Positions 1 to 64,000 of a stretch of 64,000 bases of DNA are shown here, piece by piece (positions within the stretch are counted from its first letter, which is position 1; every line of letters starts with the position of its first letter). The DNA comes from Chiloscyllium plagiosum. Taxonomy: Eukaryota. The DNA lies in contig NC_057755.1 in the NCBI RefSeq assembly GCF_004010195.1, positions 11,996,438-12,060,437 of the forward strand. The letters run 5' to 3'. Below the pieces are notes generated by a model, which was not told the DNA's origin, made no database searches, and worked only from the letters and a program-made list of their open reading frames with translations. A program made the translations under genes and the position numbers.

Positions 1-700
1 TGCGCACACACACCATGGGTGCTGGGGATAAAATAAGCACTACCACACTTAGGTGGTAGTGTGAGGGAAAAAAAAGGAAAAAAAAAAATTAACAGGCGAT
101 TTGCCCTTTGATGTGAAGGGCAGTGTTTGTCACTGGCTACCCGGGTGTTTTCCTATCTTCCTGGTGGTGGAATTTGAATAAAGATTTGTGCACTTTGTGT
201 CTTTCACTGTGTCTCCCACCTGCACACACACACCATGGGTGCTGGGGATAAAATAAGCACTACCGCACTTAGGTGGTATTGTGGGGGTTAAAAGGAAAAA
301 AAAAGAAGTGTTAAGGGCAGTGTTTGTCACTGAAAAAAAAAGAATATAAAGGGGAGTGTTCCGGGTGTCCTTGGAGAAGGAACACGCGGTGTCGACCAAT
401 ACCCTGGGGAAAGAAAAACAGGAGTTCGCAGGGGAGTGGAGTGTAATATTTCTCCCTCCAACTCTATTTTGATTTAGTCCCTACCCTCCCCCTCACTGTT
501 TTGATCACACAGCACTGCCCTTTGATGTGAAGGGCAGTGTTTGTCACTGGCCACCCGGGTGTTTTCCTATCTTCCTGGTGGTGGAATTTGAATAAAGATT
601 CGTGCACTTTGTATCTTTCACTGTGTCTCACACCTACATACACACACACCATGGGAAAAAAAATAAACGGGAGATTTTGGGCGTTTGCACTAAAAAAAAA
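1..700 (+). mobile_element. Tandem 3' ends of a probable Tx1-like non-LTR retrotransposon
   Basis: A ~200-bp unit (gccctttgatgtgaagggcagtgtttgtcactgg...aataaagatt...acacacaccatggg) occurs at ~103-300 and ~517-660, partially at 1-90, each ending in A-runs. 362-406 reads RVSLEKEHAVSTNTL, which I recall as resembling Tx1-clade ORF2 C-termini. Confidence 0.5.
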
Positions 701-1810
701 ATAAAAGCTAACACACTATATGCCTTCATAACAACCCTATCAATCTGGGTGGCAACTTTCAGGGATCTATGTACATGGACACTGAGATTTCTTTGTTCTT
801 CTATACTACCAAGAATTTTACCATTAGCCCAGTACTCTTCATTTGCCACCTCTCAGCCCAGCTCTGCAGCCTAACTATGCCCCTCTGTAACCTACAACAT
901 CCTTCAGCACTATCCACAACTCCACCAACCTCAGTGTCATCTGCAAATTTACAAACCCATCCTTCTATGCCCTCATCCAGGTCATTTATAAAAATGACCA
1001 ACAGTAGTGGGCCGAAAATAGATCCTTGCAGTACCCCACTAGTAACTGAACTCCAGAATGAACATTTCCCATCAACCACCACCTTCTTTCAACTAGCCAA
1101 CTACTGATCCAAACCGCTATATCACCCTCAATCCCATGTCTCTGTACTTTGTGCAATAGCTTACCATGGGGAACCTTATCAAACATCTTACTGAAATCCA
1201 TATACACCTCATCTATCGGTTTAGACACCTTCTCAAAGAACTCAATAAGGTTTGTGAGGCACGACCCACAACAAAGTGTTGACTATCGCTAATCAACTTA
1301 TTCCTTTCTAGATAATGTTAAATTGTATCTCTTATAACCTTTTCCAACACTTTACCCACAACTGAAGTAAGGCTCATTGGTCTATAATTTCCAGGGTTGT
1401 CTCTATTCCCCTTCTTGAACAAGGGAACAACATTTTCTATCCTCCAGTCTTCTGGCATTATTCCCGTAGACAATGACAACATAAAGGTCAAAGCCATAGG
1501 CTCTGCAATCTCCTCCCTGGCTTCCCAGAGAATTCTAGGATAAATCCCATCCGGCCTAGGAGACTTACCTATTTTCACACTTTCCAGAATTGCTAACACC
1601 TCAACCTTTTGCACGTCAGTCCCATGAACTCTAGTAGCCTGTATCTCAGTATTCTGTTCAACATCGTCTTTTTCCCATGTAAATACAGACAAAAAATATT
1701 CATTTAGCATTCCCTTATCTCCTCTGACTTCATGCACACCTTCCCACTACTATCCTTGATTGGCCCTAATCTTACTCCAGTCATTCTTTTATTCCTAATA
1801 TACCTGTAGC
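700..1810 (-). mobile_element. CR1/HER1-like LINE ORF2 (RT) fragment, frameshifted
   Basis: Minus-strand ORFs carry GPDGIYPRIL-like, PGNYRPMSLTSVVGK, YMDFSKMFDKVPH, SGVLQGSIFGPLL and KFADDT motifs. Confidence 0.9.
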
Positions 1811-3170
1811 TTTGGTTAAGGAGAATCCAAAGAGATTCTACAAATACATAAAAGGTCAAAAGGTGTGGTGCTGGAAGAGCACAGCAGGTCAGGCAGCATC
1901 CGAGGAGCAGGAGAGTCAATGTTTCAGACATTAGACCCTCTTCATCAGGAAGGACTAATGCTCCTCGAATGGTGCCTGACCAGCTGTGCTTTTTCAGCAC
2001 CACACAAAGACTCTGACTCTCCAGCATCTATAGTCCTCACTTTTTCCTAAATACATGAAAGAATAACTAGAGAGAGAATCGGGCCCTGTGAAAATCAACA
2101 AGGCTATCGATGTATGGAATCGCAGGAGATGGGGGAGATACTCCACAGTAAATACTGATGTGAAATACTACTTGAGAAGGGTATGGAAGATTGAGAACTT
2201 GGAGAAATAAATAGTGATATCTTGAAAAGTGTCCATATTGCAGAGGAGGTGGTGCTGGACGTCTTAAAATGAATAAAAGTGGATAAATCTCTGGAATTCA
2301 ACCGGGTGTATCTCAGAATCTTATAGGAGGCAAGGGAAGTGTTGCTGAGATCAGTAGCCGTGAATGAGGTGCCGGAAAACTGGAGGATGGCTAATGTGGC
2401 GCCACTACTTAGGAATGGTCGTAAGGAAAAGCCAGTGAGCCTGATGTCGGTTATAGGTAAATTGTTGGAGGGGATTCTGCGAGACAGGATTTACATGTTT
2501 TGAAAAGGCAAGACCTGATTAGGGATGGTCAGCATGGTTTTGTGTGGGAAATCATGTCACACTAACTTGATTAAGTTTTTTTGAGGAAGTGACAAAGAAG
2601 ATTGAAGGCAAAGGATGTTTATATAGACTTCAGCAAGGCATTCCACAAAGTTCTGCATGATAGACTAGTTAGCAAGGTAAGGTCACATGGAATGCAGGGA
2701 GAGTTAGCCATGTGGATGCAAAATTGGCTTGAAGGTAGAGGACAAAGGGTAATGGTAGAGGATTGTTTTTCATACTGGAGGCCTGTGACCATTTGTATGC
2801 CACAAGGATCAGTGCTGGTTCCACTGCTTTTTGTTGTTTATACATATTATTTGTATATGTATATAGGAGGTATGGTTAGTAAGTTTGCAGATGACACTGA
2901 AATTGTTGGTGTAACCAGTGAAGAAGGTTCCCTCAGAATACAAGGGGTCCTCGATCAGTTGGCCTAATGAGCTGAGGGGTCGTGACGTGGAAGAGTCTGT
3001 GTTGGACTGGGTGGACAAAGTTAAAAATCAGGAGAAAGTGAGGACTGCAGACGCTGGAAAAATTGCAGCGCTCGGAAAGCTAGTGCTTCCAAATAAATCT
3101 GTTGGACTATAACCTGATGCTGAGGAGCGGCAGATGGAGTTCAGTTTAGATAAATGTAAAGGGCTAAATT
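1810..3170 (+). mobile_element. CR1-like LINE fragment interrupted by short Penelope pLTR relics (~1860-2048, ~3000-3118)
   Basis: DFSKAFHKV, PQGSVL and KFADDT motifs; the inserts match the gctggaaaagcacagcaggtcaggcagcatc and cgctcggaaagctagtgcttcc repeats seen elsewhere in the window. Confidence 0.8.
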
Positions 3171-3292
3171 TATATTGTGTTTTTTTTATTAAGGTTCATT
3201 GGAACACAACCAAGGAGTTGTAGGAGAACTGCCCATGCTGCTTTTCAATTTAACCCCATGTTAATCCATCAGCAAAGCCGCTTTCGAACTCA

Positions 3293-3431
3293 GTTAAAAA
3301 TCACACGATACCAAGTCCAACAGGTTTAACTGGAAGCATTAGCTTTCGGGGCGCTGCTCCTTCATCTGCTGCGGATCGTGTGATTTTTAACTTTGTACAG
3401 CCTTGTCCAACACTGGCATCTCCAAATCGTG
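3293..3431 (-). mobile_element. Penelope-type pLTR relic with hammerhead motif in the KIFBP proximal promoter
   Basis: Flanked by gctttcgaactcagtt (3280-3295) and gctttcaaactcagtt (3432-3447). The minus strand reads cagatga aggagcagcgcccc gaaagcta. Same family as 43365-43452. Confidence 0.7.
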
Positions 3432-3479
3432 GCTTTCAAACTCAGTTTGGACTTGCATGAACACGAATGGATCCTGCAG

Positions 3480-4010
3480 TGCCTCCTCCCGGCCGCCGGA
3501 CGGCGCTGTCTTTGTGTCCTGCAGTGCTCCGTCTTCGCCGCCGGTGGCGCTGCTGTGTAACTGAGGGTGAAATGGCGGCGAGGGAAGGCGGCGTCGAGCA
3601 GGACCTGAGCGTGAAATACTCGCGGGTCCTGAGGCTGCTGGAGGTGGAGTCGAAGCGGGATCCGGAGTCGGAGCCTTATCGTTCCAAGTACGCGGCTCGG
3701 GAGCTGCTAAAGGAGCTGAAGGCAGCGCTGGGACCGCGGGATGATGAGCCGCTTCAGGCCGGAGATTGGCTGCAGAAAGCGGCTGTGGTGGAGCTGCAGC
3801 TCGGCCTCAACCACACGGAGACCGAGGAGCTGTCCGCGGGCGAGGAGCACCTGGCCAAGTGCGTCCAGATCCTGGAGCCCTTGAAGCTCAGCCCTGGGGC
3901 CGTGTCCGTCTTTCTGCAGGCCGAGGTGAAGTGGGGGGCAGCGGCCGTCTCCAGGCAACCGGAGCCTGTGGCAACACAAGGGGCCGTGCGGTGAGATCAG
4001 CCCCGGAGTC
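3480..4010 (+). promoter_or_regulatory. CpG island over the KIFBP 5' end and exon 1
   Basis: Abrupt GC- and CpG-rich stretch in an otherwise AT-rich, CpG-depleted window, coinciding with the first exon. Confidence 0.75.
3572..3925 (+). CDS. KIFBP: KIF-binding protein (KBP) coding exon 1
   Basis: Translates MAAREGG...ESKRDPESEPYRSKYAARELLKEL...LGLNHTETEELSAGEEHLAKC...VFLQAE, recognisable as the KBP N-terminus. The ATG has a strong context (gaaATGG). Donor GAG|gtgaag at 3926, phase 0. Confidence 0.93.
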
Positions 4011-5589
4011 GGGGAGGGGGGTCAGACTGAGGGGGAGCAGAGGCCTGGCAGTTAGAAAGGGGTTTCCTGGCCTGGATCTGAGGGGGGAGCGGGCTTGGAG
4101 AGTGTGGGTAGGGCGGGTTCAAACACGGGAGTGAGGGAGAGACAGGAAAGGCACAATGAAGGAAGAGTTAGCTATCCAGAGCCAAAGGCTGCAAGATGGA
4201 GCATAAAAAGAGACAACCACCCAGATCCTGTGGAGACATTTAGAGACTGGACATATCTCGAAAGGTGTGTATTATGATCCCTCTAAGGTCCTGATACATT
4301 GATTAAGCAGGAATTATCCTGGAAGTTGAAACTCCTGATGGACAATTAGCTGCCAGCTAGAACCCTTTAAGAAAGTCACCCACTCCAAGTTAGAGTTGAA
4401 GATTTCAGAAGATTCGAACTACTTACATGTTTATCTTACTGGTTGGCCACGAGAAGTTAAAACAGAAAAATCTTAATCATATTGCTGTGTGACTACACAA
4501 CTGAATCCTTCAACATCTCTCCTTCACTCCTCTCCTCTTCCACCTGCCTCCCAGCCTTTGACTTCCCAGTTAACCCCCAACTACATTTGACCTGATAATC
4601 CCCAAACCCACTTTCCTCCCTTTCCCCATAACTATTGTTTCCCTTTCTGATTAGAAATTTGATCATCTTGGCTGTGAATATTCTTTTGATAAAAGTAAAA
4701 ATAAACAAATTGAATCAAATTACAAAGGACTGAAATAGCCCATTGGTACACTGTCATTAAAAAGAAAACTGGAGGTTAAATTAAAATGTAGCTGTTGAAG
4801 GATGTAACGTACTCAACCACAGAGTCATAGAGATGTGCAGCACAGTAACAGACCCTTCGGTCCAACTCATCTGTGCCGACCAGATATTCTAAATTAAGCG
4901 CCAACACGTCAAGCAAGTAGTTGGATGTTGTGTGACTCTCTTTCCAAGCATGTGCGCGCATATGGAAGTGCAAAAGAGGGGCATATAGTCATAGAGATAT
5001 ACAGCACGGAAACAGACCCGATGGGTAGGAATTATGATCCCCTCCACTGCCTGGACCTATTAATGATGCCTTTAGCCAGCCCAGGAGCAGATCCACAAAG
5101 AGGTCCTCCAATCTAGAAGTAGAATTAGGTTTATTGTCACATGTACTCAAGTACAGGGACACTTGAGTACAGCAAAAAGTGTAAATAATTGCCTTTCCCA
5201 ATGCCATCTTAGGTACAGAAATACCGAGATACAAAATCTTCGATAAACGTGAAAAATAAAGGTCAAAGTTCAGCATTACAGGCTTTCCAAAGCAGAGAGT
5301 CCGCACTGGGATTCCTCGAGGTTGGGAGTGCACGCTGGGCTTCTTTGAGGCTGTGAGTCCTTGGATTCCACTAGCTCAGCTGTCCACCACTAATACTGTC
5401 TGAGAAGTGGAGGTAAGTAGAGAGAAAAAAACATGAAAAGAGGAAAAAGAAGAAAAAAAAAACGGTGGATGAGCTCCAGCTTAGGAGTCTACTGTGCCGC
5501 CACCTTGGAAAAGACAAGCCTTTCTTGTCTGCTCCCGTCCACACCAACTATTTCAGCCATGAATATAATTAGCGATACAGCTTCAATAG

Positions 5590-5995
5590 CCCCATGCATT
5601 CAAAAATTCTGAAAATTAGTAATCCACAGAAGAAATTCCTCCCCATGTCTGTCTTAAATAGGTGATCCCTTGCTCTGAGATTATGTCCTCTGTTCCTAGA
5701 TTCTCCCACAAGGGAAAACAATCTCTCAACATGTACTTTCAAACCCCTAAAAATCTTGCATATTTCATAAAGTTTTCTCTGATTTTTCTCTACAGTCCAC
5801 TGAGGACAAGCCCAACACACTTAATGTCTCCTCAACCTTAGAGTCATAGTCATATCTGGATTGCCTCCAATGCCAGTGTGTTCCATTAACGAAGAGGCTC
5901 AAACTGTTCAGAATGTATTTTAGGTGTGGTTTTATAAACCTTTCCATGTTTATACTCCATTCCATTTGGAATAAAGGACAATATTACAGTTGCTG
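5590..5995 (-). mobile_element. Old CR1/L2-like LINE 3' fragment
   Basis: The minus ORF has ERLFSLVGESRNRGHNLR...RNFF, the typical CR1 ORF2 C-terminal TRGH motif. Confidence 0.7.
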
Positions 5996-6945
5996 GGCAG
6001 AGTCAGTGGGCCAATGGTAAGTATTTGTTGATAATCCATCACTGAGTTTTGCGGTGCAGTAGTTGTGTCTCTGCCTCTGAACTAGACAGCCTGGTTTCAA
6101 GTTCTCCCTGGTTCGGAGATGTGTAATAACATTTCTAAATGTGTTGATTAGAAATTCTCCTGAAATGGAGAAGTCTTGGAAATGGTCTGAAGTGTCAAAT
6201 AATAAAGTTAAGTAGGTGGAAGTGGGAAGGAATGTTGATTAAATTTTCCAATTCAGGCAAGGGTCAAAAAATGGCACATGTCAATCATCAGTATACAGGA
6301 AAAAGAGATGAGAGAGAGGCTTGAGTAGGATTGGAGCAAGGAATGTTGTACATCTTTCTCTGAAAGGCAGCATAGCTAGAACCCATGCAGATTCACTCAG
6401 CAACGCATTTTATTGGAAAAAGTGAATAGAGTCACAAGGGAGGTTGTTCAACATGATAACAAGCTCTGTCAGGCAGAGAAAGTCATTGGATGGGACTGAT
6501 TAGGCCTCTGTCGAGGAAATAGCCCAGAGCCCTCATTTGTGGTGGGGGTTGAGGCGCAGACTGACTGGGTGATCAAGTTATAGAGAAAACAGGGCTACAA
6601 AATAAGAAATAAAGTGGCAGAGGAAACTGAAACAATCATGGATGTAATTGGTGATTGGGCAAGAGAGAAAAAATAAAACAAAGACAGGTGAAATCAGTGG
6701 AATGAGACAGAAACAGACTGAATCAGTGTGCCTCTCAAAGCAATCCTGTTGGTGAATCTTGAGAAACAAACAGAAGCAAGCTGTTCAGGAGTGGGAGATC
6801 ATGAGAGTAAAACACGTAGATACTGAAGATCTGAAACAAAAACTGAAATTGCTGGAGAAAATCAGGTCTGGCAGTAACTGTGGAGCGAAGGCAGAGTTAA
6901 TATTTTGAGTCTTCAGAACAGTAACTGTACTGAATACCGTCACTA

Positions 6946-7119
6946 CAGAGGAACTTCAATTATCCAGCATTCAATTGTCCGAATATCGGATTATCCGGCA
7001 AGATCGCAAGGTCCCGATGCTCAGATAAACTATGTTATCTGGCATTCAAGTATCTGGAATTTGGCTAACCGAATGAAATACTCCCCACCTGAGTCCTTCA
7101 GATAATTGAGGTTCCTCTA
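6946..7119. mobile_element. Tc1/mariner (Tigger-like) MITE
   Basis: Terminal inverted repeats cagaggaacttcaattatc and gataattgaggttcctcta, flanked by TA at 6944-6945 and 7120-7121; 174 bp with no coding capacity. Confidence 0.8.
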
Positions 7120-8162
7120 TATATTTCTAAGTTTGTGCAACAATTTCTGTTTTGTGGAAGGTTATGAAGTTGGACATTCTGGAGATCTTCCTCCACAGGA
7201 GATGAGATCATTGAAAGTGCAAGAATAAAGGTTTGATGGGCAGTGCTGGGATCATGACTAGGGGAGGTAAGAGGAAATTTGGGGAGATTTGGCATTTGGA
7301 CTCTGCAAGTTGAAAGCTGTTACTTGCTTGCTTCAATTTTTCTCATATTTTTCCTTTCAGTCAGTGGCACACCTTAAACAAGCACATCTTTTATTACTTT
7401 TCCTGCCCAATCTTCATTCCCTTTGACCCTGGAAAAATAACTCCTCTGCCATTCAGTCTCTACTGTCTTCACCATGTCACAGATCTTCTTTAGTCCTTAG
7501 TACCAGCGAAGGTTAGGTTTGACAGGGTACTGTTGGGTGTCGACATGGAAACTCGCAGTGTGCTTGAGAAATACAAGGACTCAAGGATTGATACTTAGGA
7601 TCACTAGAGATGAAATTGTGGGAACAGGAAGAAAAGCCACTGCAAAGTGATTCCTAGCTGTGAGTAGACAATACCGAATCTAGAGAGAGCAGTGCCACCT
7701 GGTTCCAAAACAGTGGAGAGAAGTATCAGGAGGATGATGTAGTCACGGTGTCAAAAAACTGCAGACTGATCAAGAAAGATCTGGAGTAAGTGTTTATACT
7801 TGTGTCTTTCTCACATCACTTATTATTTGTCATTGATAAAGGCTGTTTTGGCATTGTAGAGGAAGCAGAGCCCTATTTGAAGTGGTTTGAACATAGAGTT
7901 GGGGAAGGTGACAACAGGTTTAGGAGCAGCAACAGGTTAAGAAGGGGAGGTTAGGCTGTTTGCAAAGAGAGTGATGTCAAGCTTGGGGCTTTTTTGTGGG
8001 AAAAGGCCAAATTGGAACTGACGACACTAGGGGGAGTGTTCAGTTTGCAATGTTAGGGAGCATAATCTCAAGTAACACTTGAATTCTCCACCATTGCCTT
8101 AAAGTTATATTCTTGCTGAGAATTGAACAGAAAACTAACTAAATTTGTTCTTTATCTCTCAG

Positions 8163-8261
8163 AATCAGTTGGGCATCTTGTGGGCCGGATTGGAAGAAAT
8201 GGAAAAAGCACAAACCTATCTAGAAGATGCAGAATCTCTTTACAACCAATACACTAAGGAG
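8163..8261 (+). CDS. KIFBP: KIFBP coding exon 2 (99 nt)
   Basis: Acceptor tttatctctcag|AAT; translates NQLGILWAGLEEMEKAQTYLEDAESLYNQYTKE; donor GAG|gtaaag; phase 0/0. Confidence 0.95.
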
Positions 8262-8319
8262 GTAAAGTTGTCTTCATTTGACAGCAGGTGGATGCTAGTA
8301 ATCAATATGTCTGGATCAC

Positions 8320-8635
8320 TCAGTGCCGTGACCTCTGTGTGGAGTCATTGTTCTGTGCCGTGACCTCTGTGTGGTGACGTTAGTCTGTGCCGTGACCTCT
8401 GTGTGGCGACATTCGTCTGTGCAGTGATTGGTAGGTTGAGGCGTTGGTCCGTGCAGTGACTGGTAGGTGGAGGCATTGGTCAGTGATGTGACCAGTGTGT
8501 AGGGGATTGTTTAGTACAGGGTTTTGTGTGTTTGTGTGGAGGGGGGTCTGGTCAGTGCAGGATGTGTGTATGAGGGATTGGTCAGTGCAGTGACTGATAC
8601 GCTGGGCGGGAGGTGGTGTTGGTCAGTGCAGTGAG
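8320..8635 (+). repeat. Diverged ~31-34 bp minisatellite units just downstream of exon 2
   Basis: Repeated tgtgccgtgacctctgtgtgg and ttggtcagtgcagtgac motifs, related to the 9525-10481 array. Confidence 0.75.
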
Positions 8636-9059
8636 CACAGAAAAAGCCCTTTGGCCCATTTAGTCTGCACTGACACAACTATCACTAAAGGTGCACTAAT
8701 CACAGTTTCCTGCATGTGACCGTATTCTTCAGGATACAATTCCACCATTATCTCCTTGCTCTTATACTCTATGCCATGACTGATGAAAGTAAGTGTCCTA
8801 TAATGCTCTCTTAACTATCCTATTTACGTCCCTGCCGACCTCTGGGATATATCAGTAATCACTCCGAGATCTGTCTGTTCCTCTAAGCAACCCAGTGTCC
8901 TGCCATTCATTAGATATTCCCTCATCTGTTTCTTCCAAAGTGCATCACCTCACAGTTATCATGGTTAAATACCATCTGCCACTGGTCTGCCCATCTGATC
9001 AACCCACTTATATGTTCCATCTTCTTCATTCCTAACCACTCTATCAAGGTTGCTTAGTA

Positions 9060-9262
9060 GTGAGCATGCTGCCTCATAGCACAAGGGACACTGATCTGAT
9101 TCCACCTTCGGGTGACTGTCAGTGCTGAGTTTGCACATTCTCCTCATGTCTGTGGGTTTCCTTTGGGTGCTCCAGTTTCCTCCCACAGTCCAAAGATGTG
9201 TAGATTAGGTTAATTAGCCTTGGAAAATTTGAGGTTACAGGGATATAATATAGTAGGGGGTA
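9060..9262 (+). mobile_element. Degenerate HE1-type SINE within an older CR1 fragment (8640-9525, minus strand)
   Basis: gctgcctcatagc...gagtttgcacattctcc...ctccagtttcctcccacagtccaaagatgtg matches the intact copies at 17389 and 60572. Confidence 0.75.
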
Positions 9263-9524
9263 GAAACAAAAATGGAAGTTGCTGGAAAAGGTCAGCAGGT
9301 CTGGTAGCATCTGTGAAGAGAAATCAAACTTAACGTTTTTGGTCCAGTGACCCTTCCTCAGAACTGGACTCGATGGGCTGAATAGTCTGCTTCCCCACTG
9401 TAGGGATTATGATTCAATCTTGGTCTTTTCTGCAAATTTGTTGAACATTTCCTCCCACGTTTCCATCTGTATAATTTATGCATATAACAAACAATAAGGG
9501 TCCCTGTACAAACCCTTGTGGTAC

Positions 9525-10481
9525 ACCATTGTGCCTGTGTGGATTGGTCAGTGCGGTGACCGTTATGCGAGTTAGGATTAATCAGTGCAGTGACCGTTGG
9601 GCCTTTGTGGATTGGTCAGTGCGGTGACCATTGTGCCTGTGTGGATTGGTCAGTGCGGTGACCATTGTGTGTGTATGGATTGGTCAGTGCGGTGACCATT
9701 GTGCGTGTGTGGATTGGTCAGTGCAGTGACCGTTATGCGTGTTTGGATTAATCAGTGCAGTGACCGTTGGGCCTTTGTGGATTGGTCAGTGCGGTGACCA
9801 TTGTGCGTGTTTGGATTAATCAGTGCAGTGACCGTTGGGCCTTTGTGGATTGGTCAGTGCGGTGACCATTGTGCGTGTGTGGATTGGTCAGTGCAGTGAC
9901 CATTGTGCGTGTTTGGATTGGTCAGTGCAGTGACCGTTGGGCCTATTTGAATTAATCAATGCAGTGACCATTGTGCGTGTGTGGATTGGTCAGTGCGGTG
10001 ACCATTGTGCGTGTGTGGATTGGTCAGTGCGGTGACCATTGTGCGTGTGTGGATTGGTCAGTGCGGTGACCATTGTGCGTGTGTGGATTGGTCAGTGCGG
10101 TGACCATTGTGCGTGTGTGGATTGGTCAGTGCGGTGACCATTGTGCGTGTGTGGATTGGTCAGTGCGGTGACCATTGTGCGTGTGTGGATTGGTCAGTGC
10201 GGTGACCATTGTGCGTGTGTGGATTGGTCAGTGCGGTGACCATTGTGCGTGTGTGGATTGGTCAGTGCGGTGACCATTGTGCGTGTGTGGATTGGTCAGT
10301 GCGGTGACCATTGTGCGTGTGTGGATTGGTCAGTGCGGTGACCATTGTGCGTGTGTGGATTGGCCAGTGCGGTGACCATTGTGCATGTGTGGATTGGCCA
10401 GTGCGGTGACCATTGTGCGTGTGTGGATTGGTCAGTGCGGTGACCATTGTGCATGTGTGGATTGGTCAGTGCAGTGACCAG
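9525..10481 (+). repeat. 34-bp minisatellite, about 28 copies
   Basis: Unit accattgtgcgtgtgtggattggtcagtgcggtg; near-perfect from ~9965 to 10440, with variant units at the 5' side. Confidence 0.97.
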
Positions 10482-12504
10482 TGATTGGTCTGATAGAGTG
10501 TGGAAAACATTAATACGTTGCATTGTCTATAAGAAGATGAAATTATCCATTTTCACAACAATGAGAGAGTGGAGAGATCTGATTGTCCTGTGTAGTCGAG
10601 GTTAGTATGCAATTCAGCTAGTAATTATACAAAAGCCAAAAGCATATTAGTGATTATTGTGAGGGAAATTGTCTACAAAAATAAAAATTTTGTGTTTCAG
10701 TTATAGAGGATGCAGGTAAGATCGCATTTGCTGTACTGTGTGCAGTATTAGTATATAACTATGTTGGAGGCAGTTCATGAAGGTTTGCCAACTTGTAACT
10801 TCAATGGGTAGTTAATTTTGAGGAAAGGTGGACAGGCTAGGGTTCAGAAGAATAAAAGCAGCTCAATCTGACAATGTCAGTGTGGAGAGGATGTTTCCTC
10901 TTATTGGAGATTCCAGAAATAGACTATTTAAAAAGGTGTCACTCACTTAAGACAGCTGTGAGGTGAAATTCTTTTTCTGGAGGTCATGAATCTTTGAAAC
11001 TCTCTTCCTGAAAAGACAGTGGAAGCAGAGTCTTTGAAAATTTTTAAGGCAGAGATAGATCTTGGTAAGCAATTGAGTGAACAATTTAGCAGAAGTAGTG
11101 ACTTAGACCCTTTTTTTTAAAAGGGCATTTGTAAGCAGCTGACTTAATATGACGTAATAGAGTGTTAGAATTAACTCTGCTTGAGTTAAGCAGAGGAAGA
11201 GAGGGGTATTTGATTAACTTTTCCTCAACTAAACAGCTGATTGATAAGTAGGATTAGTGAGTATTTCTAGTCTTTAAAGGGAAAGTAAGGTCTTTATTTT
11301 GTTTTCAGGTCTCTCGACTTTACCTCTTAAAAATACTTTTAAGTATGAGGTGTAGAAAAGTACAACAAAGTGTATTAAAGAGTATAGAAGTGATTAAATT
11401 GAAATAGAAAGATGTCTGGTCAGATGGTGTGTTGCTGCTTGGTGCTGCTAGATACCGTGTTGATCCAGTGTGCATACATCTGTAGCAGCTCAAACAACTT
11501 TGGATTCAAACAGAGGAGCTCAAGTCCGAGCTGTTGTGCCACATGAGGGAGGGAGGGGGAAGTTACCTGGTTGCTTTGTTTCAGGAGGGAGTCATTCCCA
11601 TCTGATTAGATAATTCAGATTTGTCTGTCATCAGGGTCAGGAGTGTGTTACTACTTGTGAAGCAGGAATTGGGACCCTAAGTTGAGGAGGAGAAAACATT
11701 TAGTAGATACTATTGCAATGAGTACTGTCAATGATTAAATTTAAGTCTGAGATACCATTAAAAGGGTTCTAATTGACTGAACATCTTCCAGCATTGTACA
11801 TATGGGATGGAAGCGCAATAACTGTGATCTTAGTAGTCAGGGGTGCTGCGGTGATGACCTTTGATAAATAACTTTTGTTAACTTATGTCTGTGGTCTTGT
11901 GCCAATTTAAATGCTCTGTCTAGGAAATTAATACTTGTATATTTTGGCTTTAAGTTTAATGGAGTGTTCATAATTATTGAGGATATTGGTGAATCTCTGC
12001 TTTTGCTTCATGAGAATTTGTATATTGCATAGGTAAAGAAGGCAATGTTACTACATGACTGCATTGCCTAAAAAATTAATGAGAATGCAGAAGAAATGCC
12101 TACAAATCAAAATGTAGCCCTTGAGAAAATGTCAAAGACCCCTCAAAAATAAGTGTTAACCATTCAGTACGTAAAGTCCCATTGCATGCTGAGCGAAATA
12201 TCTCCCTTGTTGGAGATGGTCATTGTTGTTGTGTGACATAAAAGTCACTTGTCACTTACCAAGCCTTCCTGAATGCACACCCTTTTGCAAGTTAATTCCT
12301 GGCACTTGCCTTGGATTTGACTCTTACGAAATGCCACCATCTCAATATCTATTTATTAAGAATTAACTTAACAGTGAAAGTGATTGGACAACAGCATTAT
12401 CAGCCAGCATTGTTGGGGTAAAGGAATATCAGTGAGGGTGGTTCGAGCTGAGGCCTAGCTAGTCAGTCTTGGGGCTGTGTTTGTGGGCAGAAGATGGTTA
12501 TAAA

Positions 12505-13850
12505 ACGTAGAACAGTACAGCACCATACAGGCCCATCGACCCTCGATGTTGTGCTGACATTTTATCTTACTCTAAGATCAAACTAAACTACCTACCTTAC
12601 ATTTTACTATCATCCATGTGCCTATCTAAGAATCACTGAAGTGTCCCTAATGTCTCTGTTTCTACTACCACTGCCGGCAAGGCATTCCAGGCAGCCACCA
12701 CATTTGTTTAAGGAACTGACCTCTGACATCTCCCCTATGTCTTCCTCCGATCATCTTAAAATTATACTCCCTCATAATTTCCACCCTGGCAAAAGGTCTC
12801 TGGCCACTCTATCTATGCCTCTCAACATCTTGTACACCTCTATCAAGTCACCTCTCATTCTCTCATCCTCCTTTGCTTCAGTGAGCTCCCTCAGGTTTCC
12901 ATCATAAGACTTGCCCTCCAGTCCAGGTAGCATCCTGGTAAATCTACTCTGCATCCTCACTAAAGCTTCCACATCCTTCCTATAATGAGGTGACCAGAAC
13001 TGAACACAATATTCCAAGTGTGGTCAAATCAGGATTCTATAGCGCTGCAGCATAACAGCATGGCTCTTAAACTCAGTCCCCCTACTAATGAAAGCCGACA
13101 GATCATATGCCTTCTTAACAACCCTATCAACTTGGGTGGCAACTTTGAAGGATCTATGGATGTGGACCCAAGATCCCTCTGTTCCTCCACACTGCCAAGA
13201 ATCCTGCCTTTAACCCTGTAATCTGCATTCAAATTCAATTTTCCAAGATAAATCACTTCATACTTTTCCAGGTTGAACTCCATCAGCTCTCATCCTGTCG
13301 CTGTCCTGTTGCAACCTACAACAGCCCTCCACACTATCCACAACTCCACCAACCTTTCTGTCATTGGCAAACTTACTAACCTCCCCTTCCACTTCCCCAA
13401 CCAAGTCATTTATAAAATTCTGAAAGAGCAGAGGTCCCAGAACCGATACCTGTGGAACATCCTACTTTCCATCTACTGCCACCTTCTGTCTTCTATGGGC
13501 CAGCCAGTTCTATATCTGGACAGCCAAGTTTTGCTGTTTCCCATGCTTTGTTACTTTTTGAATGAACCTACTATGGGGAACCTTATCAAAGGTCTTGCTA
13601 AAATCCATATACACCGCATCCACTGCTTTACCTTCAATATGTTTTGTCACATCATCAAATAATTCAGTTAGAGGCATGGCCTGCCCCTCACTTAGCCATG
13701 CTGACTACCTCTAATCAAGCTATGTGTTTCCAAATAATCATAAATCCTATCTCTCCGAACCCCCTCCAATAACTTGCCCGATATAAGCCTGACTGTAATT
13801 CCCAGGGTTATCCCTATTCCTTTTCTTGTACAAGGGAATAACATTTTTGT
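12505..13850 (-). mobile_element. CR1-like LINE 3' part with 3' UTR
   Basis: EYCVQFWSPHYRKDVEAL, RGDLIEVYK and MEFNLEK motifs; the tail reads agaacagtacagcac on the + strand. Confidence 0.9.
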
Positions 13851-14086
13851 TGTGGCAACATGTTGCATCTTTGATAGCGTGGCCTGTTACCCAAGCCAAC
13901 TTGAAGCAATGGGCTTTTATGTGAGCTTCTCGACCACTGCCGTGGCACTGAAGCTGAGGAAGTAATGACTTCAGGAAGAGAGGGAGAACTGCCTAAAGAA
14001 ACAACTGATCAATAATTACAAAAGGAAGCGGTTACTTGAATAAACTGCAGGAACTGCATAAAGATAATCTGTTACTTATCATTTAG

Positions 14087-14166
14087 ATTGGAACTCCACC
14101 ATTGGACACCCATGAACACTTCCTGGAAGAAGAGGAGAGGTTGAGTGAGCAGGAGAGACATAAAAG
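14087..14166 (+). CDS. KIFBP: KIFBP coding exon 3 (80 nt; not in the ORF track)
   Basis: Acceptor atcatttag|ATT; translates IGTPPLDTHEHFLEEEERLSEQERHK(R), matching the KBP GxPPLD..FL.EEE.L.EQER segment; donor AG|gtatgg; phase 0/2. Confidence 0.93.
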
Positions 14167-14939
14167 GTATGGTGGTCTTTAACCTGTCAGAGATCAAATG
14201 GGAAGTTTGTCTGTAAACAACTGAGGCCATCTGAAGAAGTACGAGTATTGGTAGCTCTGAAATTACAAAGCAATTTTGTGTCTGAGCTCTCAGTAGTACA
14301 GATGAAACTGAATTTCAGCCAGCCATCAGGTTTTTCTGCTAATTTTGTTGAGGTAATCTGAATTTTTTGAGGAGATAACACAAGTGGTAAATAAAGAAAT
14401 GTGTGCGGGTATTGTTGACATGGACTTCTACAAAACATTTGATACATTTCTATTCAAAAGAAATGATTAATAAAAATGGCCAAATGTTTACTGGAAGATC
14501 AACTGTTAGGGAGGAGTTGCGTTAATTTGATGGGAAAGGAACCTGAAAATAGCAGCAATGTCCTGCAGGATGCTGAAGATCTGAAATAAAAACAAGTAAT
14601 GCTATAGAAACTCATCAGGTCTGGCAGCCATCTGTGGAGAGAGAACCAGAGCTAATGTTTTAAGTCCAGTATGACTTCACAAGATGCTATCATCAAAAAT
14701 GAGTAATTCTGGACTAGAAACGTCAATCCTTTCTTTCCGCAAGTGCTACAGGATATGGATGACTTTCTTGAGTACTTTCTGTTTTATTTCAGGAAATAGC
14801 AGCACTGAGATCAAAAGAAAGAGATATAAAGCAGCATTAAAGTTAAAAATGTCTCAAAATTGCAGGCTAGAGCTAAGGGAAGTAGAAGTGGTGCTACCGG
14901 TATTAATTTGGATTTTTTTAGAAAAAATGTTGGAATCAA

Positions 14940-15396
14940 TTTTACAAGGATGTTGCCAGGGTTGGAGGATTTGAGCTATAGGGAGACATTGAATAGGATG
15001 GGGCTGTTTTCCCTGTAGTGACAGAGGCAGAGGGGTGACCTTATAGAGATTTATAAAATTCATGAGGGGCATGGATAGGACAAGTAGACAGTCTCTTCCC
15101 TGCGGTGGGGGAGTTCAGAACTAGAGGGCATAGGTTTAGGGTGAAATGGGAAAAATATAAAAGAGACCGACGGGGCAACTTTTTTATGCAGAGGTTGCTG
15201 CGTGTATGGAATGAGCTGCCAGAGGAAGTGGTGGAGGCTGGTACAATTGCAGCATTTAAAAGGCATCTGGATGGGTATATGAATAAGAGGGGTTTGGAGG
15301 GATATGGGCCGGCCGTTGGCAAGTGGGACTAAATTGGGTTATGATATCTGTTGGCATGGACGAAGGGTCAGTTTCTGTGCTGTCATCTCTATGAAT
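14940..15396 (+). mobile_element. CR1-like LINE 3' end
   Basis: RTRGHRFRV...RGNFF...VWNELPEEVVEAGTI...FKRHLD motif followed by 3' UTR. Confidence 0.88.
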
Positions 15397-16324
15397 CTAA
15401 TTATTAAAGGAGTAATAGCACATTTGAAAAATCATAAACAAATCAAGCAGAGTCAAAATGAAAGGGACCTCTTGCATGACTAACATATTAGAGTTTTTCA
15501 AGGAAATTTCAACCAGAGTAGATGGTGGAACCAGTGGATGTGTTGTATTTATCCTTCCAGAAAGCATTTGACGAGGTATCTTCGAAAAGGTTAAGTCATA
15601 AGTTAGGAGCTTGTTGTGTTGGAGGTAAGTGGCTGTGAGAAATATCAGTGTTGAGACTGAGGTACTGGAAAAGCACAGCAGGTCAGGCCGCATCCGAGAA
15701 GCAGGAGAATCGCCGTTTCTGGCAAGAGCCCATCATCAGGAAATCTGTTTCAGGAAGGACACTGAAAGTGCTGTGACACTGTTCTAGGAGGGGTCTTCTA
15801 ATTTGCTCAGGGAAAAGAGCAAATGACTAGAAGTGAGGCAGGTAAAGGGACCCAAGAGGCAGCATTGCAGGAGCATTAGCTCTTAGAATTGTCAGCAAGT
15901 TTGAGGTACTTCAAATCTCTTAGAGAAGAGTGTGAACTGCATGGGTAAATGAACTACCTGACCAGAATACTGCATCCAGGAAACCATTCAAGTGAGGGGA
16001 GTAAATAGAATTGCAGTGGTAGTATAAGTCTGTGTACTGAAGGGGATAGCTATGTTTTTCTCTAGCTGATGGCTGTGTTGCCTGCCAGGATTTTGGATAC
16101 CTGCAGTGGGCTGGAGAGGAACCTGCTGTAGGACAAAGCAGTGATTGTGGTACATATAGGTACCACCAATATGGATCGGAATAAGATGTACTGCTGAGGG
16201 AATATAAGCAGTTAGGGGCTAAAGTAAGAAACAAAACTTATAAGGCATAATAATCTATGGATTACTACTTGAGCCACAAGCAAATTGGTGCTGAATGAGA
16301 TTTGAGAGATGAATGCATGGCTTA

Positions 16325-17200
16325 TAGAACATAGAAAAGTACAGCACAGAACAGTCCCATTGGCCCATGATGTTGTGTAAAATATAGTAACTTAACCTAC
16401 ACACCCCTCAACTCACTGCTATCCATGTGCATATCCAGCAGTCCCTTAAATGTCCCCAGTGACTTCGCTTCCACCACCTCAGCTGACAACGCATTCCATG
16501 CGTTCACAACTCTCTGCGTAAAGAACCTACCTCTGATGTCTCCTTTATACCTTCTTCTTAATACCTTCAAGCTATGACTTCTCTTACCAGTCAATCCTGC
16601 CCTGGGTAAAAGTCTCTGGCTATTGACTCTATCTATTCCTCTCATTATTTTGTACAACTTGATCAGGTCTCCTCTCATCCTCCTCCTCTCCAGAGACAAA
16701 AGTCTGAGCTTATTCAACCTTTCTTCATAAGTCAAGCCCTTCACTCCTGGTAAACCTTCTTTGCACCCTCTCCAAAGCCTCTCTATCTTTCCGAAAGTAG
16801 GGCGACCAGAACTGGACACAATATTCCAAGTGTGGTCTCACCAGGGACTTGTAGAGCTGCAGCAAAATCTCATGGCTCTTAAACTGGATAACCCTGTTAA
16901 TGAAAGCCAAAACATCATATGCTTTCTTATCAACCCTATCCACTTGGGTGGCAACTTTGAGGGATCTATGTACTTGCAAATCCAGATCCCTCTGTTCCTC
17001 CACACTGCCAAGAATCCTGTCTTTATCCTATATTCAGCATTTGAGTTCGACCTTCCAAAATGCATCACTTTGCATTTATCCAGGTTGAACTCCATCTGCC
17101 ATCTCGCAGCCCAGCTCTGCATCCTGTCTATTGCGCTGCAGCCTGCAGTAGTTCTCTATACTATCGACGACACTTCCAACCTTTGTGTCATCTGCAATGT
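16325..17200 (-). mobile_element. CR1-like LINE 3' part
   Basis: LVRPHLEYCVQFWSP, WQMEFNLDKCKVMHFG and RFFTQRVVNAWNAL motifs; (atagaac)n-type tail. Confidence 0.9.
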
Positions 17201-17388
17201 GATGTCGGAGAAATAGGGTTTGTTCATTTGGAACTGGCATCCATACTAGGGAAAGTGAAAGGTATTCTGTTGGGATGGTCTACCCCAGAAAGAAAGAAAT
17301 GGGACATTCAAGAAATATACTGCAATTATCATAGGTGACTTTAATCTATGTGTAGATTGGGATCATCAGATTGGAAACAATAGCCTGG

Positions 17389-17710
17389 GGAGGCACAGTG
17401 GCTCAGTGGTTAGCACTGTTGCCTCACAGCTCCAAGGACCCGGGTTCGATTCCAGCCTCGGGCGACTGTTTGTGTGGAGTTTGCGCATTCTCCCCATGTC
17501 AGCGTGGGTTTCCTCTGGGTGTCCCAGTTTCCTCCCACAATCCAAAGATGTGCAGGTCAGGTGAATTGGCCATGCTAAAATTGCCCATAGTGTTAAGTGC
17601 ATTAGTCAGAGGGAAATGGATCAGGGTGGGTTCCTCTTTGGAGGGTTGGGGTGGACTTGTTGGGCCAATGGCCTGTTCCCTGTTTCCACACTGTAGGGAA
17701 TCTAATCTAA
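17389..17710 (+). mobile_element. HE1-type tRNA-derived SINE
   Basis: A-box ggcacagtggctcagtggtt, B-box gggttcgattcc, V-SINE-like core, and a CR1-derived tail ending (tctaa)n. Confidence 0.88.
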
Positions 17711-18684
17711 GAACCGTGTTGGGACCAATGTGCTGGCAAATCATATAACTATGGCATGAGACAGGGTTTTAAACTAAATAGTGGGGTGGAAGAGAGTGAT
17801 AGGCAATATTTTAAAAGTAATGAAGCAACATTATATAGGGGCAGCATTTTGAGTATTGATTTCCAAAGACGAGAGTGTGATGCTGGAAAAGCACAGCAAG
17901 GTCAGGCAGCATCCAAGGAGCAGGAGGATCGATGTTTCGGGCATAAGCCCTTTATCGGGAAAGCCTTCCAGCACCACATTCTCCATTCTGATCGCCAGCA
18001 TCTGCAGTCCTCACTTTCTCCTAATGATTTCCAAAGTACGCCAGGATGGGTCAGGACATATGTGCGTACATACAAACAAGAATATGTCAACAGGTAAGGC
18101 CAGATTTTGTCAAAATTATAAATAAAATGGGAGGCCTTGTATATTATAATACAGACAGCATTGTTAGCATAGATAGAGAGAAATATGTACGATCTGACAA
18201 ACATCACAGATATTTGGTTGAAATGTCACCAAGGGAGGACCAGGACAATAATAGGATACCTTTGTAAATTAGGGATGTTAATGCAGTGCTGAAAGATGAC
18301 AGGTTCAAAAGAGCAAGCATCAGTTTGGATAGAGGTAAGAAATAGTAAAGGTAATTTGTCACCTGTGGTTGTAGTTTCTAGACTCCTTAATAGTTCCACT
18401 GTAGAAGAGAATAAGCAGAAAGAAAGAAATGGGACATGCAAAAAATATATTGCGATTATCATGGGTGATTTTAGTCTACACGTAGATTGGGATAATCAGA
18501 TTGGCAACAATAGCCTGGAAAGTAAGTTGGGTGTTTTGTAGGTGATTTCTTAGAGCAAAGCATTCTAGAGTGAACCAGGGAGGACACTTTCCTAGTCTTG
18601 GTCAGAAGCAATGTGACAGGATTAATCAATAACTTCTTGGTAAAGGAGTCTCTAAGGGACGCGAATCACAAAACGATAGAATTA

Positions 18685-20605
18685 GTTAAAAATCACAGAA
18701 CACCAGGTTATAGTCCAACAGGATTATTTAGAAGCACTAGCTTTTGGAACACTGCTAATTCATCAGGTATTTGTGGAGCAGGATCATAAGACACAGAATT
18801 TATAGCAATAGATCACAATGTCATGCATGCAACTGATTGTTAAGTCTTTCAACTTGTAGAATGGGTTGCTGATTTCGGTTCATTAAAAGTAAATCCCAGA
18901 ACTTCTTTCAAATCGCATTCTTGAGATAACTTAAAGTTTTATTTTTAAAAAGTGACTTCTCAACTCAAGAGAATGCATTAAAGGTGTGACGTTAGAGTCT
19001 GTCTGTCTATCCCAATCTTGAATCAAACTGGTTCTGTTTCCAAAATAGGAATTTATAAAAAATGTTACATGGATTGACTGCCTGCAGATTGTGTGCTTTT
19101 TGAGCAAAATAGAATTTTTTTGCAATTCCAGTTCTGCAAATGCAAATTAACCCCATAAATTTATGTGAGTGTGTGTATGTGATAGTATGTGTTTGCGTGA
19201 ATGCACCTTTCGGGGGGGTGTATATGTGTGTGTGTGTCTGAGAGAGAGCATGTATGTGAGAAAGGGTCTGCGTGAGTATATAAGTGTGTATGTGTGAGAG
19301 TGTATAGTGTAGTGGGGTCACCTGTAGTGTGACATGAACCCAAGGTCCCGGTTGAGGCCGTCCTCATGGGTACTGAATTTGCCTATCAACCTCCGTTCAG
19401 TCACTCTGCGTTGTTGCGTATCCAGAACTCCACTTTGGAGGATGGTCACCTGAAGATCCGAGGTCGAATGTCCCTGATCACTGCAGTGTTCCCCAACTGG
19501 GAAGGAACCTCCCTGCCTGGCGATTGTTGCATTGTGTCCGTTCATCCATTGTCATAGTGTCTGCTTGGTCTCGCCAGTGTACCATGCCTTGGGACATTCT
19601 TGTTTGAGCCGTAAGAGATAGACAACATCGGCTGAATCACATGAGTACCTGCTGTGTACATGGTGGGTAGTGTCCCCCGTGTAATGGTAGTATCCATGTT
19701 GACACTCTGACACACAGTGGTTGCCCTGACAGGGTTGTGTGATGTTGTGGTCGATGTTGTCTTGAAGGCTAAGCAGTTTGCTTTGAACAGTGGTCTATTT
19801 AAGGTTTGGTGGTTGTTTATAGGTGAGGAGTAGAGGCATAAGGAAGGTCTTGGCGAAGTGCTCATCCTCTTCGATAATGTGTCCCAGGCTGCAAAGAATA
19901 TGGCATAGTTTCTCCGCTCCCAGGAAGTACTGAACAACAAAGGGTACCCTATCGGTCACATCCCGTATCTGTCTCCTGAGGACGTAATTATGGTTTCTCA
20001 CTGTGGCACATTGGAACCGGCGATCAATGGATTGAGCATCATATCCTGTTCTTATGGGGTGTCTTTCTGGATCTTCAGGTGTCCGTTGCGTTCCTCCTCC
20101 TCTGAACAGATCCAGTGTATGCGTAGGGCTTGTCTGCACGGGATGGCTGTTTTAATATGTTTAAGGTGGAAGCTAGAGAAGTGCAGCATTGGAAGTTACC
20201 TGTGCATTTGGGGTAGAGTGTGGGACTGAGGTGCCTTTACTTGATGGAGATGTGTGTGTCCAAAAATGAGACAGATACTAAAGAGTAATCCATGGTAAGT
20301 CTGATAGTGGGATGAAACTTGTTGATATCATTGTACAGTTGTTTCAGTGACTCCTCACCATGGGTCCAGAGGAAGAAAATGTCGTCAATATATCTGGTAT
20401 ATGGTGCTGGTCAGAGGTCCTGTGCAGCAAAGCCGTCTTGCTCAAACTTGTGCACAAAAATATTGGTATATTTGGTGCAAATTTAGTCTCCTTGGCTGTT
20501 CCGTGTGTCTGGATGAAAAACTAGTTGTCAAAAGTGAAAACGTTGTGGTCGAGGATGAAGCGGATGAGTTGTAGAATGGTGCTCTGAGATTGGCAGTTGG
20601 TGGTT
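18685..20605 (-). mobile_element. Penelope-like element (RT C-terminal part, GIY-YIG region, pLTR), decayed; includes a (TG)n tract at ~19160-19310
   Basis: The minus strand gives ILQLIRFILDHNVFTFDN, RVPFVVQYF.GAEKL and MNGH...VGEH...LGFMSHY. The pLTR at 18685-18770 carries a degenerate hammerhead. Confidence 0.8.
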
Positions 20606-22149
20606 TTGAGTAATGAGGAATAATAGGGGATAGAAATCAGGAGTGGGAGTGGTCCACAGCCCCCTATGACTAAGTTTGATCCATATATGGCGTTATTTTC
20701 CAATGTGGAGAGTCTGATTTAGGTACTCATACAAGGTACTCATCAGCCTTCACCTAGAATTCCATGAAGAGCTCTGAGCTTGACAGGCTAGGTATGGAGG
20801 GTTGTTTCTCTTTGTGACACAGTCCAGCACCATTTGGAATAATCTCAGTGTGAGAGGTTGCCCATTTAAGATGGATGAAGAAGAATTTCGTCTGCCAGAG
20901 GTAGTAAGACTGGAATTCATTATTGCAGATGACTATTGAGACTGGGTCTTTCAATATATTCAAAGTGAAGACAGACAAAATTTTTAATCAGTAAGAGAAT
21001 AGAGGGTTATAGGGAAGAGGCAAAAAAGTAACATGAGGAATATCACATCAGTCATGATCTTGGGCTCAGCTTGATAAGTGCGAACTTCTGCTCCAATATC
21101 TTATGATTTTAGGTAATGAGAATGCCTGTCCTCTTGAGTGAAAATGGGGAGTTAATCATAGATACTAAGGAATTGTATAAAGTGAATATATTTTGCTTTG
21201 AATGCAAAAGAAAATCCACTAATATTGGTGAAAAAAGATACATTTTATTGAGGCTTTTCATCTTGCAGTCATCAGGACAGTTAACAGGCAATGCAACAAA
21301 AACAGAAATTGCTGGAAAAGCTTAGCAAGTCTGGCAGCATCTGTGGAGAGAAATCAATTAATGTTTTGGGTCCAGTGATTCTTTCTTAGAACTTCTGTCA
21401 AAGGGAAAAGCCACGTTTGTACGAGGAGAGTGCATATTGGTTAGCAGGTAATTGGTAGAGGTGTTGCCATGGAGAATACACCATTTATTGATGACTCACA
21501 GCTAACTGCTACTCTTTCTATAAATTTTATACCAGGCAGTTTGATTGTCAATGCCCTGACAAATTACCCAAGAATGGCTGTCATTTATGTTGTTCAGTTG
21601 AAACAGGCACAATGTGTATACATGTTCTTTGTTTCTAACAATGCTCAACTTCTATACTACAAAATGACAATTTGTATTCCAGCAATAGCTGTGAACCAAG
21701 AGATGGATAGGAGAGAGGAATTTGATAAAATAATATTCACTAGGACAGCGGTACTGAGAAAATTGCTGGAACTGCAGCTTTAAGTGTCTGGGTCCTGCCT
21801 TAGAATCTTAAAAGTGTTAGCTATTTTTTGTCTTAATTTTCCAAAATTTGCTAGATTCTTGAAAGGTTCCATTAGAGTGGCAAGTAACAAATATTGAAGA
21901 AAGGAGAAAGGCAGAAAATACAGGCCGGTTAGCATGACCCCTGTCATAGGGTAAGTGTTGAAGGTGATTATTAAGAAATTTATAGCTGGCCACCTAGAAA
22001 ACCCTAAGATAGTTTAGAGGAGTCAGCTGCTTACCTGCTAAATTGTAACTAGTTTTGAAGGGCTTTTGCCGGAAAGGTCGATTCTCCTGCCCCTCGGTTG
22101 CTGACTGACCTGCTGTGCTTTTCCAGCACCGCACTCTCGATTCTAATCT

Positions 22150-22460
22150 CCAGCATCTGACAACACATTTATCCTCGGACAAGTCAAACAGAGATATGCA
22201 CGAGAATTCCTCGAAGCATGGCATTCCAACCGCAACTCTATCAACAAACACATTAAGTTGGATCCAGTTTACCAACCTCCTGGGAAAAATAACAGGAAAT
22301 AATATCACCACAGGAAATGATATAATCAACCCAAGGAAACCTAAACACAAATAAAAAGCGGGCCAAACCACCAGTGCTTCACCGGAGGCTCACTGATGAT
22401 GTGTGGCGACGAAATGTCTGAAATCGAACCTTCCAGCTCAGCAACAAAATTTACATCTAT
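22150..22460 (+). mobile_element. Penelope-like 3' end/pLTR (second family) with hammerhead at 22390-22421
   Basis: gca cga gaa ttc ctc gaa gca tgg cat tcc (AREFLEAWHS, GIY-YIG C-terminal part), then tca-ctgatga-...-gac-gaaa-tgtc-tga. Confidence 0.75.
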
Positions 22461-22471
22461 GACTTGTATTC

Positions 22472-22795
22472 TAGATTAGATTAGATTAGATTAGATTACA
22501 GTGTGGAAACAGGCCCTTCGGCCCAACAAGTCCACACCGCCCCGCCGAAGCGAAACCCACCCATACCCCTACATTTACCCCTTACCTAACACTACAGGTA
22601 ATTTAGCATGGCCAATTCACCTGACCCAACACATCTTTGGATTGTGGGAGGAAACCGGAGCACCCGGAGGAAACCCACGCAGACACGGGGAGAACGTGCA
22701 AACTCCACACAGTCAGTCGCCTGAGGCGGGAATTGAACCCGGGTCTCTGGCGCTGTGAGGCAGCAGTGCTAACCACTGTACCACCGTGCCGTCCA
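22472..22795 (-). mobile_element. HE1-type SINE with (TAGAT)n tail
   Basis: Reverse complement of the 17389 element, with intact A and B boxes. Confidence 0.9.
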
Positions 22796-23075
22796 CAAAC
22801 TAACTAGGAATTCTAACAAGGAATTCCTGATGAAGAGCTCATGCTTGAAACATCGACTCACCCGCTCCTTGGATGCTGCCTGACTGGCTGTGCTTTTGCA
22901 GCACCACACTTTTCGACTCTGATCTCCAGCTTCTGCAGTCCTCACTTTTTCCAAAATTAACATGAAGCAAATATGAGTAACAGACAAATGAAGGCACAGT
23001 TTCAGTTAAATAGCAATGGGATCAAACAGATCCCACAATTTCCCAGTAATCTACTCCCAACATCAGTGACACTAT

Positions 23076-23764
23076 TGTTATGACATGGGTAAACTCTCCT
23101 GCTTAATTTAAAATCAGCATCACAGAAAAGATTTATCCCATGTAGTAATCTGTAAAACTTTGAGTGGTCAAGAACTATTTAAAGTAAAAAAATTAACAAC
23201 TTTATTTCTTAAAGTATAACAGAATAATTAACTAACAACTATGTACAAGTCCTTACTCTAACTTATCTTTTACCTTCCCTTTTATAATACTAGTCTGGTA
23301 AAACTCCCAATTAAGATTTACAAAACAACACATCTCAAAACCAGGCAGTTCTTCTATTTGGATCCTCGTGTGTCTTTTCTTCTTAGGGATTCTGCTTCAC
23401 AGGTTACTGATCCGAAAAGGTACTTTTAAGAGAGCTATTTTTCAGGCAATCTTTTATCCGCTGGAGCTTGGCAGTTCTCCTTCCAACTGTTCAAATGTTC
23501 CCCTGTCTTATACCCCAGAGCATTAGATTGTGTCATCGGCTTTTATGATGGTCAATATACTCTCTTCAAACTTGATTGGAAATTGGTATTTTTTCAGGGA
23601 ATAATTTAAACTGATTCCAATTTTTTTTTGTCTTTTCGAGGCAACCAGCTAATCCAGTTGTTTGAATTAGTGTTAAATTGTTACGCTATTGAGAGCACTT
23701 GGTGCTGTGTCCAGTAGTTCTGCTGCTTTTAACTCTCTTAAAGTACACACACAACTTCATAGCA
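23076..23764 (-). mobile_element. Solo LTR (Gypsy/ERV type)
   Basis: Termini TGTTATGA...TCATAGCA, a 4-bp duplication ctat on both sides (23072-23075, 23765-23768), and AATAAA on the minus strand near 23201-23206. Confidence 0.7.
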
Positions 23765-24441
23765 CTATGGTTCACCAAATCTTATTAAAACATCACAAAG
23801 GGTCGCAGTGCTTCACTTTTAATGACTTAGCAGTGAAACTCCTTCGCAAGCTGCTCCAAACGTGACTGCCTCAACCATTGCTCATTTTCTGGTGATCCAC
23901 CTTCCTTTCATAGTGTTGTGCCTCAATTTACATACTGAAAATTGAGTCCGCATTTGCTGGAGGTGTTAAAAATTTTAAAAAGTATTCAATTTTCCCCAGT
24001 CTACTTGCCTTTCAATCCCAGATTGCTGCACTTAATGAGAATTGCTATTACTATAAATAGTCTTATTTATAATGTTACAATTATGTCGTCATCATATAAC
24101 TCTATTAGTTAAAATTCAAATCCCTTTATAAACAGACCCTCTACACACATGCATGTAGACAGACGGTAAAAAAACTGGGTGTTATAGGCAGAAAGAAAAC
24201 TTGGGAAAGCAGTTCTTTGGACCTTTCACAGTATTCTCTGAGATGGTTCTTGTGCTGATCGGAGCACTCACTGCTTCTCGATCTTCCTTCTGCTTTCACG
24301 AGCTTGGAGAAGACATGGGATGACGGGTTAGCACTCTGACTTATTAATTAAAAGTACTAACTTGCAGCAACTGCTAAAGGAAAATAAACTGGTTTTCTTC
24401 AAGCTTAATCTGGTTGTTAGTGCAAGAAGCAGCCCTAAAAT

Positions 24442-24693
24442 TCAAAGTTTGTGAGAAGATTTGTAGCTCAGGTGCTCGTTGTTGTGGTTCTGTTCGCCGA
24501 GCTGGGAATTTGCGTTGTAGACGTCTAGTCCCCTGTCTAGGTGACATCCTCAGTGCTTGGGAGCCTCTTGTGAAGCTGGAGGAAAGATCACAGAAGCGCT
24601 TCACAGGAGGCTCCCAAGCACTGAGGATGTCACCTAGACAAGGGACGAAACGTTTGCAACACAAATTCCCAGCTCGGCGAACAGAACCACAAC
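24442..24693. mobile_element. Non-autonomous Penelope pLTR pair in inverted orientation
   Basis: ~97-bp inverted arms (~24481-24577 and ~24598-24693); perfect 15-bp flanking duplication aagcagccctaaaat (24427-24441, 24694-24708). Confidence 0.85.
24618..24657 (+). ncRNA. Minimal type I hammerhead ribozyme motif
   Basis: GCA CUGAGGA U GUC...GAC GAAAC GUU UGC: intact core, stem I GCA/UGC, stem II closed by G-C, palindromic ACGU stem III. Confidence 0.75.
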
Positions 24694-25109
24694 AAGCAGC
24701 CCTAAAATGTACAACTACCTGGCAATCAATCACCTAGTTGTTCACAAGCAGAAGGCCTTTCTCATCAATAACTGTACATTAGCCCACAGCCCAGTCAGTT
24801 ACTTTTTGCCAGTTTGTACTCAGCCCTTGACTAATTTGTCTGCGAATTATCTCCTCCTGCTTGAACCAGCACCTGTATAAACATTGCAATGAGTATCAGA
24901 TTACTTGCTCTCAAAATTGCAATGATGTTTCAACAATCCTTTGTTTCTGAACCAGTTCTTTTCTATTTCATTCCACAATCAAAAATACAGAAAAAAAAAC
25001 TAAGCGTGGTCTTTACATTTGGGGCAATGCTCCCCTGGATTCTTGGAAATTGCACTCCGGTATTTCCTTAGGCACAACTCCGATTTTCCACAAATTGACA
25101 ACTTCACCA

Positions 25110-28100
25110 AGAATGATGGATGGCAGTTATAGGAAGGGAGAAAAGCTGCAGATACAGTCAGGTGGATGAGTTAACTCCAGGCAAGGTAGGAGAGGTGGGC
25201 AGGTAGTGAAGGAGTTTTCTGTGGCCATCCCCATTTCATACAAGTATGCTGATTTGAAAAATGTGGGGGTGATGGACTCTCAGAGGAATATAGCATGAAC
25301 AGCCAAGTTTCTGGTATCAAGAAAGACTCTAATATAATGAGTACATTGGGTTCCAAGCGAACGATTGTGATAGGGAACTCTGTAGTCAGAGGCACAGATA
25401 GATGTTTCTGCGGCCAGCAGCGAACAATTAGAATGGTGTATCAGGATCAAGGATGTCTCGGGGTGCAGAATGTTCTCAAATGAAGAGGAGCCAGCAGAAG
25501 TTCATTGTACACGTTAGAACCAACAACATTGGAAGGGAAAAGGATGAGATTCTGAAAGGAGAATATAGAAAGTTAGGCAGGAAGTTAAAAAGGAGGTCCT
25601 CAAGGGTAGTAATATCTGGAATACTCCTGGTGCTACAAGCTAATGAGGGTTGGAATAGGAGGACAGAGCAGATGAATGCGTAGCTGAGGAACTGGTATAG
25701 GGGAGAAGGGGTCACATTTCTGGATCATTGGAATCTCTTCTGGAGTAGGGATGAGGCAGGGAGATTTGCCAAAGCTGCTTGAGAGGATTTAAACTAGTAA
25801 GGTTGGGGAGGTGGCAGGGGATGGGACTCTGAGATAGTGAGGAAAGACATCAATCTGAGACTGGTACAGTTGGGAAAAGGAGTGAGTCAAACAGTCAGGG
25901 CAGACAGGGAAAAAGCAGAGAACAGGTAGGACTGATAAATTTACTTCAATACAAAGCAGGTGAACTCAGGGCATGGGTAGGAACATGGGACTGGGATATC
26001 ATAGCAATTACGGAAACATGGCTCAGGGATGGACAGGACTGGCAGCTTAATGTTCCAGGGTACAAATACTAACTGAAGGATGGAAAGGGGGTAAGAGTGG
26101 CATTTTTAGTAAGAGATAGCATTACAGCTGTACTGAGGGAGGATATTCCTGGGAATGCATCCAGGGAAGTTATTTTAGTGAAACTGAGAAATAAGAAAGG
26201 GATAGTCACCTTATTGGGATTGTATTATAGACCCCATAATGGTCAGCAGGAAATTGAAAAACAAATTTGTAAGGAGATCTTAGTTATCTGTAAGAATATT
26301 AGGATGGTTATGGCAGGGGATTTTAACTTCGCAAACATAGACTGGGACTGCCATAGTGCCATAGTTTAGATGGAGAGGAATTTGTTAAGTGTGTAAAAGA
26401 AAATTTTCTGATTCAGTATGCGGATGTACTGACTAGAGAAGATGCAAAACTTGATCTACACTTGGGAAATAAGGCAGGGCAGGTGACTGAGATGTCACTG
26501 GGGAGCACTTTGGGACCAGCGATCTTAATTCTATTAGTTTTACAATAGTGATTGGAAAGAATCTAAAAGTTGAAGTTCTAAATTGGAAGAAGACTAATTT
26601 TGGCGGTCTTAGGCAAAAACTTTCAAAAGCTGACTGGGGACAGATGTTCACAGGTAAAGGGACAGTTGAAAAATGAGAGGCCTTCAAAAATGAGATAACA
26701 GTATATTCCTGTTGGGATGAAAGGAAGGGCTGGTAGGTATAGGGAAACCTGGATGATTAGAGAAATTGAAGTTTTGGTTATGGAAAAGAAGAAAGCATGT
26801 GTCAGTTATAAACCGGAGAGATCAAGCGAATCCTCAGAAAAGTATAAAGGCAGTAGGAGTATGCTTGAGAGAGAAATCAGGAGGGCAAAATGGGGACATG
26901 AGATAGCTTTGGCAAGTAGGGTTAAGGAGAATCCAAAGGGTTTTAATAAATACTTTAAAGGACAAAAGGGTGACAAGGGAGAGAATCGGGCGCCTCAAAG
27001 ATCAGCAAGGCAGCCTGTGTGCAGCCGCAGGAGATGGAGGAGACACCAAACAAGTATTTTGCATCAGTGTTTACTGTGGAAAAGGATATGGAAGATGTAG
27101 AATGTGGGGAAATAGATGGTGACATGTTGAAAAATGTCCATATTACAAAGGAGGAGGTGCTGGATCTCTTGAAGTGGATAAAACACCAGGGCATGATAAT
27201 GCGTAGCCTAGAATTCTGTGGGAAGCTTGAGAAGTGATTGCTGAGCTCCTTGCTGAGATATTTATATCATTGACAATCACAGGTGAGGTGCTGAAAGACT
27301 GGAGGTAGCACTATTTAAGAAAGGTGGTATAGAAAAGCCGGGGAGCTACATACTGGTCAGTGTTGGAGGTTTAGATCAGAGTGGTGCTGGAAAAGCACAG
27401 CTGGAAAAGGTCAGGCAGCATCAGAGGAGAGGGGGGGGGGGCTGGGGAGAATGTAGCAAAGAGTACAATAAGTGAATGGGGGTGGGAATGGAGGTGATCA
27501 GTCAGAGGGGAGGGTGGAACAGATAGGTGGGAAGGGAGATTGGCAGGTAGGACAGGTCATGAGTACTGTGCTGAGCTGGAAAGTTGGAACTGAGGCAAGG
27601 TGAAGGGAGGAGAAATGAGGAAACTGGTGAAGTCCACATTGATGCCCTGGGGTTGAAGTGTTCTGAGGCGGAAGATGAGGCGTTCTTCCTCCAGGCGTCG
27701 GTTGGTGAGGGAGCAGGGGTGGAGGAGGCCCAGGACCTGCATGTCCTCTGCAGAGTGGGAAGGGGAGTTGAAATGTTGGGTCACGGGGCGGTGGGGTTGA
27801 TTGATGCGGGTGTCCCGGAGATGTTCCCTAAAGCACTCTGCTAGGAGGTGTCCAGTCTCCCCAATGTAGAGGAGACTGCATCAGGAGCAATGGATACAAT
27901 AAATGACATTGGTGGATGTGCGAGTGAAACGTTGATGGATGTGGAAGGCTCCTTTGGGGCCTTGGATGGAGGTGAGGGAGGAGGTGTGGGCGCAGGTTTT
28001 GCAATTCCTGCGGTGGCAGGGGAGGGTGCCAGGACAGGAGGGTGGGTTGTTGGAAGCCGTGGACCTGACCAGGTAATCACAGATGTGACCTGTTCTGATT

Positions 28101-29070
28101 TCGGTGATTGGCAAGTTGTTGGAGGGAATCCTGAGGGACAGGATTTACATGTATTTGGAAAAGCACGGGCTGATTACGGATAGTCAGTATGGCTTTGTGT
28201 GTGGGAAATCATGTCTCGTGAACTTGGTTGAGTTATTTGAAGAAGTAACAAAGAGAATTGATGAGGGCAGAGTGGTAGACGTGATCTATATGGGCTTCAG
28301 TAAGGCGTTCGACAAGGTTCCCCATTGGAGACTGGTTAACAAATTTAGATCTCATGGAATATAGAGAGAATTAGCCATTTAGATACAGAACTGGCTTGAA
28401 GGTATAAGACAGAGTGGAGGGCTGCTTTTCAGACTGTAGGCCTGTGACCAGTGGAGTGCCACAAGGATAGGTGCTGGGTCCACTACTTTTCATCATTGAT
28501 ATAAATGATTTGGATGTGAACATAGGAGGTATAGTTAGTACTTTTGCAGATGACACCAAAATTGGAGGTGTAGCGGACAGTGAAGAAGGTTACCTCAGAG
28601 TACAATGGGATCTTGATCAGATGCGCCAATGGGCTGAGGAGTGGCAGATGGAATTTAATTTAGATAAATGCGAGGTGTTTGCATTTTGGAAAAGCAAATC
28701 TTAGCAGAACTTATACAATTAATGGTAAAGTCCTGGGGTATGTTGCTGAACAAAGAGACCTTGGAGTGCAGGTTCATAGTTCCTTGAAAGTGGGGTTGCA
28801 GGTAGATAGGATAGTGAAAGGACAGCATACCAAATACCTTCCTTTATTGGTCAGAGCATTGGGTATAGGAGTTGGGAGGTCATGTTATGCCTGTACAGGA
28901 CATTGGTTAGGTCACTTTTGGAATACTGCATGCAGTTGTGGCCTCCTTACTATTGGAAACTTGATAGGGTTCAGAAAAGATTTACAAGGATGTTGCCAAG
29001 ATTGGAGCATTTGGCATGGACGAGTTGGACTAAAGGGCCTGTTTCTGTGCTGTACATCTCTGACTATGTC
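25110..29070 (+). mobile_element. Long decayed CR1-like LINE (ORF1 esterase region, endonuclease, RT, 3' end)
   Basis: IVIGNSVVRG (SGNH-like), GLYYRP...GDFNF (APE endonuclease), FSKAFDKVPH and FADDTKIGG motifs, with many stops. Confidence 0.9.
27365..28082 (-). mobile_element. Penelope-like 3' fragment nested in the CR1
   Basis: PCHRRNCKTCAH zinc-finger-like linker, FTRTSTNVIYCIHCS (GIY-YIG start) and RRLEEERLIFRL.TLQPQGINVDF. Confidence 0.85.
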
Positions 29071-29844
29071 TGTGCCAGTCAAAATGCCTCATCCCATTTT
29101 CCAGCACTTGGCCCCTCCCCCCACAGTCTTGCATTCCTTGGCTTTGCAAGTGTATTGTCGCTCCATTTCCCCCCCTCAGTTGAAGCAAAACGCTCAGAGA
29201 CACAGTATAGTTTTACCTCCTCCATCTTTATTCCAGGCCCTGGAGAGAGAGAGAGAACGATTGTCCGTGTGCACAGGGACGTGAGTTCACGGTTTTCTCT
29301 GGAACAGCAGTTTCTCAATGAACTGTATAGTCATTTTACAGGGAGGAATATTATGAGAGTTTCTACGTCTACCATCCTTGCAGGCAGTGAGTTCCAGATT
29401 CTAGTCATCTTCTGGGTGAACAAGTTTTTCCTCACGTATCCTATAATCCTTCCGTCCTGTAAATCTATGTCTCCTAGTCATTGATCATTCAATCAACGCA
29501 TTTCTCTGAGCACTCGCGAGACAGCAGCACAGCTGAAAGCAGACTTGCCTAACATGGAGTCTGCATCTCTTCTAATCACATACTGTCTTCCAGCCTCACT
29601 TTCATTTTTTAGCTTCTCCTAAGTAATTCATGATCTGTCCTGAGTAATCACTTGCCAGGTAGAACTCACTGAAATTAATATTTTGGAAAAGTCAAAAACT
29701 ACAAACTTTGTGAACTCTCTATTCCTTAAATGTTACCATTTTCTCAGACCTTTGGCTTAAAAATTGCAACAAAAATGGTTTTCATCACATCTATCAGACA
29801 GGTTCTCAAATGCATTGAGAGTTAGTGCAGGATGCTAAGAAATC

Positions 29845-32590
29845 ATAGAACATAGAACAATACAGTTTAGACATTAGCCCTTGATGTTGCACTGACCTGT
29901 GAACAATTCTCAGCTTGTCCTCCTACACGATCCCAAAATCATCCGTGTGCTTACCTAAGGATTGTTTAAATCTCCCTAATATGGCTGAGTTGACTACATT
30001 AGCAGGTAATGCATTCCAAGCCCTTACCATTCTCTGAATAAAGAACCTGCCTCTGACATCTGTCTTAAATCTATCAGCCCTCAATTTATAGTTATGCCCC
30101 TTAGTACACGCTCTCGTCATAATCCTAGGAAAAAGACTTTCACTGTCTACCATATCTAATTCTCTGATCATCTTGTATGTCTCTATCAAATCCCCTCTTA
30201 GCCTTCTTGCCAATGAGAACAGGTTCAAGTCTCTCAGCCTTTCCTCCTAAGACCTTCCCTCCAGACCAGGCAACATCCTGGTAAATCTCCTCTGCACCTT
30301 TTCCAATGCTTCCACATCCTTCCCGAAATATGGGGACCAGAACAGTACATAATATTCCAAGTGTGGCTGCACTAACGTTTTGTATAGTTGCAGTTTTGTA
30401 TACTGTGGCTCCGGAACTCAATCTGTCTATGAATGAAACCTAACACACTATATGCCTCCTATATCCACCTGGTTGGCAACTTTCAGGGACCTATGTACAT
30501 GGACTCCAAGATCCCTCTGCACATCCACACTACCAAGAATCTTTCCATTGACCCAGTACTCTGCCTTCCTGTTATTCTTCCCAAAGTGCATCACCTCACA
30601 TTTAGCTGCATTGAACTCCATTTGCCACCTCTCAGCCCAATTCTGCAGTTTATCCAAGTCTCCCTGCAACCTGTAACATTCTTCCACACTGTCCACTACT
30701 CTACCGACTTTAGTGTCGTCTGCAAATTTACTAATCCATCCACTTATGCCTGCGCCTAAGTCATTTATAAAAATGACAAACAGCAGTGGTCCCAAAACAG
30801 ATCCTTGTGGTACACCACTGGTAACCGGACTCCAGGCTGAATATTTTCCATCAACCACCACTTGCTGCCTTCTTTCAGAAAGTTAGTTTCTAATCCTAGT
30901 TGCTAAATCACCCTCAATTCCATGCCTCTGCATTTTCTCCAGCAGCCTACCATGGAACCATATGGAACCTTATCAAAGACTTTACTGAAGTCCATGTATA
31001 CCACGTCAACTGCCCTACCCTCATCTACATGCTTGGTCACCTCAAAAAACCCAATGAGGTTTGAGAGACATGACCTGCCCTTGACGAAACCAAGTTGACT
31101 ATCTGAAATCAAATTATTGCTTGCTAGATGATTATAAATCTTATCTCTTATAATCCTTTCCTACAACAGAAGTAAGGCTCACTGGTCTATAATTACCTGG
31201 GTCATCTCCACTGCCCTTCTTGAACAAGAGCACATTTGCAATCCCCCAGTCCTCTGGTACCAAACCTGTAGACAATGAAAACTCAAATATTAAAGCCAAA
31301 GGCTCTGCTATCTCCTCCTTAGCTTCCCAAAGAATCCTCTGATAAATCCCATCCTGCCCAGGGGACTTGTCTACTTTCACTCCTTCTAGAATTGATAACA
31401 CCTGTTCGTAACTAACCTCGATCGTTTCTATCTAATATCTCGTACCCCATTCTTCTCCTGTGTAATATTCTCCTTTTCCTCAGCGAAAACCAATGAGAAA
31501 TGTTCGTTTAGCACCTCTCCGATCTCCACAGGGTCCACATTCAACTTCCCACTTCTGTCTTTGACTGGCCCTATTCCTACCCTAATCATCCTTTTATTCC
31601 TCACAGACCTATAGAAAGCTTTAGGGTTCTTCCTTATTCTATTTGCTAAAGACTGCTCGTGTTCTCTCTTTGCTCTTCTTAACTCTCTCTTTAAATCCTT
31701 CCTAGCTGACCTGTAACTCTCCATTGCCTCTTCTGAACCATCTTGCCTCAGCAACACATAAGCCTCCTTCTTCTGCGTAACAAGAGATGCAATTTCTGTT
31801 ATAAACCACAGTTCCCTTACCTTATCACTTCCTCCCTGCCTGACAGGACATATCTATCAAGGACATGCAATATCTGTTCCTTAAACCAGCTCCACATTTC
31901 CATTGTCTGCATCCGCTGCATTTTGCTACCTCATTCTATGCATCCTAATTCTTGCCGAATCGCATTATAATTGCCCTTTGCCCCATCGATAACTCTTGAC
32001 CTGTGACATGTACCTATCCTTTTCCATCGCTGAACTAAATGTAACTGAATTATGGTCACTCTCTCCAAAGTGCTCACCTACAACTAAATCAAACACCTGG
32101 CCTGGCTCATTACCAAGCACCAGATCCAGTGTGGCCTTCCCTCTTGTCGGCCCTTCGACATACTGTGTCAGGAAACCCTCCTGTACACATTGGACAAAAA
32201 ATGATCCATCCGACATGCCAGAGCTATAGCATTTCCAGTCAATGTTGGGGAAGTTAAAGTCCCCCATAATGACCACCCTGTTCCTTTCACTCATACCCAG
32301 AATAATTTTGCCAGTCCTCTCTTCCACCTCCCTGGAACTCTGCGGAGGCCTATAAAAATACTCCAAACAGTGTGACCTCTCCTCTCCTGTTTCTAACCTC
32401 AGTAGACGAGTCCTCATCAAAAGTTCTCTCAGCCACCGTTATACTATCCTTGACTAACAAGGCCACGCCTCCCCCTCTTTTACTGCCTTGCCTATTCTTA
32501 ATGAAAGATCTAAACCCTGGAACCTGCAGCATCCATTCCTCACCCTGCTCTATCCATGTCTCCGAAATGGGCACATCGAAGTCCCAGGGT
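29845..32590 (-). mobile_element. CR1-like LINE ORF2 (endonuclease + RT + 3' UTR), frameshifted
   Basis: [47 protein letters not shown] and KFADDTK motifs. Confidence 0.93.
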
Positions 32591-32679
32591 ACCTATCATA
32601 ATCTGATCAGACAGCCAACATGGCTTATGTTTAATTTATCTTTTACTTTTTTGGTACAATAATATTCACTAGGGGATAG

Positions 32680-34745
32680 TGAAGGCTGTAGATGCTGGAG
32701 AAGTCAGTAGATAAAGTGTGGCGCTGGAAAAAGCACAGCAGGTCATGCAGCATCTGAGTAACAAGAGGCTCGACATTTTGGTCTTAACCATGCATCAGGA
32801 CTGGCAATGGAGAAGGCAGCTGAGAAATAAATAGGGAGTGGAACTGGGGGAAAGTTAGTTGTGCTGTTGATAGGTGGGTGAAGGTCGGTGATGATTGTGA
32901 TAGGTCAGCCTTTAAAGAAGGAGGCCATCTGGTGTATTTTGTGGTGGAACTGGCCCTCCTGGGAGAAGATGCGGCAGTGGTAGAGGAATTGGGAATAAGA
33001 GATAGTGTTTTTACAGGAGGCAGAGTGGGAGGAGGTGTAGTCCAGGTAGCTGTGGGAGTCGGTGGGTATGTAGAAGATGTGTTGCGTCGGTCACCACTGA
33101 GGGAGATGGAGAGGTTCAGGAAGGGGAGGGAGGTGTCTGAGATGGTCCAGGTGAACTTAGGTCGGGGTGGAATGTGTTGATTAAAGTTGATGAACTGTTC
33201 AACCTCCTCGTGGGAGCACGGGGTGCCACCGATGCAGTGATCAATGTACCAGAGGAAACGATGGGGAATGGTGCCAGTGTAAGGTGGAATGTGTTGATTA
33301 AAGTTGATGAACTGTTCAACCTCGTGGGAGCACGGGGTGCCACCGATGCAGTGATCAATGTACCAGAGGAAACGATGGGGAATGGTGCCAGTGTAACTGC
33401 AGAAGGTGGACTGTTCCATGTAACCAACAAAGAGACAGGCATAGCTGGGGCCCATGCGGGTGCGCATCGCAATCCCTTTCGTCGGGAAGAAGTGAGAGGA
33501 TTCAAAGGAAAAATTGCTGAGGGTGAGGACCAATTCACCCAAACGAATGGGTATCAGTGAAAGGGTACTGGTAGGGCTGGTCCAGGACCCCCCCCACCCC
33601 CTCCAATACGTTCGGGATACCACCCATGCCTTCCACCTCCTCCAAGACTTCCGTTTCCCTGACCCCCAACATCCCTGGACATCCAGAAGCCAAATACCTC
33701 CATCCGCCATGACAAGGGCCTCCAAGCCCTCTGTTTCTTCTTCTCCTGACGTCCCCACCATTACACAACAGTTCGTCAACTTCACCAACATGTTCCACTC
33801 GACCTTAAGTTCACCTGGACCATCTCAGACACCTCCCTCCCCTTCCTAGATCCCTCCATCTCCATCGGACCCCACCATCAGAGATACATTTCTCTCCCCA
33901 CCCTATCCACTTTCTGTAAAGACCATTCCTTCCGCGACTCCCTTATCAGTTCCATGCCCCCCACCAGCCCAGCCTCCCCTGCCACCCCAGGAAATGCAAA
34001 ATCTGCGGCCACACCTCCTCTCTCCCACCCCCTCCTCTCCCCCACCTTCGTCCATGGCCCCAACGGAGCTTTCACATCCATCAGAGTTTTACCTGTATTT
34101 CCACATGTGTCCTTTCCATTATCTGTTGCTCCCGATGCAGTTTACTCTACATTGGGGAGACAGGACGCCTACTTGCAGAGCGCTTCAGAGAACATCTCCA
34201 GGACACCCGCACCAACCAATTCCACCGCTCCATGGCCGAACACTTCAACTCCCTCTCCCACTCCGCCAAGGACATGCATATCCTGGGCCTCCTCCATCAC
34301 GGCTCCCTAACCACGCAACGCCTGGAGGAAGAATGCCTCATCTTCCACCTTGGGACCCTCCGACCCTACGGCATCAATGTGAATTTCACCAGTTTCTTCA
34401 TTTCCCCCACCTTATCCCAGTTCCAACCTTCCAACTTGGCACCACCCTCATGACCTGTCTTACTTATCCATCTTCCTTTCCACCTAACCCCTCCACCCTC
34501 CTCTCTGACCTATCACTATTACCCTCACCTCCAAATTACCATCGCACTCTCAGCTACCTTCCCCCGGCCCCACTCCCCTCCCGTTTATCTCACCACCACC
34601 TCAGTTCACAGCCTCATTCCTGATGAAGGGCTCTTGCCCGAAACATCGATTCTCCTGCTCCTCGGATGCCTCCTGACCTATTGTGTTTTTTCAGCATCAC
34701 CCTCTCGACTCTAATCTCCAGCATCTGTAGTCCTCACTTTCACCT
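32680..34745. mobile_element. Composite Penelope-like element: minus-strand RT fragment (~32680-33570) joined to plus-strand RT/GIY-YIG fragments and pLTR (~33570-34745)
   Basis: KGIAMRTRMGPSYACLFVG and YIDHC (degenerate YIDD) motifs, plus QRLEEECLIFHLGTL. There is an internal ~115-bp tandem duplication at ~33165-33397 and a hammerhead-like motif at 34616-34650. Confidence 0.85.
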
Positions 34746-35448
34746 CTCAGCTAGAGGTGGATTGTGTCAAACAGCATACCCTTTTGCCTGTTTGCAATAA
34801 ACAAGGTACTAAACAGCAATCGCCCTGCGCTTCTAAAACTCAACACAATGTATAAAATTAGATATGATTTAATTGATAGGCAGCATTTGCGAAATAATCT
34901 TGCATTTGTCAGTCAAGCTAACAGTGTAGTACACTTGTGTGTACTGAAAACATCATGTATTAATACACAGGTTCCTGTATTTTGCAGTCAGAAAAAAATG
35001 TACAAAACCTATGTCTGTTTCAACTCAACAAAATTGACGATAGCCACTTACTGATTCATTGTCAGGTCAATGTCCTGACCAATCAGATTCACCCAGCCTT
35101 GCTTAAAACTTAAAGCCAAGCAGTTAAGTGTCAGTCAGATCTAGTGCATTATTGCATCACCTTTACTAATTGGTATCTACTTCCCAACCAAACAGCACCC
35201 TTCTCATACGTAATAAATATTATTTTACCTTTGCATCAGTATTTTAATGTATTTTCCTGATGTCTGACATTTAAAAAGCTTTGACAAATGTCTTTTTCAT
35301 CAGTACTCAATTTCTACAAAATCAGTACTACAAAATTACTGCTACCTTCCTTTGTGGTAAGGTATGACTCAAATCAGAGATTTTCCCTAATTGCGTTTAT
35401 GTATTGCCTGAAAAGTCTTATGAATTTCAATATGTTTGGTTTGTATAG

Positions 35449-35632
35449 GTTTGAGAAGGTTTACACTCATACTTTGTATTACCTGGCACAAGTCTACAAG
35501 CATCTGGATATGAATGAGAAGGCTGCCTGGTACTGCCATACTACCCTGCAACGCCAGCTTCAGTTCACTCATTACAACCCTGTGGAGTGGGCTATCAATG
35601 CTGCTACTTTGTCCCAGTATTATATCACAAAG
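35449..35632 (+). CDS. KIFBP: KIFBP coding exon 4 (184 nt)
   Basis: Acceptor ttgtatag|G; translates (R)FEKVYTHTLYYLAQVYKHLDMNEKAAWYCHTTLQRQL...EWAINAATLSQYYITK; donor AAG|gtaagt; phase 2/0. Confidence 0.96.
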
Positions 35633-36699
35633 GTAAGTCTGCATGTGTGTAGCTTTCAGGCAGCAGTCCGGGCATTACGATTACTGCATGGTGCCAGGAC
35701 CCCAGAAGCAAATCTAGAATGTGCGTTTCACACGGATGTTTGAGAGTTCGTTTAAAGAGTGGATTCCTGAGCACTCAAAGTTACCACTACCTATAGGTTT
35801 CCATCACCTCTGGAAAATTGTCTCTTACAACTTTACAAAGAAAATTCTTCACAGAAAGATAATGCTGGACCAGGAAGGGAGTGAGGTTGAGTGGGCAGGT
35901 GGGCATGTTGACAAGATGGGCTATGAGGAGCAGGAATGAGACAAGGCAGGGAGGTGTGGTATCAGCTGAGATGTAGCATGGAGGGGTAGCATCAGGTGAA
36001 ACTGTGAGGTGGTGAGACCGGGCAGGGAGGTGTGGGATCGGGTGAGACATGGCATGGAGGGGTAGGATCAGGTGAAACTGTGAGGCGGAGTAAAAAGCAA
36101 CACTTCTTTATTTTTCTCATTTCTTTGGTTTGGAACTGAGTTGAAGTTAAGAATTGAACTTTGAACAGCAGCTTGTTTTAAAAGATGAGAACAGAGATGG
36201 GTGTTTTCTTTTGAGAACTGGCCTGGAAAGATAATGCAACATAATTGCTGATCTAAGGACACAAGGTAATTCAGCATCAAGCTATTGCTATACTCATGGC
36301 TGGCAGCTGATTGTATGTTAAACCGATCAATCGAGGGAGAGCCAGTTCTAACTGGGTCTTGGCAGGAGACTATTTTATCTTGTAGAGACTTCTAGACATT
36401 GTGCTGCTTGATTTTGCTCGCTTTCTGGTTTCTCTTCGGTTTGTGAATTGTTAAAAGGTCTGAGAAAATAATCCAGTCTGAAAGAAATAAGTAAATATTT
36501 CAAAGTTAGTGACTTTGGAATTCAAATAAGTTATTCTGCTTTTCTGTGAACAGTTGTCCAAGGTTTTTATGAAGGCCGAGTATCAGTTGTTGGAAACTAT
36601 TTATTGAGCTGGCAAATTACAATTCTTTTAATCTCTTTTTAATTTATCCCATAACTGTATCTGTCTATGTTAGTGTGGGTTATGATCAAAGAAGATTGG

Positions 36700-37770
36700 G
36701 CTTTAGATCATTGATATTGTGATATTGTCATCAGGATGTGGTTGATGGAGGGACAGGACTGGCATTACAATATTTCAGGATACAGGATCAGCAGACAGGA
36801 CAGAGGAGGGTATAAACGAAGAGGCAGTGTTACGTTATTAATTAAGGAGTCAGTTACTGCAGTAAGGAGTGGCTTCAAATGAAGCTTTATAGCTCGAGCT
36901 TATGAATCAAAAGGGAGCAGTAATGCTATTGGGATGGTTTTATAGGTCCCAAACAGACAGCAGGCAATTGAGCAAATATGTAGACAATTCACTGAGGGAT
37001 GTAAAAATAGTAATAAGACAATTATACTAAGGGATTTAAATTTGCCCAATATCAATTGAATTAATCATAGGAGTTAGAGGGGACAGATTTCTTGAAACGT
37101 ATTCAGGAGAGTATTTTTTATATCAACACGTAGGAGGTCCTAAAAGATAGAGTGTAGCGCTGGCCCTAATTCTGGGAAATAAAGCAAGAGAGGTATTCAA
37201 GGTGGAAGTATTCAATGATAGCAACCAGAACACAATATGTTTTAAAGTTGTTCCGGAAAAGGCAAAAGATGGTCTGCAAAAAAAGGTTTTGTTTTGTGGA
37301 AATGCAGATTTTATTAAAAGAAAACAGGGTCTCGCAAAAGACGACTGGGAGATCTGCTTAATTTTAAATGTACAGCAAAATAGTGGCAAGCATTCAAAAA
37401 ACAAACTAGGGAGAGTACAATCCAACATGTTCTCTTCCAAGTGAAATATAGGAGCAGCAAGCTCAGAGAACCCTGGATGTCTAAGAATATTCAGAATTGG
37501 ATGAAAAATAAAATAGAGGTATGTAACAAAGGGAGAAAATCAACAGGGATCATAGCAAAGTAAGGAATGCGCGAGGGGATCTTAAGGAAGCAATTAGGAG
37601 AGCAAAGCAGGTATAGGGCAAGGAAAACACTGGTGGGCAAGATTAGGGAGAATTTTGAGATATTCTGCAAGTATATCCGTGGGAGGAGAATAACCAAGAA
37701 AAGATTAGGGCTCATTAGAGACCAAGGGAAAAATGTGTGTGGAGCCAGAGGACATTGGTAGAATGGTAAA
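36700..37770 (+). mobile_element. Old CR1-like endonuclease-region fragment
   Basis: Degenerate GYR..R.DR, FYR and GD(F)N.PNI motifs. Confidence 0.6.
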
Positions 37771-37774
37771 TAAA

Positions 37775-38960
37775 GTCATAAAGGTGTATAGCATGGAAAC
37801 AGGCTGTTCGGTCCAGCTTGTCCATGCTGACTAGATGTCCTAAATTTAATCTAGTCCCATTTGCCAACATTAGTCCATATCTCTCTAAACTCTTCCTAAT
37901 CATATACCTATCCAGATGCCTTTTAAATATTGTAATTGTACCAGCCTCCTCCACCTCTACTGGTATCACATTGCACCACCATCCTCTGCGAGGAACAATT
38001 ACCCCTCAGGTTCCTTTTAAATCTTTCCTCTCTCGCCTTAAATCTATGCTCTCGAGTTTTTGACTCCCCTACCCTGGAGAAAAGACCTTGACTATTCACC
38101 CTATCTATGTCCCACATTATTTTATAAACCTGTATAAGGTTACCCCTCAGCCTCCAACATTCCAGGGAATATAGTCCCAGCCTATTCAGCCTCTCCCTAT
38201 AGCGCAAATCTTCCCACCCTGGCAACATCCTGGTAAGGATTCGGAGAAGATTTATAAATTTAATAACATCCTCCCAATAGCACAGAGACCAGAACTGAAC
38301 GCAGTTTTCCAAAAGTGACCTAACCAGTATCCTGTACAGCTGCAACATGATACCCCTAGTGCTGTTGTCAACGTACTGAGCAATAAAGGGAAGCATACCA
38401 AACACCTTCACTATACTGTTTGCCTGAGACTCCACTTTCGGGAAATATGAACCTGTACCCCAAAGTGTCTTTGTTCAACAACATTCCCCAGGGCCCTACC
38501 ATTAACAGTATACATCCTGCCCTAATATGCCTTAACAAAATGCAACACTCACATTTATCTGAATTAAATTCCATCTGCCACTCTTCAGCCATTCTGATCC
38601 ATGTGTTTGAATGTCACTGTCCACTATACCACCATTTTTGGTGTCATCTGCAAACTTTCTAACCATACCTCCCTATATTCACATCCAAATTATTTATATA
38701 AATGACAAAAAGTAGTGGACCCAGCACCCATTCTTGTGGCATACCACTGGTCACTGGCCTCCAGTCTGAAAAGCAAACCTTCACAACCACCCTCTGTCTC
38801 TTACTCTGAAGCCAATTTTGTATCCAAATGTAATCTAATCTTGCTAACCAGTCTACCATGCGGAACCTTGTTGTGAATGCCTTGTTGAAGTCCATACAGG
38901 CAACGTTCCCCACTATGCCTTCTTCATTCTTCTTTGTCATTTCTTCAAAAAATCCAATCC
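37775..38960 (-). mobile_element. CR1-like LINE 3' part
   Basis: MDFNKAF, SGMPQ..VLGPLLF, WQMEFNSDKC and CVQFWS motifs. Confidence 0.88.
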
Positions 38961-39234
38961 AGGAGGAGAAAAAACATCAAGAAGATTCAGAGATTATAGC
39001 AGCCAGGAGATATTCACTGAAGCTTCCAACTCTTCTGAGACTCCAAGAGCTTCTGATGTTACTCAGAAATCCTAATCTGTGAGAGCTGGCCCCAACCAGG
39101 CTGCTTCCACTATTCCAACTTTAAAAAAAAATCCCAAGGCATCAGAAGTTTTTTACTTTCTTAGAGACAGCTCCGCACCTCTGCCTTACAATCTCTCTCC
39201 AAAAAAAAACCAAAACACAAGTGTTTGGATAAAA

Positions 39235-42120
39235 GAGGATTTCAGCAAGGCTTTTGACATGGTCCCACACAAAACCATGGAATCCTATAGCATGGAAGCA
39301 GGCCATCTGGCCCATCCTATCCACACCGACCCTCCAAAGAGAATCCCACCAAGTCCCATCTGACACCCTGACCTTAAACCTGCATTTCCAATGGAAAATC
39401 CATCTGATCTACACATACCTGGACATTATGGGTAATTTAGCATGGCCCAACTAACATAGGAAACTGATGAAAATGGTGAAAACATATGGGATCCAGGGTA
39501 AGTTGGCAAGTTGGATCCAAACTTGACTTAGTGACAGGAGACAGAGGGTGATGGAACAAGACTTTGTGTGACTGGAGCTTGGTGTGCAGTGACATAATAC
39601 AGGAATCCGTTCTGAGTCTCTTATTGTATGTGATATTCATAAGTGATGTGGATGAGAATGTGGGGAGGACGATAAGTTTGTGGAAGACACAAAAATAGTG
39701 GTTGATAGCGAAGAGGAAGGTTTTAAGTTATAAGAGGATATAAAGAAATTGGTCAGATTGGGCAAATCAGTGACTGATGGAATTTAACACTAATAAGTGT
39801 GAGGGGATGAGTTTTGGAAAAAGTAACAAGACAGGGGAGTATTCGTGAATGATAGGAAGCTTAGAGAAAAAGGAGAGGGGATCTTGGTCTACTTGCCCAC
39901 AAATACCTCAAGGTGGTTAATAGGGTAGAACATAGAACATTACAGCGCAGTACAGGCACTTTGGTCCTCATTGTTGGTTCCACAGGTTGGAGCAATCTGA
40001 TGCCCATCTATCCTACTCTATTCCATTTTCATCCATATGCCTGTCCAATGACCATTTAAATGCACTTAATGTTGGCGAGTTGCAGGCAGTGCGGTCCACG
40101 TCCCTACTACTCTGAGTAAAGAAACTACCTCTGACATCTGTCCTATACCTGTCACCTCTCAATTTAAAACTATGTTCTCTCGTGCTAACCATCACTATTA
40201 GCGGCTCTCACTGTTCACCCTGTCTAACCCTCTGATTATCTTATATGTCTCACTTAAGTCACCTCTCAGCCACCTTCTCTCTAATGAAAACAGCTTCAAG
40301 TCCCTCAGCCTTCACTCATAAGACCTTCCCTCCATACCAGTCAACATCCTAGTAAACCTCCTCTGAATCTTCTCCAAAGCTACTCATCTTTCCTATAATG
40401 CGGTGACCAGAATTGTATGCAATACTGCAATGCAGCTACACCAGAGTTTTGTACAGCTGCAGCATGATCTCGTAGCTCTGAAACTCAATCCCTCTATCAT
40501 ATGTCGTCTTGACAACCCTATCCGCTTGACTGGCAACTTTCAGGGAACTATGTACATGGACACCGAGATCTCTCTGCTCATCTAGACGACCAAGAACCTT
40601 ACCATCAGCCCAGTATTCTCTATCCTTGTTGCACCTTCCAAACTGAATCACCTCACACATTTCCGCATTAAACTCCATTTGCCACCTGCAGCTTATCTAT
40701 GTTTTTTTGTAAGCTGCAACATCCTTCAGTACTATCCACAACTCCACCGACCTTAGTGTCATCCGCAAATTTACTAACTCATCCTTCTACGCCCTCATCC
40801 AGGTCATTTATAAAAATGACAAACAGCAGTGGCCCCAAAAAGGGTGGTTAAGCATATAACTGAGTGTTCAGGACTGGCATGTTCCAATAAAAAGGAAGGA
40901 CAAGAACAGCAAGGTAAGGGAACCTTGGATGACGAGGGACTATGTAAATTTAGTCGAAAGGAAAAAAGTAGCGTATGTAAGGTTTAGGAAGCTAAAATCG
41001 GACAGTACCTGTGAGGAATATAAAGAAAGGATATAACTCGAACAGGGAATTAGAACAGCAAGAAGGGGCCATGGCAAGTGGGGTTAAAGAGAATCCTAAG
41101 GCATTCTATACATACATTTCAAAAGAAGAGGATAACTAGGGAGAAGAGCAGGATCACTCACGGATAAAGAAGGGAGCTTTTGCTTGGAGGCAGACAATGT
41201 GGGTGAGTTCCTAAATGATTACTTTGCGTCGGTATTCACACAGGAGAAGGATGCAGAGGATAGTGAGATTTGTGTGGAGCATGCTAATATGCTTGGGCTT
41301 TTTGAGACCAAGAAAGTAGTAATATTGGGTCTCTTGAAGAGCGTTAAGGTGAATAAATCCCCAGGACTCAATGGGATCTACCCCAGGTTATTGAGGGAGA
41401 GAAAAGAGGAGATTGCTGGGGCTTTGACCAAGATCTTTGCATCTTCGCTAGCCACTTGAGAGGCCCTAGAGGACTGGCGAGCAGCTAATGTTAAAAACTG
41501 AATGAACTATGGATGCTGTAAACCAGAAACAAAAACAAATTGCTGGAAAAACTCAGCAGGTCTGGCAGCATTTGTTAAAGCAAAGATTGAGAGCCTAGAT
41601 GTTATGTTAGTGCTGTACGGAACCTTGGTTATGCTGTAGCTGGAGTACTGTGTGAAATTCTGGTCACCGCACTGTAAAGATGTGGTTGCATTGGAAAGAG
41701 TGAACAGGAGATTCCCTAGGATGTTGCCTGACATGGAGCATTTCAGCGATGAAGAAAGGCTGGATAAGCTTGGGTTGTTTTCCTTGAAACAGAGAAAGTT
41801 GAAGGGTAGTAGCGTTATCACGTATAAAACTTTGAGGGACAGGTGGAAAGGAAACAGTTGTTCCCCTTACCCTGAGGGTCACTAACAAGGGGACAAATGT
41901 TCAAGGTGAAAAGCAGGAAATTTAGAGAGATTTGACAAATAGTTTTTTTTCACCCAGAGGGTGGTGGGGTCTGGAATACCCTGAGACAATAGTTGAAGTC
42001 TTTTTTAAAAAAAAATGTGGATTAGTAGTTGAGATTTCATTACATTCAAGGCAATGGAACCAGTGTTGGAAAGCAGGACCAGTGTAGGTTTAGCATGGTT
42101 TTGGTGATGCACGCTCAATC
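39235..42120. mobile_element. Cluster of nested CR1-like fragments (plus 39235-39925, minus 39926-40840, plus 40860-42120)
   Basis: RT and C-terminal CR1 motifs in the ORF track on both strands. Confidence 0.8.
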
Positions 42121-42934
42121 CTGTATTAATTAGGTTAGCAGAGCAGAGATAAACAAAGTTAAGTTACATTAAAAATTGTTAATTGTTGTTTAAGTTATAA
42201 ACTTGGTGTACAAGATCTGTTGTTTGTGAAGTTTGATTAGGAATAATTGGGCAGTTTAGAGGGTAATTGAATGTTTTAATTTCACAGTGTTGCGAATCCA
42301 TTGATGGTGAGGTGGATTTGGTTTGGCTTGCTATCCTTATGTCATAACAGATGGTGAGACAGGGTAGGGAGGGTAGGTTTTGGTGAGACTGAGGGAGCAG
42401 GGTGAGATGGGGTATGGAGGAGTAGGATTGGGTGAGACTGAGAGTTGTAAGGATCTGAGAACCAAATTCTGTTTACATTCAAATTCCTGATTTAACGATG
42501 TCACAAAGGTTGACTCAGAATGAACCAAGCTCCTATCAATACCTAAAGTTAATCTGACAAATGTCCCCGGGCACCCACTGACTCTCTCCTGACTCCTACT
42601 GGAAGCAGAGGAATCTGCAGGACATGGAAACTACTGCACAGTCAAAAATTGCTGAAAAAGAGCCCATTTTTGTCCAGGACCCAGAGGAGCTGCAGATAAT
42701 GCGGTATTTCAGGGACTAGGACAAGGCCCTGTGGAAGGGGAAAGGGAGACTAGGCGGTGCAACAGCTGGTGAATGCTGATTCTCGCCCTGGGGCTGCTAG
42801 CCACGGTCAGTACACTGATTGGGCTAAATGCAGACTGTAGAACAAACTTAGTCCTGCAGGCCCAGTCTGAATGTTGCACTGAGTGTTCTAAAGCTCAGCT
42901 TAAACTTACAGGCTGTCTGTGTTTTCTTGAGCAG

Positions 42935-43028
42935 CAGCTTTACATGGAAGGTCGTTTGTGCCTCGCTGCCGCCAATGTAATCATCAACCAGGCAGGTGGA
43001 ACATCCTCAGAATCTCCTGCTGAGGAAA
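42935..43028 (+). CDS. KIFBP: KIFBP coding exon 5 (94 nt; tandem acceptor makes the start +/-3 nt)
   Basis: Acceptor gttttcttgagcag|CAG; translates QLYMEGRLCLAAANVIINQAGGTSSESPAEE(S); donor A|gtaagt; phase 0/1. Confidence 0.9.
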
Positions 43029-43364
43029 GTAAGTTTCATTATCCAGTAATGGTTTCATATTATTGACAAGAATGCATATCAGCAATGTTCAGAGCCTTTG
43101 AAGCTTCAACTATGGAAGTGTTTTTCCAGTTGTGTGCTGTGTCCTCTCTAAATGCGCTCCTGAAGCAGCATGGACTCTGCCCAATCCTAGAGTGGTATGA
43201 TCCTTATCTCATTTTCACAGTTTCTGTGAGAATACTTCATTTTTGCAATGTCCCAGAGCTACTTGTAGTGACTCATGCCTTTTTAATCTCAAATTATCCA
43301 AAACTGTTTAGAGATCACTTCCTCCAGTCTTTACTTGATGGGTGACTTGCAGGATGGATGATAC

Positions 43365-43452
43365 TCCACAACCACCTGATGAAGGAGCAGCGCTCGGAAA
43401 GCTAGTGCTTCCAGTAAACATTTGGACTATAACCTTGTGTTGTGATTTTTAA
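43365..43452 (+). mobile_element. Penelope pLTR relic (third family) with hammerhead motif at 43373-43407
   Basis: CAC CUGAUGA A GGAGC-AGC-GCUCG GAAA GC UA GUG. Confidence 0.72.
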
Positions 43453-43507
43453 CCTTGCAGGTTGGAGTCATTGAGAAACACTAAACATGTCATTTATCTG
43501 CACATAG

Positions 43508-43620
43508 GTGAAGAGGAGAGAGACCATCGTGACCAGCTCCAGCAGAAGAGGGCAGAAATAGCCCGGTGTTGGATAAAGTATTGTCTCAATCTGCTGCAGG
43601 ACTCACGCAAGCTGCTCGAG
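43508..43620 (+). CDS. KIFBP: KIFBP coding exon 6 (113 nt)
   Basis: Acceptor ctgcacatag|GT; translates (S)EEERDHRDQLQQKRAEIARCWIKYCLNLLQDSRKLLE, containing the conserved EIARCWIKYCL motif; donor GAG|gtatct; phase 1/0. Confidence 0.94.
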
Positions 43621-43699
43621 GTATCTGCAATGGGAAGATTTCGTAACTAAAACTTTGTGTTTCTCTGTTACAGAGAAAAACCTGTGATCTTAGTGATAG

Positions 43700-44612
43700 G
43701 GCCTTAAACTTCTATAAGATGAGCTGGAGAGTGTAAGAGGACAGCATTCCCTTGACTTCCCTGAAAAAATGGCTAAGAATTGGGGAAAATTTGCACAGTA
43801 TTCCCGCAGGATAAAGACATTGCATCTGGAGATTTCAGATGGGATGGTGATGTTCTATAGCATGTTAATACTAGTAAGGAAGAAGTATTAGCTGTTTTAG
43901 CAAGCATAAAAGTGTATAAATCCTCAGGGCCTGATGAGATGTATCCCAGGCTGCAATGGGAGACAAGGAAGATTGCTGGGGTGCTGGCGGAGATATTTAA
44001 TACTTTGGCCATTGATGAAGTGCCAAATGATTTGAAGATAGTTAATTTGGTTCCTTTGTTCAAGAAGGGATGGACCAGGTAATTACTGGTCAGTTAGTCA
44101 GCGAAATGGATTGGGATCATCAGGAAGAGTTGAAAATCCAATTGAAGAAGGAAGAGGAGGAGAAGGACCAGAGGAGAAAGAGCGCTGTGTTATTTGGATC
44201 CAGTGAAACATTTGATCTGATCCAGTTTGTTGAGGAGAAGGTGAGCTGCATTTACCTTGTAGACTTCAGCAAAGCTTATGTAGGACCCAAAGAATTCTTT
44301 CATCTCGATGACCACAAATGTGATGGAGCATTAGGATCACAGTTTATTATTCAAGGCCCTGGCATTTTTTGAAGAGGACCAAGAGAGGCATTGTCAGGTG
44401 CATAAGAAGCGCATTGACCTGCCAGAAACATTGGTTGGCCAGTTAGTCTGACGTCAGTGGTAGGGAAATTATTGAAAAAAATTTGAGGGGCTGGATTAAT
44501 CAACACTTGGAAAGGGATAGTCGGCACAGATTTCTTTGAGGGCGATCCTGTCTGATTGATTTAATTAATTAAGTTTATTGAAAAGATGACTAAGTATATT
44601 GATGAGGGTAGT
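43700..44612 (+). mobile_element. Old CR1 RT fragment hosting the exon-7 copy
   Basis: KSSGPDEMYP and VPLFKKG...PGNY before 44100; PVSLTSVVGKLLKK resumes after ~44436. Confidence 0.8.
44101..44430 (+). pseudogene. Degenerate partial copy of KIFBP exon 7 within intron 6
   Basis: Aligns by eye to 57225-57592, with 13 mismatches in the first 175 nt, then internal deletions and a frameshift. It lacks the native acceptor. Confidence 0.92.
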
Positions 44613-44614
44613 TT

Positions 44615-44940
44615 ATTTTTTTATTTGTCCATGAGCTGAGGGCATCACTGGCTGACCAACATTTATTGCCCATCCCTAATTGCCCCAAGGGCAGTTGAGA
44701 CAGTCACATGTAGGCCAGACTAGGTAAGGATAGGAGTTTCCTTCCCTAAAAGACAGTAGTGAACCAGATGGGTTTTTCCTGACAATCTATTCATTGTCAT
44801 CATTAGACTCTGAATTCTAGATTTTTTAAAATTGAATTCAAATTCCACCATCTGCCTTGGTGGGATTCGAACCCAGAACATTATCTGGGTCTCTGGATTA
44901 ACAGTCCAGTGATAGGCCACTAGGCCATCAACTCCTCCCA
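44615..44940 (-). mobile_element. tRNA-derived SINE (Deu/SacSINE-like)
   Basis: The minus strand has tggcctagtgg (A-box), gggttcgaatcccacc (B-box) and gatggtggaatttgaattcaat. Confidence 0.65.
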
Positions 44941-45009
44941 GTTGTGGTTTATATGGCTCATGGAATCCAAGACAAAATGGCAGCCTGCATCTAAAATTGG
45001 TTTGCAAAG

Positions 45010-46445
45010 AAATAGCACAGCATAGGAACAGGCCCTTCAATCAATGCTATTGTGCCAAACATGATGCTAAAGTAAACTAATACCTTCTGCCTGCCTATCC
45101 CTCAATTCCTTGCATATTCATGTGCTTATCAAAAAGACCATGAAACGCCCTATCATATCTGCCTCCACCACCACCCCTGGCAGAGCATTCCAGACTCCTA
45201 CCATTGTCTGTATTTAAAAGAATACTTGCCTCTTACATCTCCTTTGAACTTTCCCCATCACCTTAAATGTGCTGCATATTTCAACTCTGGAGGAAAGGAC
45301 TCTGACCATCAACCATGTCTATGCACTTCGTAATTTTGTAGACTTCTGTCAAGTCTGCCACTCCATAGAAAACAACTCGAGTATTTCTAGTTTCCCTTAT
45401 AGCTCAGACCCTCTAATCCTTGCAATATTCTGGTAAACCTCTTCTCCACCCTCTTCAAAGCCTCCACATCCTTCCTGTAATGTGGTAATTGGAATTGAAC
45501 GGAATACTCAGTGTGGCCTAATCAAAATCTTATAAAGCTGCAACATGACTTCCTGACTCTTGTTCTCTATTCCCCACCGATAAGGGCAAAGATGCCATAC
45601 GCCACCTTAACCAATATTTTGTGGCCACTTTCAGGGAGCTATGGACTTGAACCCCAAGATACATCAATGTTGTTCAGGGTCCTCCCATTAACTGCATTCT
45701 TTTCCTTAACATTTGCTGTGCCAAAGTGCAGCACCTCTCCCTTACCCAGATTAAGCTCCATCCACCATTTATCTGCCAATAACTGGAACTGATGTGTATC
45801 CTGCTCTGTCCTTTGACAACCTTCAACACTTTCACACCTCCATTGATATTTGTGTCATATGCAAATTTACTGACCCAGCCATCTGCAGTTTCATCTAAGT
45901 CATTTATACATGGTCCTAGTCAGCATTAGTCACGGATCTCTAGCTTGAAAAACACATTACTACTACACTCTGCCTTCTGTGGGCAAACCAATTCTGAACC
46001 CGAGCGACGAGGTTACCACGGATCATTTGCACCGTAATTGTCTGGATGAGCCTACCATGAGGGACATCTTCGAAAGCCTTACTAAAATCTGTGTAGACAA
46101 CATCCCCTGCTCCACCCTCATTGATCAACTTTGTCACCTTGAAAAATTCAATCAAGTCAGTAAGATATGACCTGTCCTGCAGAAAGCCATGCTGACTGTC
46201 CCAAATGTGTGTAAATCCTGTACCTAAATCCTGTTTCCAACAGCTTCCCAACCACCCATGTGAGACTCACAGGCCTGTAGTTTCCTGGATTATCCCTCTT
46301 CCCATTTTGAACAGATGAACAACACTAGCCACTCGCCAGTCCTCTGGGATCTCTCCAGTGGCTAGCGAGGATACAAAGATCTTGCTCAAAAACCCAGCAA
46401 TTTCCTCTCTTGCCTCTTGCAATAACCTGAGACAGATACCATCAG
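45010..46445 (-). mobile_element. CR1-like LINE RT to 3' end, decayed
   Basis: EDWRVASVVHLFK, SQHGF and DFSKAF motifs. Confidence 0.82.
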
Positions 46446-47780
46446 GTAGAAACAAAATACTGCAGAAACATTGGCTTGCTGTCTCTCCATAGATACCATT
46501 GGGCCTTGGGGACTAAGATTAAGGGATGTTTTTCTTGATTGGAAACCTATGACCAGCGGTGTAGCACAGAATTTGATGCTGAAACCCTTGCAGTTTGCTA
46601 TGTACATTAATGACTTCAATGTTAAGATAGCAGATATAATTAGTAAGTTGGCAATTGACACAAAAATTGGTGGCTCTGGTTGTGTTGATACAGATGAGGT
46701 TGGTCTCAGACTACAGTTTGATATTGATCAGCTGATAAACTAAGCAGAACAGTAACAGGTGGAATTTTAACCCTGACAAGCATGAGGTGATACATTTTGG
46801 GAAGTCTAGTAGAGAAGGATTTACTCAGTGAATGAAGGACCCCAGGGAATACTGGGGAGCAAAGGGACCTTGCTGTACAAGCGCATAGATCCCTGAAGTG
46901 TCAGTATGCGTAGACAGGGTAATGAAGAAGACATACAGTATGGATTCTGAGTAATCCAAGATGGAGGATGGAAAAAAATTGTGGCTGTAAGAGCTGCTTT
47001 TTTTTTGAGGTATTTTAGGTGTTGGAGGTGACTTCCTTGAATTTCAGGAGCAGCAATTACTTTTCGAAATGCTGTTGCATTGTTTTCGAACTTTGGGGGG
47101 AAAATAGATGACAGCAATTTAAAAAGGATGAAGACAGACAAAGGCAGCGACCACATATTCAGAAAAAGAAACCTACACTGCTGTTTGACACAGCAGTGAA
47201 TCTGCACAGTAATTGCTTTTGCTGTTTGAGTTCAAATATCTCTGGGCATCAGAGCGCTTCTAGGAAAAATTAACAAACAGCGAAATTCACAGCTAACCTT
47301 GGAGGAACCTGTGTGGGAAAGCTCACAGCACATGACCGGGTAAGTACATAGCTTTTAAGTGTAACCTTCCTGTAAACCTATGATAGTGAGAAGAGTGGGT
47401 TCTTTCTTGATGAGATCTGTCTCTTAGTTAAATTTTAAAAATATAAACCATAAGTGCAAAGTTAGCCTGGAGCAGTGTTTTAGAGTACATTTTGGGGATT
47501 TTGTATCATCTGTGAATTGTGAAGGAGCGAAGAAGGCCTTTTGGAAAATGATGTGGTCTTCCTGTCGGATGTGGGAGTTTAGGGAGAGGTTCCATGTCAC
47601 TGATGATTATGTCTGCAGGAAGTGTCTTTGTTTGCAAGTCCTGTCAGATCATATGGATTGGTTGGAGCGACAGTTGGAGGCAATAAGGAATTTAAAGGAG
47701 CTGGGGGTACTGAATGTAAGTTTGTTCACTGAGCTGGAAGGTGCGTTTTCGGACATTTTGTCACCATACTAGGTAACATT

Positions 47781-49811
47781 CACCATCAAGCCAGCAGATA
47801 AAGGGGGTGCAATGGTAGTTTGGCGCACTGACCTCTACACCGCTGAAGCCAGACACCAACTCGAAGACACCTCCTACCGCCCCCTCGAGAATGACCCCAC
47901 CCCCCATTACCAAACCATTATCTCCCAGACCATAGAGAACCTCATCACCTCAGGAGATCTCCCACCCACAGCTTCCAACCTCATAATCCGGGAACCCCGC
48001 ACCGCCCCATTCTATCTCCTTCCCAAGATCCACAAGCCTGACCACTCTGGCCGACCCATTGTCTCAGCATGCTCCTGCCCCACTGAACTCATCTCCACCT
48101 ACCTCGACACTGTTCTATCCCCCCCAGTCCAGGAGCTCCCCACATACATTCGAGGCACCACCCACACCCTCCACCTCCTCCAAGACTTCCGTTTCCCCGG
48201 CCCCCAAAGCATCATCTTCACCATGGATATCCAATCCCTCTACACCTCCATCCTCCATGACCAGGGCCTCCAAGCCCTCTGTTTTTTCCTCTCCCGACGT
48301 CCACAACAGTACACTTCCACTGACACTCATTCATTTGGCTGAACTGGTCCTCACCCTTAACAATTTTTCATTCGAATCCTCCCACTTCCTCCAGACCAAA
48401 GGGGTAGCCATGGGCACCTGTATGGGCCCCAGCTATGCCTGTCTGTTTGTTGGCTACGTAGAACAGTCCATCTTTGGTAATTATACCGGCACCATTCCCC
48501 ACCTCTTCCTCTGCTACATTGATGACTGCATCGGCGCCACCTCGTGCTCCCACGAGGAGGTTGAGCAATTCATCAACTTCACCAACACATTCCACCTGAA
48601 CCATCTCTGCCACCTCCCTCCCTATCCTGGATCTCTCCATCTCCATTAATGACGACTGACTTGACACTGACATTTTTTACAAACCCAACGACTCCCACAG
48701 CTATCTGGATTACATCTCTTCCCACCCTACCTCCTGCAAAAATGCTATCCCGTATTTCCAATTCCACCGCCTCTGCCGTATCTGCTTCCAGGAGGACCAG
48801 TTCCACCACAGAACACACCAGATGGCCTCCTTCTTTAGAGACTGCAATTTCCCTTCCCACGTGGTTAAAGGTGCCCTCCAACACATCTCGTCCACACCCC
48901 GCACCTCTGCCCTCAAACCCCACTCCTCCATCTGTAACAAGGACAGAACCCCTCTGGTGCTAACCTTCTACCCTACCAACCACATCATCCGCCGTCATTT
49001 CTGCCACCTACAAACAGACCCCACCACCAGGGATATATTTCCCTCCTCACCCCTTTCCGCTTTCTGCAAAGACTGTTCCCTCCGTGACCACCTGGTCAGG
49101 TCCACGCCCCCCAACAACCCACCCTCCCGTCCTGGCATCTTCCCCTGCCACCGCAGGAATTGCAAAACCTGCGCCCACACCTCCTCCTTCACCTCCATCC
49201 AAGGCCCCAAAGGAGCCTTCCACATCCATCAAAGTTTTACCTGCACATCCNNNNNNNNNNNNNNNNNNNNNNNNNNNNNNNNNNNNNNNNNNNNNNNNNN
49301 NNNNNNNNNNNNNNNNNNNNNNNNNNNNNNNNNNNNNNNNNNNNNNNNNNNNNNNNNNNNNNNNNNNNNNNNNNNNNNNNNNNNNNNNNNNNNNNNNNNN
49401 NNNNNNNNNNNNNNNNNNNNNNNNNNNNNNNNNNNNNNNNNNNNNNNNNNNNNNNNNNNNNNNNNNNNNNNNNNNNNNNNNNNNNNNNNNNNNNNNNNNN
49501 NNNNNNNNNNNNNNNNNNNNNNNNNNNNNNNNNNNNNNNNNNNNNNNNNNNNNNNNNNNNNNNNNNNNNNNNNNNNNNNNNNNNNNNNNNNNNNNNNNNN
49601 NNNNNNNNNNNNNNNNNNNNNNNNNNNNNNNNNNNNNNNNNNNNNNNNNNNNNNNNNNNNNNNNNNNNNNNNNNNNNTGTATTCCTGATGAAGGTCTTGT
49701 GCCCGAAACGCAATTTTCCTGTTCCTTGGATGCTGCCTGACCAGCTGTGCCTTTCCAGCACCACTCTAATCCAGACTCAGGTTTCCAGCATCTGCAATCT
49801 TCATTCTTACC
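47781..49811 (+). mobile_element. Penelope-like element (first family), 5'-truncated, spanning the assembly gap
   Basis: IKPADKGGA, FYLLPKIHKP...GRPIVS, MDIQSLYT, KGVAMGT.MGPSYA, YIDD and PCHRRNCKTC motifs; pLTR with hammerhead-like motif at 49680-49712. Confidence 0.9.
49251..49677. other. Assembly gap (427 N)
   Basis: Run of N characters. Confidence 1.
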
Positions 49812-49817
49812 AACATT

Positions 49818-50665
49818 ATCAGTGAGCCTCCGGTGAAGCACTGGTGTTAGTGACACGCTTTCTATTTGTGTTTACGTTTTCTTGGTTGGTGATGTCATTT
49901 CCTATGGTGTTGTAATTTCCTGTTCTTTTTCTCAGAGGAGGTTAGATCGGATTCAAATCGATGTGTTTGTTGCTAGCGTTCCCGTTGTCACTTTCAATAA
50001 CACAACCTATAGACAAACCAATGAAACGCTCATGGGACCTCCGATATCAGGGTTCTTAGCAGAGGCAGTAATGCAGAGACTCGAACAAACAACTCTGCCA
50101 ACCATTCAACCCTAACTTAGGGTCCACTACATGGCTGACACCTTCGTCATCACTAAACTAAACAATTATAATGAAGCCTTTAAGACCATCAATATCCTTA
50201 CTGGCATAAAATTCACAAGATGAAAACCACAACAAACTGCCATTCCTGAATGTCACAGGAGAGCGAACAGCCAGCGTCTGCAGGAAAACAACACATACGA
50301 AACTGCAGAAGCAATCATCCTAACACCCTCAAACAAAGCTGCATTAGAGCATTATTTCAGTGAGTCACCAGACACTGCAGCACAGAGGAACTACGAAGAG
50401 CAGAGGAAACCCACCTATACAGCGATTTCAAAAAGAACAGGTACCCAATGAACACAGTCTGCCCACTTCTCAGCAACAAACCCAAACAAACAGATAAAAC
50501 TTGTCCAGAAACCCTAGTCAGTCTCCCCTACTTCAAAGACATCTTGGAAATGACTGCCAGACTACACAGACCACTTGGCATCATGGTAGGCCACAAACCC
50601 ACCAACACATTAAAACAGTAGCTAATGAACTTGAAAGACTCTATACAGACAGCAAGCAAAACCAA
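49818..50665 (+). mobile_element. Penelope-like element (second family): inverted pLTR (47712-47780 plus 49818-~49975) followed by a plus-strand RT fragment
   Basis: FNNTTYRQ...MGPPISGFLAEAVMQRLE motif; the inverted part matches the reverse complement of ~22230-22460. Confidence 0.8.
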
Positions 50666-51970
50666 GGGGAATGTAGCAGAAACAGACAAGTTTCTGGAAT
50701 CAAGAATGATTCTAATGTAGTGAGAGTTCTAAGTGATTGATTGTGATAGGGGACTGTATAGTCAGAGGCACAGACACATGTGTCTGTGGCTGGCAGCGAG
50801 AAATCAGAATGGTTGTTGCCTCCCTGGTGCCAGGATCAAGGATATCTTGGAGAGGATGCAGAATGTTCTCAAAGGGGAGAGGGACCAGCAGGAGGTCATT
50901 GTACACATTGGAACTAACGACAGGGGAAGGGAAACAGATGAGACTCTGAAGGAAGAATATAGAAAGTTAGACAGGAATTTAAAAAGGAGGTTCTGCAGGG
51001 TAGTAATATCTGGATTGCTCCTGGTGCTATGAGCTAGTGTGGGTAGGAATAGGAGGATAGAGCAGATGAATGCGTGGAAGAGGAGCTAGTGCAGGGGAGG
51101 AGGATACACATTTTTGGATGACTTCTGGGATAGAAGTGACCCGTACAAGAAGGACGGATAGCATCTGAATTGGAAGGGGACTAATATTGGACAGGGAGAT
51201 TTGCTGCAGCTGTTTGAGAGGATTTAAACTAGTAAGGTAGTGGTGGTGGAATAAATCCAGAGAAGTTATTTATGTGCAACTGAGAAATAAGAACAGGAAG
51301 ATTACCTTATTGGAATTGTATTATGGACCCCTCAATAGTCAGCAGAAAATTGAGAAGCAAATTTGTAAGGAGATGTCAATTATTTGTAAGAATAATAGGG
51401 TGGTTATGGTAGGGGAATTAAAACTTTCCATACATACACTGGGACTTCCATAGTGTTAAGAGTTTAGATGGTGAGGAATTTGTAAGTGTGTACATGAAAA
51501 TTTCTGAATCAATATGTGGATGTACCTCCTAGAGAAGGTGCAAGACTTGACCTACTCTTATGAAATAAGGCAGGGCGGGTGACTGAGGTGTCAGTGGGAG
51601 AGCACTTTGGGGCCAGCGACCATAATTCTATTAGTTTTAAAATAGTGATTGAAAAAGATAGACTGGATCTAAAAGTTAAGGTTCTAAATTGGAGGACGGC
51701 CAATTTTAATGGTATTAGACAAGAACTTTCAAAAGTTGATTGGGGCAGATATTTACAGAGAAAGGGATGGCTTTATCTTGAAGGTAAAGGTAAATGGGAA
51801 GCCTTCAAAAATGAGATGACAAGAGTCCAGAGACAGTATGTTTCTGTTAGGGTGAAAGGCAAGGCTGGTAGGTGCAGAGAATGTTGAATGACTAGAGAAA
51901 TTGAGGTTTTTGTTAACAAAAAGGAAGCATATGTCAGGTATAGATAGCAGAGATTGAGTGAATCCTCAGA

Positions 51971-54858
51971 AGGTTACTAAAAGGAAGAGCAGGCATGGAG
52001 CAGATGAGCGCAAAAGAACTGGTGGCCTGAAATGCATCTACTTTAATGCAAGGAGTATAGTGTGTAAGGCAGATGAACTTAGGGCTTGCATTGGTGCCTG
52101 GGAGTATGACGTTATTGCAATCACAGTGACTTGGTTAAAGGAAAGGCATGATGATTGGCAACTAAATGTTTCAGGATATAGATGCTTCAGACAGGACAGG
52201 GAGGGAAGTAAAGGGGGGGTGGAATTGCATTGCTGGTCAGAGACGATATCACGGCTGTGCTAAAGGAGGACACTATGGAGGTCTTGGGCAGTGAGGCATT
52301 ATGGGTGGAGCTGAGAAATAAGAAGGGTGCAATTCATTGTTGGGGCTGTATTACAGGACTCCCAACAGTGAACTTGAGGTAGAAGAACAAATAGGTAAAC
52401 AGATTATGGAAAGATGTAGAGGCAATAGGGTAGTGGTGATGGGAGATTTTAATTTTCCCAACATTGACTGGAATACACTTAGCGTCAGAGGTCTGGATGG
52501 AGTAGAATTTGTAAGAAGTGTCCAGGAGAGTTTTCTAGAGCAGTATGTCAGTAGTCCGACAAGAGAAGGGGCCATATTGGACCTGGTACTGGGTAACAAG
52601 CCAGGACAGGTGGTAGAAGTTGTGTGGGGTATTTCTTTGGGAACAGTGACCACAATTCTGTAAGTTTTAGAATACTTGTAGACAAAGATGAGAGTGGTCC
52701 TAAGGGAAGAGTACTAAACTGGGCCAAGGCCAATTATATCAAAATTAGGCAGGAGCTGGGACATGTGGATTGGACACAGCTATTTGAAGAGAGGTCTACA
52801 TTTGATATGTGGGAGGCTTTCAAAGATAGGTTAGAGATATTGCAGGATAGACATGTCCCGTTAAAGGCAAAGGATAGGAAGGACAAGATTCGTGGATGAC
52901 AGGAGAAATTGTACGACTAGCCAAGAGGAAAAGGGAAGTGTACATAAGGTCTACACAGCTAAGAACAGAACAGGCCCTGGAGGAATATCGGAAGGGTAGG
53001 ACAAGTCAAGCGGGCTAAAAGGGGTCATGAAATAGTTTTAGTGAGCAGAATTAAGGAGAATTCCAAAGCATTTTATTCTTATATAAGAAGCAAGTGGGTA
53101 ACTAGAGAAAGGATTGGTCCACTAAAGGATATTGAAGGAAGGCTGTGTGTCGCACCTGAGAGAATGGGTAAGGTTCTGAATGATTACTTTGCACCAGTGT
53201 TCAATGAGGAGAGGGACATGATGAGTCTTGAGATCAGAGATAGAAGTTTGATTAGTCTGGATCACGTCGACATAAGTAGGGAAGATGTGTTGGGTAGGCT
53301 AAAAGTTATCAAGGTGAACAAATTCCCAGGACCGGATGGGATCTATCCCAGGTTGCTGAGGGAGGCAAGAGAGGAAATAGCTGGGGCCCTGACAGATATC
53401 TTTGTGGCATCCTTAAATACAGGTGAGGTGTCGGAGGACTGGAAGGTTGTTCATGTTGTCCCCCTGTACAAGAGGGGTAGGAGAGATATTCCGGGTAACT
53501 ACAGACCTGACATCGGTGGTGGGAAAGTTGCTGGAAAGGGTACTGAGGGATAGGATCTATTTATATTTAGAAAAGAATGGGCTTATCAGTGATAGACCAA
53601 ATATTTTGTGTGGGGGAGAGCATGCCTTACTAATTTAATAGAGTTCTTTGAGGAAGTGACCAAGTTGGTAGATGAAGGCAGGGCTGTTGATGTCATATAT
53701 ACGGATTTTAGTAAGGCGTCTGATAAGGTTCCCCATGGTAGACTAATAGACTAATGAAGTCACATGGTGTGCAGGTGTTCTAGCTCGGTGGATAAAGAAT
53801 TGGTTGAGCAACAGGAGACAGAGAGTAGTAGTTGAAGGGAGTTTCTCAAAATGGAGAAAGGTGACCAGTGGTGTTACACAGGGGTCAGTGTTGGGGCCAC
53901 TGTTGTTTGTAATATACATAAATGATCTGGAAGAGGGCACAGTTGGTATGATCAGCAAGTTTGCAGATGACATGAAGATTGGTGAAGTAGCCAAAAGCAT
54001 AAGGGACTATTAGAGAATACAGGAGGATATAGGTAGACTGGAGAGTTGGGCGAAAAAGTGGCAGATGGATTTCAATCCAAACAAATGTAAGGTGATGCAT
54101 TTAGGCAAGACCAATTCTAAAGCGAATTATACAATGAACGGAAGAGCCTTGGGAAAAGTTGATGAGCTGAGAGATCTGGGAGTGCAGGTCCATTGTACCC
54201 CGAAGGTTGCTGCACAGGTGGATAGAGTGGTCAAGAAGGCATATAGAATGCTTGCCTTCATTGGAGGGGGTATTGAGTATAAGAGCTGGCAAGTCATGTT
54301 GACATTGTACAAGACATTGGTTCGGCCGCATTCAGAATACTGTGTACAGTTCTGATCGCCACATTACCAAAAGGATGTGGACGCTTTGGAGAGGGTGCAA
54401 AGAAGGTTTACGAGGATGTTGCCTGGTATGGAAGGTGCTAGCTGTGAAGAGAGGTTGAGTAGGTTAGGTTTGTTTTCATTAGAAAAAAGGATATTGAGGG
54501 GGGACCTGATTGAGGTTTACAAAATCGTGAAGCCTATAGACAGGGTGAATAGAGACAAGCTTTTTCCCAGGATGAAGGATTCAATAACGAGAGGTCACTC
54601 TTTCAAGATGAGAGGTGGAATACTTAAGGGGGATACATGCGGCAAGTACATCACACAGAGAGTGGTGCCAGCAGAGGTGGTAGAGGCAGGTACGATAGTT
54701 TCAGTTAAGATGCGTCTGGACAGATGCATGAGTAGGTGGGGAGCAGAGGGATACAGATACTTCGGAATTGGGCGACAGGTTTAGACAGTGGATTTGGATT
54801 GGCTCAGGCTTGGAGGGCCGAAGGGCCTGTTCCTGGGCTGTAAAGTTTCTTTGTTCTA
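51971..54858 (+). mobile_element. Second CR1-like LINE (complete ORF2 span) nested within the outer CR1
   Basis: Runs from LKCIYFNARSI through RT to a 3' tail (tttctttgttct). The outer element breaks at gaatcctcagaa and resumes at tataaaggtagtagaagtatac, which are contiguous in the homologous copy at 26828-26866. Confidence 0.88.
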
Positions 54859-56543
54859 AGTCTATAAAGGTAGTAGAAGTATACTTAAGAGGGGATTGAT
54901 GAGGTCAGAACAATGGACATGATCCATATGGACTTCACTAAAGCATTCAACAAGATAGACTGTTTGCAAGCTTAGATCTCGTGGCGTACAGGGAGAACTA
55001 TCCATTTGCATACAGAACTAGTTCCAAGATAGAAGACAGCTGTGGTAGAGGGTTGCCTTTCAGATTGGAGGCCTGTGACCATTGGTGTGACACAAGGATC
55101 GGTGCTGGGTCCACTGCTTTTCATCATTTATATAAATGATTTGGATGTGAACATAGAAGGTATAATTAGTACGTTTGCAGATGACACCAACTTTGGAGGT
55201 GGAGTGGACAACAAAGAAGGTTACTTCAGAGTGCAATGGGATCTTGATCAGATGGGCCAATGGGCTAAGGACTGGCTTATGTGGTTTAATTTAGATAAAT
55301 GTGAGGTGCTACATTTTGGAAAGGCAAATCAGAAGAGGACTTAGACATTTATTGGTAAGGTCCTGGGGAGTGTTGCTGAACAAAGAGACCTTGGAGTGCA
55401 GTTCCTTGCGAATGGAGTCTCAGGCAGGTAGGATAGTGAAGAAGGCGTGTGGTATGCTTTCCTTTATTGGTCAGAGCATTGAGTATAGGAGTTAGGAGGT
55501 CATGTTCTAGCTGTATAGGACATTGGTTAGGCCACTTTTCTGAGCAGTTCTGGTCTCCCTCCTCCTGGAAAGATGTTGTGAAACTTGAAAGGGTTAAGAA
55601 AAGCCTTACAAGGATGTTGCCAGGATTGGAGGGCTTGAGCTATAAGGAGAGGCTGAATAGGCTAGAGCTGTTTTCCCTGGACTGTCTGAGGCTGAGGGAT
55701 GACCTTATGGAGGTTTATAGAATCATGAAGGGCATGAATAGGTTAAATAGACACAGTCTTTTCCCTGGGGTGGGGGAGTCCAGAGCTAGACGGCATAAGT
55801 TCAGGGTGAAGAGGAGAAAGATGTAAAAGGGACCTCATGGGCAACTTTTTCATGCAGAGGGTGGTACATGTATGGAATGAGCTGCCAGAGGAAGTGGTGG
55901 AGGCTGGTACAATTACAACTTTTAAAAGACATCTAGATTGGTAGATGAATAGGAAGGGTTTACAGGGGTATGGGCCAAGTGCTGGCAAATGGGACTAGAT
56001 TAGGTTAGGCTATCTGGTCAGCATGGATGAGCTGGACCGAAGGGTCTGTTACCATGTTTAAAACAGCAGGGGGTTGGAATATGGGAGCAGGGAAGTCTTG
56101 CTGAAACTTCATAGAGCATTGTTTAGGCCACAGATAGAATACTTTGTACAGTTCTAGTCACCACACTGTCAAAGGATCGCAATTGTACCAGAGAGGCTAC
56201 TGAGGAGATTAATTAGGATATTTCCTGAAAGTCTGAGTTATAAGGAAAGACTGGATAAGCCAGGTTTGTTTTCCTTGGAGCAGAGGAGGCTGAGGTGGCT
56301 CTATGACCATGACATTGAGGCCCACCACCATGTTGCTCTTCTGTACGCTCCAGTCTCCCATTGCTGATGTTTCTAGGTTGCATCAGGTCAGGCTGTAGTT
56401 GAGAGAGTATCAGGCCTGCTCCTTTGAACAAAAATAAACTATATCTGGGAAATGGTGCCACAAATCCTAGTTGTTGTCAACGTGACCATTCTCACATTGT
56501 CAGTCCCTTGACAGAGATCAGCTGACTCAGCACACATCTGAGT

Positions 56544-56878
56544 AGGTAAAAACAATGACTGCAGATGCTGGAAACCAGAGTCTAGATTAGTTCCAAACTT
56601 CCAGCTCAGCACTGTCCCCATGACTTGTCCTACCTGCCTGTCTTCTTTTCCACCTATCCACTCCACCCTCCCCTGACCTATCACCTTCGTCCCCTCCCCA
56701 CTCACCTATTGTACTCTATGCTACTTTCTCCCCACCCCCACCCTCCTCTCACTTATCTCTCCACCCTTCAGGCTCTCTGCCTGTGTTCCTGCTGAAGGGC
56801 TTTTGTCCGAAACGTCGATTTTACTGCTCGTCGGATGCTGTCTGAACTGCTGTGCTTTTCCAACACCACTCTAATCTA
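56544..56878 (+). mobile_element. Solo Penelope pLTR with a short inverted 5' piece
   Basis: 20-bp flanking duplication gactcagcacacatctgagt (56524-56543, 56879-56898); hammerhead-like ctgctga-agggcttttgtcc-gaaacgtc at ~56789-56817. Confidence 0.82.
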
Positions 56879-57214
56879 GACTCAGCACACATCTGAGTTA
56901 AATCCTATTGGGAATGGAGTTCCAGGATTTTGACCCAGTGACAGTGAAGGATTGAGAGGTTTGGAGGGGAACTTGCAAGTGGGGATATTCCCATGTATCT
57001 GCTAATCTTGATTTTCTAGCCGGAATGATCATGCTATCTCAGGAGATTTGATGAAACTTTGTAGTGCATCTTACGGATAGGTCTGTCAGCTATTATGGAG
57101 CATCAGTAGTGGAGGGAGTGGATATCTGTGGATTGTGGCACCAATCAAGGGGTTGCTTTGTCCTGGATGGTGTCAAGCAAACTTCTTATTGTAGCCTGTC
57201 ATCTTTCTCCATAG

Positions 57215-58093
57215 GATGATGTTGGCGAAATGGATTGGGATCGTCAGGAAGAGTTGAAAATCCGATTGAAGAAGGAAGAGGAGGAGAAGGAGCAGGGGAG
57301 GAAGAGCGCTGTGATGTTTGGATCCAGTGAAACGTTTGATCTGATCCAGTCTATTGAGGAGAAAGTGAGCTGCGTTTACCCTGTAGACTTCAGCAAAGCA
57401 CGAGATGTGTTCTTGGTTGGGCAAAACTACGTGCAGGAGGCCAAAGAATTCTTTCAGCTGGATGACCATGTAACAGACCATATTGAGGTGGTTCAGGACC
57501 ACAGTGCATTATTTAAGGTCCTGGCATTTTTTGAAGAAGACCAAGAAAGGCGTTGTAAGATGCACAAACGGCGCATTGACATGCTGGAAGCAGTCTATAC
57601 AGAGTTAAATCCACAGTATTACCTCTTGGTCTGCCGGCAGCTTCAATTTGAGATAGCAGACACATACTATGAAATGATGGAGCTGAAAGTCTCTATTGCC
57701 AATCGGCTGGATGAATTAGATAGTCACAACATCAAGAAAATAAACCACCTCGCGCAGTCAGCCATTATGTACTACACCCTCTTCTTAGACTCACTGAAGA
57801 ATTCAGAGAAGAAATTTCCAGAGAGGCTGGAAGCTGATGTCTTGCGACCAGCACTAGTTTGCAAGTTTCGCATTGGTTGGTTGTACAGTAAAATGATCAC
57901 TTCAGACCCAAAGCTACAGCTCACCAACCTGCAGCAGTCGGTGGAGTGTTACCGCTTTGTGGTGGATTACTGCGAGATACAGCCTGAGGCCGCCAAGGTG
58001 ATGGAACCTGAGCTGGAGCTCTGTGTTGAGATGGCCACCCTCTTGCCAGCAAGGATGGAGAAATTAAAGGCTAAAATAGCCGCTTTTTCTTAA
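57215..58093 (+). CDS. KIFBP: KIFBP terminal coding exon 7
   Basis: Acceptor tctttctccatag|GAT; translates DDVGEMDW...DHIEVVQDHSALFKVLAFFEEDQERRCKMHKRRIDMLE...LNPQYYLLVCRQLQFEIA...KIAAFS*, the KBP C-terminal helical region. The frame is open to TAA. Confidence 0.97.
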   Translation, partial: DDVGEMDWDRQEELKIRLKKEEEEKEQGRKSAVMFGSSETFDLIQSIEEKVSCVYPVDFSKARDVFLVGQNYVQEAKEFFQLDDHVTDHIEVVQDHSALFKVLAFFEEDQERRCKMHKRRIDMLEAVYTELNPQYYLLVCRQLQFEIADTYYEMMELKVSIANRLDELDSHNIKKINHLAQSAIMYYTLFLDSLKNSEKKFPERLEADVLRPALVCKFRIGWLYSKMITSDPKLQLTNLQQSVECYRFVVDYCEIQPEAAKVMEPELELCVEMATLLPARMEKLKAKIAAFS

Positions 58094-58163
58094 GAACAGT
58101 ACTGGAGAATCTACTCTGAGACCTGCTTCATTTCCCTCGCTCAGTGGCTGTACTTCCCTGTGT

Positions 58164-58169
58164 AATAAA
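58164..58169 (+). terminator. Probable KIFBP polyadenylation signal
   Basis: AATAAA ~70 nt after the stop codon, followed ~25 nt later by a GT/T-rich tract (gtgtctttgtgttttgtct). Confidence 0.7.
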
Positions 58170-60571
58170 CATACCTAACATGCTCAGTTCAGTGTCTTTG
58201 TGTTTTGTCTCCAACTGTGTTTATATTTTATTCATTCACTATTGAATGTGTGCCTGGCAAGTCCAGCATTATTGACCACTCCTGACTGCCCCGTAGGAGA
58301 TGGTAATGAGCTGCCTTCTTGAACCATTGCAGTCTATCTGGTGCTGTTATGAAGGGAATGTCAGGATTTTGACGAAGAGATAGTGAAAGAACAGTAATTA
58401 TATTCCAAGGTAGGAAGGTGTGAGAGTTGAAAGGGAACATGAAGATACCTACATGCCTCCCATGTGCCTGCTGCCCTTGTGCCTCTAGATGGTAGAGGTC
58501 ATGGTTCAATTTCTGGTCAGTGGTGACCCCTAAGATGTTGGAGTATTTTATTATCTGAGGGGTTGCTAATGGATGGTGAACATTATGCAATTATCAGTAA
58601 ACATCCATAATTCTGACTTTATGATGAAGGAAAGATGGAGCAGCTGAATGTGATTTGACCTATGGCGCTATTGTGAGGAACTGTTGTATTGTCCGTTATG
58701 GACTTTGCATGTAAATGTCTAATTGGCAACATGGGTGTTTTCTTGGCGGCGGTTAATAGTTAAACCAGGGAAAATATATCCTGAGGTCTGGAACGAAGGC
58801 TAATTGGCTTTCCAACAGGTTTATGGCTATGCAGCAAGACTGCATCTGCTGGTTTTGGAACAGCTTGGCTTTGTAAAGCATGCCTTTTGGCATATAGTTT
58901 CACCTGATTTTTATGTAAGCCTGGTGCTGCTTTTGGCATGCCCTGTTGCATACTTTATTCAACAGATCCCCCAGCCTAATGGTCATGATAAAGCGTGGGA
59001 TATTCAGGCCATTAGGTTACAGATTTAATACAATTCAGGAGCAGATAGCCACATTGTTTACCCCCTCATCGCCCCCTCTAAGATTAGACTAGATTCCCTA
59101 CAGAGTTGAAACAGGCCATTTCACCCACAATCTACACCGCCCTTCTGTTGGACTTAAGATGAGATAGTGTACAAAGGCCCCTTTAATTTATAGGTTACTG
59201 TTGAGAGCAATTTCACGTGAGAACTGTGGCCCTGGGTCTTTACACCTCCAAGGAGAGAAGAGGATAGAGCAGAAGGAAGTGAAACAAGTAAAGATTACTT
59301 GAATTTTGTCATTAAGACTGAGTCACACTGAGAAATCGTTCAACTGAGGAAATTGTGGCTTATCTTGCAGTGTAAAAGTTGAGAGAAGCTCTCTGCAATA
59401 TCCTGCTTTTTACATGGTTTTCAATTTGCTTTGAGTTCCCAAACAATTTGTCATCACTTAAGCAAGATCAGTGTATTTATTGTGCCATTCCCCTGGAGTG
59501 GGCTTTCCCCTCCCCAGTCCATCACAGGCAATGGAGTCAGGAACTAGAACTCGATCTCTGTACTTTCCAGCTTGGATAATCCAGGGCGACAATGCTTTTA
59601 GCAAAGGCTTTGTTTCTCTAGGGACAGAAGAGGTTGTAAGTCAGAGGAAAGCGTTTGGAAATGAGGAGGGTCAAAGGGTTGGTTAGAGAGGGGAATAGGT
59701 TGAGGGCCCAGTGGGAAGTATAAAGCGGGACCAGTTGGATACGTTAGAGAGAGTAGCTACACTTTGTTCAAATGCAAATAAATAAGTTGCTACAGTGCAT
59801 TTGTTAAGCCATCCCAACTAGTACAGAATAGTATTTACTTGTTCAGCCATTTGTTGAGGTAATGGCTGATCTTAATCATCACCATCTAACAGCCACTAAC
59901 AAATATTAAAAACATTTTTCTTAACAAACGACCATTGTTCTCAAATGGGAAGTTTCGATTGGCCAAGCAGTCTTAAGAATTTTTCAGGAGAGCTCCAGAT
60001 GTTTTTGTTCTTTCATGGACATGGGTGATGCTGGCTGGATCATCATTTATTATCCATCCCTGTTGTTCCAAAAGATGGTGGTGAGCTGCTTCTTGAACAA
60101 CTGAAATCCATGTACTGTAAGTAGACCCACATGGATTTCCATGTTTTGGACTCAATGGCAGTGAAAGAACAGTGATATAAGTCAAGGTGGTGAATGCTTG
60201 GGGGGGAACTTTCAGATAGAGGTGTTCCCCTGTTCTGTCTCCCTTGTCCTTCTGGGTGAAAGTGGTCATGGGTTTGAAAGATGCTGTCTAAAGAAATTTT
60301 GGCAAATTTCATCAGTGCATCTTGTAGATAATACATACTGCTATTATTGAATGTCGGCAGTGGAGGGAATGGATGATTCTAGTGATGCAAATCAGTCAGG
60401 CTGCTATTTCCTGGATGGTGTCAAGAATCTTCAGTGTTGTTGGAGCTGCACCCATCCAGGAAAGTGGCTGGTGTTCCATTACACACCTGACTTTTTTCTT
60501 GGAGATGGTGATCAGGCTTTTGGGAGTCAGGAGATGAGTTACACACTGCTGGTATTCCTCACCTCTAATGT

Positions 60572-60875
60572 AGATTAGATTACCTACAGTGTGGAAATAG
60601 GCCCTTCGGCCCAACAAGTCCACACCGACCCTCCGAAGAGAAACCCACCCCCCTATATTTACCCCAACAAATCCACCTAACACTATGGGCAATTTAGCAT
60701 GGCCAATCCACCTAACCTGCACATCTTTGGACTGTGGGAGGAAACCGGAGCACCCAGAGGAAACCCGCGCAGACATTGGGAGAATGTGCAAACTCCACAC
60801 AGACAGTTGCCGAGGCGGGAATTGAACCCGGATCCTTGGCACTGTGAGGCAGCAGTGCTAACCACTGAGCCACAG
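60572..60875 (-). mobile_element. HE1-type SINE
   Basis: Near-identical to 22472-22795. Confidence 0.9.
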
Positions 60876-60889
60876 TAGACCAGGGACAA

Positions 60890-63800
60890 TAAAATACAGG
60901 AGCAGAATTAGGCATTTGTCCATCGTACTGCTGCACCATTCACTCTTGGCCTATATGTTTCTCAATGCCATTCTTCTGTCTTCTCCCACTGTCCCTTTAT
61001 CTTCTTTCTAATCAACAACCTATGTATCTTAAATACATTCAATGCCTTGGTCTCCACACCCATATGCGGCAGTGCACTCCAGATTCATCACCCTCTGGCT
61101 GAAGAAATTCCTCCTCATCACTGTTCTAAAAGGTCCTCCCTTCACTCTTGAGTCTGAACCCTCAGGTCCTAGTCTATCCTACTAGTGGAAACATCTCTGT
61201 CCATTCCATACAGGCCCCTCAGTATCCTTTACATTATGAGATTCCATCATCCTTCAAACTCCACTGATTACAGATCCAGAGTCTTCAACCACTCCTCAGA
61301 TGACAAGTCCTTCATCCTGTTTCCACACTGTAGGGAATCTTATCCCAGGACTATTCTCGTAAAGTTCCTCTTACCCCATCCAATACCAGCACATCTTTCC
61401 TGACATCCGGATCCCAAAACCACTCCTCAGATGACAAGTCCTTCATCCTGTTTCCACACTGTAGGGAATCTTATCCCAGGACCATTCTTGTAAAGTTCCT
61501 CTTACCCCATCCAATACCAGCACATCTTTCCTGACATCCGGATCAGCACATCTTTCCTGACATCCGGATCCCAAAACTGCTTTCAGTATTCCAAATGCAG
61601 CCTCTGCAGTATATTTCTGTTGTTACATTCTAGCCCTCTTGAAATGAAAGCTGACATCACACTTGTTTTCCTAATTGCTAACTAAATGTGCATGTTAACT
61701 GAAAAGAGAATCCTGAACTTTGATTCCTAGGTCCCTTTATGCTTTAGATTTCTGAAGCCTTTCTCCTAATAGAAAAGCGCCTACATTACTTCCTACCAAA
61801 ATCCATAACCTCTCACTTTTCTACATTGTATTCCATCTGCCTCTTCTTTATCCATCCTCCTAGCCTGTCCAAGTCCTTCCGGAGCCTTCTCACATTCTCA
61901 ACAATACTACCTAGCTTTGTATCATCTGTAAGTTTAGCATCAATGCCTTCAGTTCGTTTGCTCGGATCGTTAATGTATAACATGAATAGTCCAAATGTTG
62001 AACCCTGCAGAACTCTAGTAGTCACCAGCTGCCATCATGAAAAAGACCTCTTTATCCCCACTCCTTTTCTTTAGTGAGTCAGCTAGTAAATATATTGATA
62101 ATATATAATAATATAGTAATATCTGTGCATGCCAATACCTTATCTCTATAACTAGGCTCTTATTAAGCAGGCTTCTCTGCAGCACCTTGTCAAAGGCCTT
62201 CTGAAATTTCGAATAGATGTTAAGTCCACTGGCTCTCCTTTGTCTATCCTGCTCATTACCTACTCAAAGAATCTTAACAGATTTGTCAGGTATGACCTCC
62301 CCTTGATGAAGCTGTGCTGATTCAGCCCTATTTTACCATGAACTTCAAAATACCCCGCAATCTGATGCTTAATAATGGACTCTTGACTGAGGTCAGGCTT
62401 AACTGGTCTATAATGTCTTGCTTTCTCCTCCTTCCCTTCTTAAACAGAAGTGTTATGTTAGCCATTTTCCAGTCCTATGGGAGCTTCCCTGACTCCAATG
62501 AGTCCTGAAAGATCACCACCAATGCCTCCACGATCTCCCCCACTATCTCCTTTAGAACCCTGAGTACAGTTCATCTGGTGTAGATTTATGTGCGTTCAGA
62601 CCTTCAAGCTTCCTCACACTTACTCCTTAGTAATAACCACTACAATTTCCAAATCCCTGCCCCCGAATGTCTTGAAGTTCTTGTATTTTGCTGGTGTCTT
62701 CCACCATGAAGACTGTTGCAAAATACATATTCACTTCCTCTGCCATTTCTTTGTTCCCCATTATTACTTCTCCAGCTTCATTTTCCAGTGGTTGAATATC
62801 TACTCTTGCCTCTCTCTTACCTTTTATATATCTTTAAAAAAAGCTTTTGTCGTCGCCTTTTATATTACGAACTAGCTTTCTATCATGTTTCATCTTCTCC
62901 TACAAAACCACCTGCCCCCTCCCCCGCCAAAGATTGCTTTATTGGAGTTGTCCTCCACTGGTGTTAAAGGCTTCCTAATCCTCTAACTTCCCACTAATCT
63001 TCACCACATTGTTTTTTCTTTTGCTTTTATGCTGACTTATCAGCCTTGGCCTTCCCCAGTATGTTTCTTCTTCTTTGGGATGAATGTCTACTCTGCTTCC
63101 CAAATTACCCCCAGAAACTCCCAGCCATTGCTACTCCATCATCTTCCCTACTAAGCTCCCCTTCTAATCGTTTCTGGTCAGGATCTTTGTAGTTACATTT
63201 ACTCAATTGTAATACTGTTGTATTTGATTCCAGCTTCTCCCTTTTAACCTGCAAGATGAAATCTGTCATATGGTCACTGCCTCCAGGGGTTCCTTCACCT
63301 TAGCTCCCTAATCACATCTGCTTCATTACACATTACCAGAAACATAATTGCCTATTTGCCTCTACCACAAAAAAAACCGTCTTGTAAACATACACAAATT
63401 CCTTTTCTTGGGATCTGCTGCCAACCCAATTTTCCCAGTCCTGAACTCTCCCATGATCATTTTAATAGGGCTTTTCCTACATGCCTTTTCTATCTCATGA
63501 TTTATTTTCTGCCCCTAGTAGTGCTAGGAGGTCTGCACCTAAGTCCCACCAGGGAGCTTTTTCCTTCACAGTTCCTGAACTCTATTCATACAGATTCTAT
63601 GCCTTCCAACTTTATATTACTTCTTGTTATCGATTTAATTTCATTTCTAACAAGGCAACAGTCTGTGCATCTGCCTGTTCTTTCAATAGGATGCATTTCC
63701 TTGGATATTTAATTCCTCTCGCAGCCATGTCTCTATTATACCTACAACATTGCACCTGCCAATTTCAATCTGCTATACAAGTTAATTTACCTTGTTTCAT

Positions 63801-63990
63801 ATACTGCATGGAATTAAGTATAACACCCTTGGACTTGCTTTGACTACCCCAACCCTTCTTATGGTTGTTCCCTTATCTGATGTGCCTGAAGTTAGATTCC
63901 TGAGCCTATCCATACTTTCCCGTAGAGTCCATTCCTAACTATTTAATTTAAAGACCTATCCACAGCCTTGGAATTATGCAATTTGCCCAG
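60890..63990 (-). mobile_element. Old CR1-like LINE
   Basis: LQGSTFGLF, KLTDDTKLG and QMEYNVEK motifs, with degenerate endonuclease-region sequence towards the window end. Confidence 0.75.
61288..61575 (+). repeat. 131-bp tandem duplication plus a 26-bp partial third copy
   Basis: actcctcagatgacaagtcc...tgacatccggatc starts at 61291 and again at 61422, nearly identical. Confidence 0.9.
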
Positions 63991-64000
63991 GATCTGGTTG

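What the first reader, a model, noticed from the sequence alone, without database searches (positions are those of the whole stretch)
1860..56878. About a dozen minimal hammerhead ribozyme motifs from three Penelope families scattered through KIFBP
Seen in sequence: three repeat families each carry CUGA(U/G)GA, one extra nt, a short hairpin, GAAA, a 2-nt palindromic stem III, UH and a short stem I. Family 1 (uc CUGAUGA a gggc-loop-gccc GAAAC RUC ga) occurs on + at ~22824, ~34616, ~49681, ~56787 and on - at ~1917, ~15713, ~17928, ~32770. Family 2 (ca CUGAKGA u gu..gac GAAA YG UY ug) occurs at 22390, 24618, ~24518 (minus) and split across 47750/49818. Family 3 (cac CUGAUGA a ggagc-agc-gcuc GAAA GC UA gug) occurs at 43373, ~3338 (minus) and ~18735 (minus). 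The stems differ between families while the core is kept. Established: Penelope-like elements carry minimal type I hammerheads in their pLTRs, thought to cleave as dimers. Inference: this genome hosts several hammerhead-bearing Penelope and retrozyme-like families, and the sense copies are transcribed in KIFBP pre-mRNA. Most copies carry core mutations.
Basis: partly seen in the sequence, partly recalled or inferred. Interest (0 to 1): 0.72.

Follow-up and report, generated by a model that had tools for sequence, protein, structure and literature searches.

The report
Shark Penelope relics with minimal hammerheads
The self-cutting-RNA motifs are real, but they are the broken end-pieces of three ordinary Penelope-like jumping-gene groups that litter this genome at the same density everywhere, so they likely do nothing to the KIFBP gene they happen to sit in.

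Summary
All 15 listed motifs are at the stated places and the window holds 27 such pieces; a strict descriptor finds 2 against 0.02 in shuffles. Each family lies 3' of a Penelope-type RT/GIY-YIG frame: families 1 and 3 have the Neptune/Nematis zinc-finger linker, family 2 is Poseidon-like. Across 16 subfamily consensuses 141 of 160 helix cells pair, with compensatory changes and a C3-G8 to U3-A8 core swap. This is the published minimal hammerhead of Penelope pLTRs (PMC4209133).

No retrozyme arrays are present. KIFBP is not special: 27 pieces against a median of 22 in 120 control stretches (P 0.24), 10 sense against 12 antisense, and no copy is fully intact. The best sense copy (24621) is predicted to be locked in a hairpin with its inverted twin. 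Spliced KIFBP contigs exist.

The genome holds roughly 2×10^5 intact motifs. Copy 5' ends pile up just before the motif (73 of 220), not at the cut site (9 of 220), which likely marks the transcript start. The scan noted this before on other DNA (1054 notes match the words).

The parts
1863..2047 (.). Family 1 head-to-head pair: hammerhead plus tail on minus (1863-1952, C3 1948), tail-only piece on plus (1958-2047); upstream of KIFBP
3065..3122 (+). Family 3 piece lacking the 5' half of the hammerhead, joined to a family 1 tail end
3279..3430 (.). Family 3 head-to-head pair; hammerhead on minus (C3 3368, U4 changed to A); ends about 140 nt before the KIFBP start codon
3572..3925 (+). KIFBP first coding exon
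   Evidence: match to human KIF-binding protein 6zpg_A; splice donor read from sequence
6833..6921 (-).
9263..9366 (-).
14087..14165 (+). KIFBP internal exon, spliced to 35447 in transcript-like contigs
14583..14785 (.). Family 1b degraded head-to-head pair
15642..15742 (-). Family 1 hammerhead plus tail (C3 15739, U16.1 changed)
17864..18021 (.). Family 1 head-to-head pair (C3 17958 minus, core broken)
18682..21000 (-). Family 3 Penelope-like element: broken RT, linker and GIY-YIG frames, CA-rich 3' region, pLTR with hammerhead (C3 18766, G12 changed to A); the 5' limit is the edge of what was translated
21293..21393 (-). Family 1b degraded hammerhead plus tail
22056..22160 (+). Family 1 piece starting inside the core
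22159..22460 (+). Family 2b (Poseidon-like) 3' end: GIY-YIG C-terminus, pLTR and hammerhead (C3 22393, stem II partly deleted)
22823..22951 (+). Family 1 hammerhead plus tail (C3 22827; core intact, G10.1-U11.1, palindrome lost)
24449..24705 (.). Family 2a head-to-head pair: C3 24553 minus (G12 changed to U) and C3 24621 plus (most intact sense copy); predicted to fold into one long hairpin
27362..28078 (-). Family 1 element fragment: linker, GIY-YIG, tail; hammerhead deleted
32673..33569 (-). Family 1 element fragment: RT pieces and pLTR with broken hammerhead (C3 32798)
33605..34744 (+). Family 1 element fragment: RT piece, GIY-YIG (33920-34450), pLTR with hammerhead (C3 34620; core intact, palindrome lost by CpG decay) and tail
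35447..35632 (+). KIFBP internal exon, spliced at both ends in contigs of two runs
41526..41578 (-). Family 1b tail-only piece
43370..43480 (+). Family 3 hammerhead plus tail (C3 43376; core intact, C11.1 changed to G)
47706..47780 (-). 3' half of the split family 2b hammerhead (stem II onward, G12 changed to A) with left target duplication
47773..49815 (+). Family 1 element: RT frames, linker, assembly gap 49251-49677, hammerhead (C3 49685, U16.1 lost) and tail; inserted into the family 2b hammerhead
49812..49987 (-). 5' half of the split family 2b pLTR and hammerhead (C3 49822, G8 changed to A) with right target duplication
56589..56883 (+). Family 1 pLTR with hammerhead (C3 56789, A6 changed to C)
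57215..58093 (+). KIFBP last coding exon
   Evidence: Pfam KBP_C E 6.9e-107; 6zpg_A residues 331-619

Best explanation
These motifs are minimal type I hammerheads in the end repeats (pLTRs) of three groups of Penelope-like retroelements, left in and beside KIFBP as truncated, mutated copies that likely no longer cut RNA. Shown: each family's motif follows an RT/GIY-YIG frame; a near-full-length family 1 element elsewhere carries the motif in both pLTRs 2.9 kb apart; copies share a fixed 3' tail, have ragged 5' ends, and half have a head-to-head inverted partner. Inferred: the element's protein nicks DNA and starts reverse transcription inside the tail, as shown in vitro for the Anolis Poseidon element. 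The copy then runs back through the uncut hammerhead and often stops at the RNA's 5' end, a few bases before the core, so most insertions are 100-150 nt stubs that carry the motif. Inferred: the ribozyme is under selection only in the active master elements, where it would cut as a dimer or with the element's protein; once inserted, copies decay. For KIFBP the sense copies are passengers removed with the introns.
For: Linkage to RT/GIY-YIG in the window and in genome loci. Both pLTRs in L257 at 2122 and 5017. Fixed 3' and ragged 5' ends in 90 loci. 210 of 423 control pieces have a head-to-head partner. Covariation: 141 of 160 cells paired against 101.6 in shuffles, 0 of 10,000 reaching it (subfamilies are related, so this is not a probability). 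Within subfamilies, copies are hit at invariant core bases at 5.5% against 7.1% in the tail (family 1 group), 3.0% against 5.5% (family 3), 1.9% against 3.2% (family 2), and at 10-21% at the core CpG base. Density: 27 pieces against a median of 22, P 0.24. Orientation 10 sense to 12 antisense, P 0.83. No fully intact motif in the window. 5' ends: 73 of 220 family 1 and 22 of 82 family 3 ends fall at -8 to 0 from C3, against 9 of 220 and 1 of 82 at the cut site. The upstream DNA of these copies is unrelated host DNA or the inverted twin. A TATA-like word sits at -37 to -35 (family 1) and -40 to -38 (family 3). Literature: PMC4209133, PMC11167929, PMC8557442.
Against: No cleavage assay was possible. 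The core is a little better kept than the tail even within subfamilies; unresolved subfamilies explain this, but slight selection on inserted copies is not excluded. The window has 0 fully intact motifs where 3.15 are expected (Poisson P 0.04, not corrected for clumping; P 0.14 with the relaxed descriptor), a weak hint that intact copies are avoided in genes. 43 of the 73 piled-up ends are inversion junctions, where microhomology or a stall at the folded motif could also set the end. The extra G expected from copying a cap was not seen: 3 of 20 non-inverted ends. In family 2 the TATA word is at -53 and only 13 control copies were scored, with no pile-up. The transcript start itself was not mapped. 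Clade names rest on the linker motif, not on a tree.
Confidence: 0.88

Rival explanations
1. The short pieces are independent non-autonomous retrozymes that spread through circular RNAs made by hammerhead cleavage.
For: Many pieces are only hammerhead plus tail. Retrozymes derive from pLTRs and were found in the one chondrichthyan sampled (10.64898/2026.07.22.740005). 30 same-strand, same-family pairs within 600 nt occur among 423 control pieces.
Against: No tandem array of motif-bearing units in the window. 5' ends grade continuously into coding sequence. Ends do not start at the cut site, where a cleaved unit would start (9 of 220, no excess, P 0.75). Only 1 close same-strand pair of fully intact motifs among 57.
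Confidence: 0.05
2. Some sense copies cut KIFBP pre-mRNA, alone, as cross-family dimers or with a Penelope protein, and so tune KIFBP output.
For: 10 sense pieces are in introns, and 5 of them keep every core base (22393, 22827, 24621, 34620, 43376). The decayed helix III strands of 22393 and 22827, 434 nt apart, happen to be complementary to each other (read). The related Anolis ribozyme cuts when its protein is added (PMC11167929).
Against: Each of the five has a stem II, G10.1-C11.1 or palindrome defect. 24621 is predicted to be buried in a -196.5 kcal/mol hairpin with 24553. Density and orientation are at background. Single minimal motifs showed no cleavage and dimers little in PMC4209133; 8 of 9 natural Xenopus dimers did not cleave (bioRxiv 2026). 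Contigs join exon 14165 to 35447 and 35632 to 42935 in two runs, though splicing can survive an intron cut (own knowledge).
Confidence: 0.04
3. Same elements, but the 5'-end pile-up records a stall or template switch of the reverse transcriptase at the folded hammerhead, not the transcript start.
For: 43 of 73 piled-up family 1 ends and 16 of 22 family 3 ends are inversion junctions. The peak is at -4/-3, the edge of helix I, in both families although the TATA-like words differ in spacing. No extra G (3 of 20).
Against: A copying enzyme coming from the 3' side would be expected to stall at the 3' foot of the structure, near the cut site, where no excess is seen (inference). 30 non-inverted copies also end at -8 to 0. 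A TATA-like word is kept at the same spacing in family 1 subfamilies whose intervening sequence differs.
Confidence: 0.3

Closest known systems
Minimal hammerheads (min-HHR) in pLTRs of metazoan Penelope-like elements (Cervera and De la Pena 2014, PMC4209133; parts 1-2 of 4 read, supplement file 2 searched, file 1 not searchable)
   Same: Type I topology, an extra base between 9 and 10.1, G10.1-C11.1, palindromic 15.2-16.2, short helix I, many consensus families with compensatory changes, mostly single truncated copies, opposite-strand pairs, and a U3-A8 core variant (reported there for Schistosoma).
   Different: No shark is named in the parts read or in the searched supplement. The estimate here is 1.7-2.6×10^5 intact motifs against about 4,000 (coelacanth) and 9,000 (Xenopus tropicalis) there, with different descriptors. 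Helix II is shorter here (4-5 bp in families 1 and 3).
PAc, the Poseidon element of Anolis carolinensis (Frangieh et al. 2024, PMC11167929; passages read)
   Same: Family 2a has an ATG at the start of stem II with the predicted cut 28 nt after it (26 in PAc), an AC-rich tail with two preferred 3' ends, and no zinc-finger linker.
   Different: In family 2a the GIY-YIG frame of the upstream unit also ends inside the stem II loop, so the motif overlaps both the end and the likely start of the frame. Nothing was tested biochemically here.
Neptune/Nematis-type endonuclease-positive PLEs (Craig et al. 2021, PMC8557442; passages read)
   Same: [quoted passage not shown]
   Different: Neptune was not separated from Nematis by a tree; Neptune is the likelier name because the 2026 preprint found only Neptune and Poseidon in vertebrates.
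Non-LTR retrozymes (bioRxiv 10.64898/2026.07.22.740005; parts 1 and 3 of 5 and passages read, supplements closed)
   Same: Type I hammerhead in pLTR-derived sequence without a coding frame in most pieces.
   Different: No tandem arrays with a motif in each unit; pieces are dispersed stubs and inverted pairs that grade into coding elements.

Membership tests
Metazoan PLE minimal hammerhead | Core CUGANGA, GAAA, UH in type I order | tested here: met
   15 of 16 subfamily consensuses have C3-G8 and one has U3-A8; one old group's majority shows G12 decayed to A at its CpG
Metazoan PLE minimal hammerhead | Extra base before 10.1, G10.1-C11.1 pair, palindromic 15.2-16.2 | tested here: met
   Extra A or U in 16 of 16; 10.1-11.1 is G-C in 14 and G-U in 2; palindrome CG or GC in 12, CpG-decayed in 4
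Metazoan PLE minimal hammerhead | Helices I and II kept by compensatory change | tested here: met
   141 of 160 cells paired; three standard pair types at each of 2.1-1.1, 2.2-1.2 and 2.3-1.3
Metazoan PLE minimal hammerhead | Location in the pLTRs of a PLE | tested here: met
   3' of the GIY-YIG frame in all three families; both ends of L257
Metazoan PLE minimal hammerhead | Self-cleavage as a dimer or with protein | not testable with these tools
   Folding gives only -3 to -4.5 kcal/mol for the intermolecular helix III of palindromic copies and a penalty for 34620; no assay
Endonuclease-positive Penelope-like elements | RT followed by C-terminal GIY-YIG | tested here: met
   Pfam RVT_1 E 0.0015 and GIY-YIG E 0.00018 on fragments, both below Pfam's cut-off; motifs read in all three families; RT was read for families 1 and 3, only the thumb-to-GIY-YIG part for family 2
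Endonuclease-positive Penelope-like elements | pLTRs, 5' truncation, inverted 5' copy, tail | tested here: met
Neptune/Nematis clades (families 1 and 3) | CX2-5CxxC linker between RT and endonuclease | tested here: met
   Family 1 in window and loci; family 3 in L072 and L176, degraded in the window copy
Neptune/Nematis clades (families 1 and 3) | Placement in an RT tree with named references | not tested
   No named reference set was fetched
Penelope/Poseidon clade (family 2) | No zinc-finger linker before the GIY-YIG domain | tested here: met
   L041, L043, L057 translations
Non-LTR retrozymes | Tandem units, each with a complete hammerhead | tested here: not met
   None in the window; 1 close same-strand intact pair among 57 in 1.15 Mb. 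Arrays elsewhere in the genome are not excluded
Non-LTR retrozymes | Circular RNA form | not testable with these tools
   Contigs and 25 laid raw reads cannot show it
Rfam hammerhead families | Match to a curated covariance model | tested here: not met
   No hammerhead family among 5 matches at E up to 5

The most novel reading that the evidence does not exclude
This genome carries on the order of 10^6 hammerhead-bearing pLTR stubs and about 2×10^5 intact motifs, some 20-60 times the published vertebrate counts. Their ends are a fossil record of the Penelope copying cycle: a third of family 1 copies stop within 8 nt before the core and none in excess at the cut site, so the ribozyme would form the first 32 nt of the element's transcript and the uncut RNA would be the template. 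That would make the hammerhead a 5'-end switch on the element's own RNA rather than the unit-length cutter of the published model.
Probability: 0.45. Interest if true: 0.45.

Novelty: new member of a known kind. Interest (0 to 1): 0.2.

Why it matters
For KIFBP it most likely does not matter: the copies are background repeats. For retroelement biology, the role of the Penelope hammerhead is described as unclear (PMC8557442), and the one in vitro study found uncut RNA to be the dominant template (PMC11167929). A genome with about a million dated stubs, young subfamilies and natural core variants (U3-A8) gives a large in vivo record against which to test where the RNA starts and whether cleavage matters. 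Half of the pieces sit in head-to-head pairs, which would put many long RNA hairpins into shark pre-mRNAs, much like inverted Alu pairs (analogy from own knowledge).

Tried and rejected
Rfam scan at E up to 5: no hammerhead family; the two microRNA-like hits at 24542-24632 are the inverted family 2 pair and are below threshold.

Enrichment in KIFBP: rejected (27 against a median of 22, P 0.24). Strand bias in KIFBP introns: none.

Pile-up of copy ends at the cut site: not seen (9 of 220 and 1 of 82). Extra G before the 5' end: not seen (3 of 20). A first 5'-end map by all-against-all BLAST mis-anchored several copies and was replaced.

Three genome searches with tail-only queries, meant to give an unbiased set of young copies, returned no candidates although the queries come from this genome; the tool skips very common words, so the blanks show nothing.

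RNA: no listed holder is on record as RNA. On 34300-35900 one raw-read run laid 25 reads and another none, with no place where many molecules end; this is too thin and too multi-mapping to test cleavage. No reads were laid over the copies at 22-25 kb, so their in vivo state is untested.

Core against flank conservation within one family was rejected as a decisive test, because inserted copies decay; the comparison across subfamilies is the informative one. Dimer energies from ViennaRNA cannot model the hammerhead core and were not used as proof.

Literature: 'Penelope + hammerhead ribozyme' (36 papers, 25 listed), 'Penelope + shark + transposable elements + Chondrichthyes' (4), 'Penelope-like + pLTR + transcription start + truncated' (2 held, 1 listed). 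None of the listed titles or the passages read describes shark pLTR hammerheads or a 5'-end pile-up; most subscription papers and Repbase/Dfam entries were not searched.
Full report
Setting. The window is G000:C46:11996438-12060437 of a 3.56 Gb genome. That it is a shark or relative is my inference from recalled repeat content, not a tested result. KIFBP runs on the plus strand: first coding exon 3572-3925, exons at 14087-14165, 35447-35632 and from 42935, last exon 57215-58093. Two further exons expected from the human gene (recalled) were not located.

The observation. Profiles built from 30 genome loci for each main family, and from 2-3 window copies for two sister groups, find 27 pieces in the window. 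A strict descriptor (exact core, helix II of 4 or more pairs, helix I of 2 or more) finds 2 sites against a mean of 0.02 in 100 shuffles. In the first 575 kb of control DNA it finds 40 against 0 in each of 5 shuffles. Rfam reports no hammerhead. Nine of the 15 listed copies have a changed or lost core base. Of the other six, 1948 has a distorted stem II, 22393 a stem II deletion, 22827 a G10.1-U11.1 pair, 43376 a G10.1-G11.1 mismatch, 34620 has lost the palindrome by CpG decay, and 24621 differs from its family by one stem II mismatch.

What the families are. Each motif sits downstream of a Penelope-type frame. Family 1: RT and linker at 47773-49250 followed by the motif at 49685, and GIY-YIG at 33920-34450 followed by the motif at 34620. 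Locus L257 is a near-full-length, broken copy with the motif at both ends (2122 and 5017) and an inverted 5' copy. Family 3: RT, linker, GIY-YIG, a CA-rich 3' region and the motif on the minus strand from about 21000 to 18682. Family 2: a GIY-YIG C-terminus at 22159-22299 before the motif at 22393, and longer frames in genome loci. Families 1 and 3 have the CX2-5CxxC linker that PMC8557442 gives for Neptune and Nematis; family 2 lacks it, as Penelope/Poseidon does. In family 2a the endonuclease frame stops inside the stem II loop and an ATG opens stem II, 28 nt before the predicted cut, close to the 26 nt reported for Anolis PAc (PMC11167929). In 90 genome loci the 3' ends are fixed and the 5' ends ragged. 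In the control sample 210 of 423 pieces have a head-to-head partner. These are the published marks of truncated PLE insertions.

Is it a selected ribozyme? Clustering 542 copies gave 16 subfamily consensuses; copies in groups of fewer than 3 or far from any centre were left out. Anchored on the core, 141 of 160 helix cells pair, against 101.6 in shuffles, with 0 of 10,000 reaching 141. The subfamilies are related and some differ only by CpG state, so this is not a probability. The individual changes are more telling. Within the alignable family 1 group, 2.1-1.1 goes C-G to U-A, 2.2-1.2 U-A to C-G, 2.3-1.3 U-A to G-C, 10.2-11.2 G-C to A-U and 10.4-11.4 C-G to U-A. Within family 2, 2.3-1.3 is G-C, U-A or C-G. 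One subfamily of 6 copies swaps the core pair C3-G8 for U3-A8, a variant PMC4209133 reported in Schistosoma. So the fold was kept in the master elements. After insertion, copies are hit at non-CpG core bases at 1.9-5.5%, a little below the tail (3.2-7.1%), and at 10-21% at the core CpG base. That fits near-neutral decay with some unresolved subfamily structure; slight selection on copies is not excluded.

Is KIFBP special? No. In 120 control stretches of 10 kb at round coordinates on the large contigs (1,150,663 called bases; unplaced contigs not sampled) there are 423 pieces; a window of this size has a median of 22, and 27 or more in 24% of resamplings. Of the 22 pieces between the first and last coding exons, 10 are sense and 12 antisense (P 0.83); five more lie upstream of the start codon. 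The controls hold 87 strict and 57 fully intact motifs (palindrome and G10.1-C11.1 kept), which scales to about 2.6×10^5 and 1.7×10^5 in the genome, and 1.25×10^6 pieces in all. The window has 2 strict and 0 fully intact where 4.8 and 3.15 are expected (P 0.14 and 0.04), a weak hint of avoidance that clumping may explain. The best sense copy, 24621, is predicted to pair along its whole length with the inverted twin at 24553 in a -196.5 kcal/mol hairpin. Contigs from two runs, one guessed to be RNA and one of unrecorded kind, splice 14165 to 35447 and 35632 to 42935, across the intron that holds five of the sense pieces. Splicing does not exclude an intron cut (own knowledge), and the raw reads were too few to test one. 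A whale shark preprint already notes an expansion of Penelope-like elements in introns (10.1101/443036, passages read).

Retrozymes? Not here. No tandem repeat in the window overlaps a motif. In the controls 30 same-strand, same-family pairs lie within 600 nt, but only one pair of fully intact motifs lies within 1 kb on one strand. Arrays elsewhere in the genome are not excluded, and the 2026 preprint found some in its one chondrichthyan.

Where copies begin. Mapping each control copy to its closest long references, 73 of 220 family 1 ends and 22 of 82 family 3 ends fall between -8 and 0 from C3, peaking at -4/-3, while 9 of 220 and 1 of 82 fall at the cut site, which is no excess. The pile-up is not a missing-subfamily artefact: of 30 non-inverted family 1 copies, 2 have upstream DNA related to long copies and 0 to each other; 37 of 43 inverted ones have the reversed element upstream; and the peak holds in the youngest class, 41 of 128. 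A TATA-like word lies at -37 to -35 in family 1 and -40 to -38 in family 3, and -4 in family 1 fits an initiator-like word (recalled consensus). The likeliest reading is run-off at the 5' end of an uncut transcript, in line with the in vitro result that uncut RNA is the dominant PAc template (PMC11167929). Against it: more than half of these ends are inversion junctions, no extra G was seen (3 of 20), family 2 shows no pile-up in 13 copies, and no start was mapped. Earlier notes of this scan proposed the transcript-start reading; I tested the pile-up and the TATA-like word here and they hold, while the extra G and a cut-site cluster did not appear in this sample.

Verdict. A real, selected RNA motif of a published kind in new Neptune-like and Poseidon-like families. 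The copies in KIFBP are ordinary decayed insertions. What is left of interest is genome-wide (copy number and the 5'-end record), was noted before by this scan, and was not found in three literature searches that miss most subscription papers; one supplement file of PMC4209133 and the preprint supplements could not be seen and may name sharks.

Noticed in passing
window 44101-44430 +: A partial copy of the 5' part of the last KIFBP exon (93% over 44101-44275, 78% over 370 columns) without the splice acceptor, inside an intron of the same gene.
   Followed up: partly
L254:7848, L255:1781, L233:7016, L159:351 and 1594, L170:5590: A family 1b subfamily (6 copies) whose hammerhead core has U3-A8 in place of C3-G8, with helices I and II kept; not present in the window.
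   Followed up: partly
window 22393 and 22827 +: The helix III strands of these two sense copies, 434 nt apart, have decayed at the CpG on opposite strands and are now complementary to each other; both copies have other defects.
   Followed up: no
window 47706-49987: Nested insertion: a family 1 element landed inside a family 2b hammerhead with a 6-nt target duplication, so this family 1 copy is the younger.
   Followed up: yes
window 3279-3430: A family 3 inverted pair ends about 140 nt before the KIFBP start codon, at the edge of the GC-rich first-exon region; any effect on the promoter is untested.
   Followed up: no
window 9525-10480: A 34-nt minisatellite of 28 copies, with related 32-nt units at 8323-8492.
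   Followed up: no
L041:1559-2071 and window 24621-24655: In family 2a the hammerhead overlaps both the stop codon of the endonuclease frame (in the stem II loop) and an ATG at the start of stem II, so one stretch serves as ribozyme and as two coding ends.
   Followed up: partly
window 34624-34785: Summed contig depth over the family 1 hammerhead and tail is over 100 times that of the neighbouring KIFBP exon in two runs; this is family-wide multi-mapping, not a measure for this locus.
   Followed up: no
window-wide, e.g. 712-1746, 28412-29284, 54014-55826: Many fragments of CR1/L2-type LINE frames and several SINE-like repeats fill the introns (family names recalled, not tested).
   Followed up: no

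Follow-up and report, generated by a model that had tools for sequence, protein, structure and literature searches.

How part of a coding exon came to lie in the preceding intron of its own gene, between two short repeats inside a retroelement relic, is the question raised by this locus. We searched the window (the whole stretch of 64,000 nucleotides that was analysed) with shark KIFBP proteins by tblastn. The results showed KIFBP as seven exons on the + strand, spanning ~55 kb; exon 7 starts at 57215, and its product shares 91% identity with the white shark protein. The KIFBP introns are rich in CR1 relics, and a repeat fraction of 0.75 obtained for these introns by tblastx was discarded as seemingly inflated. 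The features of the locus are the following.

43508..43620, + strand: KIFBP exon 6 (tblastn of shark KIFBP proteins; mRNA contigs at 43508-43621)
43691..44099, + strand: left part of the host CR1-type LINE relic, up to and including the first 13-mer (blastn/tblastn to CR1 relics of the window; start approximate)
44087..44099, + strand: left copy of the 13-bp duplication
44101..44430, + strand: degenerate copy of exon 7 57225-57592 (blastn, alignment)
44101..44275, + strand: 5' block of the copy, ungapped, 13/175 mismatches, a candidate gene-conversion tract
44335..44430, + strand: 3' block of the copy, ungapped, 18/96 mismatches, 8 of them synonymous
44431..44435, + strand: 5-nt junction filler, matching neither side in register
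44436..44448, + strand: right copy of the 13-bp duplication
44436..44615, + strand: right part of the host CR1 relic, where the same reading frame motif continues
44620..44940, strand not given: high-copy element interrupting the same CR1 relic (contig depth of thousands)
57215..58093, + strand: coding part of KIFBP exon 7, donor of the copy (57225-57592)

The exon 7 copy and its flanks

In blastn, 44101-44430 of intron 6 aligned to 57225-57592 of exon 7 (287/370 identities, 78% with gaps, E 1e-84), at the coordinates given in the initial annotation, and the alignment reproduced the 13 mismatches in the first 175 nt and the two deletions after them that it had described. The deletions (~29-30 nt and ~8 nt, with exact edges that vary with gap penalties) leave the copy a net 38 nt short, and the first is flanked by 7-bp imperfect repeats. 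CpG decay had been suggested for several of the mismatches; this fits 4 of the 13 when they are compared with today's exon, but at 44140 it was the gene that changed, and the copy is ancestral.

The copy is confined to one exon. Its start lies 10 nt inside the exon as reported (57225 against an exon start of 57215), and if the junction trinucleotide is a shared microhomology, the copy probably starts at 44097/57221 rather than at 44101/57225; its edge is thus 7-10 nt short of the splice acceptor. At the other end it stops within the coding sequence, at codon 126 of 292, with neither an A tract nor a poly(A) signal. Neither intronic nor UTR sequence accompanies it, which bears out the earlier description of these edges. 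The insert between the 13-mers measures 336 nt, all but 6 of which align to exon 7, and the copy, the host gene KIFBP and the host CR1 all have one sense (+). The donor distance had been put at 13 kb; the donor does lie nearby in the same gene, but the figure is approximate only, with an assembly gap of 427 N (49251-49677) in intron 6 between the copy and exon 7. The 170 bp preceding this gap match 27914-28083 in inverted orientation (92%).

The two 13-mers, 44087-44099 and 44436-44448, bracket the copy as first stated and differ by one mismatch. Their motif is single in three uninterrupted CR1 paralogs of the window, as it is in two paralog contigs of run X5 (organism A, the same species as the window), which join 44065-44069 directly to 44439-44440. 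Repeats of this kind are not rare, with at least 318 pairs matching at 12 or more of 13 positions at distances of 60-3000 bp, many of them from one satellite; the chance of such a repeat at exactly these two junctions is ~2e-4.

Apart from the 13-mer, the flanks are consecutive parts of one element, confirming that the copy interrupts a relic, which we take to be CR1 from its motifs and the initial annotation; three peptides submitted to Pfam matched no family above the cut-off. The ends of the relic are eroded and interrupted, and beyond the high-copy element, weak alignments and the translated sequence suggest that the CR1 goes on from ~44941-45010. The two flanks are equally diverged from the window paralogs (22/113 and 23/104), and the relic differs from one paralog contig in 22 of 155 letters. 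The first letter of both 13-mers is T, while A was found in 5/5 inspected paralogs (three in the window, two in contigs), which is mild evidence that the CR1 may have been resident and mutated before the duplication.

These flanks bear on the possibility that the copy is the eroded remnant of a larger tandem duplication of the KIFBP 3' end, reduced by deletions between unrelated CR1 pieces. The density of CR1 relics and the age of the copy (see below) would suit such a history. However, the flanking pieces are neighbours in one element and equally diverged, single paralog contigs align on both sides of the insert, and nothing from introns or UTRs was copied, so that we regard this origin as scarcely credible. 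Within the window there was no second copy of exons 1-6.

At the left junction, a single base separates the 13-mer from the copy. The letters of copy and exon at this point disagree as they would if one ancestral CpG had decayed independently in each, which would give a 3-nt microhomology; this CpG was not seen in organisms A, B and C, all of which carry the present exon letters there. At the right junction there was no microhomology in register. The filler together with the next 3 nt matches 57413-57420 of exon 7, which belongs to the stretch that the copy has lost, with a chance of 0.05-0.08 (50 of 1023 random fillers did as well against the donor, and 82 of 1023 with flanks). The exon and the right 13-mer also match in register over 5 nt, but away from the junction, and this was taken as chance.

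Further elements were recorded elsewhere in the window. At 43359-43453, ~40 nt upstream of the exon 6 acceptor, lies a Penelope-like mini-element of 95 bp that bears a hammerhead and is flanked by a 13-bp repeat. Single-cell reads of its family are abundant in run X21; many of them stop at 43413 with a poly(A) signal and an A tail, and they probably come from copies elsewhere. Another Penelope-like insert, 334 bp long and flanked by a repeat of 20-21 bp (56544-56877), lies ~320 nt before the exon 7 acceptor, and a 248-bp insert with a 19-bp direct flanking repeat (24442-24689), whose ends are like long inverted arms, resembles Penelope-type inverted insertions. A 103-bp direct duplication (17286-17388 and 18416-18518, 88%) surrounds a 1.1-kb block with a SINE-like and a hammerhead-type element. 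Intron 2 of KIFBP contains a 34-bp minisatellite (9525-10483) and a degenerate related array (8308-8637) that starts ~45 nt past the exon 2 donor, and downstream of KIFBP there is a near-perfect (98%) 127-bp tandem duplication (61287-61544).

Presence, transcription and age of the copy

Four of 24 runs (X5, X16, X19 and X21) were compared with the window, and 14 of the 24 contained at least half of the words sampled from 43400-44700. In X5, one contig (43595-44130, 3 differences) bridged the left junction and another (44110-44731, 2 differences) the right one; in X16 (organism B), a contig of low depth (2.8) bridged the left junction (43943-44176, 1 difference). None of the contigs listed for organism C crosses either junction, and we infer that the copy is present there. 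The results confirm that the copy and its two 13-mers in the CR1 relic are real sequence. An assembly artefact, to which the N gap in the same intron might point, has a negligible probability: contigs from two runs cross the junctions, and a collapse is excluded because no exact match between the copy and exon 7 is longer than 27 bases. At 44177, the X5 contig has G, the letter of today's exon, and the window has A, the letter of the organism C exon; this polymorphism may reflect recurrent mutation or a very short recent conversion.

A separate question, of function and not of origin, is whether the copy serves as an alternative last exon. An AG at 44092-44093 would be in frame with exon 6 and give ~93 codons, the frame from 44097 is open to a stop ~92 codons on, the 5' block is the better preserved one, and intron 6 contigs occur in X5 at depth 10-22. 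However, this AG has no preceding pyrimidine tract, 44100-46000 contains neither AATAAA nor ATTAAA, the intron depth continues to 46000 without an end, and of the 7 changes that the 5' block gained on the copy side, at least 5 are amino-acid replacements, 4 of which hit residues invariant in 7/7 outgroups. The sole exon 6 joint listed leads to the true exon 7 with its start and letters. This joint ranked ahead of 239 weaker ones outside the listing, at depths of 211 in X5, 155 in X16 and 307 in X19, and it carries nine bases of the true exon 7 start that are missing from the copy; among the joints listed for these three contig sets, none splices exon 6 to the copy. As the spliced exon 6-7 joint is present, X5 contains RNA, and the depth of its intron contigs is as for pre-mRNA or carried-over DNA. 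In the raw single-cell run X21, of which ~2 in 100 reads were examined, depth on the copy was below 4 per bin and the reads displayed had exon letters; exon reads mis-map onto such copies at relaxed identity. Use as a last exon is thus very improbable, and the copy is most likely unused and functionless.

The age of the copy was assessed against seven shark and ray proteins as outgroups. At codons 17, 34, 47 and 102 the outgroup residue survives in the copy and has been replaced in today's exon, the gene probably also changed at codons 54 and 126, and the ancestral residue of the copy at 44140 is found in 6/7 of the proteins. After copying, KIFBP gained 4-6 amino-acid changes in the 126 copied codons. 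In the mRNA of organism C, 44140, 44190 and 44250 show the derived state of the gene, whereas it has the copy's letters at 44177, 44210, 44229 and 44306; at these four listed sites of difference between C and A/B, agreement of C with the copy places the changes on the A/B side, judging by the letters compared. The exon 7 of organism C differs from the copy in 31 letters and that of organism B in 36. Since the gene changed after copying and before organisms A and C split, the copy is old and appears to predate that split. Copy and gene also share M at codon 6 and S at codon 60, which occur in 0/7 outgroups; every one of these lineage-specific residues falls in the 5' block, so that the age they indicate may be too young for the insertion. 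We give no year count, as the mutation rate of the epaulette shark is stated per generation with a tenfold interval (PMC10587355). Dating of the CR1 from the window paralogs was rejected, all being 18-26% from the majority and too divergent, and invariant-column counts for CR1 (0/13, 3/56) were dropped as biased.

Divergence is uneven along the copy. The 5' block had significantly fewer mismatches than the 3' block (13/175 vs 18/96, Fisher p 0.009) and fewer synonymous-site differences (3/31 vs 8/18, p 0.010), and copy-side non-synonymous changes numbered 5/144 vs 8/78 (p 0.068). In a permutation over all split points p was 0.044, with the best split near 44385, away from the block edge. Two divergence times are the simpler account, because error-prone synthesis would not favour synonymous sites, and it is moderately supported that the 5' block was re-homogenised once by conversion from exon 7 and the 3' block was not. 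Recombination drops sharply as uninterrupted homology declines from ~230 to ~130 bp (PMC2583991). With such uneven divergence, overall identity cannot date copies of this kind.

Alternatively, an ordinary retrocopy, truncated and primed internally, might have landed in its parent gene by chance, or a fragment of a KIFBP pseudogene located elsewhere might have done so. The gene makes up only ~55 kb of a multi-gigabase genome. The residues M6 and S60 tie the copy to this gene, and in the best 120 of 380 protein matches, cartilaginous fishes contributed only KIF-binding protein and no separate paralog family. In its favour, a wide scan is bound to meet rare coincidences, an intermediate KIFBP pseudogene could lie elsewhere, the search having covered the window, and cartilaginous fishes hold 14,081 retrocopies over the surveyed species (bioRxiv 10.64898/2026.06.26.734816). 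We consider this origin improbable; because random retro-insertion into its own 55-kb gene would be very unlikely, a mechanism acting in cis appears to be needed.

RNA or DNA as template

The initial annotation had proposed a locally templated insertion that is neither a standard processed pseudogene nor a segmental duplication, and our results support this; that account included neither the age of the copy, nor its uneven divergence, nor template switching by the host CR1 as it integrated. The copy, its source, the 12-13 bp CR1 duplication, the presence in other samples and the age relative to gene changes are established; a single-exon donor bears no mark of either RNA or DNA as template, so that the choice between the two is a matter of likelihood at this locus.

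We favour, at a probability just short of even, an RNA-templated insertion in cis by a retroelement reverse transcriptase, with the nascent KIFBP transcript as template. In a single germline event, a break in intron 6 would have received a copy of ~370 nt of exon 7, made from a nascent transcript that ongoing transcription held near the break. The retroelement enzyme would have synthesised leftwards from the right junction, starting inside the RNA, hence the missing poly(A), and would have halted 7-10 nt short of the splice acceptor, where the left end would have been joined through the 3-nt microhomology. In one version (a), the integrating host CR1 would have jumped to KIFBP RNA and then back, 13 nt behind its departure point, and the 13-mer repeat would be a template back-step instead of a target-site duplication. 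In the other (b), a Penelope or other LINE enzyme would later have nicked the old CR1 and primed on KIFBP RNA, making the 13-mers a true target-site duplication. Under either version, which are about equally likely, the copy would then have decayed, its 5' block possibly re-homogenised once by gene conversion from exon 7.

The wholly exonic donor without intron flank and the single sense of copy, gene and CR1 favour RNA templating in cis, and the ages are compatible with co-integration (copy-side non-synonymous change of 8/78 in the 3' block, CI 4.5-19%, vs 22/155 letters between the relic and one paralog contig). Precedents exist for its steps: in one somatic L1 event the reverse transcriptase switched to a pre-mRNA transcribed near the insertion site (PMC10191854), a LINE reverse transcriptase is capable of double template jumps (PMC2104539), U6 was mobilised by L2 and RTE elements only via template switching (PMC4476161), and a lizard Penelope reverse transcriptase starts internally in its own RNA with no homology to the cut DNA (PMC11167929). 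On the other side, the copy has no exon-exon junction, poly(A) or retroelement tail, and hence no positive mark of RNA, and the left microhomology needs an ancestral CpG that is absent from organisms A, B and C. The U6 study was unable to confirm a CR1 chimera (PMC4476161), and pre-mRNA co-insertion did not appear in the accessible text of bioRxiv 10.1101/2024.12.14.628481.

Each version has its own difficulties. The T that opens both 13-mers, against A in the paralogs, fits a resident, mutated CR1 that was then duplicated, which argues against (a); the relic also took another insertion, so that a later one is unremarkable, and in the published tripartite chimeras there is no return to the first template (PMC2104539). 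For (b), no Penelope sequence is attached to the insert, and the tested Penelope enzyme requires a binding region in its own RNA (PMC11167929). The analogy with Penelope insertions drawn at the outset holds in so far as six short inserts in the window likewise lack poly(A) and are flanked by repeats of 13-21 bp, against 13 bp here, a match in length that is biased by the repeat threshold of at least 13 at which the six were found; it fails in that nothing ties the insert to Penelope. A hammerhead pattern was present in 2 of these six and absent from the insert, and a relaxed search of 8 further Penelope-type elements revealed no convincing flanking repeat.

A DNA-templated switch, as FoSTeS x2/MMBIR or as synthesis-dependent end joining at a staggered break, is only slightly less probable than the RNA route. 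Either a 3' end within the old CR1 would have invaded exon 7 ~13 kb off, copied it and rejoined 13 nt upstream of its exit, or a 13-nt overhang would have been filled in on both sides of a staggered break. This would explain the local donor without a special enzyme. Human germline rearrangements include templated inserts of 376 and 815 bp, insertion-site duplications and 1-3 bp microhomologies (PMC5120786, PMC2583991), and staggered breaks yield short tandem duplications without a retroelement (PMC8355091). The filler, with its 8-nt match elsewhere in the donor, resembles repeated priming, the shared first T suggests a resident CR1, and the first deletion lies between imperfect repeats. Exon limits need not bind a DNA donor, yet this donor is wholly exonic and begins no more than 10 nt from the acceptor, a point raised post hoc, and exonic donors are also those that remain recognisable; the shared sense of copy, gene and CR1 is not required by a DNA template.

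Known insertion systems and implications

The insert is a locally templated insertion that fits neither class of the human TSIPs (Onozawa and Aplan 2016, PMC5110952). As that source describes them, both classes are inherited, measure a few hundred bases and are often transcript-derived, as here; their donor is distant, whereas the donor of the insert is ~13 kb off in the same gene and the insert is old and fixed. The short duplication is common to class 1, whose threshold of at least 5 bp is exceeded by the 13-mers, but the insert has no poly(A), no signal and no TTTT/A site; neither 13-mer edge fits a 5'-TTTT/A-3' nick, a motif that serves as a class 1 criterion and may not suit a shark L1. 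Class 2 has extra bases, as the insert has in its 5-nt filler, and microhomology, which is hypothetical at the insert; it differs in having no duplication.

In the L1 insertion of Nam et al. 2023 (PMC10191854), the transcript of the gene at the insertion site likewise lies inside a LINE. That case is one somatic human L1 event, whereas here a germline shark CR1 is present on both sides with a 13-nt repeat, and the copy may or may not have integrated together with the host CR1. The tripartite LINE chimeras of Gogvadze et al. 2007 (PMC2104539) also join three segments in one sense, but from three different templates and with the duplication around the whole; in the insert the outer parts are one CR1 and the repeat surrounds the middle. 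FoSTeS/MMBIR events (Gu et al. 2008, PMC2583991; Gu et al. 2016, PMC5120786) share the nearby donor and a length of hundreds of bases, and their 2-5 bp microhomology, filler and site duplication are comparable, the 3 nt at the left of the insert being hypothetical; the published cases accompany large copy-number changes, whereas the insert is a stand-alone 336 bp with a 13-bp repeat. Penelope-like insertions and host genes trans-mobilised by Penelope (Frangieh et al. 2024, PMC11167929; Craig et al. 2021, PMC8557442) resemble it in the missing poly(A) and an internal start of reverse transcription, and in the 13-21 bp flanking repeats of the six short inserts of the window; the insert differs in that it has no pseudo-LTR, hammerhead or tail and no retained intron. 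Local pre-mRNA co-insertion and FoSTeS are published precedents, and the insert is unusual in detail. Our literature queries, which did not include the term KIFBP and covered subscription journals thinly, returned no report of the locus by title or abstract start.

A single dead insert matters little by itself, and this one is most likely a neutral scar. It can serve as a type specimen for a route by which an exon is duplicated within its gene with no intron flanks and no poly(A) left behind. Evidence for nascent-RNA templating has so far come from cell assays and single somatic events, and a genome-wide count of such patches in slowly evolving sharks could test whether germline break repair or retroelement enzymes copy local nascent RNA. 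A fuller course of events, in which the CR1 reverse transcriptase, integrating into a transcribed gene in the germline, left its own RNA, copied the nascent transcript until it was blocked just inside the 3' splice site and returned 13 nt back, and in which copy and parent exon later exchanged sequence by gene conversion, is rather improbable. If it were true and general, stringent LINEs that are unable to make ordinary retrogenes would still duplicate exons within their genes, and retrocopy surveys would miss such exon copies.
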